The position numbers and the translations under genes were made by a program. A model generated the notes under the pieces. That model did no database searches, had not been told where the DNA came from, and saw only the letters and a program-made list of their open reading frames with translations. From Ministeria vibrans ATCC 50519 (taxonomy: Eukaryota; Protista; Filasterea), in contig CALSCP010002427.1 of NCBI GenBank assembly GCA_943704425.1, forward strand, positions 8,718 to 72,717: a DNA stretch of 64,000 nucleotides. Reading direction: 5' to 3'. Below are positions 1 through 64,000 of the stretch, piece by piece. The stretch's first letter is position 1. Each line of letters begins with the position of its first letter.

Positions 1-322
1 ACCATCCTGATTCCTGAGAGGGACATAAGGCTCTGCCAGCACAAAGGCTGACACTAGCAGTCAGCACAAGTGCTGGGCCTCACTGCTGGCGCTCTGGCGG
101 GGAGTTCGCGGGGAGAACGAGCTCCGCCGCCGACGAAGTTATCACGAAGATCAATCACTTCTCAATCACATCTTCTCATTTTTTAACAAAAAAATGTTTA
201 CTTTACTAACTGAAGTTCGCTGCGCGGCTAGTATAGTGTGACGTGTGTCTGTACTGTATAGTGCATAGTGCCTATCAAATAGGGTCTCCCTGATTTTTGC
301 GATAAAGAAATAATAATTATTG

Positions 323-324
<2 letters not shown>

Positions 325-414
<90 letters not shown>
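325..414. repeat. (CT)n microsatellite
   Basis: Uninterrupted TC/CT dinucleotide run of ~90 bp. Confidence 0.97.
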
Positions 415-415
<1 letters not shown>

Positions 416-605
416 AGCCCCTTCATTAAAGGCCTCCTTCTTTACCAGCGCACGTCAACTGTCGAGTTCACTACAGTTTTTTATCAATACTATCTATGAT
501 CGCCCCTCCATTCTCTATTATTAATAATTATTATTATTGTAATAACTCTATATTCTTCTTCTTCTATAATATTATATGTATTTGTGAGGTGCATATGGAG
601 TAAAA

Positions 606-3600
606 TTACACAGTGGATTCGAAGCGCTTCCCAACAAACCTGGTCAGGTCGCTTTCGTTGTGTGCTCGGCACGCCTCGGAGGCGCGCAACCAACAGTGGT
701 GTCCGTAGACACATGTGAGATTAGTGTAGGTGTTGCGTTGGTGCCGTGCCAGATCGTTGACTGTCCGCGTGTACATGCGCAGCTTGTCAAAGTTGATCAT
801 GTCATCGTTCACCAGCGATGGGTTGCCGTCGCCAATGAACCGCAAGTCCTTCATGTGCACGGGCAGCAACGGCACTGCCGGCTCATGCTCCTCGAGGCCG
901 CCCCAGTGTTGGCGGTACGCCTTCATGTTGCGCAGGGGCAGTACGAGGGAGCGCAGTCGGCTAAACTCGTTAAAAGCGTTGCTCGACATCTTGCGCCATG
1001 CGCCATCTTGCGAGCGCACCGCGTCCATCGTGAGTCCGCTGACAATGGCCGCCGCGCTAAAGAAATTGTTGCGAGCGAGGCAGTGGCCACCAACCATGAC
1101 GAGGAATTCGAGCGTCGCGACCGTATCCACTTCATTGAGCTGGGTGAGTGCCTGCGTCGCACACCAGTACGCCTCCGTGTCAAAACGCATCACAAAGTCC
1201 TGCATGGCAGCGCCCTCCAGCGCCGGTCCTTGCATGTCGCTTATGGACGCGTAAAATTGGTCGGCGGCGCGCCGCATCTGGTCGCCGAGGAACTCGCGAC
1301 GGGGTACAAGACGGTAGGCGGCGTGATCGTGTTCGGTGAGTGCGTCCGCGAGCTCTTGTGGGCTCATGCCGGACTCGAGGATAGACATGGGACGACGCAG
1401 CAGTGCCGTGGGACGCGCACGAGCGGCGCGCACAGCAGCGGCCGCGGTCTCCGAAATCGGCGGCGGTGTGGACGGCATGGGACCCGTGACGCAACCGGAG
1501 CGAAGAGGCGACTGCGGAGAGGAGGTGGGTGCGGGAGAGGCGGTACGTGCGGTAGGGGTGCCAGGCTGGGAGACCACATCACGGTCGAGCCAATCGGATT
1601 CAATGAGACGCGTGCGCAGTTTAGCCGAGTCGCACACTTGACGCCACTCGAGGTCTTTGATGTGCGAGACGAAATGCGCGGCTGCCGTGCCGAAGCCGTG
1701 TGCCTCAATGAGCGCAATGAGGCGGTCAAGACGCTCGCGAAGTCCCGCGCACTGTACAAAGTCGCTCCAATAGTCACACATCCAAGTGTGTGCGACAGCC
1801 ATGACTTTGCGCTGGATCACACGCTTCCACCGCACGTAGTAGGCCATGCCGGCCGCGTCGCTCGTCTGCGGCAAGGCAGTGAAACGTGCGAGAAGCATCT
1901 CAAAAAAGACAATGCGATTCATCATCATGGGATGAGTCAGCAGCAGCGTGTCCAGGTAGATGCGGTCAACGTCCTCCTCGGCTGCAAGCAGCTCGACCAA
2001 TCGCTCTCGACGGCCCGCCATGACCACGCCCAGCGAGTTGGGAGACATCACGTCGTGGCCTTTATGCTGCACAATAAGCGTGTCGAGTCCATTCTCGTTT
2101 ACAAACAGCGTCGACACCTCGTGCAAGTCTGCCTGGCTTGAGCACACATTGAGTGCCTGAGAAATGCGCGTCTGGACTTGCGACGCAGGCGAGTCGATTG
2201 GACTTGGTGGGTAGACGGGAGTCGTGGAGGTGCTCTCAGCGAGCGTGGCGGGTGCGACGGAGGTCGGAGATGAGTGACGGTTAAACAGGTTGGGGGAGGA
2301 GAGAGAAGTGCGTGCGCGACGAAAGAGAGACGGTGATGATGCACTAGCGGAGGCGGCCACGGCGGCAGCGGAGGCAGCTGCCGCTGCATCTGCGGTGTTT
2401 AGGCGTCGGCGAGTGAGGAGGGAAAGAGCGCGAGGGGATGCAGACTTGACCGTTGACATTGTTGTTGTCGGTTGTGTGGGTGTTGTTGGTTGCTCTGGCT
2501 CGTGGATCGATTCGTCAAGCGAGATGGTCGACTGGCGAATGACCTCGGGCACCGAGGCAGAGCGGCACGCCTGCGGAAGATGAGATTGGGGGGAAACACT
2601 GCGAGTGCGGGCTGGGGCGCGGGGGATGGGTGCGTTAGCGAGGGAGGTATGATGTGACGCCTGTAATGCAGCGGTGGTGGAGGTGCTGCTGCTGCTGCTG
2701 TTGGTGGTGGCAGTGGCAGTGGCGGTGGTGGTGTTGGGAGACAGTGGTTGAGAAGGGACGGGATCGTGCGTGGTGGCGGAACGACTGCTGAGCACGAGGG
2801 AGTTGGGTCGCGGTCGTCTCAAAATGTTGGACGAGCCAATGAGGCGTCCAACGAGTCCCAGGAGTGAGTCCTGTCGGGCGGGCGCAACACGCGTGCGTGG
2901 TTTGATGTCGCCGGAGCGGTCGGGAAACCGAATATTTGCATCGTCCACGGTGCGTACACTCACGTCGTGACTCGACCGACCAATGGTGCGCGGCGAAGGC
3001 GTCGAAGGTGGCACGACGCGAAGCAAGACAGTTTCCGAGATGGACCGGCGTCGCGGATGAGGCATACCCATAGTGTGACCTGTGCTCGAGGCGCGTCGTC
3101 GTGTCTGAAAGTTAGAACGTCGCGCACCGAGTGGCGGGGGCGGAGGAGATGACACCATGTCGGACGTGCACGACGTGGTGGGCGACGGGGGTGACTGCGC
3201 CGCCGCCTTGCATGCCGCCAGCGCCCCAACAGCCTGATGCGACGTGTGCGGGGCACGGTTGAGTCGTCGCGCGACCGATGTGAACGTCGACACGCCCACC
3301 TTGAGTTGAGCACCCACAAGCGACGCTTCGTCGACAGGCAGAGAATCAAGACTCATGTCGCTACCAAAGCTTTTGCGCGCCACCTCCTCCCAGCCCAAGT
3401 CCGAGTCGGCCCGCCTCAAAGCTGATGGCGGTGACGCCGTCGCATCACACTCCACGTCCATAATGCTGTCAGGGGTAGGCGTGAGTCCGGGCGAGCTGGC
3501 GGTCGGGCTACCGGGGTTGCAGCCTTGCAGCACTTGACGAAGCGAGCGGTTCGTTTCCACCGTGGCAATTTGCGACCAACTGGGCTCACGCAGAAACGCC

Positions 3601-4040
3601 AAGGCGCTCACCATGGCCTGGTACCACCCTTCGCACTGGGATGCCGATTCAAAGGTCGCCGACAGGATGAGATCGCCGGCTTCCAGGGTCAGAAGCGACC
3701 CGGTCCGGTTCGCACAAATGCCCGCCAATTCCAACGGGGGCACGACCAAGCTCGCCCGCTCGTCGTTCCCGTCGCGGCCCTTGTCGCGGCCCGCAGCAGT
3801 GAAGTAGGGGCTGCCCTCCACAAGGAGCGCATACTCGGGAAGACACACCAAACAGGCATTGGCGCGTGCACCCGACGACGACACCGCCTCGCTTGGAGTT
3901 GGAATGGCCGACTCCACCCCCTCAAGTGGGTACGGTTCGACGCGAACCGGCGCCACACTGATCGAAAACGTACGCAGTTGCTCATTGCATATCACAACGG
4001 GGTCGCGCCGTGCGAGTTTGGCGCGCGAGCGATCATGCAT
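606..4040 (-). CDS. Ras guanine-nucleotide exchange factor (PH-like, Ser/Pro-rich linker, REM, CDC25 catalytic domain); probably the 3'-terminal exon of a 5'-incomplete gene
   Basis: 1144-aa ORF. REM motif GRRERLVELL...YLDTLLLTH. CDC25 motifs ELADALT..D, NNFFSAAAIVSGL, PAVPLLPVHMKDLRFIGDGNP, INFDKLR. N-terminal PH-like end (TFESASQCEGWYQAM). The ATG at 4040 directly follows an AG (4041-4042) preceded by a long U-tract on the minus strand, which looks like a splice acceptor. Confidence 0.88.
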   Translation of the reverse strand: MHDRSRAKLARRDPVVICNEQLRTFSISVAPVRVEPYPLEGVESAIPTPSEAVSSSGARANACLVCLPEYALLVEGSPYFTAAGRDKGRDGNDERASLVVPPLELAGICANRTGSLLTLEAGDLILSATFESASQCEGWYQAMVSALAFLREPSWSQIATVETNRSLRQVLQGCNPGSPTASSPGLTPTPDSIMDVECDATASPPSALRRADSDLGWEEVARKSFGSDMSLDSLPVDEASLVGAQLKVGVSTFTSVARRLNRAPHTSHQAVGALAACKAAAQSPPSPTTSCTSDMVSSPPPPPLGARRSNFQTRRRASSTGHTMGMPHPRRRSISETVLLRVVPPSTPSPRTIGRSSHDVSVRTVDDANIRFPDRSGDIKPRTRVAPARQDSLLGLVGRLIGSSNILRRPRPNSLVLSSRSATTHDPVPSQPLSPNTTTATATATTNSSSSSTSTTAALQASHHTSLANAPIPRAPARTRSVSPQSHLPQACRSASVPEVIRQSTISLDESIHEPEQPTTPTQPTTTMSTVKSASPRALSLLTRRRLNTADAAAAASAAAVAASASASSPSLFRRARTSLSSPNLFNRHSSPTSVAPATLAESTSTTPVYPPSPIDSPASQVQTRISQALNVCSSQADLHEVSTLFVNENGLDTLIVQHKGHDVMSPNSLGVVMAGRRERLVELLAAEEDVDRIYLDTLLLTHPMMMNRIVFFEMLLARFTALPQTSDAAGMAYYVRWKRVIQRKVMAVAHTWMCDYWSDFVQCAGLRERLDRLIALIEAHGFGTAAAHFVSHIKDLEWRQVCDSAKLRTRLIESDWLDRDVVSQPGTPTARTASPAPTSSPQSPLRSGCVTGPMPSTPPPISETAAAAVRAARARPTALLRRPMSILESGMSPQELADALTEHDHAAYRLVPRREFLGDQMRRAADQFYASISDMQGPALEGAAMQDFVMRFDTEAYWCATQALTQLNEVDTVATLEFLVMVGGHCLARNNFFSAAAIVSGLTMDAVRSQDGAWRKMSSNAFNEFSRLRSLVLPLRNMKAYRQHWGGLEEHEPAVPLLPVHMKDLRFIGDGNPSLVNDDMINFDKLRMYTRTVNDLARHQRNTYTNLTCVYGHHCWLRASEACRAHNESDLTRFVGKRFESTV

Positions 4041-4084
4041 CTAGTTCGATGCGAAAAAAAAGAGAAAAAAAAAAAAAAAAAAAA

Positions 4085-4094
4085 NNNNNNNNNN
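4085..4094. other. Assembly gap (10 N) flanked by poly(A) and (TAA)n
   Basis: Literal N run. Confidence 0.99.
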
Positions 4095-4200
<106 letters not shown>

Positions 4201-4234
4201 TTTCTTTCTCTGCGTCTGTGTGTTCATAAAAAAG

Positions 4235-5378
4235 CGCTCGTTTGGAGCGGTTTTTGCAAATGTCCGATGACGATGAGCAAGGGTTTCCGGGTCTCAGTCC
4301 TGCCACGGCCGAGAAGCAGATCCGCAAAAACAACTGGGTCGTCGTCAACATCACCGAGCCCGCAAACTTCTTCCATGTCCTGCGTCGTCAGGTCTTCCGC
4401 GGTAAACAAACACGAGAGAGATAGAGGGAGACAAACAAAGTGATAGATAGAGAGGGAGAGAGAGAAGAGAGGGAAAGAAACAAAGTGATAAAGAGAGGGA
4501 GAGAGAGAGAAAGGAGGGAGAAAGAAACAAAGTGATAGATAGAGATAGAGAGAGAGGAGGGAGAAAGAAACAAAGTGATAGAGAGGGAGGAAGAAAGTGA
4601 TAGAGAGAGAAAAACAAAGTGATAGACAGAGTGATAGACAAAGAGAAACAAAGTGATAGATGAAAAAGTGACACATGCACGCCAACTCACTGTCTCAACT
4701 GTGCTCCACTTACAAAATATGTCTCCTCTGTAGACTTCCGCAAGCCTTTGATTGTGATGTCGCCCAAGTCGCTGTTGCGCCACCCGCAGGCCAAGTCGCC
4801 CCTGAGTGCCTTTGGACCCGACACATCGTTCCAGCGTCTTCTTACGGATCCCCACGCCGCCCCCGAAAGCGTCAAGCGTGTTGTTTTCTGCACTGGAAAA
4901 ATCTACTACGAACTTGATCAGGTATCCCTCATAATAGGGATTGGCCCATTTCTTATGCAACGTAATGATGGTTGTTTGTTCAGGTGCGCACGGAGGAGTC
5001 ATTGTCGGACGTTGCTCTTGTGCGACTGGAGCAGATCGCACCCTTTCCCTTTGACCTCGTTGCCGACCAGATGAAGAAGTACAACAAGGCGTCTGAGGTT
5101 GTTTGGTGTCAGGAGGAGCCCAAGAACATGGGAGGTAAAATAAAATAAAATAAAATAAGGAAACCCCAACCGATGACAAGTCCAAATGTCATCGCACTCA
5201 CTGTCTTGGCTTCTCTTTTTTCACAGCCTGGGCCTACGTACGACCGCGCTTTGAGACGGCCCTTGCCGGGACCCAGCCGGCCTACGCGGGCCGTGCGCCG
5301 TCGGCTGCCACTGCCACGGGCGTCAAGGCCACCTTCAAGACGGAACAGCACGATTTGATTGAGGCCGCTCTCAAGTGA
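4235..5378 (+). CDS. OGDH: 2-oxoglutarate dehydrogenase E1 component, C-terminal part only (exons 4235-4401, 4734-4921, 4984-5134, 5227-5378)
   Basis: Spliced translation gives [12 protein letters not shown]...[13 protein letters not shown]...[18 protein letters not shown]...[15 protein letters not shown]...RLEQIAPFP...[18 protein letters not shown]...[13 protein letters not shown]. These are hallmark OGDH/SucA C-terminal motifs. All three introns are GT-AG and keep the frame. Confidence 0.95.
4410..4670 (+). repeat. Composite minisatellite, core CAAAGTGATA plus (GA)n spacers, inside an OGDH intron
   Basis: About eight GTGATA cores separated by GA-rich runs. Confidence 0.85.
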
Positions 5379-5445
5379 TTGATTTTTTCTTCTTCTTTAT
5401 TACAACGTGTCTCCTTTTTTTTGTCTTCAATTGGTGATTTTTTGT

Positions 5446-6154
5446 TTACGCGGTACGCACTAGGAAGCTCATGGCGACCATGCCGAGAAGGAACGACAGG
5501 ATGATTTGAGAGCGTGGAGTGACAAGAGCCAGTAGTGACAAGGGAAAGGCCGAGTCGTCGAAACTCATTGCAGTGGGATCGAGCGACAAGACAAAGAGGG
5601 CCATTGCAATGAGCATCAGCACAAGAGCTACAGCCACAAGGTGTCGTGTTGATCTAACGGAAGCGGGCGGCTGTGCGGTGCTGGATGTGCCGCTTGGCAC
5701 TCGCAGCGGCGCCTCTCTCTTCGTCGGCGCGGGTGGATTCACAAAGGAGCGCACTGTGCCGCGCTTCAGTTCACGGCCGTCGTTGCTTGCTAACACTATC
5801 AATATTGTGTCCTCAGACGGCGGTTCGCTCGTCCCTACGGGCGTCTGTACGCCGAAACACCAATGGCAAGTTCAAAAAAGTGACTTCTCGCCAAAGTGTG
5901 TCTTACACGTAAGCGGATCGCTACTGTGGCGAGCGCTCCCGGCTCTAGTGGACCCCGAGTAGGACGAACCGAGTACCTATCGGGATTGGTGCACTGCAAG
6001 CGCTGTCAGTTTCGCAGGATTGTGTGTGGACGTTTGTGCCTACTTTTAGTCGAAACTCTACGGGTAGACTCAATGTATTTCGGATGGTGACACTCGTTGA
6101 GCTCTGTGTCGGTGTAAATCGTATTGATTCTGGCGAGAAATAACTTCGGGACAT
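5446..6154 (-). CDS. Motile-sperm-domain (MSP) protein with two C-terminal TM segments, MOSPD1/MOSPD3-like (exons 6154-6044, 5993-5907, 5844-5446; 198 aa)
   Basis: Spliced product contains VTIRNTLSLPVEFRLKCTNPDRYSVRPTRGPLEPG..TVAIRL (MSP motif) and ends in two hydrophobic helices (...LVAVALVLMLIAMALFVL...IILSFLLGMVAMSFLVRTA). Both introns are GT-AG, phase 0. Confidence 0.85.
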
Positions 6155-6256
6155 GGGATAGAGCGAAGGAGAAGAATATCAAGTGAAGTGATTGATCATT
6201 GAGTTGATCGCTCACTTTTTCTTTTTTTGCTTTGACTTAGTGTATTGCTGTTCTTC
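6155..6256. promoter_or_regulatory. Putative bidirectional promoter region between divergent MSP-domain gene and LSm8
   Basis: Only 102 bp lie between the two divergent start codons. No specific element was identified. Confidence 0.45.
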
Positions 6257-7006
6257 ATGGCTGCCCTTGAGCCATTTGTGAACAAGCTGTGTAGCGTGAT
6301 CACGAATGACGGTCGTGTTATTGTTGTAAGAACTCTTGCGTCCCTCAACTCCCTTCTCCAAGTGTCTCCGTTGCGTCCAACTCTTCCAACACTACTGCCA
6401 GTAACTTTGCCAGTGCGTCAGATGCGTTTATTCTGCTTTTGAGGTTGTTTGCCAGAGAAACGTTGCTTTCAAAAAAAAGAACAAAAAAAACGTCGCGTTT
6501 GCTGTCGCTTCCTGGGCCTCACTGTGCCCGACCCATGCCTATTCTCTTCCGTTCACGTGTATTCCACGGAATGCCTTTGCATTCAAGCAGCGTTTCATCT
6601 CGATTGCGTCCTTTTGAAACACTTCTCGTATTATATTGCCCTCTCTCTTTCTCTCTCTCTCTCTTTCTCTCTCTCTGTCTTTCTCTTTCTCACTCTCTCT
6701 CTCTCAGGGCCAGCTCAAAGGCTTTGACCAAACGCTCAATGTCATTGTAAGCGATGCACACGAGCGTGTCTTCAACGGCGCCTCCGGTGTGGAGAAGGTT
6801 CCTCTTGGACTCTACATTGTGCGTGGAGACAACATGTAAGGCGACATCATTATCATGTTTGTGAATGAGAGCCGAACACTCACACTCTGCAAAACGGTGC
6901 GTGTCTGTGGCGTAGAGCAATAGTTGGTCTTGTCGATGAAGAAGAAGACACTAAAATTGACCTTGAGAGTGTCCATGCCGAGCCCCTGCCTCCCATCGTA
7001 CACTGA
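6257..7006 (+). CDS. LSM8: U6 snRNA-associated Sm-like protein LSm8 (exons 6257-6325, 6708-6835, 6916-7006)
   Basis: Spliced translation MAALEPFVNKLCSVITNDGRVIVGQLKGFDQTLNVIVSDAHERVF...VEKVPLGLYIVRGDNIAIVGLVDEEED..IDL..VHAEPLPPIVH carries the typical LSm8 signature. Both introns are GT-AG. Confidence 0.96.
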
Positions 7007-7056
7007 ATTAAAAGCGTTGTTGTAATGATTGTAATCTATTCATTTTTTTGTTTTCT

Positions 7057-8412
7057 TCATCGAATCCATGCACCCTTCTCAATCTTCTGCGGAAGCAGCT
7101 CACTACACAATGTGTCCAAAAAGCACTCAATCTCCGCTTTCCGCCCCATTTGTTGCATTGCCTACCAGAATAATTATCATTAATTAGCGTGTCTGAATCA
7201 ATTCTTGTGTACCTTCACTTCTTGGAGCCACTGCGGATCAGCCTGTGTCAATTCTGCACGCTCTCCCAACAGCTCCAACCGGCGGCGCTCCACGTCACTC
7301 AAGTCCATCTGTAACTCCCGCGGTACTCTTAAAAATAAATACATGTGCAACATTATTTTTGTCTGTGTGTCTTTGTGGTGTGTGTTTATTGTTGTGTTTG
7401 TTCTGTTGTTTGTTGTTTGTTGTGTGTTTATTGTTGCTTGTTGTTTGTTGTTTGTGTGTGTGTATGTGCGTACCGAGCAAGATCCGCTGCGTGCACTCCA
7501 ATCCAAACTGCATCCCGATTGGCCAATCGTCGTGCGTCTTCTTTTAGTTTCTACTTTCAATCTGTTCATTCACCTTTCTCACGCAGAGGCACACCTTTTT
7601 ACCTGACTTCCAAATTTGTATGTCAAGGCAATTTCAATGCCGGCCGGATCATAATCGACGAAGATTAATTGTGGCAGTGCAAAGTGCTCGTGTAGAATCA
7701 TCAGTAGCTCGCGTGTGGGAATGTCAGGAAACCCACTTCCCTATTAGTTCGGCGAAGCAAGCACACTTTCAGTTTTGCAGGGAAAAAAATTTATTTTTTT
7801 GTTTTGTTTTTGTATATTTTGTCCTCACCGTGACGAGCAGACAAGGACCAACACGCTCCACAAAGTGCTCCTCAAGAAGACGATGGAAAACGGTCACTTT
7901 CTCAACCACAAACACAAACTGAGCACTCGTTCGCCATTCTACACAGTCGTACTGATCAAGAAACCTCGTTCACCTCACTCCATTTTATTTCGTACGCCTC
8001 ATCTTGTGCGGAGCATTGGGAATTCGTGAGCCCTACACACAAACGATTGTTCCCCTACGGTTTGCGTTTCTTTGTTTGTACCGACTCAGGACACTCTCGA
8101 CAATCAATTACTCTGCCGTCCCCATTGGCATACGACAGTGGCCCGTAGACAAGACCGCGCGGAGGAACAACCTGTCACATAATTATGTATTTTTTTTGTT
8201 CTTTTTTCCGCGCACAAATTCTCTCGGGGCGTACGACGTGCAGACTGGTGCGGGAACAGCCAATGGCCCGTGACAGTTTGTGAAGGAGTGCTCGCACCAC
8301 CTCCATGCTCCCCAGCTCCTTTTGCGCGCTGTAGTATATGTCGCGAGGCGTCGTGTACGTATTGCCAACAACGTGCGCAAGGACAGTGCGACACAGAATC
8401 AACAGTCGTTCT

Positions 8413-8448
<36 letters not shown>

Positions 8449-8721
8449 GTTGGAAAGAATGCATTAAAGCGTCAGCTTTTGGAACCAAGGAGATTCTACT
8501 TAAGAAATATTACCTGTCGTGTAAAAATTTCTAGTGTATCGAAGCGACATACTGAACAAGGGACAGAAATAATAAAACAAAACGTCACTTTCTTTTTTTC
8601 TCTATCTGCTTACACGATCCCCTTCTTGAACTCAGGCAGACGGCCCTGTGACAGCGGATGCAAAAGAGAGCGAACAAAGGCCTGTATCAGACCAATGGTT
8701 GCGTGTCTAAACACACGCGAT

Positions 8722-8775
<54 letters not shown>

Positions 8776-8914
8776 AGAAACGCGTTTCCATCTTGTTTTC
8801 TGACCGATTTTCTTCAGACGTCTCTCCTTCTGCTCGCTCTTGCGGAAATATTCTGTCTCGGATACGCTGCAAAGTGCCTTTTTGCTGCAGTTCTACGTGC
8901 AGGGCTCTTATCAT
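7057..8914 (-). CDS. SPO11: Meiotic recombination protein SPO11 / TopoVI-A family, 11 exons (8914-8805, 8706-8614, 8551-8514, 8410-8235, 8171-8082, 8032-7996, 7938-7829, 7740-7603, 7550-7474, 7327-7213, 7161-7057; 362 aa)
   Basis: Motifs TPRDIYY (catalytic Tyr), RTSLHV..RGLVYG, FVVEK..VFHRL (TOPRIM Glu), GSGFPD..TR, VDYDPAGIEIALTYKFGS (DxD), WIG, KAEIE and LPQKI...WI. Ten GT-AG introns all keep the frame. The three 5' exons are less certain than the core. Confidence 0.92.
7355..7465. repeat. Low-complexity TTG/TGTT repeat in SPO11 intron 9
   Basis: Degenerate (TTG/TGT)n stretch. Confidence 0.8.
8723..8774. repeat. (GT)n microsatellite in SPO11 intron 1
   Basis: ~26 GT units. Confidence 0.97.
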
Positions 8915-9077
8915 CAATAAATAAAAAGTGTAATGTAATCAAAGAAATCAAAATGCAATTGCTATTTCATTTTTATCAAGTCATCGTCATGAGAAGCATT
9001 ATTTTGTTTCGCTTCTCATTTTTTTTATAGTATTAATTACTAATTCAATTAGAAACAACTATTATTGTTTTATTCTC

Positions 9078-9788
9078 TCATTGCACTACAGCAACGGCCA
9101 GCACAAGCTCATGGCCCAAGCGTGTGGCCACCCCGCGGACAATTTGAACACGAACAGTGTTGCAATCCACAACACACACAAAACACAGCCAATAGTGCTC
9201 GTTGAGGCGTCGAGCCCATTCAATCTCATTGAGACTGATCGGAAAGATCATTCGATCGGCGTGCGTTGTCGTTTTCACCTCGACGAACACGGCGGAAGTT
9301 GGTTCGCTTTCAGTCATGAGCCACTGCAAATCAAATGGACATCCACTTTCCTGCACTTCGTTTACCCACGTAACTTCAACTTTGAATTTAGCCGCAAGAC
9401 AGCGTTGTGCATAGCGCTCTCCCCATCGGCCCAGTGCCACAGCGTCGTCACACACTCTCAATGCATCCTCAATCTGAATATCCAACGTCGAAAACGCAAC
9501 CGGAGCACATTCTTCAAAAGCATTGAGTTCCACATGTCCCTCAGACGTAAACGACGACAAGTTCAGCGTCAGCTCGTCTCTTGTGTCGTCCCTCCTACCA
9601 ACACCATTCCGCGATGTTCCCTCCTCCTCACATTGCAAATGTGACTGGGCGTCATCTGTGCCCCCAGCTCCAAAGCCCCCATCCTTCAGCACACCGTAGC
9701 TGGTGACCACCGCACTCGAGACGGATGCACTTCCTGTGTCACATTTGCCATTCACGCTACCGCCACCACCGCCACCACCACCACCACC

Positions 9789-9840
<52 letters not shown>

Positions 9841-12800
9841 TCACCACCACCACTGACACGTTGATCGACACTGCTGCTACCGCTCATGCTGGACGTGGCC
9901 TTTTCTCGCATTCGTGTGAGCGACGCCAAAAGCACATCAGCTCCATTCGAGCCGCAATACTCATCCAATTCGTCGGCCACCTCGTCGCCTTCCCTCTCAT
10001 CAAGCAACGCCCGTTCCGCACTAGCGGCATCAAGCAGTGCCTTTAGTTTTGCTGCATCGACTTCTTCTTCCTCCCGACGGTCGACCAAAGCTAGTTCAGC
10101 CTCAATTTTCTCCAGATGTCTCGCTGCATTTCGGTATAGAGAACTGACTGGATATATCCTGTCCAACAGAAACTCCCGCAGGCGACGCAGCAGCCCCACC
10201 GCTTCCTCTGACAAGTCATCTTCCTTCTCCTGCAGCATTTTCACTGCATCATCACAGATGTACACCACGTTGGACCGGTACATGTCCCACACAAGAGTAT
10301 GTTCACCTAATGAAACCACAATCTCACTCACTGCTGCTGCCGTCTCCACACCATCACCAGCGCGCCCAACCACCATCGCTGGCTTGAGTTGTGCACAGTA
10401 CATCACACGCAACTCTTCAATTGGCATCATCGGGGGGACGGCAGTGGGATCGGGAGGGATGTCCACCACCAGCCGGCAGAATGCCCGTATCAGCCGTGCT
10501 ACCAACGGGTAATCATGCATCGCGATCTCGACTTGGCCGGCCGGACAAAAATCCACGTCACAGGCACCTTCAAGCTCTCGTAACTGCATTCCAGCAAAAA
10601 ACCGCTCAAGATGCTGCTTGTGGTCTTTATCAGAAGAGCCGGACTCGAGCAGTCGCCCGCGTACGGTTTGCTGCTCAACCAAAGACAGGTCCGAGTCGCC
10701 AGAAATGCAAAGCACCGTGCTCGGGCCCATACGCTGCTTCAGCACATACAGACAGGCGTCTCGTACGCTGTTGTTTTGGACGGAGAAGAAGCGCACTTCC
10801 TCGAGCGAGCGCCACGATTGCTTTTCACCTTCCACAAGCCAAAAAGTGGGGAAGATGCGTTGGTGAGCAAGACGAGAGCGAAGGAAGTCCCAGTGAAGCT
10901 CAACGTCTGCGTCAGTTGTCGCTTCGATGATGGTAGTGCAATCGTGCGCCAACCAGGGCTTCGGTTTGGCCCAGTTGACCATAGCAAGGGACACAACTTC
11001 CAACACGGCCTGTCGGTTCTCATATTGTTTTGGGTCATCATGGAGAATGAGAAGAGAGGCATTCACAACGCGGAGGTAGTGATCCAGAGAAGGATGTTGA
11101 ATAACACCAAGACGAAAAAACATTTCCGTAGCGCGACCATAATCGATATCCAGCGAGATAAGGTCAAGACCGCGTGTGCTGGGGTGCAATGCGCGAAATT
11201 TTTTGAACATGGGAGAGCGAGAGATGTGTGACGGATCTACGCAAACACAGTCGACGGGCTTCACAAAGGTGCCTTCCATCAAATTCGAATTGGGCAACTT
11301 GCGGCGCTCCACAAAGATGCAATGCGTCTGGGACACGAGATGTAGATCATATTGTTTCGTGCACGAGAGACTAAACGCCTCATAGAAGTCAGCGAGAGCC
11401 TTGTCGGATGGCACCAAAAAAGGCTTAGGATGTTTCATGCCGCGCCAACCAGCAATGATGTTCAAGAAGGAGCTTACGTGAATTTCCGACTCTAGTGACG
11501 CCACACCAAGCAGTTGCGCAAGATGCTTGTCGGGACACGGCCGACCCAAAGGAGTTGAAGGAAACGGCTCGAAAACGCGAGCCGCAGGGCTGTTGGCAAG
11601 CACAAGATGACGAGGAACGCTGCCGTGTGGTGGGTACCACTCAGTGGTCTGTAGCACCTCAGCAAAGGTTGAGAGTACCTTGATTGTTCTGTTGTCGTTG
11701 TTGTCGTTGTCGTTGTTGTCATGGTCGTCGTTGTTGCTGTTGTCGTCAGTGAGCTCGGCTGGGGGGATCGGGACACAACGCAGACGCACTGTGGCGACTC
11801 TACTCGCACACTTGGTACGCTCGTCAAGATACTTCGACATGCAGTTGAGTAGAGTTGCGCCATGGTCAGTGACGTGCTTGCCATGGAGAAGTACCCGTTC
11901 AAGATCACTCGACATTGTTGTGTCGTCAATGGTCACATGTAGAGTCGACGACCCGCTGAGATGCTCCATTATTGTGTTACAAATGTGACTCGACACCCCG
12001 GCATCATCAAGAGAGCGGAGCAGGTCAGCGGAGCCCCTTTGGCAGTCTAGCGTGATTTTGCAGTGGAACACACGTGGTTGCGGGAAAGCCGTCACACCCA
12101 GCTCCTTCAAGAGCGTGAACCATCGCTTGAGCTCATCATGGCTAGAAGTAGCTGCCCCAGTGTATTGAGGAGAGACACATGTCCAGTGCGACGCCCATAC
12201 TTCGGCACCGGAGCATTCTTCGAGAACACCAAATTGAGCGGGGAAGTGCGGATCGCTCGTTGCAATCGCTGACACGCGCAAAAGCTTGTCGTCATCATTG
12301 ACAATGTGTGCATCAACGGTGCGCATTTCGCGCGCGAGACGGTGCAGGTCAATGTTTGGGCAACTAAAAGCAAATGAGAGCATTCCAATGAAGGCGGTAG
12401 CGTCGAGTAACTTGTTGGTGGAGGCCATCACTGGAAGAACATGATCCCACACAAAGTGTTCGGTGCCTAGCGACACCAAGCCGAGACGCCGGAGAAGGCG
12501 CATTGCATCGGGAGACTTGACGGCAACACGGTGAAATGTTTGATCGAGCAGAGGGACTTCGTTCTGTCGCACACGCAGGACGCAATTAATGCCATGCTCC
12601 TGTGAGTCAATTAAGCCAGTCGCACAAACACCCTCGTACACTTTTGGCGACTTCATGAACGATGTCAGAGTCCCTGAGCTTAGAGGTACAAACGCCTCCG
12701 AGCGCAGCTGCTGCTCCATACGAATCAGCGCCGATGCATTACACCGAGTTATCCTCTCGAGCAGCCACACCAGAAATACGTGCGGATCGACATGGCCAGG

Positions 12801-15800
12801 GTCGTTGTGATGATCTGTGGTGGGCACGCCACCGCCACTGCTGCTGCTACTGGACACGCAGGAGTCGCCGACACAGGAGAGCAACGGAATAAGCAGAGTT
12901 TCATCGACTTGACGCAAACCCAACGACTTGGCCGTGTCAGAAGCGATGAAAATACCAGGACGCACAAATTGAAGACGAAGGTGCCGTTTGACAAGGCGTT
13001 CAAGCTCATAGGCAATGTGTACATCAAGATGTGGCAGTCGCATCACCGCTTGATCAGGCCGAACAAAGATGTCGTCTCCCACCGGAATACACTCCTTCTC
13101 TCGTAGCTTGTTGAGAATGTCGCGAGCTGACACCTGGAAAAATTCGGTTAGCTGACCGGACGGTGAAGGGAGAGCCGCAAAGAACACATTCATAGGCATG
13201 TCCTCCTGTTCTTTCACACCCTTTCCGTCAATAGTCTGATCACTCTCATTCTGCTCAGACGGACGCACTGTCACCGGTAGCGCACGGTGATTCGCATCAA
13301 AGGTTGTCTGTCGCTCAATGAAGAGGTCGCACGCAGCCACGATAGCCACCGGAAGGTTGTCACGCAGCCAAATGTTCCAGCGAGATCCCGCATCAACCGC
13401 CTCACGCGAAGACGGCACTTGAAAGTCGCCCTGAACAATAAACTTGAAGCCATAATCACGGAGCGGGAGAAACGCAAAAACTGGCTGTGAGTGAACAGCG
13501 GCCAGACAAATAGGAAAGGCAAGCACAAGCTCAGTCTCAAAAACACCATCGCGCAAACCGCGCGGCGGCTTCAGCGTCTTCACCACGGTGAGCCACGATT
13601 GCGTTGTGATGTGGCAGTTCTGATCACGTTCGAACGACTGCTCTTCAACGTGCCGCAATAGGCCGTCGTGCTCGTCGCGTCGCAGCAGCTCCCGACGCGA
13701 GCCATCAAAGGCATCGACAATGACCAGACGACGCAGTCGGTGCAGAAAGAGCAAGAGCGATGGATCAATTTCGCTGAGACGTTTCTGTAGTTCCGCCACA
13801 ATCGTCTCATAGGTAGTGTTGGCAGGTGTCGCATTGAGCGGCAGCACAATGCGAGTGCAGGGCGCATCCGACTTCCACTCTGGCGGCGCCTGAATGGGCT
13901 CGGGCAAAAGATAGCCAAGGCCGTGAGTCGCATCGGCATCAAAGGCGAAGTGGAATTGCCGCGAGTGGACACGAGGTCGCGAGGACACTCGAAACACCGA
14001 CTTAAACCCGATACCCTTGTTACCAGTGTAGCCGGCAGCATCCCGTGGCTTCGTGCTCTGAGCAATGTCGCATAGAGCGCGCACATGAGTCTCCGTGAAC
14101 CCGAACTCATTATTCTCAAAAACCACTGCATCGTCACTGAGAGTGATAAGCAGCGAAGGAAGATCTTTTGTGGCGGCAGGATAATGGTTGTCGTCCGCAT
14201 TCTGCACAAGTTCAAAGACAAAGTGAATATCTGTAGCGTACAGTTCGGCGGCAAGGTTGCGCACTGAGCGCTTTGTGAGCTGCCGGAGCTCCCCAAGCTG
14301 AGCACAGCCCTTCTCACTCAGCTCATCTTCAAGGCCGCGGCCCAAACGCATCGCAATCGAGTCGCACACTTCTTTACACGAGGAGGTTGAGCTTGCAACA
14401 AGTGTTTCAGAGAAGTCAACGAGGGCAAGGTGATCACCATGTGCAGGCATCACCGTGGGGATGGTGTTGTTTTCATTGTTGGAGGGATCAGGCAGCGATT
14501 GGGGAGCGACATTGGATGGTGTTTGAGAATGGAGCTGTTGTGGAGGTTGTGAAGCCCGAACTTGTGGACCACCAAAAAGCTGCTCAACGTGGAGCCACTC
14601 GGAGACACGCAGGCTGTGCGAGGCGGCTGTGAAAAGTGCGACACGTTCAAGGGACGTGAGCAAATTCAAGGGGTCTTGCAGACGAGAAGCAACCACACGG
14701 CGCAGTGCAGCATCTTTCGCAAGTGGCTGAAGAAACAAGGGTACAGCCATACAAGTAAAGAGCGCAGAAGACGGGGACAGAGCAGTGGCAGCGGCAAGTA
14801 GCGTCGCAACGAAGCGCATCAAGTCGTCTGCAACGGTGATACGGTCATCAAGGTACAGGCGTATAGATGAGGAGAGCGCAGTAACCACAGCCCCAATGGA
14901 CTGTCGCTGAATCGCCATAGCCACGGCGATGGCACACGCCTCACGGCCCTGACCAAGGAAAAGAGCGGTCTCAAAGTCCAAAGCGTCACGGGGACTGGTG
15001 TGTGGGAGTCGAACAAGCTGAGGATCATGTGGGAGTGACGAGAGTGATGCAAGGGAGATGCCACGTAGCTGAAGCTCGGCCTGCTCTCGCGTCACAAACT
15101 CATAGAGTGAGCACCCCATGGTCGAGGCAAAGGTTTTAGACCACTGAAGAATAGCCTCAAGACTAATAAGAACAGGAGCAGTGGCAATCATCTCAAATGC
15201 CTGCAAACGCAACGTATCCGAAGTCGATTCTTCGCCAGAGACAGGTGCTGAAACCCCCAACTTTTCCTCTTCTTGGGCAAGCAGCTCCGCGTTGAAGACA
15301 CTTGCGGCGTCCGATAGTACGTTGTGGGACCGCGATTGCGCGTTGAATGTGTGCTCAAGCAAGTCGTATAGGCATTGGGCGGCGGGAACTGCTGTGAGAA
15401 CGATCTCTTGATGCTTCGTGAGGAGTGACGCGAGTGATCCGACGTTGAGGTCGGCAAACAAACCGCATGAATACTCGTTCTCAATGCTCTGCTCAACGAG
15501 CAGCAACGTTTTAATCGGACCAGCAACAGGTGCACGCGGAACATTGAAAGCGCTCTGGGAGGATTCACTATGCAACTGGTTCAGAGCCAAAATGACACTT
15601 TTGAGAACGGACTCTTGATCATGGGAGTTAGTCGACACAGGAAGTACAGAAGGAGACGGGCAAGAGAAAGCACTGGCAAGGTCAGGTGCAGCAGAGATGG
15701 AAGGGTCGACGACAAGCTGAGTGGAAGCACGCGAAGAATATGCCTGGATAAGAGCGGTGTCAAAGAACGCCTTGAGGCGGGAATGAGAGGCGGCAAAGGC

Positions 15801-17477
15801 AGCGAAGGAGCAGGGCAGGTCTGTGTCGGCATGAAGACCGAGACAGCGAACAAAAGCCTTCTCAAGAACGACAATGTTGTCAAGAGCGGAGTAGTTGCGC
15901 CAGTCAAGCGACTTGCTGCGCGCCACGCCAAGAAGCTCTTGTTCAAGCTCGGGGGACTCGCCAAAGCAGAGGGAATGGGCGCGCATGAGAGCGGACGCAT
16001 CAGACGGCTTGCTGTTGAGATCGCGACGATACATGTGCAAGGCGTAGTGCAACATAGAAGTGACGTCGAGGGCATGCAAGAGTTCAAGCTCCGAAGCACA
16101 ACGAGAGCTGGGGGAGGAGAGCTTTTTTTTTCGCTTGAGTTGCTGTTGTGCGTTTCCGTCCTTGAGAACTGAAAGAACGCCATCGATAGAGGCACGTTCA
16201 GTGGCGCTCGGGGAAAGTTGCCGAATGATGCGGCGCACAACTATCTCTTTCGATTTGCCCTCGAGAGAGTTCTTTTTTGACGACATGTCCGGGCCAATGA
16301 ATGCCTTCAGCATAGCGTCATCATCGTCGTTGCCAGCATCGGTGGTGGTGCGCGCAGTAAGCATGGCCTGATGCTGCACGTCGTCCACACGACGCAAAAT
16401 ATCAACAAACGAGTCAAAATGTTGCGTTGCGTCCTTGTTGAGTTCGAGCACTGTGTCCGTGGCCGTCTCACGCTCAAGAGTGCGTGCAATGGATGAAAAG
16501 TGTTTCGAGACTTCCAGCCGGCGGGAGCGCAGTATTTGTGCAGGGGCGAGACTCTGAGCTCGTAGTGCACGTGAATCAAAGAAGACACCGTTGCGCCGGA
16601 GAAGTGCTGCTGGATTGCTGATGTCGCATGCGGGGTCTCGTTCCCGAAAGTACATCAAGAGAGCAGAGATAATGGCAGGAGGTTCGACTTTGCGCCACGG
16701 ATGCACTAAGACAAGGGAAGCCCACAGGTCGTCGTCAAGGACCTGTGGGATGTCGGAGTCGGAAGCGATGGAGCGCACTTGGTCCAAGCCAAAGAGGGTG
16801 CGGACTTGAGGGTGATAGACGAGCTGGCCGAAGCCAAGGTCGCAGATGCGCTTCAATTTGGCGTTTCGAAAGAGATGATGCGACAGAATTGCTTGCTTGA
16901 GCGAGTAGAGGCTGAGAAGAGGCACAAAGTGGCAGCTGGAGAGAACGATGGCGTTGATGGTCTGAAGCTGGGTGTACAGCGTGTACGCGATCCGGCCACA
17001 CACGGGCTGTGGGAACGTTTTGCGGAGTTGACGGATGATCGTTTCAAGAAGTGGTTTGGTTGCAAACGTCTTGCCAGGGAGAGCCCGGCCCAGGAGCTGG
17101 TAGGCCATGATGCTTGCATTCAAATCCACGTCAGAATCGTCCAAAGGAATGTTAGGCGGAGCAGGAGGGAGAGCGGGAGAAACACGTTCGCGTTTGCCCT
17201 TCACGCTTTGCGGAGAAGGAAGCGGACGCGGCAGCAGCAAAGACGATCCGGCCCTCTGTGCAGTCTGCAAGCATGCCGACGTGGTAGTAGGAACGCTTGG
17301 GCCTGCCGCATCCTCTAGTAATGGCTGACGAGGAGGAAGTGGAGTTGATGTTGGGGTTGACGCAACGACGGATGCAGACGCGCCAGCTTGCGGCAGACGC
17401 GCCGTCGGAGACGTCTGTGGTCCCACAACAGGGATCTCCTTAAAAGGCTGTTCTTTCTTAATCTTCTTTCGGGGCAT
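9078..17477 (-). CDS. NO VEIN / sacsin-like protein: GHKL (HATPase) domain plus C-terminal DUF3883 PD-(D/E)xK nuclease-like domain; intronless, 2799 aa
   Basis: GHKL motifs LYATDIHFVFELVQNADD, NNEFGFT...ALC.I..STK and GNKGIGFKSVF (~14230-13940). Downstream sacsin-type motifs LLFLHRLR and VFAFLP..DYGFKFIVQGDF...SSRE.V...WN. C-terminal LGRWGE..A...WVNE..ESG.PFDL...FVEVKTT...F.IS.NE (~9435-9130). Confidence 0.9.
9759..9839 (-). repeat. Coding (GGC/GGT)n repeat encoding 27 consecutive Gly in the NOV-like protein
   Basis: CCG/CCA run on the + strand, in frame. Confidence 0.95.
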
Positions 17478-17749
17478 TATGTGGGAATTTGTGTGATCAG
17501 TGATAACTGAACTGTTACTGAAGAGAGTGACTTAAAAAAAGGTCGCGTATCATAACACACATTAGAGTTGCCTCTATGGACCTCCTAATAATGACGGATA
17601 CATAACACATATCACGAATTACATACCTATGAATCATGATGGCTATTATACGTACATAGGGCACCCACAGGGTCAATCCTGTGTGATCTGAGCGAAAAAA
17701 AAAGAAAATGGAAAAGTATGAATTAATAGGAATCATCATTAATTTCCCG

Positions 17750-18021
17750 ATGCAGCTCTTGTGGCCCTTGGTCACGCTGGCGCTTGCCTGCATCACCGTC
17801 GATGCGGTCCAACTGCCCTTTCGAACGTCGTTCGACGACAACTCCTGGAGGTAAGAAGTGTGTGCGAGTGCCAACCGCAAACGCCGACCGATCCCCTTTC
17901 CCACGTCAAATTAGGACCTCCTGGACTGTTGTTGGCGGCGATTCGACCGCCCCTTGTATCCCAGTAGGCTATGAGAACGCCCTTGCGTTCCAGGGCGGCG
18001 GAACAACTCGTTCAGCGATAA

Positions 18022-18022
<1 letters not shown>
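17750..18022 (+). CDS. 5' fragment (exons 17750-17850, 17915-18022) of a secreted protein starting with a reelin-subrepeat-like sequence; 3' part not found
   Basis: MQLLWPLVTLALACITVDA (signal peptide) followed by VQLPFRTSFDDNSWRTSWTVVGGDSTAPCIPVGYENALAFQGGGTTRSAI. Has a 64-bp GTAAG...TTAG intron and a second donor GT at 18023 that runs into poly(A). Confidence 0.6.

Positions 18023-18024
<2 letters not shown>

Positions 18025-18057
<33 letters not shown>
18025..18057. repeat. Poly(A) homopolymer (~33 nt)
   Basis: Directly visible. Confidence 0.95.
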
Positions 18058-18060
<3 letters not shown>

Positions 18061-18124
18061 GGTAAGACACGTCATCAACCGAATGAGATCAAAAAGCGCT
18101 CGCGCCCATTTCAGTCCACCGAAC

Positions 18125-18253
18125 CTTCATATCGCGCAGCGCAAGTCGGCGAGGTCGTTCGTGGTCGTCGTTTGTGGGCGACGACGGGGCCGACGACGGG
18201 TTCGCTTCGCTGTTTGGAGTGGACCGACGCGTTCTGGCTGTGAACCGTTTCAT
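18125..18253 (-). CDS. Possible first exon (43 aa, MKRFTARTRR...LALRDMK) of an unidentified gene whose remainder is missing
   Basis: CAAAATG start context, GC-rich coding-like composition, candidate GT donor at 18124 leading into a U-tract. No recognisable domain. Confidence 0.3.
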
Positions 18254-18854
18254 TTTGAAAGAAAAAAAAAATTGGCGACCCAAGCGCTTTTTTCTTCCAA
18301 AGTGCACTGCCAATACAACGGTCGCCCTAGATAGGTTTTGGGAGGGGAGAAAGTAAAAACAAATGGTGAGTTTTCTTTTAGAATTTTGATTTTTTATGGT
18401 TTTCCCTTATTTTCATTCAGTCTCTCCCTTTGGTGCAACATCGGGGAATTGTCAAAACGCCTCGCGGATTTCCGAGAGTTCCCTCCGCTGGCTCCACACC
18501 TTCGCTTTTTGTCAGTTGACACCGTTGCAGTCAACGAGGTCGGCTAGCGTTTACACAGTCATTTTTTTTTTGAATTTTTTTTTGAATTTTTTTTTGTTTG
18601 AAACCAATATTAAAATATGAAACACCAAAGGCTCCAGTCCACTCCTTTTTCTTCAAGGGTCTTAAGCCCAAGGGATCAGCAGTCAGCACTACTTATTCCA
18701 CTAAGAAATACACCACACCCTTCAAGTTTCAATAGGCTTTTCTCGACAAATCTGAATCGGCTGTCGATTCTTCACAACTCCCATGTCCTTATTTGGACAA
18801 GAAATATTCAATATACATCGTATCTTAGATCTTTACTCTCTCAGCATATCGCTT

Positions 18855-18950
18855 GTTACTCTCTCTCTCTCTATCACTTTGTCTCTCTCTCTCTCTATCA
18901 CTTTGCCTCTCTCTCTCTATCACTTTGTCTGTCTGTCTGACTCTCTCTCT
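18855..18950 (-). repeat. Second locus of the CAAAGTGATA-(GA)n minisatellite (three copies, reverse orientation)
   Basis: CTATCACTTTG x3 embedded in (CT)n. Confidence 0.85.
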
Positions 18951-19073
18951 CCATAATCCATGCCACTCAACCACGGAAGCAACATTGTTGTTGAGGACTT
19001 GCGATCGCTGGTTCTCATCCTCCTGTCTAACTCTTCCTTCTCTCCAACTCTCTCCAACTCTCTCTCTCTCTCC

Positions 19074-22000
19074 TTAAATCAACTCTTCGTCATCATCATC
19101 GACAGCGCCACCGGACGGCATGGGAACAACTTGGTGCTCCCCACTCAGCATAGACGGCACCGCCTTGGCATCGCTACTCGTATTGGCCCCCAACATGGCT
19201 CGCTCCATTCTGCGCTGACGTTCCAGCTCCACTTCGTGTGCCTCTTCCTCGGGATCCGCCGTAAACGAGAAGACTGGCTGCGACGGTGGCAGCGATGACG
19301 CTGTTGGGGTCGTGACGGGAAGTGGTGGTACACCAGAAACAGCTGTGCGTTGCGTTTGCTCACGGTCGCGTACCCGCGCCATCTCCGCCTCGTCGTCCGT
19401 CTGAAACAACAATACGTCGCTAAATGCCATAATAGGAGCCCGTGTGGGCGGCGGCGAGCGCAGGCGAGGCTTGCTCCGACCCGTGTACTCGCCGTACTCG
19501 TCGTCTTCATCGTCGTCGTCACCATACGCGTAGTCTTCGCCACCGTCGTCGTCGTCGTCGTCGTCATCATCGTCACCACCATCGTCCGACACGTCCGCCA
19601 GCGGTGGCGGCGAGTGCATGCGACGTCGCGGTGCACCCGTGTACCGCTCACCCTCGTCAAAGTTTTCGTCGTCGACAAACACCCCCAGGTCGTCCGTCTT
19701 GTCCTTCAGGGTCTCGTCGCCCTCTTGAATAACGTCGTTGTAACCCATGCGCGTGCCCTCCGCCTCCAGTTCCGCCTTGGCCAGGCGCGCCTGCTCCGCC
19801 AAGTCGCGGTCCGACCCGCCGCCCCGGAATACCGCACCGCCGACTGTGAGCATGGCTGCCTCGCGCGCCGTGTCTTTCACCAGCGAGAACCGTCGCTGGT
19901 AGTTGTCGTACTGTCGCACACTCATGTCATGCATCTGGATCGCCTCGCCGTCAGCCGCTTCCGCATGCAACTCTTGCGTGCTCGACATCCTCTTGCTGTG
20001 CAAGGTCGTCGCCCCGCCACCATTCGCCTCCTCCTCCGCCTTTCGCCGCCGTCGACGCACGCACCAGCACACAAGCAAGATCAGCAGAATCAGCGCCACC
20101 GCTGCAACCACCCCAGCAATTATGGGAATCGAGCCGCTCACTCCCGACGACGAACCTGCCGCAACCGCGTCGGGAATGCACCAGCGCGTAATCCAGTCGA
20201 CAAAACGCTCGCTGTCCAGCGTCGAGCACAGCGCCGTCAACACAGCCTGGTCGCCTCCGCTCGAGTTGGTCAGCGACTGGCATTGCGCCACATACGCCAT
20301 CACTGAGTCGAGACCGTCCGCAAGCGAACTTTGCAGCGCCGTCAGTTGCACACACTGCTGCTCGTAAAAGGGCGCCGCCACCGACACGTACACACCGCAG
20401 TCGAGCGTCCCATTCACTGCATTCACCAGCGCTGCACACTCCGCATTCGCCTCCACTTCGAGCGTCGTATTCGTAAAGGGCACCGCCTCACCCGCACTAC
20501 TCAGCGGCGGCAAATCCACCGGTGCATCGCTCGTCACCCACGTGGGGCTGCTGCTTGACGTCAGTCCCAGTCGTCCAATCGTGGGCGCCACCGAATCCTG
20601 GGTGTCGCTGCCTTGGCCCTCGTCAAACTTGAACAGTGACTCGACGCCCGTCGACGTACCGCTTACACGCGACCCATACTGCGCCAACAGCTGTGTGCTG
20701 TTCAGCGCCGCCGTGTCCCGCACCGTCATGTCGTCAACCTCACCCTCAAACACCCCACTGCCAACGGCACGTCGTCGTCGTCGAAGTGCCTCTGCTGGCT
20801 CGCCAAACGCACCCACAACCCAACGCGAGCCAGGCTGTAGTGCATTCGCATCGAGACTCACCGCCACGGGTCCGTGCACCGCGCGCGCCGCGTCAATCGT
20901 GTACACCTGTAGATCCGAGCCGTCGTCGAGCCACTGGAAGATCACCTGCGTCCACTCGTTCACCGCCATCGCCAGCGCCGTGTCCACGTCCGACGCCGTC
21001 GGCTGGTACTGCACGCGCAACGTCCCACCCTGATTGCTCAGCGCAAATGTCTCAGCATACGACAAGAACACACCACCTGCACCCGCCGTCTCGTTCGTGC
21101 CCCGCACATACACGGACAGCGTCATGCCAGGCGCTGCTCCGAAGCTAAACGTGTTCACCACGTTCACCGACACCGCCGAGCCTTGGCCGTCGTATCGCAG
21201 GCAGAACCCTGCGCCCGTCACGTTCACAGCCACCTCGGCAAACAGCGCCACCGACTCGCCGGCCGTCAACTCAAAGTACGGCGCAAATTGCGTCGCCAGT
21301 GCCTCGGGCGTCACCGCTGTGCCCGTCAGCGTGGTCGACGGACCCGTCCGGAAGTCGCTCGTCGCGTCCCCGTTGCACGAGCCAAACAGTCCCTCAAGCA
21401 AGACGCACTCGTTCAGGGGCACGCGCGACGTCAACGAAATGGTGCCCACGCCGAGTGTGCTGCCCACGCGAAGTACCACCAGTTGCTCGTTGCCGCCCGC
21501 AATTGTGTACTCAATCGTCTTGGTGCGGCGCAGCGTGTAGCCAGCCTCCACCGGCTGCAGTCCTACAGCAGGCGCGCCCGCCACAAGCGTCGTTGCCGTC
21601 CCATTGAGGTACACCGCACCCTCACCCGTCACTTCGACGCGAATCACACCCGCCGTCGTGTTCATCGACACCACCGCCGACGTGAGACACGACGCCTCGC
21701 CACACACACCAAAGCGCCCAGCCATCAGCACCGTGCCGCCGCGCGACAAGAAAAAGTCGCCGAGCGGGAAGAGCGGATACTGCACGCCGTGGTACGTCAC
21801 AAAGGTGCCGCCAGGCGCACTCACGGCAGTCGACGTGGTCGCGTCGTCGGGCAGCCCAATCGTCGCAATGGTGCAAGAGGCGCCACTAAAACCCGTCGTA
21901 CACTCGTCGCACACCTCGCTGCCACGCCAATTGCCCTCACACTCGCAAACACCCGTGTTCACGTCGCACACGCCATTTCCACCGCACACCAGTCCGTTGG

Positions 22001-25000
22001 TGGTGCCCTTGGGACACTCGTTTGCACAGCCGTCGCCCCAGAAGCCAAAGGCACACAGACAAAAGCCCGTGTCCTGCACCGCCGTAATAAGTGCAGGCGT
22101 CGCAAACACCTCTTCGTCGCCCGTGCACGTCGGAACGCCCACCGCGTCGCTTGACACACTCGAAAAACTGTTGCCGGTGGTGTAGCGCACCTGCCAGGCA
22201 ACGGCTGGCGCCGACGCATTCAAGTGCACCACAAACGCATTGGCAACGGTGCCTGCGCGGAACGTCGTCACCTGGCCTAGCGACGCGTCGGCGCCCGTAA
22301 ACCGATTCTGCGCACCCACCGCAATGGAGACCGCGTGCGCATTGTCGTTTGTGTAGCCAAACCAAACGGTGTTGACGGTGCCGTTGGAGCGCGCACAATT
22401 GACGCGCACCGTCACGGGCGATGTACCGCCCGTGATCACTCGGTCAAGCGTCGGGTTAAGGTAGTCCGTGTCGGGATTAATGGCGTCCGCAATGGGATCA
22501 AAGTAGCGTCCCTGGTTTGCAATGCACTGGATCGTACAGTGTCCCTCGCTGTAGTAGTTGGGCGCGCACACGTTGCACGAGTCCCCACCCCAGCCGGTGA
22601 GGCAGACTGTACACCCACCGCCGCCCGCGCCCGGTCCGTCCATCCAGTAGCCTTGCGATGTCGAATTGAAACAGCGACAAATGTCCTCGTTGTCGCCAAC
22701 AGCCTCGCCGTGTCGACAGTGCGTCGAGCAGTCGAGTGGGAAGCCGATGTACTCGTCGAGACATCGGTCACAGTTAGGCGGCGCAAAAAATTGTCCACAC
22801 TCATCGCATGCGGCGCCTCCCTTGCCATGCTCGCACACGCACTCAGGCGCCGCCGCACCCGGCAACAACGTACACACGCCCCGCCCGCTGCACGTTGGCT
22901 CGCCAGCACACACAAGCGTGCTGCAATCGTCTCCGCCAAAGCCAGGGTTGCAGATGCACTCGCTCACCGTTCCATTGCCTGTGTCCGTCACGAGACACGC
23001 ACCGTGATCCGAGCAGTCCGGCTCGCCGGGACAGTCAACATTCTCGCAACGGTCGCCCGAAAATCCTTCGTTGCAGGTGCACGCGAGCACGCCCAGCACC
23101 AGACCACACGTGCCCTGGCCCGAACAGGTCGTCAGACACGACGGTCCACTGTCACACGCGTTGCACACACACACACCGCTGTCCATCGGTTCCTGCACGC
23201 CGTTACACACCGTGTCACATGCCACGCCCATGTAGCCGACATCGCAGTCGCGACACACATGCGGCTCGACGCTGCCGTCACAAGTGCCCCGTCCGTTGCA
23301 GTCAGGCGTGCCCGGACACTCGGGTGTGTTGCAGTCGTCGCCCGACCAACCTGCAAGACACATACACGTTTGCGTTCGGCCGTCGCATGTGCCGTGCCCC
23401 GAGCAGTCCTCCGTTGCGCCAGGACAGCCCGGCCGCTCACACAAATCGCCGCGATAGTCGTTGGTACACACACATACTCCCAGCGTACACGTGCCCTCGC
23501 CGCTGCACTCGGTCGTGCAGCCGGCACCGCCGTAGCACGTGTCGCAAACACACTCGTCGTTTGATGCCGATACAACACCGTTCACGCACGCCTCATCACA
23601 CGCATCGCCCATCCACGGACCCACACAATTGATGCACACGGGCACTTCGCCGGAAGTGTCGCACGTTCCGCGACCATTGCAGTCGGGCGTGCCCGGACAA
23701 TCCTGCTGATTGCAGCCCTCGCCGCTCCAGCCATCATCGCACACACACAGCTGCAAAGCACCAATGCACACCCCATGACCCGAACACGACACGCCCGTGC
23801 CGGGACACGCCTGCTCCTCGCACTGCGTGCCGCGGTAGCCACTCGTCTCAGACGAACACTCGCACACGCCCAGGGTGCACGTGCCTCGTCCCGAACACTC
23901 CACGTCACACGACACGCCCGAGTAGCATGCGTCGCACGTACACACCGTGCCGCCACTCGGACTCGTCCCATGATCACACGGGACCTCACACGCCACGCCC
24001 ATAAAGCCAGAGGCACACTCAATGCACACCGGCTCGGCACCCGATCGGTCACACGTGCCGCGACCGTTGCACTCAGGCGCACCGGGGCAGTCGGCCGAAT
24101 TGCAGTCGTTGCCCGACCAGCCATCCGAGCAAATGCACACTTGTAAAGCTCCCACGCACACACCATGACCCGAACACGACAGTCCTGACACACCCGGACA
24201 TGCCTGTAGCTCGCACTGGTCGCCGCGGAAGCCGCTCGTTGCCGACCCACAATCGCACACACCCACATTACACGTACCGCGCGCCGAACACTCCACGTCG
24301 CACGAGATGCCCGAGTAGCACGCGTCGCACACACACGCGCCCGCCACAACCGTGCCAAAGGCACACGTTGTCTCGCATGCGTCGCCAAAGAAGCCCGCTG
24401 CGCAGGCGGTGCACACGGGCACACCGCCACCGGACGCGTCGCATGTGCCGCGACCGTTGCAGTCGGGCGTGCCGGGACAGTCCGCAGTGTTGCAATCGGC
24501 GTCTGTCCAACCATTGTCACATTGACACTCTTGCGTCTCAGCATTACACGTGCCGTGGCTCGAACACGACACACCGCCCACACCGGGACACCCCTGAAGC
24601 TCGCAGAGACTTCCGCGAAATCCACTTGTGTCCGACGAGCACTCGCACACACCCAAAGTGCACGTGCCTCGCCCCGAACATTCCACCGTACAACCAGCTC
24701 CCGAGTAACACGCGTCACAAGTACACACGTCGCCGCCACTCGGACTCGCGCCATTCTGACACACGTCCGCACAGGCAGGACCCATAAAGCCGACGGCACA
24801 ATCAATGCACGTCGGTACGTCGCCCGCCGTGCTACACGTACCCCGGCCGTTGCAGTTACCACCGCCAGGACACACAGCCGTCGCACAATCAACGCCACTC
24901 CAGCCGACAGAACAGTCGCACTCGCCGCGCGCCTTGTTGCACACACCGTGGCCCGAGCACCCTTGCGGACAGCTCGGCTCGTCACAAAGTGCACCAGTCC

Positions 25001-28000
25001 AGTCGCTGTTGCACGTACACACACCCACCGAACAGGTGCCTTCGCCGCTACACTCCGTGTCACACGTCGCACCCGTGAAGCACGCCTGGCACACACACAG
25101 CCCGTCGACAACGGCACCATTCAAACACTCGCGTCCGCAATCGTCGTCAAAGAATCCTGCGTTGCACGTGCACACATGATCACCTCCGCACACGCCCTCC
25201 CCGCTGCAATCGTTGGGACAAGTCGCCACAGCGCAATTCGCACCGAAGAATCCCTCGTCACACACACATTCGCCAGTCTCGCCGTTGCACACACCCTGGC
25301 CGCTACAGCCGCTCGGGCAGACAGCTTCGCTGCACAGCGTCCCCGACCAGCCATCGTTACAGCCACACACGCCCACTGAACACGTACCGTGACCGCTGCA
25401 CTCCGAGTCACAACCGGCACCCGCAAAACATGGGTCGCACACACATATACCCTCGCTATTGGCCGACCCCGACACACACGGCTCGTCGCAGCCCGTGCCC
25501 ATCCACGTGGGATCGCACGACACGCACAAGCTTGTGAGCGCATCACATGTGCCCTGTCCCGCACAGTCAACCGTGCCTGGGCAATCGGGCGTCGCACAAT
25601 CCGAGCCGGTCCAGCCAAAGGTACACAGGCACGCGTGCGAATTGCAATCACACGCACCGTGGCCCGAACAGTCAACGCCGCCCGTACCAGGACACGCCGC
25701 AATCTCGCACAAACTGCCGCGCCACCCTTCCTCACAATCGCACGCCGTGCCCAAGCCATTGCACACGCCGTGACCCGAACACTGATCACCGCAACGATCG
25801 CCGCCGAAACAGGCCGCACAGCTGCACGTGTCCACATCGAGCGCCGTGCCGCCATTGAGGCAACTCTGTTCACAGCCGTCTCCCAGCAACTCCGACGACG
25901 CACACGTGCACACTGGCTCAAGAGCCGTTGCCGAGTAGGCACACACACCACCCGAACACGCCGTTGGACACGAAGGGGTTGCACAGTCAACGCCCGACCA
26001 GCGCGCATCGCAATCGCACTGCCCGCTCTCCGACACACACGCGCCGTGGGCCGAACAGTCGTTGGGACACGAACGAGTCGTGCACAACGTACCACTCCAG
26101 CCATTGTTGCACGTGCACGTTGTACCCCCACTGCACACACCCTCGCCGCCGCACTCCACGTCGCAGCCAACCCCGCCGTAACATGGATCACACACGCACA
26201 CACCCTGCGTCACCGTACCACGGTCGCAGACGGTGCCGCAGTCGGCGCCAACTCGATCCGCCGGACATCCGGTGCACACGGGCGAGGTCTCTGTCGCGCC
26301 ATCGCATACGCCCACACCACTGCAATCACCCGGGCACACTGGCGTATTGCACGCCACACCCGTCCAGCCGGCGTCACACACACATAATCCCGACGAGGGC
26401 ACACACGAGCCATGGGCGGTGCAGTTGCAGGCGGGCTCGAGACACAGCGTTCCCGTCCAGCCAGGCGCACACACACACGCACTCGCATCACAACTGCCGT
26501 GTCCACCACACTCCGTCTCGCATTGACTGCCGCTGCGGCATGGGTCGCACGCACACGTTTCGTTGCCCTGACACGTGCCCGCCCCCGAACAGAGCGGCGC
26601 GTCCGCACAGCCACAGTCCGTACACAGACACGCGCCAGCATAGTCGCACTCGCTGCAACCCACACACGTATGTTCGCAATCCACACCACCAAACCCAGCG
26701 TTGCATACACACTGGCCAGTACTGTCACACACACCGTTGCCGTTTGTGCACGCCGTCGCGGGACAGTGTATCTCGCACGTCACTCCCAAATAGTCGGCGT
26801 CGCACACGCACGTGCCGTTCGCCCGTGGCGTGCCGTTACCATTGCACACGGGTCCGGTCAGACACACCGACCCGTCACCTCCAACACCCGCACCCACGCC
26901 ACCTGCCGCACCGCCGGTCGCTAGGATACTCACACCCAAATAGGCAAATGCATCACCAGGCGCAAATACCGCCACGCGCCCGCCTGCACCGCCCGCTCCC
27001 TGTTGCGCTCCCGAAACACCACCAGCGCCACCGCGGGCACTCACCGTGCCGTACCCAACAATCTCAAGGGCGTCGAGCCACGCCGAACCACCACTCCCAC
27101 CGCCGCCGGCCGCGGTGGCCGCGACACCATCTACATTCACTTGTCCCTGCACGTCAATGCGTGTCTCCGCGACAACATGAACGGCGGCGCCACCGTCGCC
27201 ACCGCCCGTTGGACCGCCACGACTGCCCGCAAGCAAAGGCTGGCACGCCACTCCGTACGTGCCGCCCACGGTACCTGCCGACTGCGAACACCCCACGCCG
27301 CCAACACCGCCGTGTCCCGCACCCGAACCTCCGCTGCATCCGCCCCCGCCCCCACTGTTGGTGGCGGGCGCCGTGCCGTCCACATCGCTTGTGCCACCTA
27401 GCGTTCCCTGGCGTTCAATCGACAGCGTTTCCGTGTACACCGTCAATGGATCGCTGGCAGTGCACACACCCGCATGCGCAACGCGTACCGTCCCTGCACG
27501 AATCGTACCCTCGACCGTCAGCGTGCCCGATACCACCAGCGACGTGGCAAATGCATGGCTGTTTGCGGCCAGCGTCAGCGTACCAGCCACTTCGAGACGG
27601 TCCACGCCGCGCAAATTACCCTGCACATCCCACGTGCGTGACACAGGCACAGTCGCGGTCAGACTTGCACGGGCACTTGCCGCCGAGTCAAACACCAGCT
27701 CGCCCGTCGCGGCAACCGTCACGTCCACGCCGCGCACCAGGCCAAAGGTAAATATCGTGCCAGCGTCGACAATCACGCGGGAGCCACTGTCGTCACCCCA
27801 CACCTCGTCGACGTCCATCGACGTGCCCTGCACCGTGGCCTGGCCCAAAAGCACAAGGCTCACAAGGCCCACACCTGATTCAAGCGCCACAGTACGTGTC
27901 AGGCCTGCATTGCCATTGTCAATTGTCACCTGCGACGCGTGCGCCTCATACACAGTGCCGCCGCCGCCGGACTGCGCCGACGCGCCATGCTGACCACCCA

Positions 28001-31000
28001 AAGCGGTGAACTGTCCGTACCAGCCGGAGCGGCCACGCGTCACCGTCAGCGACACACGACCACCCGAGCCACCGCCACCTGTCGTCTGGCCCAGACCACC
28101 GTCGCAGCGAAGTACACCTCGGCCAATCAGTGACGAGGCACTCACCAGCACAGAACCACCGGCACCACCACCGGCACGATTGGAAGAGGCAGCCTCGCCT
28201 TGCGCGCCAAGTGTACCATCCACGCGAACCGTGGTGGCATCAACTCGAATCGCTCCGCCTCCAGCACCTCCACCCGAATTGCCTCCACCGCTGCCCACCG
28301 TCACGGGCGTCACCATGGAGCCATACGCAATACCGGCAGCAGGCGAGCCCGTCAACGAACCACCTTGAGACCCGTGACCACCACCACTGGCATTCGTGCC
28401 GTCGCCACCCGCACCACTGCCAGACTGAGCCGCGTCCCCACGACCGTCCGCCTCAATGGTCGCGGTTGCCTCGACAACAATACTCTCTGCGCGCACATGC
28501 ATCTGCGAGACACTCAGTGTCGTGCCGTGACGCACGTCAAGCAGCGACACCGACAGTGACATCGCATCGCCAACGAGCGACACCGTTGCCGTCGACGCAA
28601 GCGTCAACGACGACAGCACAATCGCACCGCCGTTGGTGGTCGCCTCCATCTCGACTGTTGCGCCCCGGCTCACCATCACATGATCCCACTCTAATATTTG
28701 CCCCAACAACGACAACGTCACGCCGTCCACCACACTCGTCAGGTGCGGCAAGTGCAGCAGCCCATTGTCGAGCACATTCACGTTAACTCGCAGCGCTTGG
28801 GCAAGTCCATTCACCACCAGACGCTCCGAGGCGGCCACTTGAATCGAAGCAGTCGTGTCGCCCGACAGTGTCGTCACCGTCAGAACCGTTGAAGCATCCG
28901 CAAGTGTCACCGCAGCCGCACCGCCCAGATACAGAGCGTCGTAGGTGCCGCTTGACATTTCTGTCGTTGCCGAGGCGCTCGTACGTCCTCCATTGTCGAC
29001 GATGACAACCGTCACGGACTCGTGTTGCAGCGCCACCGTGCCCGCTGCTCCATTGTTCGACGTGCCTGCACCGCCATACGCCGTCTGCAAACCAGCGTAG
29101 GCAAGAAGCGTCGTGGCGCGCAGCGACACTCGGCCGCCTCGACCACCATTGTCGCCCGCACCACCGTCCGCACGAATCTCACCAGACCAGCCGTCCACTT
29201 GAGCGGCCGTTAGCCACACCGAACCGGCATGGCCTCCGTCGGAGCCACCGGCGGTCGCCGAGATGCCACTTGCACTCACAACACCATTGATGCGAACGAG
29301 CGTGCCCGCATGAACCGCAATCGCACCGCCACCCGACCCGCCCGACCCACCCGAGCCGCTCGCGCCCAGCTGTGTCGGCTCCAGCACAGAGTCTGTGCCT
29401 GCACCACCCTCACTGCCCAGTTCCACACGTCCGCCGTGCTCCACCGCAAATGTACCGCATGTCACGGCGAGCGACTCGACTCCGACGGCGGTTAGCGTCG
29501 CGCCAGACTCAATCAAAATCGACGCGACCGTCAGCTGTGCCGTCGCCGCACCGTGTCCCATCCGAGCGCCGTCCACGAGACGAAGCTGTGCGTACGTCGC
29601 ATTGCCATCCAACAAGACGTTGGCCGCCGCGCCCACCGTGAGGTATCGCAACGTGCTCGAAATAGCACCAGGCGTGAGCACATTGTCGCCAAGAAGGCGT
29701 GCCGTCGAAGGTAGCATGAGTGTCGCCGAAGCGTTGGTCATGCGGAAACGTACGCCACCCACAAACGGCACGTCGTCCGTCTGTTGCACCATCAGCGTGT
29801 GCGTCCGATCAAGACGAAACATTCCCGTGCCGTCGCCGCCAAGGTGCTGCTCAATGCTGAGCGACGCCGTTTCGTCCGCAAGCAACACATCTGCTCCTCC
29901 GCGCAAATACAGCGCTTGGTACACACCCGCCTCGAGTGGCGTCGTGGCATTCGTGTTCAAACTCGCACGATCAACCACCACCACGGGCGATTGTGCGCCC
30001 GTCTTGGTGTACACCGTGCCCGCTCCACCGTCGCTCACACCGCCCGTGCCACCCACGGCCGTCAAAGTTCCCTCAAAGGTGCCCGATCCCGCAACAATAG
30101 CCACGCGACCTCCTGCACCGCCAAAGGTACTCTCGGCCGCACCATCGACACGCACCGCACCGTCACCAGCAATTCTGCCTGCTTCGACAAAGACCGAACC
30201 GCCCGCGCCACCGCCGTTAGCCTCGCCGGATGCCAACACGGAGCCATCAAGCTGGAACAGTTCACACACATCGACATGTACGACGCCACCGCCATTGCCA
30301 CTTTCACCTCCTTCACCACGCGTCTCCGGTGCCGACATCGATCCGAACGCGTCCGCACCGTCCGCGGCGCCATTCGCGCCGTGAGCCGCTCCACCGTTGA
30401 CGCGTGACACAGCTGTGTCACCGCTTCCACGCGCGTCCACAACAGCCTCAGGCTCGAGCCACAGCCGCTGTGCCTCAAGTGTCAACAGACTGCCCGACGT
30501 GACCAGGGACGATCCCTGTTCGAGGTGCATCTCATTTGTGCTCACTCGCAGGTGTTCGCCCAGTGCATGCGTCAACGTCAAGGTCGCGTCCCCACCCAAA
30601 GTCAGCGAAGCAAAGGTCACATTGCCCGCTTCGGTAGCGTGCTGAACGATGCTGCCACCGTTCTCCTCGACGCGCGTTGTCGCTGTCAGCGCAACATCAA
30701 GCGCCGTCAACACAGTCAGCTCACGCACACCAGTCAGGCAACCCTGCCAGTCATTGGCGGCGGAGGTGAAGCGCACGTGCGGCGGCAATACCAGCTCGCC
30801 GCCGTCCTCAACGTCCAGGCGCCACGGGATGTTTACCGTCAGCGACGTTTGCGTCTCGTGTCCAAGGCGCACACGCTCGCTTGCCGACACCACAAGTGTC
30901 GCCGTGCCAGCGCCCGTAGCCGTTTTCAGCACATCCAGAGTTGCATTGCCTGCCACACTCAGGACGGCCGTGCCCTGCAGCACAATATGGTCCACTTCCA

Positions 31001-34000
31001 TTGAGTCCAGCGACGTCTGCACTCCGGGCCCAAGCGTCACGCGTTCTGCATTGTCGACATAGAGCCAACGTACTGTGGGCACCAATTCGCCGGCGACAAG
31101 AGCGCGCGCGTCCACACCACGTGGCGTATTCTCAAGGTAGACCGTGCCGGCCGCTCCTGCTGCTCCTGCCGTATCGCCACCGTACGCCTCCCAGCTGCCA
31201 TGGTAGCCGCTGCTCGTGCCGTTCAGCAAGAGCGACACGCGACCACCCGTGCCGCCAAGTGTGCCACCCACGCCGCCCGTTGCCGATATTACACCGCTCG
31301 GCATGCCGCGGAGGGACGTCGCCGTCAACAGTACCGCACCCCCGTCGCCGCCACTGGTCGCCGCAACACCACCCGCCGACGTCAGCATCCCGTCCACTTG
31401 AGCCTCTGTGGCCACCAACAGTCGGAGAACTCCGCCGCCAGCACCACCCGATCCGGCGGCCGTTGGCCAACGCACCGATGTGAATGCCGAATTTACGGGA
31501 ACCGTCGAGCCGCGCGACACGGTCGAAATAGACCCGTCCACAGCAACGACAAGAGCGTTCGCCTGCACCACAAGCTCGTCGGCATACACATTTGCGCTGC
31601 GTCGCACCTCAAATGTGCCCACCTTAAGAAGCGCACCGCCATCGTCAACTGTCAGCGTTGAGCTTGTCTCCAGTCGTAACAACGCCATCGACACAAGGCC
31701 CGTCGAGTTGCCAAGTTCCACTTGGACACTGCCGTCCAGCGTCAAATGCGTCACGCCCGTGAGCGTGCCACGGAACGCATACGGGGCAGTCGGAACACGA
31801 AAGGTCGTGTGCGCCGGAAGCACGAGCGCCGCATCAAGATCCACCTCAAAGACCACTTGAGCATCGGTAGCCGTCTCGGCATGCATCGTTTGCAGACGCT
31901 GTACATGTAGCCAGCCAGTGCCGTCGCCCGTGAGCAGACGCGCCTCAAGCACGTCGCCCTCGAGAGACGAATGTACCTCGACAGCCGCACCGCCCACAAT
32001 CGATAGCTCGTCAAAGACATAGCGTGCGGGTGTCACGGCCGCTCCGTTCACGCGCGTCGCCGTATCGTTGAACGCATGGACGACACGCAATGCCGAACCA
32101 CCACCGTCGACACGCAAGAAATTGCGAGTGATAAGCGAGCCGGCCTCGACGTACTCACGATAAAGCGTTCCCGCACCGCCCTGTGACTGTCCACCGCTGC
32201 CACCCGCACTCGAGTACGTACCCGAGAAGGTCAGCAGTCCTGTCGTCAACACCGCAATGCGTCCACCCGAGCCACCGCCCGCCGAGCCACCAGGGGCCGC
32301 GCCGCCATCCGCAGTCACAGTGCCCACACCCGCAAAATTCACCGCCTCAATAAAGACACTGCCGCCCGAACCGCCCCCACCCGATCCGGTGGCAGGCTCA
32401 CCCTGTACTGTCAGCGTGCCGTCGACAGTCATTCGCTCGGCGACTGTCACCCGCACAGCGCCGCCGCCTGTGCCACCCGTGCCACCACCGCCGGCACTGC
32501 CAGGCAACACAGGCGCATACAACGATCCGTATGCGTCACCGCCCACACCCGACAAACTGGCACCACCTGCCGACGCGTGTCCTGCGCCATCGCCCGTACT
32601 TGCCCCATCACCCAGGTGGGTCGTCGTCAGTCCATTCCCTGACATGTCCAGTGACGCACTTACATCAATAGTCACTGTAGTGGCGCTCACCGTGAGCGTG
32701 TTCGCTGCCACAAGCGTCGACCCTTGCTCCAGCGACAGTTGTGCCACATTGAGGGTGTGCGGACCCACCGTAAAGGTGAGTGTGCCCGTCTCGCCCACGG
32801 TCAATTGCGCCAGGCGCACCTCACCCGTGGCAGTCGCCTCCTCCCCAACTCTTGCCATTGCACCAACCGTCACCGTGCGTCCCGTGTCCACTACGAGCGA
32901 GACCACCCCCTCGATGTAGCCGTTAAGGGTCACGAGGCTCGACGTGCTCACAAGCACGCTGCGCGGAAGCGTCAGCGTACCATTCACATCGACCGTCACG
33001 CGCGTGTCCAACACCATCTCGGACTCAGCACCCTCCACCGCCTCAAGAGTCACCGCCTGATCCGTGCGTACATGGATGAGACCAGTGCCGTCGCCACACA
33101 CATCTCGCACGTCCACCACTACGTTGGCGCCCGTAAACTCGATGGCTGCCTGACGCACAAGACACAGCTCGTCGAACGCGTTGGTCCACTCGTCCACCAA
33201 CACCGTTTGCGTCACTGCACCCAGCGACTGATCAATGGCCAGACGACGGAACACCACCTCGTCACGCGTGTCCGCCACATACACGGTGCCCGCACCACCG
33301 CGTGTCGACGTGCCCGAACCACCAGAGTCACCACCAAGGGCGGCGTACGTGCCGGTAAAGGTCCGAGCATCTGACGCCACGTGCACCGCTACACGGCCGC
33401 CCGCACCACCTCCAGTCGCGACGCCCGCATCGCCCGCACCACCCGATGCGCTCACCAAACCAATGCCACTCAAAGCCTCAGTCGTGAGCCACAATGAACC
33501 ACCGCTGCCGCCGCCACCCGACGAACTCGCCGCGGCCGCAGCTCCATCACTCGACAGTGTGCCATCAACGACAATCTCTGAACCAGCTTGCACGCGCAAA
33601 ATACCACCTCCAATGCCGCCCGCTTGCGCGCCGCTGCCGCCCGCACTTCCCGATAGTGACGGCGCCGTCATCGAGCCGTACGCGACGCCACCTGCCGTGC
33701 CCGCGTTTGAGCCAACGCCACCCGTTGAAGCGTGTCCGCCGCCCGCGCCACCTTGCGTTCGCGACGTTCCTTCGCCCAAACCCGAACCAAGCGCCACGCC
33801 AAGTCCATCAGTGTTGATCCTCGCACCCGAGTCGACCACAAGCGTGCCCACCGTCACATTGAAGTGACGCGCCACCACACTCGCATCGTGGTTTACATGC
33901 CACTCACTCACGGTCAATGACGCCTCCATGTCGCTCGCAAACGTCACCTGACCCGCTCGCTTCACGGTCCACTCCGAAAATTGCAGCGCGCTCGCGGGGG

Positions 34001-37000
34001 TCGTCAAAGCACCCGGCGGCGACGTCTGACACGTCGCCTCCACCTCCATCGTGGCAGTCGCGCCCACACGTAACTGACGCACGCCGTCAAGTCGACCGGC
34101 GAGCTGCAACGCAGGCGTGAGCGTGCCTGAGAGCGTCAGACTCGACGCAGCAGTGAGTACGCCCCCGTCGCGAACGTGAACGTTGACGGGCGGCGCCGCC
34201 CACGCGTCGACGGCCGCCACGAACGTCTGGTTGGCGTTCACCGTCACGAGTCCCGAACGATCACCCGTAATGGTGGTCGCCGTCAACGTCGCCGCGGATC
34301 CGTCCTCGTCCACCTCGATGTGCGCGCGTCGCTCGAGATGTAACACGTCAAAGGCATGTGCTGTCACCGTCGAGTTGGAGCCAAGAGCAACGGTAAGCGC
34401 CACAGATCGATCGGCATTGTCAACACGCAGCTCACGATGTGCCACAATAGCTCGCTTGTCTTCAAGGTACACCGTGCCAGGACCCCCATCACCACCCGTG
34501 CCGCTGCCCGCTCCTCCTATTGCTGACAAGGCAAAGTCGGTGCTGGCAGGTGTCGCACCAGCCACCACAATGGCAATGCGTCCCGCCGAACCACCACCAC
34601 CGCCGCCCGTACCCCCCGCACCGCCGTCTACGCTGACTGCGCCAAAGCCAGTCACCAAGGGTGCCGTAACATACACACTACCGCCACTGCCACCGCCCGC
34701 ATTGCTCGCAATACTTGCGGGAGCTCCGCCCGCACACGTTATCGTCCCATCAAGGCTCAGCTCGACCGCCACATCCACAAGAACACTGCCACCTCCCGCA
34801 CCACCAGTCTGTGCACCGCTTCCCGGTGCACCCGCACCGCCGTCCAGCACAGGAGCGTACAATGTACCGTGCGCCACACCGCCCGCAACAACCCCACTCG
34901 AGGCGGTGCCGCCGCTCGACGCGTGTCCTGCGCCCGAACTTGTTCCGCCCGCAGCGCTCGCCGTGATCTGCTCCGCCGTGGTCACAGTGCCAGACACATC
35001 CAATGTGTCACCCAGCACACTCAGTGACACACACGTGACCGTCGCTCCGTGTTCAACATACGCAGAGCCCACGTCGAGCGTCACCCGACCCGCCTGCATT
35101 GTGGCGCCGCTCGACAAATCAAGCGAGGCGAGGCGCAGCGTGCTCGCAGCACCCACAAACACGTTTGTATCGTTCTGTGCCAGGGCATTATGGCCCGCAT
35201 CGCCCAGAACAAACGCACGCGACTCCTCCACGAGCATGTCGACGACACCGCTCAGACGACCGTGCAACGTCAGTCCGTCAAATTCGGCGGCCACACGCAA
35301 CGTCGTCGCCATCACTGCCTCACCGTCCACGTCCACAATCAGGTTTGCTTGCAGTCGCGTGACGGTGCGCGCCGACGTTCGCGTCTCCACACGCACCACT
35401 TGTTGCGCATGAACCTGCAATTGTCCCGACCCGTCACTCACCAACGACGCAATGGTCACGTCGGTCGCCACGGCATCGTTCACAAACTCGAGACTACCGC
35501 CACGCAGCAGCTCGACACGGTCAAAGGTAAATTCACGCACACCTGTCTCGTCCACTGTGACCACCTGCGACACGGCACGACCGCCATTGTCAATGCGTAG
35601 TTCGCGCTCCTCGCCTGTGCTTAGATACACCGTGCCGGCGCCTCCTGCACCGCCATTGCCAGAACCCTCTCCGCCAAGTGCGGTGTAGGTACCGGTGAAG
35701 GAATTGCTCTGAGTCGCCACCACCGCAATGCGACCGCCCGCTCCGCCACCAGAGTCAAGACCATCACCAGCGGCTCCCGTCGCGTCCAATGTGCCAATAC
35801 CCGTCAGCACGGGCGCAGTTACAAACAGACTGCCTGCCGAACCACCGCCGGCCCCCGTACCATTCATGCCTACACCAATGGCACCCGACACCGTCACGGT
35901 ACCATCCACTCGAACAGTGCCGCTCGCATCGATGCGAACAATACCACCACCACGACCGCCTTGTGCCAGGACACCTTCGCCATCGCCGCCGTGGCTACCC
36001 GCCGACGAGGGTGCCAACATCGAACCGTGCGCCACACCACCAGCGAGCGCTCCACCCGCCGCTGCAGTACCTCCAATAGACGCGTGGCCTCCGCCGCTGC
36101 CGCCCACGCCCGCGCTGTCGACACCCCGACCAACGGCACTCTGGCCGCCACGACCAGCCGCCGTCAGTATACCCCCGCTTTCAATAAGCACGTCCGTGGC
36201 CGACACATTAAAGAGATCGGCCGCCACGGTGGCGCCATGGCGCACCGTCAGCGTGCCCACCGATAGCTGCAAGTTGCTCTCCACGGTCACTCGGCCCGTG
36301 CCACTCAGCGTCATCGTTGCAAACAAATGAGCACCCGCGCCCGGCATGTATTCCTCAATGCCACTTTCGGCAAGCGAGCCAAGCACAAGCGAACCGCCGC
36401 GAATCACCGACAGACTGCGTGTGCCCAACAGCGTGCCCGACAACAACAAGGTGGTGCCATTCACAACTAGCGTCGGCGGCACCACCAGAGTCGCGCCCAA
36501 ATCCACCTCGAGATTGACACTGGTATGCAACGCACCGCCACCCTCGTCCGTTGCCTGCAAATGCAGCGCCTGGCCAGGTGTCGCATGCACATGTCCCGTG
36601 GTATCGCCAACCACCGAAAGTGTGTAGAGTGCATCGCCCGAATACACCAAGCGCGCTCCACCGGCCACCACCAAGGCATCCAGGGTGAAATTGGTCACAC
36701 CCGTCGACTGTACCAACGTCACTTCGGTCGTTGGTGCACCGCCATTGTGCACCGACAGGTACTGATGGTCGCTGGCCGTGAGCAAATCCGATCGAATATA
36801 GACGGTTCCCGCCGCTCCGGCCGTCCCCGTGCCCGACGTCACTCCACCACTCGCACCAAAGGTTCCCGTAAAGTCGCCCCAGCCACCTTGCAGTCGCACT
36901 CCAATGCGTCCACCACTGCCACCATTGCCGTCGCCCGACGCTTCGCCACCACGTACGTCCAGCACACCAATGCCAGACAGCGTCTGAGCGTCCACATAGA

Positions 37001-40000
37001 GAGAGCCGCCACTACCACCGCCCGCATCGGCCGCACTGCCGTCAGCCGCGGCCGCCGTCACCGTGCCGTCCACCGTGACCGAACCCGACGCAGTCACACT
37101 CAGCATGCCACCGCCAGCGCCACCAAGGGCACCGCCAGCCGCGTTGCCTCCGCCACTTCCCGCATCCACGGGCACAAACACATCGCCATAGGCGGCAGCG
37201 CCTCCAGCATGTGACGCACCACCACCGCCATTGGAGCCCGCACCGCTGCCCAACTCGGCGGCCGGGCCAAGCTCCGCCGCGCTGAGTGTGGCACCCGAAC
37301 GCACCGCCAGACTGTCGGTGAACAGAGTCGCCTCGGCCGTGACAAAGCGCGAAAGGTAATTCAACGTGGTCGACGTGCCCACCACAAGGCTGGTCGCCTG
37401 ATAGGTGATTGTCGAGCCTTCGCGTGCCAAAAACGCATTGAAGACTAGTTCGCCGCGTGGCGACGCCGCTGCATACACTCCCTCGACAATCTGAGCAGTG
37501 CGTGCGGTCGACGCCACCGCCAGAGTACGCCATGTGGCCACCGTAAAGTCGTGAACGCCACTCATGGTTCCCGCCAGGGTAAAGGACGCGCCCGTAATCG
37601 TGGTGGTCGCCGGGAAGCGCACCTCCGCATCCTCGTCAACGACAAACGACGCGGGAATGCGCGATATGCGCGTCGTCGACTCTGTCGTGTCCACATTCAC
37701 CACAACATTGTTCAGAACGTGTACGGTGCCGCTCATGTCGCCCATCAAGCTTGAAATGCTCATGGCGTTGTCCACGGATGCCGTCGCGTTGACGGCAACA
37801 ACCGGCGCGGTGGGGCCCGACAGTTGCTCCAGCTGCAGCTGCGCCAGGCCATTAAGGTGCAGCTGCGACAGTTGAACGGTCGTTGCGTTGCTAATAATCG
37901 TGCGGCGACTCGTCGCCAGACCAGCATTGTCTACGTGAAGCACCGACTCGACAACAGCACCGGTGCGCGTCTGTTGGTAGCCCGTGCCTGAAGCACCTGG
38001 TGTCGCGCTCGCCGTGCCGCCGTGCACCACAAACGTACCACTCCACGCGGGAGCCGAACCGTCGAGAACCACCGCCGCTCGGCCACCCGAACCACCGCCA
38101 CCCGTGCCGTCTCCAGCGCCTCCTGTCACACTCACAACGCCCGTGCCGCTCAGCGCGTCGCTACACACAATATAGACACTGCCACCAGAGCCACCGCCGT
38201 TGTTCGACGTGGCGCTGGCGGCCTCTCCGTCACTCGACACCTTGCCGTCGAGCACAAGGGTTTCGGCGCTCACCGAGAGTACACCTCCTGCACGCCCTGC
38301 GCCTATACCCCCGCTACCGTCGCTGCCGTGGCTGACGGGTGCCGTAAACGACCCATACGGTTCGTCCGTCAGCGACTGTCCGCCATACGCTCCGCCCGTC
38401 GTCACACCATTGCCCAGACCGGTCGCCGAGATCTCACCGGAAGGATCTACCTGAAGCGCCACAACGCCAAGCGAGAGCCAGGGCGACACAATGGCACCGC
38501 CGTAGCGCACGCGCGTGTACACCGAGTCAAGAATCATCGCCTCGACCGTGCCACTCTCAAAGGTCACCACGCCACCGTCGCCCACGAGGAGCGTCGGCAT
38601 CTTGATCGAACCCACCGCCTGCGTGACGGCCGTTGACGCCGTGCGCGCCGTCGCCTCAAACAGCACCTCGGCCCCACCATCGACATCAATCGAGTTGACG
38701 CCACGCATCATGCCGCCCAGTGAAAAGGCAGGTGCAGGCGTGCGGCGTACATGGAGTGCCGGCGGAAGGAATACCACAGACTCGGCAGCAATGCGAATGG
38801 CACACGGCAGCGCGAATGCCACACTCGTGTCCACGCCTCCAGTCACTTGAAGAGCCACCGTTTGGTTGGTCGGGACGAACAAGACACCGCTGTAGTCGCC
38901 GGTCAGCTCGGAAATGGACGTCGAGGCCAACACGTACGGCACAGGAATCACCGTCACATGCGAGCCACCACGAATGTCGACGCGGCCCAAGTCAAGCACG
39001 TCGTCACCCGAGGCTGGCAAGAGCACGGTCGCAGCGGAAGTACTTGTACCAGCGTTATTGATGAACACTCGCTGTACCGTGCTGCCATCCGTCGTCTGAA
39101 AGCGCTCATAGGCGGTGCCCGATGCACCCGCTTCATTGCCACTCGCACCGCCTCGCACGTCAAGAGCCCCCACAAAGGTCGTCGACGAAAAGGGTGTCAC
39201 CATCGCAACGCGACCACCGCTGCCACCACCGCCGTTCGCACCATCACCTGCACCGCCACGTGCCACCACACGTCCGTTGCCGGACATGCCACCGGCACTC
39301 ACGTACACACTGCCGCCACTTGCGCCGCCGCCGTTGTTCGTACCATCCGCACCGTCCGCATTAAGTTCGCCGTCAATGCGAACGTCGCCTCCGGCGCTCA
39401 CAAAAATAACACCTCCTCCAATCGCACCGGTAGCACCCGAGCCCACGCCGCCGGGACTGCCAGGCACCAAAGGCGTCAAAATGTTGCCATGACCTGCTCC
39501 ACCTAAACCGCCCACACCGGCGCCGCCTTGGCCGCCGTGCGCTCCACCGCCGCCCCCAGACACAGCGTCGGCGCCCGCGCCGTACGCACTCGTGGCTCCA
39601 CGTCCTGCCACGGTCACCGTTGCATCCGATTCAATCGTCAGCGTCAACACGTTCACCTCGATCAAGTCACCGGATACCACGGCACCCGTCTGGACCACCA
39701 GAGACGTGCCCGTCAGCGTCGCATTGCTCATCAGACTCACTTGTGCACCACCCGCAACCGTCAGCGACGAAAAAGCAAAAGCAGTTGCCGCGTCACCGCC
39801 AATCAGGTAGGCATTCACACGTCCGGGTGTCGTGAGCGACATGCTCACAGCTTCGCCAACGGTCAGCACCGACGGCACAATCAGGTCACCCCGAATGTCG
39901 TAGCCGGCACTCGAGGCGAGCGTGAGTGACACCCCCACCGACAACAAATTGGCCGTGGAGCCGTCGGGAATGGTCAGTCCACAGGTCATTTCGCTTGTGG

Positions 40001-43000
40001 CCGCCGTCATCGCCGACACCGTAAAGGTCTGCTGCAAAGCGCTCAGCGTTACGCGACAGCTGCGCTCGTCGGCATACAGCTGTTGAGCCGTCACCGACGA
40101 TACAATGTCGCCCAACACGATGCGTGCACCGCCCACCAATGACAGGGTCGTCAACACAAGGTCGCCGCCGAAAAAGTCCACAACAGTCGAGCCAACCGCA
40201 AGACTGTCGGCATTGTCGACATACAACGTCTTGATGCCCTCCTGTTGTTTCTCCACAAAAACGGTACCGCCCGCACCGTAGACGTAGCCTTCGCCACCCT
40301 CGGCAAGAATCGAGCCGGTAAAGAGGTACGACTCGGCAACGTTGATGTTGGCGCGACCACCGCCACCACCGCCACCCAGACCCGCGGCATTTCCACCACG
40401 CACATCCAGTTGTCCGCCTCCCGCAAGTGTCACTGTCTGTACCGTCAGCGACCCACCCGCACCACCACCGCTGTTCGACGTCCCCTCGCCGCCGCGCACG
40501 TCAATCACACCGTCCACATAGAGACGCACGAAAATCGACAGACGAATCTGTCCACCGCCACGTCCACCGTTAGCACCGCCGCCGTGACCTCCGTAGCCCA
40601 GCGGTTCGTTGATCGTGCCAAACGAAACGCCTCCCACTAAAGCATCGGCGCCAGCACCACCTTCGCCACCGTGACCACCGCCCGAGCCCGACAGTGTCGA
40701 CGCAACACCATCGCCGGCAGACACCACCGGTGAGCCAAGTTGACGGCCTTCAATAATTACCTGACCACCATCGAGAACCACAATCTCTTCGGCGGTCACG
40801 ACAGTGTCGACCGTGCCCGTCGTGTCGCCAAGGAACGTCAAAGTCGCTCCGTCACGCACCAGAATCATGTTGAAATCATAGCTCTTTGCCACAAGAAAAC
40901 AACTTTCGCCGGCCGTCAACTCGAGCTCCAACGAGTCCTCCCCATTCGGGCACTCCACCCCCGACAAAAAGCTCGCGTACACATGCGGCGTTGGGTCGCC
41001 AATTGTCGAATTGAGTGCGGCCACAACTGTCGCCGTGATCGTCACGGTCGACGCCGCCTGAAGAGTGTCCACCTCGAGAGTGACCGGTCCCGGCGAGGCA
41101 AGCAGCGATGTCGTTGAGTTCGCCAAAACACTTGCAAAGGCAAACGTGCCTGCCGACGCGCCGCTCGTATGTGCCGTCGTGCCCATCGACAGCGTCGCGC
41201 CATGCTGTAGCACCACGTCGTTCACACCCGACAGTGCTGCGCTGCGATCCACCGACAACACAAGCCGTTCGCCGCGCAGCGTCAGAGCCGCCGCGAGAGA
41301 CACCGTCGCCGTGTCGTACGCGTACACCGAGAACGGCAGCGTCAACGGATCGCCCGTGCCCAACGTGGCCGACTGCTCGCCGAGCAAGTGCAACGCTCCT
41401 TCGCCCGCACTGCCGCTCACTGTCGTCGCCGAAAACACCGCAGTTCCATTCAGCGCGTCTCCCTCGACCACGAGATGGCCGCGAACGTCCAGCGTACCAA
41501 ATGCAACGACGGGACGCAATGGGTCAAATGGGAACCAGGCGCGGGCACTGTCGGTCGTGACGGCAAGCGCAGCATTCACAACAATAGCCGTCGAACTGGG
41601 CCGCGCACGTCCATTGTCCACAACCAGTCGTCGCCCAGCGTCACCGGCACCCTTCACCTGTTGCAAGACGAGTCCCGGCCCGCCCGTCTCTACGCGACTC
41701 GCGCCGCCCACCGACACAAACTCGACGGCCCACTCAGTGGCAAGTGCCGTGTCCGTCTCGACATAGATGAGACCGCCGCCACCGCCACCGCCGCCAGCAT
41801 CGAATACCGTCTCGTTGATGAAGCCGCTGCCGCCACTGGCATCAACATGTCCTCGTCCGCTCATGGACGCAGCCGAAATCTGAATGGATCCGCCACTGCC
41901 ACCACCGCCGCCAGAGGCAAGCGCCGCTTCGCCCACCGCCGAAATGCGTCCGTTCACGGCAATGTCACCACCGGCCACAATTGACAGGTAGCCGCCGCCC
42001 GCACCGCCAACCAGAGAGCCGCCGCCGCCGCCACTGCCAAACGCCACGGGCGCAAACACGTCGCCATAGGGTTCGCCGTGAACGCTCGTTCCACTACCCG
42101 CGCCACCCACACCACCGTGCGAGCCCCCCGAGCTGCCCAGCACGTCGGTCACACCTGCACCGACACCCACGCCCGCAAGCTCGCCACCGCCGTCCACGGA
42201 AATGGACGCCGAGGCAGCAACGCTAACACTGAGGGCACTCGCAATAGTCAGACGGCGACCCACAATGCGCGACTCGACTGCAAGCGACGTCACGTCTAGA
42301 GTGTACTCACTCTCCGTACGGTTCATGGTCAGCACCGAGTCGCCCTCGACGCTGAGCGATTCAAACGCAACGCGAGCTGCAACTGCCGACGTCAGCAGTG
42401 GCGCCACAGCGCCCGACGGGCCCACGTCCACATGGGAGTTTTCCATCGTTAGATTTTGTGCGCCCACCACCGTGCCGTCTATCACACTCACATGGTCGAG
42501 TAAACGTACGTCGTTCGGACAGTAAAATACACCATTCGACTCGACTGTCATGGCCACCGGCAGGTAGAGCGAAGTTTCCAGCGAGCTCAGCACGCGTGCA
42601 ATATCGGGCTGGAACAAGAAGAAACTCGACGAGAAGGAGGTAAAGGCGGACACAAATATGCGCGCACTGTTGTCGCCTGACAGTTGCGTCGCGACCAGCG
42701 TGGCATTGTCGCTGCCCAAATTCAGCTGTGCGGCGCCCGTCATGTTCACCAGCGCAAACGTGTGGCTGGTCGACGACGTGCCCAACAGCGTTTGCGACTC
42801 GGTCAACACGCCCGCATTGTCCACCATCAACACCTGATCCTCTTGGTTGGGTCCGAGCGTGTCGCGCGTAAACACCGTGCCTGAGGCACCGCCCAGCACA
42901 CCGCTGCCGCCCGACGTGCGGAACGGACCCGAATACGTGTTGGTGACAAAGTGCATCGAGATACGTCCGCCTCCTCCACCATTGCCCACCAGGCTTTCAC

Positions 43001-46000
43001 CCGCGCCTCCTGTCACGTGCACACCGCCTTGGCCACTCAGCAGATAGGTCTCGACAAAAATAGAGCCGCCCGAGCCTCCACCACCCGTCACGGCGTTCGC
43101 TCCTACGCTCAACATGTCTCCCTCAATGTTCACTTCTGTCGTGGCGCGCACGTCAATCACTCCGCCAGCGCGTGCCGCGCCTCCACCACCTCGACTGCCC
43201 ACTTCGAGAGCATAGTCAAGTGATCCGTACGCACGCGAAATGCCCACTCCGCCACCAGCACCGCCGTAGCTACCGCCATCGTTGGCACCCACACCGTCAC
43301 CCTGGCCACTGATGTCACCCGCAAGGGCCGTCAGTGTCGCACTGCGCTCGACAAACAGCGAGTCGACATCGAGACGCAGCAAATTCGCTTCGAGTGCGCC
43401 GCCCGTCGATACGTTCACAGTTGAAGCAACAAGTCCCAAAAACGTGTAGGTGTCTTCGCTGTCAAACACAAGATGACCTCCGCCGCCAACCGTGAGCTGT
43501 TGCACTCCTTGAATTTGAGTCAAGGTATGCCAGCTTCGGTCCACCATGGAGCGCACACGGAACATTCCGCCGGCTCCAATAGTGGCGTTAGCAATCGAGC
43601 CGACATAGCCACTCACGTCGATGGTCACGTCAGTGTAGGTGAACACTGGCGGAAAGGCTGTCTCGCTGCCACGGTACGCGTACACCGACGACGCCAGTGT
43701 GGCCGAACCCTCAAGGCCAATGGAAAAGGCGACACCCTCGCGAATGTGCACACCTCCAGTCCGGTCGCCATCGAGGCTCGCCGTCGACACACTCGCGTTG
43801 ACACCGCCCATCGGCAGGAACACCACATGACCACCGCCGCTCAGCAGCAGGTCGCTGAAGGCATACGAACTGGCATCCAGCACCCACGCGTGTCCCGTGC
43901 CAATCGTAGACAGGTCCGTGAGCGCACCCTGCGACGCATCCGACAGTCGCACCGTCGATGGTGCGGCGCCGTCGTTGTCGACAAGCAGACGAACCAGAGT
44001 CCCATTGACAATGTACGCCGTGCCCGGTGCCCCGCTCGCCGCCACACCGGCACCGCCGCGTGCATACAAGCTAATGGTCGCGGCCGTCTCGGTGGTCGTC
44101 ACGAGCGCCACGCGACCGCCCGCACCGCCGTGAGCGCCCGACAGCACACCCACACCGCCATTGGCACTGAGCGTTCCATTGCCCACCACCTGTGCACCGA
44201 CATTCACATAAACAGACCCGCCTGCACCGCCACCGCCCGATGCACCATCCGCACCCGTCGCAGTCACGTTGCCCTCAAGCACTAGCACGCCCGTCACTTC
44301 AATACTAATGACACCGCCACCAGCGGCATCGCCACCACCACTGCCCGCCAACACAGGATGCGCCAAGGAACCATAAGGCTCGCCACCCGATCCCGACTTG
44401 CCACCATGACTACCACCTCCTTGAGCGGTGGTGGCCGCGCCGGGTCCGCTCATGGCTGCAAAGCCGCCCTCATTCGCATGAATCAAGCCACCCTCTTCAA
44501 GCGTCAAGTTTGCTGTTGTAAGCGAGAGCGAATCTGCCGTCACAATGCCGCCACCGCGCACCGTCACGTCCGTGCTCACCGCCAACGTCATTGCGTTGCC
44601 CGACACAGAGCCACCATTGTTCACCAGCAGTGTGTCCAGTACAATCTTGCCGGTGGTCGTTGTATCCGACGGCGCTGTTGCTGTGTCGCCCACCACCAGT
44701 GAACCACTCTGCTCGACTGTGAGCTCGCGAAGGCCGTCAAGCGAGCCAGCAACGTTCAACGACGTGCCGCGAACTGTCACTGTTGTCGGTAGAATTGCCG
44801 ATCCATTCACGTACACCACCAAAGAGGCGCCCAGAGGCGATTGAACCGAGTGAATCTCGACCGACTGGGTGGCGTCTACGTGCAGAGCACCCGTACCGTC
44901 GCCCACAAGCGATACATTTAAAGCACCCGAGCCGCGCAACAGCAAATGCCCGTTGCGCAGCAGGACAATCTCATCAAAGCCCGTGTGCGTGCTGGGCACG
45001 TCGAGCCAAGTACGTGTCGTGTCCTGCGACAGGGGCGACCGCACCAACTCAAAGAACATGTCATGATTGGCATTGTCAACGGTGAGCGTACGATGCGTGC
45101 CATTCAGCTTCATGAGAGTGCCCGCTCCGCCCGGCTGCGCAATGCCAAAGGCACCCGACGATCCGCCGTTTGCAAGCCAGTCGCCAGAGAAACCGCTGCC
45201 TGAAGCTGAAAAACGTGCACTTACACGTCCACCACTGCCACCACCGCCACCAACGAGCGTCGAGCCTCCAAGACTCGCGCCATTCGCACCGCGCGCCCGA
45301 ATCGTACCCTGTCCCGTCAGCGAACCCGCCGACACATCAATAAAAATCGAACCGCCCGCACCTCCACCACCGCCCGTCTGCGACACGGCATCTGCGCCGT
45401 CCGCATTCACAACACCATCAATGTGCACCAGCGTCGTCGCTGTCAGGCGAAGCACACCGCCGCCAGCACCACCGCCACGATCGTTGGCGCCTCCCGACCC
45501 TCCGCAACCGCCAGGCAAAATGGTTTCTTCACTGTCGCCAAAGGGTGTCGCTGTCGTAGACGTTGCAGGCGTGCTCACACCTCCACTACCACCATGACTG
45601 CCGCCACTGCCACCACCCGAACCATTCGAAACACCAAGACCGTCGCGTGTGGCATTACATGCACCATGCAGTCCGTTTGCTGTCGTGTCCGTCACACCCG
45701 CCACACTCACCAGGGCACCCTCGTCAATCGTAATGGTTGGCGAACTCACGTGAACGTTTGAGCCAGCCAGACTGCTGCCGCCCGAAAGTGACACGCTGCT
45801 CGACGCAAGCACGGTCAGTCGCGTCGCGTCGCCAACCACACCGGTCGACATCATCGAGCCCGTGTCGATGGCCAACGACGACAACGACCATGTGCCCGCT
45901 GGCGATGCGTCACCCACACGTGATTCGACACCGGCAATAAGCGTGCCCAGCGGTGCCACTGTGATGTCAGTCACGCCCGTGATGGTCCCATTGTTTGCCA

Positions 46001-49000
46001 ACGTCACATTGAGCACCGTGGTCGCGGCGGGAGCAGCCAGCGTCGCTCCAGTCGTGACATACGCGCTCGCGGGCAACGCGCCACTCGTCACCTCCCAATT
46101 CCCACTGCTACTACTGCTGTACGCCGTGATGGTGGCTGTCGAACTGGGGCCCACGTGAAGAGCACCACTCGTATCACCAAGCAGTGTGTTCATTGTCAAA
46201 TCCGCAGGAGCATCGTCGAGAACAGCCACATGAGCTCCGCCCGTCACCGCAAGCACGTCCACATCGACAGCGCCTCCATCAAACATCGAGGCAGACAGCC
46301 AAGTACGTGCAGCGTCCGACAGCACATCGATGGCCGAGTGCGACGCCGTCGTGCGCGAGCCAAAATATATCTCGACCTGTCCGACCGAAACAAAAGTGCC
46401 GGCGTTCGCACTCGTCAGCGCCAGCGTCACATTGTCGACACGTCGATCAATGGTCACATCAAAGAAATCGCCATTGACGCAGTCGGTGTTCGCAATGGGC
46501 GATGGCACCTCGTGCGAGTGAGCCGTCACCAAGCCGTCGTAAGATGAACTCACGGCAAACGTGGTTTCGTACGTCGCAGCGCCGCACACGGGGAAAATTC
46601 GCACGCGCGACACAAGGGACGCGCGCGGAAGGCTCACAAGAAGCGTGCCAGTGGCTTCCTCGAGCGCAAGTGCCGTCATCGCGCCCACCACGCTCGTCAC
46701 TGCATTTTCAACACCACCCACGGTGGTCACGTTGTCGACAATGTCCGCCATCTCGCGAACCGTTCCCGAAATCACACGGAGCACAACGCCGTTGGGGGCC
46801 GTGTACTGCAACAGGCTCGCTGCCACACCATTTTCAAGTTGCCACAATTCATCGGGCAGAACACGCTCGGTGCTGGGCAGACGCTGCCCATTGTCCAACG
46901 TCAACGACCGAGTGCCGTTCCCAGTGCGATACACAGTCCCGGCTGCACCAGGCTCGCGCGTACTCTCACCGCCTTGCGCCAACAGATGCCCATGGAACAG
47001 TGACTGGTCGTTAGCATCGACACAAATGCGTCCGCCACCGCCACCACCACCGCCGCTTGCGCCACCTGCACCACCGGTCACACGTACGGTACCTGCTCCG
47101 CCAAACGATGGCGTCACAATCCACACTGAGCCACCCGAGGCGCCGCCACCCAACGCCGATGTCGCCGACGCACCTCTCGCGTCGACGAGCCCCTCAAGGG
47201 TCATCTTGTTTGCAGCCGCAACCTTAAGGATGCCAGCTATGGCCGGCGAAGGAGTGGTCACACCGCCGGGCGAACCATAGGCACTTGGCGACGTCACGCT
47301 GCCGTAAGCCAACGGAGCGTACTGACGCGTGTCGCTGCGTCCTCCTGCGCCACCATGCGAACCGCCGGTGGCCGCACCAATACCGCCGTCCGTGGTCAAA
47401 TCAAAGCCTGCTCCCGAAAAATTGGAAGCAACAAAGTCACTAAAGGAGGCCGAAGGTACAGACAACGTGACGGTCGCGCCCGCGTGAACAATCACTTCGT
47501 CCACATCGACAAACAGAGACGAGGCAGTCACCGCGCCGCCACCATCCACCTCAAAAGTAGTGCCGCGCAAAGTGCGCGTGCGCAAAGCATTGCGCGAATT
47601 CAGCAACCCACCGCTGCGCACGCGCATCGTGGTAAAAGTTAGTTCCTCGGTAGGGGCGCCCGACGCGTCAATCATTTCGTTCAGGTGTATCTCGGCAGCA
47701 GTGCCACCCACAACGAGGTTGTCCACCCCACTGAGGCGACCGTCAAACGTCGCCACAACCGAGCGCACCGCCATGGTATTGGGCATGACCGCTTCGCCTT
47801 GCTCGTACACATGCAAGTGTGCCGGAACCGTTGACGTGCTCGTCGTCAACATTTGAGTCGGTCCCACATGTAGTTTGCCCGTCAAATCACCAAAGATCTG
47901 CTGGCACACGGCCGCTGCATTCACCGTGTCCATGCCAAAGCGAACGTGTGCGCCTCCATACACATGCAACTCGGTAATATTCACCGAGCCCACCAGCATG
48001 GTGCGCGCCTCGTCACTCGCCACATCGTTGTACGTGCCAAGCGTAATGATGGAGGTGGCCACCGCAGTGGCAGCACCCTCATTGTTCACGTACACACTCA
48101 TGTTTGTACCACTAGCAGCCGCCACCGTCACCGTGCCCGCCGCGCCAGACTCGGTCACACCGCTGCCACCCACGGCGGCAAATCGACCTGAGAATTCAAC
48201 GCTACCGCCGTACACCACGGTCGCTCGTCCGCCTGCGCCTCCGCCACCACCCGTCGCAGCATCTCCGGCACCACCCGACACATCCACAAGCGCGCCATAG
48301 TCACCCGCCAACGTTTCACTCACTGTCACGTAGACCATGCCTCCCGAGCCACCGCCTCCAGCAGCACCAGTCGCAGTCCCTCCAACAGCACGAATGGTAC
48401 CATCCAAATTTACACGACGGGCACTCACGGCAATCACTCCACCGCCTGCGCCCGCACCATGCGTCAAAAATACCGCAGCGCCTCCGGTGCTGCCGCTATC
48501 GTTGAGATACAGTGACTGGGCACGAGCAAGCGTGTACGCCGGCGGAACCACACTGCTGAAGCTGTCCCCGTGAGAATATGGCAATCCGCGGACGGCAGTT
48601 CCAGTACCACGTCCACCTGCACCACCGTGACCGGCGCCACTACTGCCACTGGCAGCGGCGGTACCAACACCAAGGCCGCCCGCGGTAACAACCGCGTCGG
48701 CATGCACAACACCACCCGATTCAAGCACCACCGAATCGTGCGACAACAACATGTGGGTGCCCAAAAGCGTGCCGCTGCTCTTCACCAACAGCGACGTGCC
48801 ATTCACGTGGGCAAGTGGAAACGCTTCACTTGTTCGCAACTCGAGCGACGACGACGTACCGACCGTGAGCTCCGACACGCAATAGGGCGACGCCACAGCA
48901 CCCATGTCCAACACGACCGAACAGCTACGGCGCAAATCAAATTGTCGAGTCAATCCCGGCGACACAGTGCCTTCCAGCAGCAACTCGCTGTCGACACACG

Positions 49001-52000
49001 TCAGGCTGTCGTGCACACTCCACGTGGCTCCCGCACTCACATGAATGGAAGCGGTCAGGTTTCTGGTGGCCGCTGTGACATCCAACGTCTGGTTCGCACG
49101 CAACACCCACAGGCCCGTGTAGTCACCGAACCAGGCGCCCGTCAAGGTCACGCCCGCGTGCGAGCCAAACAACAAAGAGGCAGAGCCATTCACGTGGACA
49201 TTGGTCAAAATCAGTGGTTCGCTCACCTCTGCGGGTGTCTGCAAAACCACTGCAGCGCCTTCGTATGCGGTCCAAGCCAACGCCTGTTGCGTGTCAGTTG
49301 GATCTTCCGTCACGTACACTTCTATGCCATTGAGAGCACTGCTCGTGGCACCCGTCTCACGCGCCAGGTGCACGAGCACGTCGTCAACACGCTGGCGCAC
49401 ATACAAAATCTGCGCCTCGCCCTGCGTGCATCCCGTAGTCGTCTGCGCCACAGTCTGTACGTCCGTCTCGACACTGCCAAGCACAACGCTGACGCGAACG
49501 TTCGTGTCGAACAGCAACTCGCACACAGGTGTCACACGCACATGGTCCACATAAAGAGTAGTTGGCAACGCGATTGTGAGCGTCGCGGACGCAGCCGACG
49601 TCGCATACGAGGAGGTGGCATCGCCGCCGGGCGATGCCACATTCGCCAGATTGTTGGCCGTACGGGGTGTGCCAGTCGTCGAGATGACCACGCCGCTTGG
49701 TGCGATGTACGTCGACGAAGTACCCGTGCCTCCACTGCCACTGGTGAGCATCAACGATTGCACCATCGAGATCCTCGGAGACGGCGCCGACGTTGTTTGT
49801 TCGTTGTCGACGCGCAGCTCTGAGCCTGTCGGTGTCGCCTCGTACACCGTTCCCGCACCACCACGCTGGCTTTCGCCGCTGCCGCCACGCGCGCGTGACA
49901 CACCCGCAAACAACGAGCCAGCTTCGCGATGGTACAGCGCGATGCGACCACCGGCACCGCCACCACCGCCACGCGTCGCATCGTCGTAGCCGGCACCACC
50001 GTCAGCGGCAATCACACCACGTCCAGCAATCACATTCGCTTCCATCCACACACTGCCACCGCTTCCGCCACCAGCAAAGTTACCTTGCGCCGCCTCGCCC
50101 CCGCTCGTCACTGTGCCATCCACAGTCAACGTGTTCGTCACGTTCCATCGCAAGCGTCCGCCGCCCGCACCGCCAAGCAGGCCTGCGCCGCCGTTGCCAC
50201 CGCCACTACCAAAGTGCACAGGCATGGTAAAGTCACCGTAGGCAGCGACGCTAAACTCGCGCAAAGCTGCACGTCCACCACGTCCGCCGTGTCCCGCTCC
50301 AGTGCCTCCAGCGGTACCGCCAAGCACATTGGCACTCAGACCGGGAGACATGCCAGAGGCAGCCGCGTCGCCACGCGTCTCGCTTGTCACAAGTCCACCG
50401 CGCGCCACCAAAACGGAGCTAGCGCTCACAAAAAGCGCATTGGCATTCAACTCGCCATTCGCTTTCACTGTCAACGCATCGCCCACGACAAGGTGTACAT
50501 CGGGCTCGTCCACAAGAGTATCCACCGTGATCAGACCACCGCTCTGAATGCTCACCGACTCAAACGTGTATGTACTTGCATTCGTGCCGTAGTCACTTGA
50601 GCGACCCTCCGACGACAAGGTCCACGAACCGGCACTTGCCACGGCAACGTGGGTCACCGCACCGCCCATGATGCCTCGCACGTCCACAAACACACTCGTC
50701 ATGCGCACACTAAGACTCTCGAGCGCCAGCGTCGCCTCGGGGTACACGTACATGTTCAGGGGCAAGTCGTAGTCGTCCGAGAGGGCGCGACTGGCCGGAT
50801 AGCCAAAGGCGGCTACCGGCAGACCATTGTCAACGTACAGGCTCGACACGTGCGGGTAGCCAACGGTCGAAACGGGTGTGTTCGCGTCCACATAGAGCAC
50901 ACTGAAAGTCTGGTTGTAACCCACATGGACCACACCAGTGCGATCGCCATTGAGGAATCTCGCAGCGAGTGTGAGCGACAGCGGCGGCGTCGTGGCCGTC
51001 GACATAAACGCCAGATGGGCATTGCCGCGTACGTCAATCACGTCGTACAGTTGATCCGTCTCGCCTTCGCCAAAGTTGATCCAAGTCACGCCGCTCACAT
51101 CGGTCACGTCGGTGTACACACCATCCGAGATTTCTTGCGTACTCGGCGTCGCACTGCCACCGCCGTCAACAAGAAGATAAGAGACATTGGTGGCTGCCGT
51201 ATTTTGGTACACGGTGCCCGCACCACCATCGTCACTTGCGGTCGAACTGCCGCCCGCCGCCGACAACGTCCCGTTGAATACGGTCCCAGTCAGACGATAC
51301 AGCGCAATACGACCGCCACCTCCGCCGCCGCCGCCAGCGCCCGTGCTGCCTCCACCGCGTGCAGTTATGCTGCCGTAGCCGCTGATGGCGCTGCCACTGA
51401 CAAGCCAAAGCGATCCGCCAGCGCCACCGCCGCCCGTCGACGCGGTCGTACCGCCATCGGCCGTCACAGTACCCTCAATGACAATGGCTTGCGCAGCCGC
51501 AAGATAAAGCGCACCACCGCCACGTCCGCCTCGATCACCGCGAATCGCTGGATACACCAGTCCCTGGTCTGTGCCCGGTCCACCGGGAGAACCCGAAAGT
51601 GTTGGCATGCGCACTGAACCATCAACGCCGCCCACCGTGGTGTGCGTCGTGCCGGCTCCTCCTGTGCCACCATGTCCACCGCCCGACGCACCTTGCGTCG
51701 TGTCGAACACGCCAACACCAGACGTGCCCACAGGCGCGTCAGCATCCAACACATCATAGCCATTTTCAGCAACGGTAAGCACACCGCCGTGTTGCACGTC
51801 AATGGTACCACCGACCGTGGCCGACAAACGACGGGCCGACAACATCCCACCGCTCTCAACCGTGAGGTCGCCCGTGAGAGCCATGGTCACAGTCAGATTA
51901 AGTTGGGGTCGCGTAAACGTCAAATTGCCATTGGCTGCAATCCGAAGCGACGCCAAATCCACTGTGTCGTCCACAGTAGCCCCATTGCCCACACGCGACC

Positions 52001-55000
52001 CTTGATTCACTTGAATCTGTGCTGCCTGACCAACTGTCAGCGCCGTCAGACCCGACACTCGACCTGCCCACAGTTCCCACGTGGCGCCTGTGCCACCAAC
52101 AGCAAGCGTGCTGGGCGACACCAGTGTGCCCTCGTCGTAGACGCGCAGGCTTGTTGGAAACAAGGTTGACGCACCGTCACTCACCGAGGTGACGGTAAGC
52201 GTCTGCGAGGAACCCACATGAACCACGCCGGTAACATCACCTGAAAGCAACGCTGTGGCAATGCTCATGGTGTCAGGTACTTCACTGGCCGTGTCGCTCC
52301 CAAGCACCGAATTGTTCGCCATGAAAGCCAACTGTGCACCCTGTGCCACGTAGAGCACATCAAAGGTGTGCGTCGCGCCGTCTTCAGACTCGAGAATCCA
52401 TGCGGCCGTCGGCTGCTCCGCCTGGTGCAGGTAGCGCTGCGCCACGGGATTCTCGCCACCAAGGAAGACCTGTATTTCACCAAGGGCCGGACGGGTGCCG
52501 CCCGAACGTGTCACCACAATGGTGACGGTTGATGTTGTCTCGTCGACGTACACATCCGTAAACATGCCTGGGGAACAGCCACTGGGATCCACATCGCCGT
52601 CCGTCTTGGCTGTGCTGCCAACCGATACGGAGAAAAGAGATTCGGTCGAGGCGGAGCAGGCTGGGTAGATGCGCACCTTGCGCACGTAGGCGGACGACGC
52701 GAGTGTTACAGTCAGAGTCGTTGTGGCCGATGTCCACAAGGCCCATGAGTCGCTCGTGCTGCCCTGACTTCCATCAAACAGATTCAGCCAATTACTCGCA
52801 CCGTTGCGAATGTTCGACGACGACGAAACTGTGGCAATCGAACCGGGTGCCGTGTATAGCTGGTTGGTGGTGGTGCCGCCACTCAGGTCGAGCAGGCCAC
52901 CGTCATTCTCCATGCGTGTGCCCATACGCGAACTTGTCGCACCACCGTTGTCCACACGCAGTACCTTGCTTGACGCATCCTCGCTGTACACCGTACCAGC
53001 ACCGCCACTCTGAGCTGTACCAAAAGAGGAACCACCCATAGAGCGAATGACGCCTTGGAAGGCGCTACACAACGCTGTCGTACAATACACCGCAACACGA
53101 CCACCTCCACCACCACCTCCCGCCGTCGACGTGGTCGGATCGCCGTTGCCACCATTCGCCGATATCACGCCGAAACCCACCAGCGACCCTGTGTGCACTT
53201 GAACCGAACCGCCGCTTCCTCCGCCACCGGCCGACGACGTGTCGGATGCATTGCCGTCCGCCGAGACAGTGCCCTCCACAAGAAACACCATCGTCACATT
53301 GATGCGAAGGGCACCACCACCAGGTGCGCCTTGCGCCCCACCACCGCCGCTGCCAATCGAAACAGGGAGATATGTGCTGCCGTACGCAAATCGACGAGAA
53401 GTCTGCCACTGTCCCGGACCCCCAAGACCGCCGTGACTGCCGCCCGAACCGCCGTCCGCGTGCGCAAAGCCAGCACCATCACCGGCGCCCGCCGTGTCGC
53501 CACCACCGTTTGCCGACACCGTAGCCAAGCGTGCCAACGAAAACTCCACTGCATCAATGTCGAGTCGATCAGACAAAATGCGGCCGTCACCGCGCACGTC
53601 AATGTAGTCACTGATGAGGTGTGCCGGTGCGTCTTCGTTGGGGGGCACAGCAACACTGAGCAGACTGCCTGCGCCACCCACCACGAGACTGAACGTGTCT
53701 ACTTGTGCCGTTTCGTTCACCACCAACGTCTTGTCGGCACGCACCATCGCTGAATCCTGGTCGAGACGAAGCGACGCGCCACGCCACAACGTCACATTCC
53801 AAGCACCATCAATGACAGTACTGCCTCCCGCCGCATCCACGACGCAGTTGCTCAGTGTCGTCTCGTTGGCAAACGTCAACGTAGCACCATCGTACAAACG
53901 CGTATTGGTGTTGATCGTCAGCGAGCCGCTGAGCCCACTGGCGCCCAGACGCTGGCTGTCTCCAACGTGCAGGCGTCCGCTACCATCCGAATAAAACTTG
54001 GTGAATGCCAACATCGAATTTTCACCCTCCATTGCGAGATGCGCCGAGCCGTTCACGTGAAGCTCGTCGACAAACAACGTCTCACCGCCAACAAGCCAGG
54101 TTCGACCGCTGTCCACGTCGAGCGACATCCAGTCGGCAACATCGTCGGACGACACGGCATTTGCAGCGCCATTGTTGTCCACAAGCAGACGCGTGTGACT
54201 CGCAGCCGACACGAGCGTCTCGCTAGTGTACACCGTACCCGCACCCCCACTGCTGCTTGAGCCAGACGATCCCGTGTGTCCCGCACCTCCAAATGCACGC
54301 AGCGAACCCGTAAAAGGCTCGACACGTGCATTTTGAGTCGCATAGTACACAGCCACACGACCACCGGCTCCACCACCGCCGGGACGTGCGCTGTTCGCAT
54401 CACCATCGCCGCCGTCACACGACACACGTCCCACACCGTGCAATCGGTTTGTCTCCAAGTACACGCTTCCACCACTTCCGCCACCGGCACGCGGCGATTC
54501 GCCCACACCGCCATTGGCGGAAATGACACCGTCAAGAAGCACTGTGGAATTCACTTCGACCCACAAACGACCACCACCTCGTCCGCCTTGCGAGCCGCTG
54601 TTTCCATCGCCGCCGGGACTGCCCAACGACACGGGGTGCGTCACGCTGCCATATGCAGCGCCCACAGTAGCCTGCGCCGCACCACTGCCACCGCGTCCAC
54701 CATGTCCCGCACCACTGGCGCCCGTCGTCGACGCCACCCCTGCACCGGCACTCGAATCCCCGCTTGCAAAGCCAAGGGCGTCTGCATTCAGACTGCCGCC
54801 GGTGTGCACATGCAATTGGTCACACAGAAGGCGCAAAGCCCCCGAACGAATCGTGCCGCCCGATTGCACCTCGATCGTGCCCGTGGTCACCAGCGTCGCC
54901 ACGTCGTCCAGCACCACGTCCACCTGGAAATCAATCAAGCCCTGATTCTCAACAATCACGTCGGCCCAGCGCACAACAGGAAGCGCAGCCGTCTCACCAA

Positions 55001-58000
55001 CAGTCTGGACCGTCCGTTCAATCACCACAGTGCCATTGGCGGCCACAATAAGACGTTGGGGACCGGCCAGATCGCCACGAAGGTGCACAGTGACACTGGG
55101 CGCCACAACCAGGCCTGCCGTTAGGGACAGTCTACTTCCCTGATACGTCTCCAAATTGACTGCAAGCAGTGCGTTCTCCTGCGCAGCAACGTCCACACCG
55201 AGATTGAATTGCTGGCCGTAGCCCACGTGCAGTGTTCCCGACCGGTCGCCCTCCACACGACCAACGTTCAGAGTAAAACTCAAGGTCGCGTTGAATGCGG
55301 CCACGTGTGCCCCGTTGAGAATTTGCAATCGATCCACACTGACACTCGCAGCCGCCAAGTCGGTGAGCCATGTGCGCCCCGAGTCATCGTCCAAGACCGC
55401 GTACGACGCAATGAGTGCAGGACTTGGACTCGCCTGCGCCACACCACCATCGACCGTCACCACAGTTTCGCGCTTAAAATACACATCGCCAGCAATGGTT
55501 TCCTTCCGCAACCTCGCTACGTATATCGTACCCGGTCCGCCTGGCTGAGCGTCACTTCCGCTGCCTGCCGCGCCGCCATAACAGGTGCTGGTCCCGTTGA
55601 ATCCAAGGAGAACACGCGAGGCGGCCGCCAGACCTTCGGCACTCGAGACGAGCTGGTCAGCGACGCCGTCGCCCACGAGCGCAATGCGTCCACCACCACC
55701 GCCACCACCGCCACTCGACAAACCTGCACCGCCATTTGCTGAGAGCGCACCAGCGCCCGACAGCCACCGTGAGGCAGTGACAAAAAGCGAGCCGCCCGAG
55801 CCGCCCCCAGTATTGCCCGAGGTCGCATCTTGGCCGTTGACCGAAATGGTACCGTCCAGAATAGCATCGCGACAAGATACGAGAAGGTAGCCGCCGCCGA
55901 GCCCGCCGGAAGCGCCTCCGCGGCAACCCGGCAAAATCGGGCTGGTAAGGCTACCAAATGCAGCGGCTACAAGCGACGCAGATGCCGAGCTGCCAAGGCC
56001 GCCCGATCCGGCGTGACTCGCCCCAGCAGACGACGTGGGCATCGCCCCACACGAATGATCGGCTGGAGTTATGGTGACAGTTGCCTCAGCGTCAACCATG
56101 AAAGACTCAGCGGCCGTGACATTGAGCGACGCAAACGACACGGAGGAGCCGCCGTGAAAGCGAACAGACGTGGTAGACACTACAATCAGACCCACTGTGG
56201 TTCCGCTGAGACTTGTGGGCACCTTCATCACAGCCGTCGCTTCGACCGTCAATGCACCCAGTACAAACATGCCCGCGGGTGACCCAACCGTCGCAGCAGT
56301 TGTCACGTCAACGTCAGCCGTGCAACCAGCACCCAACGTCCACCGTGCGCCCGAAGGAATAGTGCCTGCCAACACCAACTGACCATCAGCAAAGGTGAGA
56401 GTGAGAGAGTCGGGCCACGACAGATCGCCAGTGGCGTGCACAAAAACACTAGTGCGCAGTTGGCTGTCATCGTCCCGCACAGCAATCACGGCCGTCTGCG
56501 ACGTACCCACATGAAGCGCCCCAGTTCCATCCGTGTCCATGTGATTCGTCACAGTGAGAAAGGCAGCGCCAGTGAGCGTTGAGGCAATGTGTGCTCCGTT
56601 GTACAGATGCACTTCGTTAAAACTGGCAATTTCGGTAATCCAAGTGCGACCACCGTCAATATCCAGGGCCGCATAGCTAGCAATCTCCGTTGAGGTAGGT
56701 ACAATACCATTGGCATCAACCAAAAGCGTGCGGTTTCCACCGCCACCCAGATCAAGTACCACCGTTCCCGCACCTCCACCCGAGCTGCTTCCACTGCCGC
56801 CTGCAACACCACCAAATGCCGAGTACTGGCCCAAAAAGGCTACATTGTCCGCGTACATCAGGTACACATGACCACCCGCTCCGCCACCACCCAATGCCAA
56901 GCCAGCGCCACCGTTCGCCGAGATTTGCCCAATGCCACTCAGCGTGCCCGCGTTCACCACAAGACTACCACCGCTGGCACCCCCAGCATTGCCGGCGGTC
57001 GCAGCACCACCGTTACTTGACACTTGACCGTTGACGGTGAGACTGGTGGCAGCTGTCACACGCAAAAGGCCGCCACCAAGGGGAGCGGTGGCGCCTCCGC
57101 CGCTACTGCCAAACGTCGCAGGTGTCCCCAACGACCCATACGCAGCAGCAATTGCTGCCGAGCCGCCTCCGCGACCGCCCTTGCCTGCGTGACTCGCACC
57201 CGAACAGCCCGATATCTCATCGGTGGTGCCTGCAGCGCTGCCACCGCTCGGTGCAAGGGCGTCGGCGCGCAGAAGCCCGGCAGCGTCGACAGTGATCACA
57301 GGGCAGGTGACAGTCAGAGTACGACCTTCGACGACGCCACCTCCACGAATCGTGAGTGACGAAGTGACTGCAAGTGTCCAAACATCCGACGTGGACGTAC
57401 TCGAGCCACAGGTGATGGTACCGCGATCACGCACCTCGAGCGAGGCGAGTGCGAGTGTGCGCGAGGAGGCTGACGCGGACAGCGTCAGCGTACTCTGATC
57501 GTCCACGATGAGCTCGGTCGACGGACCGCTCCACGTGCCGTACACAGTTACCGCACGCTGCAGCAAGTCGACACGGGTCGGAGGTAGGTTGAAGACGCCG
57601 AGAGAATAGATGCGCGGGGCGAATCCAATGCGATAATTGGGCGACATGGGGAAGCGAGCAAGACGCTCATTTACCGTAAGCACCTGCCCATTGTCAACGT
57701 GGACGACACCCGTGTCGTCTCCCACGAGCCAATCCACGGACACCTGAGCAGTCGCCGCAAACACTACGTGCGCGTCACCACGAAGCACCATACGCTCAAA
57801 CGAAAAGGCCACGGAGCCAAAGTCTGCAGTGAGCCAGGCGGCTGCTCCCTCATTTTCGACAGTCACAAAGACGGTCGTGTCAGCTACAACGGGCGCTGAG
57901 CTCTGTGCGTCTACAACCAGCGTGCGGTTTCCGCTCACTTCGTCCAACAAAAACAGCGTACCCGGACCGCCCACCGCACCACCCCCGCTGCCGCCAACCG

Positions 58001-61000
58001 AGAGAAGCGAGCCGGTAAATGTGGCAATGGTGCTGCTGTAGTACACGGCCATGCGACCGCCCGAGCCACCGCCGCCTGCCGGTGCAATACCAGCACCCCC
58101 CGACACCGAAATGGTGCCTGAGCCCGCAAGCGAATCGACGTTAAGCCAGATGCTGCCACCGCTGCCACCACCATCGTTTGCGGCCGTTCCATCGCCGCCC
58201 GACGCGGACAGCGTGCCGTCCACGGTGAGAGTGCTGGTCACATTGACAATAATCCAGCCACCACCGGCACCGCCACTGCCACCGCCAGTACCGCCCGCCG
58301 AGCCAAACACATGCGGTGCACGGTAGGAGCCGTAGGGAGTACCGCCCGGTGCCGCCGCACCAACCCCCCCTCGTCCGCCAAAACTGCCCCCAGACGCTCC
58401 CGACACAAAGGACGCGCCCAAGCCAGTGCCAGAGGAGGCAAACCCAGCGCCGACGACCGACACTGTGCCCGAAGAGGTCACCTGTACGTCGGAACTGACG
58501 ACGGTGAGCGCGTGCGCCTCAAGACGCGCATCGCTCTCGACAATAAGCGCGGCGCTCAGTCGCATTTCAAAGTCGTCCGTCTCGGTCACCGCGCTGCTCT
58601 CAAGCAGCACTACACTGTCGTTGCGCACCATAAAAGACTGGAACTCGAGCGTGCGGTCGGCACTCGATGTGAATGTCGCGGTGGCATTGTCAAATGCCAG
58701 GTTGCATGGAAGACCATCCATATTGCCACGCACGTCTATTGACATGTGTGAAAAGCTCACCAAGAGAGCCGTCAGCACCAGATTCGACGCGGCATACACT
58801 TGGGGCTGGACCGGGAAAACATTGTCACCGGCGGTCGTAAGATACACGTCGTTGCTCACGGTCCAAGTCGTGCTGGGACGAATGTGGAGCGTGGACGAGC
58901 GGTCGCCACTGAGTGTCGCCGTCGACACAGAGAGGGCATCGTCGTCGACTGACAAGTGGGCACCGTTGACGAGGCGGACCTCGTCAAATGTGTACAGTGT
59001 CGCGAGATTCACGCGCGACAAGTAAGTTGCCGCACCGCTCGTGACGAGCGTCGACGTGTACGACGAAGTCTGTACAATGGCCGAGAGACGCGAGCCGGTG
59101 TCCACCGTCAGCGTATAAACGGGCGACCCCGGGTAGCTCGTCACAACCAAACGTGTGCCAGCACCGCCATTCTCAGCGGCTACGCCGCCGCTGAGGCCAC
59201 CTCGCGCGTTGAGAGCGCCTGTGAATCCGGCGACAGACGTTGCATAAATGGCCATGCGACCGGCTGCGCCGCCACCGCCATCACCAACAATTGCTGCATC
59301 ACCACCGTCCACCGTTAGCGTACCAGCGCCCGTCAGTGTCGTCGCAATGAGCCAGAGCGAACCGCCTGCACCGCCACCTTCACCAGTCGAATTGCCAGCA
59401 CCGCCTTGAGCGGTCACCTCGCCTTCAATGGTAATCGTCGTCGTGGCGTTGAGCAGAAGATGTCCGCCGCCTGCACCGCCCACGGCGGACGGGCCTACAC
59501 CGCCACCGCCCCCACTGCCAAACAGCGTTGGCTCAAATACACTACCGTACGTCATGCCTGCAACTGCCCCCACGCCCGCACCGCCACGTCCACCGTGACT
59601 TCCGCCGCTACCACCCGACGGTGCACCGGTGCCTGCGCCCGAGCCGGTCGTCATGCCTGCCGCAGCCACGGTGACAAGTCCGCCTGCATCAACGGTGATG
59701 TCGGCAGCGTGCAATGCAACCGCGCGGCCATCGAGAATACCACCCGAGTTGACGGTGAGGTGTCGTGTGAGGTGTACTTGCCAAACATCGGCATCGTTGT
59801 CGACAATGCCGTCAAAGGTGAGTTGACCGCCATCCTCGACGGTGATACTGCCAAGCACCACCGAACGCTCGCCAGCAAGCGTTAAGTGGGTGCCATTGCG
59901 CACGACCAAATCGAGGTTGGGCGAGTTAAGCGAGCCGCACACAACAAGACTGTCGTCAACGTTAAGTTCTATGGGAGGCAGGGTCAGCGACCCGTCGTCG
60001 TACACCACGGTCACCATGGGCATCGTTGTCGTGGGCGTGGTTGGAAAAAGGAACACATTGCGCGTCACAACTATGTCTACGTCAGTACCGACGTGGAAAT
60101 ACCCCGAGTTGTCGCCAATCAGGTTTTGCGCCATCAAAGCGGTACTCGCCTCGAAAGCAAGCTGTGCGCCTCCCGTCACCTGGACGGTCGTCATGTTGTA
60201 GGTGTCGACAGGCACGAAGGTGATGCCACCATGCGAGAGCACGTTTGAATAAACACACTCAATCGTCACGTTCACAATCGCATCGCGATTGTCAACCAGA
60301 AGAGTGCTGAGCGAACCGCTCGCAAGGACGACAGTACCCGCACCGGCATTCTCTCCAACGCCCATACTGAGACCTCCAAAAGCAGACGCTGTCACGGCAA
60401 AGGTGGTCTCAGTGGTCACCGCAACGGCGATTCGTCCGCCACCACCCCCACCGCCAGCGCCAAGACCAGCGCCACCCGAGGCAGAAAGAAAGCCACTTCC
60501 AGCAAACAAATCGGCGTCGATGTCAATGGATCCACCTGAGCCACCACCTGCGCCGGGCTCAGTCGCATCTAATCCATCTACGTGAATAGCACCGTCCAGA
60601 GTGACGGTGCCCGTGGAAGACAGACGGAATTTTCCACCGCCCAGGCCACCGCCGGAGCCCGAGGCAAGACCTCCGCCCGACCCAAACGAAAACGGTGCCA
60701 AAAGGCTACCGTAAAAGTCGCCATAGTCCGAAGGTACTGCACCCGCACCTCCTCGTCCACCGTGCCCAGCACCGCCAGCGCTTGTGGCGTGTGCGCCGCC
60801 AGGAGCGAAGCCAGTGCCGCCAGAAAATCCGCGGCCAGCTGAAAGAATCGCGGACGAGGCATCAACGGAAAAAAAGCCTGCGACAACGTCCAGAGCACGA
60901 CATGAGATGTTGCCACCGTTTGAAAGTGCTACACCGGTCGTTGCACTGATTGTCCACACATCTGAATCGTTTTGGGACGAATCGAGAGTCAACGAAGCAG

Positions 61001-63729
61001 TGGCCGTCGTAAGCGAGAGAGTCCCCAAAGAAATGGAACGGTCGGCCGTTGATGTGAAAATTACAGAAGCAGAATCATCCAAAGACAGAGACGCAGAAGG
61101 ACCATCAAAGTTGCCGAAGACAGTCAAACCAAATCCAGAAACAGACACTGACGCGGGCGGCAAAACAAAGTTCCCGGATGCGTAAATCCACGGAATCACT
61201 CCAAGTTCGTCGTTGACCGACCCCACCGACGATGACACACTTGTGATAATCGACAGCGTGAGCGTAGACGGCACATGGATGTACCCGCTCTTGTCGCCCA
61301 CCAATACGCCAACCGACAATGCCGTCGTCGACGCATCCGCCACAACAACTGCATTGCTCGACACAACAAGTGCATCCACCGACGCACTTGTGCCAAGATC
61401 CGACGTCAGCACTGTCACACTGTCCCCTGCGGCGACAAACGTCGCGTAGTTTGACTGGAGCGACAAACTCACCGTCGCGCCAGCATTGATCGCAGAGAGT
61501 GTCGTCGCGCCACTTGTCTCCTCGTAAATCGTACCAGCTCCACCTGGCTGACCTCCGCTCGCGGGTCCACCGCCAACAGCACTCAGACCGGCAAACGTCG
61601 ACGCAGTCGTCGCATACACTGCAATACGTCCACCACCGCCTCCGCCAGAGTTCGCCGTTGCCCCACCAGCACCGCCATTTGCAGTCACACTGCCCGAGCC
61701 AGCCATCGTCGCGCACTCAATCAAAATCGATCCGCCAGATCCACCGCCACCAAGGCCAACACCAGCACCGCCATTGGCGGTCACACTGCCGTCCACAGTC
61801 ACAGTGTTTCCACGCGCATCAATGTACACACGGCCGCCACCACGGCCTCCGCTGGCTCCACCACCACCCGAACCAAGTGACGAGGGCATCAGCGTATTGC
61901 CATACCCTCCGCCACCATTCGCCGAGTTGCTACGCCCGCCAACACCGCCGTGTCCGCCGCCAGAGCCGCTCGTGTCGCCCTGCCCGCTGCCGAGGCCTGC
62001 AGCAAAGCCCAAACTTGACGCAGTTATGCTGGCTGCACCACCTATGGTAACATCTCCTTCGGCGGAGATGTTGAGCGAGGGTGAAGTGATTGCCGCTCCA
62101 CCGCTTAGCGCAAGAGTGCTGGCTGTGAGAATGGTCCAGTCGTCGGCCGGCGTGCCGTCTGTGTTCAGCACAAGGTGTCCTGTTGCGGAGACAACGCCAA
62201 GAGTGTTGCAGTGAAATTTTCGATCCATGGCGGCCATGTCGAACGTAATAGTGCACGACGGACCCACCGTCAGGTCGGTACTTGGGCCGTCAAAGTTGCC
62301 ATATACCGTAAAGGAAATCCCGGTCGCGGTGACAGCGGTCGGCGGAAGAGTGGTTGTCGCCGTCGCGTAGATTTGCGGAACGACGGCCAAATTGCTGTTG
62401 CCGCCCGCCAGCCCTTGTTGTGCCGCAACCGTGACCGTGAGCGACGACGTAGGACTGACGTGTATTACACCGGACAGGTCACCGCGAAGGGTCCCAATGG
62501 AGAGTGCGTCACCGCGCGGGAGAGCAACGTGTGCGCTTTGCAAAATGTCGAGAAAGTCGATGGTGTGTGCGTTGGGTGCGATGGTTGCCCAGGTGACCAC
62601 GCTATTTGTCTCGACGGCAGAAAAGTCAGACGATAAACTCACCCCCGATGCCAGCAGGTTGTTGTCAATGACGAGGCGCGTCTGACTGGCACCATTGTAG
62701 AAGACAGTGCCGGCAGCGCCGTTTCCCGCCGTGCTCGCTCCGCCAAAGGCCGAGGCGACGCCCGAAAACGTTAGCGTATCATAGTCAAGGCGAATGCGCC
62801 CGCCTGCGCCACCACCACCCGTGGTGCCGTCGCCAGTGCCACCGTTTGCGGTCACGCTTCCGGCACCAGCAAACGTGGCACACGTGAGCCAAACGCTGCC
62901 GCCAGAGCCGCCGCCGCCGTCGCTGGAGCCCGCAGCACCATTGGCGGTGACCAACCCAGCAACGGTGAGCGTGTCGAGAACTGCGACACGAACAAAGCCA
63001 CCGCCCGCGCCGCCGCCCGCCACGCTACCATTGCCACCGCCGCTGCCAGCGTACACGGGCAGGGAATAGTTGCCAAAGGCGACGCCAAGAGTGCTGGTGC
63101 CTGCACCTGGACCCCCGGTGCCGCCGTGACCGGCACCTGAGCCGCCTGCTATAGACGAGTCGCCCGATCCAGGACCTGCCGCAGGCCCGTGGCCTCGAGC
63201 GTCGGCAGTGAGGATGCCTGTCGAGCTGATACTCAGATCGACGGCGTTGATGGTGGTCGTGAGACCCAGTTCCAAGTCGACAAGGACGTTGACTGTCCCG
63301 TCGATCGTCAGCGACGAGTAGTTGTGCGTTCCCAGCGGCATGTCGCACGTCGAGCCAAACGCAACGACGACGTTCGCCGTCGTTGTGTCGCAGTCGACGC
63401 CCGCCACCAGTGCCGTCGCCAAAGACAAAAGCACCAGCGCATTGACAAGCAGTCTAAATTGCACGCCACACGCAGAAGCGGTGTGCGGGGGGAGGGAGAG
63501 GAGGGGGGTCAGGAACAGGGGGTCAGAGAGACGAGGAGACAAGGGCACGCGAGCGGGCGCAACGGACAAATGCGTGTTTGGGCGCGAACCGGAAAAGGAT
63601 TCATTTAGACAAAAAAAGAACATCACAAAAAAAAAACGCTTAGCATTGAAGCGCAGAAGGCCGCTCGATACACTCCTTAGCAAGACGTCGTATGCACGCA
63701 TAATAGCTGCGGCGGCGGGTTGGGTGCAT
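19074..63729 (-). CDS. Giant type I transmembrane protein (~14,803 aa): signal peptide, ~30 glycine-rich modules, EGF array, VWD, LamG/pentraxin-like, C8-like, TM, acidic cytoplasmic tail (predicted exons 63729-63698 and 63453-19074)
   Basis: Stop-free frame of >44.7 kb (ORF track 19074..63818). The proposed splice gives MHPTRRRSYYALLVNALVLLSLATALVAG-VD (signal peptide). Periodic Gly-rich motifs, many N-x-S/T sequons, Cys-rich EGF repeats (~26850-22500), TM IPIIAGVVAAVALILLILLVCWCV (20129-20058) followed by RRRRRK stop-transfer. The start and exon 1 are inferred; the body of the ORF is certain. Confidence 0.92.
22500..26850 (-). repeat. Protein-level array of tenascin-type EGF repeats organised as ~10 four-unit super-repeats
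   Basis: CSGHGxC...CxCxxGWxGxxC units. The marker CxCxxC(Y/F/R/D)xGxxC recurs ten times at ~130-aa spacing. Confidence 0.92.
26860..63400 (-). repeat. Protein-level tandem array of ~30 diverged ~400-aa glycine-rich modules
   Basis: Recurrent order GxGHGGxGG / YG...PxxxGSxGG / GGxGGG / VxGxxxAxG / GGGSGGS(V/I)(W/Y) / GGGGGR(I/V)A / GGAGTVY / LxVDN / GDxSGxxHV...Q. I count 30 GxAGT-type end motifs. Confidence 0.92.
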
Positions 63730-64000
63730 TTCACGGGAGATCGGCGAGAGAGCGGATCAAAGGTCGCGCCTATCGTGCACGACTCACGACTCACGCCGCG
63801 CAGGGACACGGCACGCACGGAAGAAGGTACGCCCCGCGCAGATCAATGCCACGTCGCGATCAAACAGACAGGCGCCCTCGCCAGGCGAGGAGTTTGTGCG
63901 CGTGTGGCTCTAATGCGAGTTTGGCAAAGTCGACAAGACAGAACTTGCTTTTTTAGTACTATGAGCGTGCGCTGACCATCCGTGAGAAGTCTCTTGGTCC

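Follow-up and report, generated by a model that had tools for sequence, protein, structure and literature searches.

In a 64,000-nt stretch of Ministeria vibrans DNA (analysed as a whole and called the window below), we identified a genuine, transcribed and spliced nuclear gene of this marine protist, the product of which (14,796 amino acids from exon 1 plus exon 2) is, by modelled fold and by analogy, somewhat more probably than otherwise a type I surface fibre that attaches the cell to substrate, prey or other cells or forms a coat. Its frame is open over 14,914 codons (19074-63818, reverse strand) with no internal stop, as the first-pass annotation had reported, but translation does not begin at 63729, where that annotation had placed the start. 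RNA contigs match the genome as far as 63454 and then continue into exon 1, which contains the ATG (...ATG ACC AGC CG|gtaagt, with a GTAAGT donor) and joins exon 2 at 63453 (Table 1), exon 2 thus holding the entire coding sequence minus its first 11 bases. Exon 1 lies on the unplaced contig C1662; the signal peptide proposed earlier is thus real but split by an intron (MTSRLLVNALVLLSLATALVAG in the spliced product, with a predicted cleavage site), and the protein is 14,796 residues long. The spliced junction was present in both RNA run X1 and polyA RNA-seq run X5, the DNA run X8 was contiguous across 63454, and depth in X1 was ~60-fold lower in intron 1 than in the exon (3.4 versus 210); a run of N lies inside this intron. 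Read and contig comparisons covered the 5' 6 kb of the gene, along which both X5 and X1 yielded contigs, and expression, which the annotation had proposed as a check, was thereby confirmed. A single 14.5-kb RNA contig from X1 follows the gene collinearly, and from it and the open frame we infer one transcript continuous to the transmembrane (TM) segment and tail.

Table 1 Features of the gene and its predicted product, in window coordinates
Feature	Position	Strand	Basis or detail
Intron 1, 3' end	63454..63640	(-)	Pyrimidine-rich tract and acceptor tttAG (AG 63455-63454)
Exon 2	19074..63453	(-)	44,380 nt; stop-free frame; stop codon 19074-19076
Signal peptide, exon-2 part, (MTS)R LLVNALVLLSLATALVAG, then VDCD	63396..63453	(-)	Translation joined to exon 1
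N-terminal cap region before first module, residues 142-194	63237..63395	(-)	Outside module HMM matches
~30 Gly-rich beta-solenoid modules, residues 195-12339	26802..63236	(-)	HMM tiling, alignment, AlphaFold2, fold matches
Module 2 segment, 10-30x read depth	61186..61971	(-)	Depth and tandem joint; probably collapsed near-identical tandem module array
Stretch with three extended modules	45765..53543	(-)	51837-53543, 48765-50414, 45765-47447; split HMM matches
~44 EGF-like units, teneurin/tenascin type	21834..26801	(-)	Pfam, Cys count, DNA self-similarity
Small unnamed 'FGYxN' domain, residues ~13759-13875	22194..22544	(-)	Wedged into EGF array; Ptychodera match
Divergent VWD, residues 14005-14158, ends in GLFGSCNGDATSDF	21345..21806	(-)	Weak Pfam match and collinear Ptychodera VWD
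LamG/pentraxin-like (concanavalin-like) region	20664..21221	(-)	RRRRR loop at 20769-20783; aligns downstream of Ptychodera VWD
Juxtamembrane Cys-containing region, candidate C8-like	20175..20501	(-)	Cys pattern; helical tendency in unusable AlphaFold2 model
TM segment IPIIAGVVAAVALILLILLVCWCV, then RRRRRK	20058..20129	(-)	Sequence; Pfam single-pass TM families match weakly over it
Cytoplasmic tail, 327 aa	19077..20057	(-)	Acidic, 77 D+E, poly-Asp runs, two YTG..R..SPPP motifs

HMM tiling resolved the N-terminal array into ~30 full modules plus partial ones, each of ~385 amino acids and composed of a Gly-rich A half (HMM positions ~1-240), with unusually long coils of ~34 residues, and a B half (~240-382) forming a tighter beta-helix. 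Identity between modules was 26-40% by alignment, and no DNA-level similarity among them was found by DNA self-comparison, which bears out the earlier description of ~12,000 strongly diverged residues. AlphaFold2 predicted a right-handed beta-solenoid for one module (pLDDT 91.7, pTM 0.91), whose best structural neighbours were adhesins of the right-handed beta-helix type and proteins that bind or cleave polysaccharides: tapirin (Z 10.9, 10.5), the Pet passenger (10.2), SRRP (9.1-9.3) and TibA (8.6). Pectate lyases and tailspike depolymerases came next, and they and alginate lyases/epimerases were among the matches at Z 7-9. The likeness to bacterial adhesins is only general, with middling scores (Z 9-11, Foldseek E ≥ 0.16) and no specific relationship; in a profile search of the PDB, the binding region of SRRP was matched with E 0.004. 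Across 26 aligned modules, the invariant columns were almost all Gly, the near-invariant ones P, S, R, T and D, and no conserved catalytic-looking acidic set was found; nor did the module match any lyase or hydrolase family in Pfam. G8 was subthreshold in 2 of the 26 (best 5.7e-5; 22.5 bits versus the Pfam threshold of 22.9). The extended modules carry ~150-190 extra residues each, and one of the three inserts has a weak Pfam match to F5_F8_type_C_2 (galactose-binding-like; E 0.078), while none matched the Saccoglossus discoidin domain. Consistent with the composition described previously, G, A, V, T and S predominate (Gly 17.4%) and ectodomain Lys is scarce (0.25%, versus 1.5-3.4% in two neighbouring genes, a 6-14-fold depletion), as would fit an exposed, protease-challenged surface; the N-glycosylation sequons, however, had been overstated as dense (106 observed versus 89 ± 8 expected).

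One segment, within module 2, showed excess depth in DNA and RNA contigs alike, together with a tandem joint from 61971 to 61186 with 387 letters between (period 1173 nt, or 391 codons). The assembly holds one copy only of this segment and no alternative continuations of the repeat, which suggests that near-identical module copies were probably lost by assembly collapse. Thus, the first-pass annotation was right in seeing no sign of a repeat-expansion artefact, but not in regarding the array as free of assembly effects. As collapsed copies would add to the array, the true protein, at least 14,796 amino acids long, may be longer.

Beyond the modules, the ~40 EGF-like units proposed earlier were recounted at ~44 from 265 Cys, with strong Pfam scores (EGF_TEN 1.6e-96, EGF_Teneurin 7.9e-77, EGF_2 5.8e-40); part of the array is a four-unit super-repeat with a DNA self-similarity offset of 390 nt. 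The small domain within it has no Pfam match but resembles an exon at the same relative position in the acorn worm Ptychodera flava (30% identity, 131 aa, E 1.8e-11). Downstream, the proposed VWD was indirectly supported by a near-full-length Pfam match (profile positions 8-152 of 156) and by collinearity with a Ptychodera exon that itself scores 1.7e-11 for Pfam VWD, but its own E value is just 0.075, and the GDPH motif is absent from it. The proposed LamG/pentraxin-like region lacks a Pfam match but is indirectly assigned as LamG-like through the Laminin_G_3 annotation of the Ptychodera product, with which it aligns downstream of the VWD, and through its named ESM Atlas neighbours, all Laminin_G_3/pentaxin (0.86-0.87; leads only). 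A C8-like domain was not confirmed, as the juxtamembrane region matched no Pfam family and the AlphaFold2 model of the VWD-LamG-C8 stretch was unusable (pLDDT 31.5). The TM segment and ~327-aa tail were as described, the tail having no Pfam domain, and signalling domains such as GAIN, SEA or kinase were not found by Pfam anywhere in the protein. The signal peptide, the single TM segment and the basic stop-transfer run indicate type I topology and, with the beta-solenoid fold, support the earlier view of a very long, rigid, membrane-anchored filament.

The first-pass annotation had considered the architecture undescribed. This holds in that the module is covered by no Pfam or NCBIfam family and no characterised protein, but the module family is huge: a profile search retrieved 14,710 cluster representatives at E ≤ 1e-3 (4,622 at E ≤ 1e-30), with carriers among marine invertebrates, one amoebozoan and many bacteria, and homology persisted when all Gly were masked. 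By sequence, the module is a widespread but unnamed family, and some of its ESM Atlas neighbour clusters carry G8. The marine-invertebrate relatives suggested in that annotation proved real (Saccoglossus, Ptychodera, Diadema and Solemya). In Ptychodera (XP_070533134.1 together with the next two gene models downstream; GCA_041260155.1, CM083799.1), the same beta-solenoid modules precede EGF_TEN/EGF_Teneurin arrays, and the small unnamed domain follows in the same order, then EGF, VWD and a LamG-like region (23% identity across 452 residues, E 1.8e-22). The Ptychodera locus differs in being an animal gene with introns, split across three gene models, with many fewer modules in the gene model examined, at just ~35% identity, and a downstream product of 6,778 aa in which VWD/Laminin_G_3 is repeated several times. 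Giant, uncharacterised acorn-worm genes thus have this layout too; given the collinearity from EGF to LamG, the architecture cannot be called unique, although it is uncharacterised, and because the Ptychodera locus is itself uncharacterised, no function can be taken from it.

Full A+B modules, in tandem at 2-7 or more per protein, also occur in other uncharacterised proteins: Saccoglossus kowalevskii XP_077861759.1 (which in addition has an F5/8 type C domain and matches G8 weakly), Diadema antillarum XP_071498054.1, Solemya velum KAL5010959.1, Cavostelium apophysatum (EukProt) and metagenome-assembled genome (MAG) proteins of Binatia, Patescibacteria and Auribacterota, but these are shorter (1.3-5.2 kaa), at 30-35% identity, and in the bacterial ones the modules stand alongside domains such as FN3 and CARDB; among the module proteins fetched, only that of Ptychodera matched the EGF array. 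Planctomycetota and Verrucomicrobiota proteins share the A half (HMM positions ~2-240, 35-50% identity, 7-9 tandem copies, also after Gly masking) but not the B half, and are ~1.7-2.5 kaa long with other accessory domains, none being characterised; their annotations read 'beta strand repeat-containing', 'carboxypeptidase regulatory-like', 'dockerin' and 'Ig domain'. The same fold class includes bacterial right-handed beta-helix adhesins, namely the tapirins (6n2b/4wa0), the L. reuteri SRRP (5ny0/5nxk) and the autotransporter passengers Pet 4om9, TibA 4q1q, Ag43 7koh, Hap 3syj and Fap2 9qe7. Apart from the SRRP match, these adhesins have no significant sequence relationship to the protein, which has unusually long A-half coils, lacks a beta-barrel translocator, TPS domain and LPXTG anchor, and is instead held in the membrane, downstream of EGF/VWD/LamG, by a single-pass TM segment of eukaryotic type. 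The animal proteins that combine G8 with a parallel beta-helix ectodomain (fibrocystin/PKHD1, PKHD1L1, CEMIP and TMEM2) are likewise large surface proteins with beta-helix regions, and the TMEM2 ectodomain beta-helix aligns to the B half (Z 8.5), but they lack a tandem array of 30 modules, and no IPT/TIG or PbH1 match was found in the Ministeria protein. Its EGF units strongly match the teneurin and tenascin families, but teneurins have type II rather than type I topology and contain NHL, YD-shell and Tox-GHH parts, tenascins carry FN3 and fibrinogen domains, and none of these parts was found here.

Function is read here from fold class and architecture. It is possible, if doubtful, that the protein is a passive coat or spacer with no specific ligand, forming a dense glycocalyx- or theca-like layer that spaces surfaces or protects the membrane, much as would membrane mucins or PKHD1L1, a protein reported to coat stereocilia (PMC6707252). 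Its extreme length, uniform rod, very low Lys, appreciable expression (X1 contig depth about 210), same-module paralogues on other contigs (at least two more of them giant), subthreshold G8 matches and TMEM2-like B half would all suit such a coat; however, most of the closest fold matches are to proteins that bind ligands, the modules are diverged rather than homogenised, which fits varied binding surfaces, and the long structured tail and VWD/LamG cassette exceed what a coat needs. Another reading is a surface receptor or mechanosensor, in which fibre tension reaches the VWD/LamG cassette and, with processing at RRRRR, the tail signals to the cytoskeleton. A juxtamembrane VWD is found in cleaved receptors and mucins (for example, MUC4 and RGM), and the two basic runs, within the LamG-like region and after the TM segment, and the duplicated YTG...SPPP motifs of the tail point the same way, but the missing autoproteolysis motif (GDPH) and signalling domains make this reading improbable.

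Still harder to sustain is a tethered array of polysaccharide lyases or hydrolases digesting prey walls or matrix, to which we give very little weight: enzymes commonly adopt the pectate-lyase-like right-handed beta-helix, and lyases, depolymerases and epimerases were among the structural matches, but Pfam family matches and a consistent catalytic set are lacking, and thirty diverged copies point to a structural role. That the contig is chimeric or misassembled, or that the open frame has no function, might be suspected from the fragmented source assembly (2,860 contigs), the N run directly upstream, the collapsed repeat and the paralogues broken at contig ends. Such an artefact is already largely ruled out and seems scarcely credible, as a 44.7-kb stop-free frame is practically impossible by chance, independent DNA (X8) and RNA (X1, X5 and X6) contigs from several studies track the assembly on both sides of the repeat, splicing yields a proper signal peptide, and Ptychodera reproduces the domain order.

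The short 5' exon supplies the ATG and first signal-peptide residues and the 44-kb exon the rest. In the favoured reading of an adhesive or coat-forming type I fibre, the ~30 modules, stacked end to end, would form a stiff rod about 0.2 micrometre long, to which the ~44 EGF units would add a semi-rigid spacer of ~0.1 micrometre. A membrane-proximal cassette (the unnamed conserved domain, EGF, the divergent VWD and the LamG-like domain, with possible cleavage at its polybasic loop) leads to a single TM helix and an acidic tail bearing proline motifs. The working principle is likely common with bacterial beta-helix adhesins, a stiff long solenoid with a lateral binding face; by that analogy, binding would occur along the beta-helix flanks (the galactose-binding-like inserts that would favour ligand binding are themselves weakly matched), and the fibre would keep its binding or coat surface distant from the membrane.

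On the minus strand, a single stop-free frame spans window positions 19074..63818 (14,914 codons counted from its first GTG), with a G+C content of 60-65% and a GC skew that is negative and steady throughout; at such a composition, a frame this long cannot arise by chance. Its translation contains 17.4% Gly, with Ala, Val, Thr and Ser each near 10% and 46 Lys residues in total, and the Lys share of the ectodomain is 0.25%, compared with 1.5% and 3.4% in the window's two neighbouring genes. The sole N-terminal hydrophobic stretch comes 55-80 residues after the first in-frame ATGs (residues 40 and 66), and the DNA in between is pyrimidine-rich and terminates in tttAG. Contigs from public DNA and RNA runs were compared with window 58001-64000, that is, 6 kb of the gene region. 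In each of two RNA runs (X5, a polyA RNA-seq run labelled 'marine metagenome', and X1), one contig tracks the gene to 63454 and then continues with 180-182 letters foreign to the window; the DNA run X8 is contiguous through 63454, and X1 depth is 3.4 upstream of this position versus ~210 in the exon. In reverse complement the loose RNA letters read ...TTCAAC ATG ACC AGC C, and a 30-mer taken from them has just one match in the assembly, in contig C1662, where a canonical donor directly follows it (ATG ACC AGC CG/gtaagtg) and the ~180 nt preceding the ATG contain no further ATG. The first exon of the mRNA is thus short and comes from an unplaced contig, and C1662 therefore belongs in, next to or beyond the N run upstream of the window end, in the same orientation (see table).

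Spliced to window 63453, exon 1 supplies the start MTSR-LLVNALVLLSLATALVAG/VDCD..., a classical signal peptide, and the spliced gene model encodes a protein of 14,796 aa. The first-pass annotation was right about the signal peptide and a length of ~14,800 aa; its start coordinate was wrong, as 63454 is a splice acceptor and the ATG lies on C1662. Its suggestion of an RNA check was followed over the same 6 kb, where the gene proved to be transcribed and spliced. The splice, together with an X1 contig of 14.5 kb that is collinear with the gene and extends to window 61210, shows genuine transcription; because the read comparison spans 6 kb, it is the open frame that supports continuity of the transcript as far as the tail. 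An artefactual origin of the locus is practically excluded. Upstream of the acceptor, at window 63801-64000, summed contig depth reaches 27,549 in X8 (flanks ~132) and 2,026 in X1, which suggests that intron 1 contains a high-copy repeat next to the assembly gap, and this repeat is the probable cause of the gap.

Coordinates of the giant gene, its exon 1, related loci and neighbouring genes (G000, the assembly of M. vibrans itself; C-numbers, its contigs; L-numbers, loci read)
Feature	Location	Strand	Detail or basis
Giant gene, exon 2	window 19074-63453	-	
Giant gene, exon 1 (5' UTR, ATG ACC AGC CG, GTAAGT donor)	L035 (G000:C1662) 242-~421	-	RNA contigs and sequence
N run, seen in L013	window ~64003-65010		just upstream of window end
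82-residue spacer breaking the regular module tiling	window 40776-41021 (residues 7600-7681)		HMM tiling
Module paralogue	G000:C2494, 21,294 nt		open end to end, 7,098 codons
Module paralogue	G000:C1386, 14,602 nt		
Further module-bearing contigs	G000: C2418, C949, C2736, C2159		
Short module-fragment contigs in pairs of equal length (447-690 nt)	C930/C2734, C2191/C1187, C204/C1969, C672/C1791, C552/C542, C2425/C1576 (L015-L030)		nearly the same matches within a pair
Ordinary eukaryotic gene, NOV_C and sacsin-like region	window 9078-17477	-	2,799 aa
Ordinary eukaryotic gene, RasGEF	window 606-4040	-	1,144 aa

Most of the protein is a tandem array. In an iterated HMM search, ~30 full modules (370-425 aa) and a few partial ones tile residues 195-12339, with ~11 residues between most neighbours; the ~30 matches to the full module profile have E values of 1e-55 to 1e-112, as in a tandem family of ~385-aa repeats. 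Across 26 aligned full modules, identity to the first module is 26-40%, and 14 columns are invariant, every one of them Gly, with a few P, S, R, T and D columns nearly so. Self-comparison of the window found no DNA-level resemblance among modules, its internal DNA repeats being confined to the epidermal growth factor (EGF) array (70-73% identity at an offset of 390 nt); the assembled module array is therefore old and diverged, and the strong divergence noted in the first-pass annotation holds. A His in SGG-x-HGG-x-GG (profile columns ~55-60) is retained in most modules, although almost all other conserved positions are Gly; a metal site or a cap would be candidate roles for it. The spacer that interrupts the tiling was considered as an internal copy of the N-terminal cap, a reading rejected because BLASTP found no similarity to residues 141-195. 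A discoidin domain in three extended modules was likewise discarded: Pfam gave one weak match (E 0.078), and the Saccoglossus F5/8-C domain matches nothing in the protein.

The array may be longer than assembled. Over window 61186-61971 (module 2), which is present as a single copy in the assembly, both the DNA run X8 and the RNA runs show a 10-30-fold increase in summed contig depth; the contigs are interrupted at either border, and several sequence variants are found together. Contigs of X5 and X6 (also an RNA run) leave the window at 61186, continue through 387 other letters and return at 61971; the resulting period is 1173 nt (391 codons), the length of one module. The assembly contains none of the alternative continuations that reads show at 61221 and 61186. 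Most simply, these signs are read as a young tandem set of near-identical modules collapsed by the assembler. These copies could sit in the giant gene, making the protein some thousands of residues longer, or in an unassembled paralogue, and the reads fit both. The short module contigs of the assembly (C930, C2734 and others) were rejected as the missing copies, since their DNA similarity to the segment is limited to patches of ~30-100 nt; they probably represent haplotypes left uncollapsed, or else repeat debris from other module genes. A separate contig joint, 58076->59580, skips 1,503 nt in both X8 and X1. One side of the joint holds 21 letters only, and a repeat-induced contig join at a short word common to two modules is more likely here than an intron or a deletion.

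To place the module structurally, we modelled one copy with AlphaFold2 using the 26-module alignment, which gave a pLDDT of 91.7 and a pTM of 0.91. The model has long strands with a period of ~34 residues in the Gly-rich A half and short strands with a period of ~20 residues in the B half. Foldseek found nothing in the PDB at E<=0.001 (best E 0.16), its candidates all being beta-helices, and a structural aligner gave tapirin C-terminal domains as the best matches (Z 10.9 and 10.5), followed by the Pet autotransporter passenger (Z 10.2), the L. reuteri SRRP (Z 9.1-9.3), TibA (Z 8.6) and, lower, Ag43, Hap, Fap2, pectate lyases, tailspikes and the TMEM2 ectodomain. Among PDB sequences, the sole match in a profile search was the SRRP binding region (E 0.004). 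At the level of fold class, these uniformly beta-helical top matches agree with a right-handed parallel beta-helix (pectate-lyase-like), and together with the SRRP-only profile match they identify the module, as modelled, as a right-handed beta-solenoid without a specific solved relative. If each module contributed ~13-14 coils of 4.8 A and the modules stacked coaxially, 30 of them would form a rod of ~0.2 micrometre. Residues 65-213 of the model, in the Gly-rich half, also align to the springtail antifreeze protein 7jjv, a polyproline-II structure (Z 7.5, rmsd 2.6 A over 107 aa, 26% identity); DSSP assigns long beta strands in the aligned region of the model. Known polyproline-II-bundle domains are few, namely snow-flea AFP, ALK/LTK GRD, phage S16 gp38 and Obg (bioRxiv 10.1101/2023.11.25.568672), and the ALK glycine-rich region family, like all Pfam families, had no match to the modules at threshold.

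Pfam returned nothing for the modules except G8 (PF10162), in 2 of the 26, at a best score of 22.5 bits against a gathering cut-off of 22.9, and NCBIfam had no match. A search with a module HMM, a kind of check proposed in the first-pass annotation, covered 1.84 billion proteins and recovered 14,710 cluster representatives at E<=1e-3, of which 4,622 reached E<=1e-30, with marine invertebrates among them. At least two full modules were present in 44 of the 255 proteins fetched, and two classes were apparent: full A+B modules in tandem, found in animals (Saccoglossus kowalevskii, Ptychodera flava, Diadema antillarum and Solemya velum), the amoebozoan Cavostelium apophysatum, unnamed environmental contigs and MAGs of Binatia, Patescibacteria and Auribacterota; and repeats of only the A half (7-9 copies), which ~2,000-aa proteins of Planctomycetota and Verrucomicrobiota combine with Ig, carboxypeptidase-regulatory-like or dockerin domains. 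Foreign modules share at most ~35% identity with those studied here. This similarity is not a glycine artefact, because single-sequence phmmer searches with Gly masked in both query and target (Z = 1e6) still matched Planctomycetota (P0013, 2.5e-23), Solemya (P0032, 4.1e-31) and Ptychodera (P0124, 1.9e-17) proteins. More module genes are present in the M. vibrans genome itself (29.7 Mb, 2,860 contigs); as C2494 is open over its whole length, at least two additional giant paralogues are only partly assembled. None of the module paralogues carries the VWD-LamG cassette, a region without a paralogue in this genome.

The C-terminal part begins with EGF units of teneurin/tenascin type (residues ~12340-13990; Pfam EGF_TEN 1.6e-96, EGF_Teneurin 7.9e-77, EGF_2 5.8e-40), whose 265 Cys correspond to about 44 units; beyond them, Pfam had no significant match. 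For the VWD-LamG-C8 region, a word-indexed homologue search, limited by its length window and its need for shared 5-mers, found none, whether the region was searched alone or within its 2,575-aa parent; matches to PDB sequences were at chance level, and an AlphaFold2 model from a two-row alignment was unusable (pLDDT 31.5). The VWD domain proposed in the first-pass annotation scores below threshold directly (PF00094, E 0.075, 13.8 bits versus 22.9, covering profile positions 8-152 of 156). The domain ends in GLFGSCNGDATSDF, which shows the conserved C-terminal motif GL.G.CNGD...DF, and the collinear exon of Ptychodera passes Pfam VWD (1.7e-11, 45.1 bits), which gives the call transitive support. 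The LamG/pentraxin assignment is plausible, given the Laminin_G_3 annotation in Ptychodera and the named ESM Atlas neighbours of the region, all Laminin_G_3 (0.86-0.87, a lead only); no Pfam LamG or pentaxin family matches it directly. The putative C8-like domain had the Cys pattern as its only basis, neither C8 nor TIL matching in Pfam even at E 10, and the N-glycosylation sequons, described as 'dense', are in mild excess (106 observed versus 89 +/- 8 in shuffles). The region thus departs from the vWF/mucin D assembly (VWD-C8-TIL-E), the VWD being succeeded by the LamG-like region, and the GDPH motif is absent. An RRRRR run occurs at residue 14346, within the LamG-like region, and again immediately after the TM segment, where the 327-aa tail has 77 acidic residues and no Pfam domain match.

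The same order of domains recurs in the acorn worm Ptychodera flava. XP_070533134 carries the same modules followed by EGF_TEN, and of the two gene models that come after it along the chromosome, the first contains EGF_TEN and the second EGF_TEN with several VWD and Laminin_G_3 domains. In a tblastn comparison of residues 13690-14600 with this locus, the small unnamed domain at residues 13759-13875 matched at 30% identity over 131 aa (E 1.8e-11) and residues 13914-14344 (EGF, VWD and the next region) at 23% identity over 452 aa (E 1.8e-22), both collinear with the protist protein. At this locus (CM083799.1:2259465-2287885) three touching gene models lie on one strand, of 1,810 aa (modules and EGF), 772 aa (EGF) and 6,778 aa (EGF, VWD and Laminin_G_3), and they look like a single giant gene divided by annotation. 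With teneurins, by contrast, the protein shares the EGF families only: teneurins have type II topology, an intracellular N-terminal domain, an NHL/YD shell and Tox-GHH, whereas this protein has an N-terminal signal peptide and a C-terminal TM segment. It is also unlike bacterial autotransporter and two-partner-secretion (TPS) adhesins, which carry a C-terminal beta-barrel translocator or an N-terminal TPS domain; no autotransporter or TPS Pfam family was found in it, and its gene is eukaryotic and spliced and encodes a signal peptide and a TM anchor.

Most likely the protein forms a stiff fibre of roughly 0.3 micrometre, on which surfaces for binding or for a coat would be held well away from the membrane, and several features argue for such a role: the nearest folds are adhesins and polysaccharide-binding or -cleaving proteins, a conserved catalytic set is absent, the module surfaces are strongly diverged and Lys is depleted, as is typical of exposed, protease-challenged proteins. 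Adhesion, or the capture of prey or substrate, is the leading candidate. A passive coat comes second. Well behind stand a receptor or mechanosensor and an array of enzymes, for which the polysaccharide-cleaving relatives of the fold would speak and against which the missing catalytic set weighs.

No description of the module or the architecture was found in the literature, which offered context only for giant bacterial genes, polyproline-II bundles and G8/beta-helix proteins. Both are new in having no curated family or paper that we found; the kinds of part are already known (beta-helix adhesin-like rods, EGF, VWD, LamG), and uncharacterised relatives of the same order exist in hemichordates. 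A more far-reaching proposal, which we regard as rather unlikely, is that the module is a new structural unit, a beta-solenoid with polyglycine-II-like segments in its Gly-rich half, conserved in PVC and candidate-phyla bacteria as well as in amoebozoans, deuterostomes and this protist; that the cassette (modules, teneurin-type EGF, unnamed domain, VWD, LamG, TM) is an ancient surface fibre older than animals and surviving in hemichordates; and that the protein, once the collapsed near-identical module copies are put back, could exceed ~18,000-24,000 residues, which would place it among the largest membrane proteins known.

Together, these results give a very large family (>14,000 cluster representatives), outside both Pfam and NCBIfam, a confident fold, and the giant gene, with its 30 diverged copies, provides a well-resolved eukaryotic example suited to building a family model. 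The locus also serves as a worked example of how a giant single-exon gene can have its start on a different contig and its newest repeats, probably, collapsed by the assembler. The biological weight of the protein is potential so far, and would grow if a function were shown, or if the Gly-rich half proved to have an unusual structure. Its eukaryotic form couples a bacterial-adhesin-like rod with matrix and receptor domains of animal type, namely teneurin-type EGF, VWD and LamG, and the domain order common to this protist and acorn worms bears on how animal extracellular toolkits were assembled.
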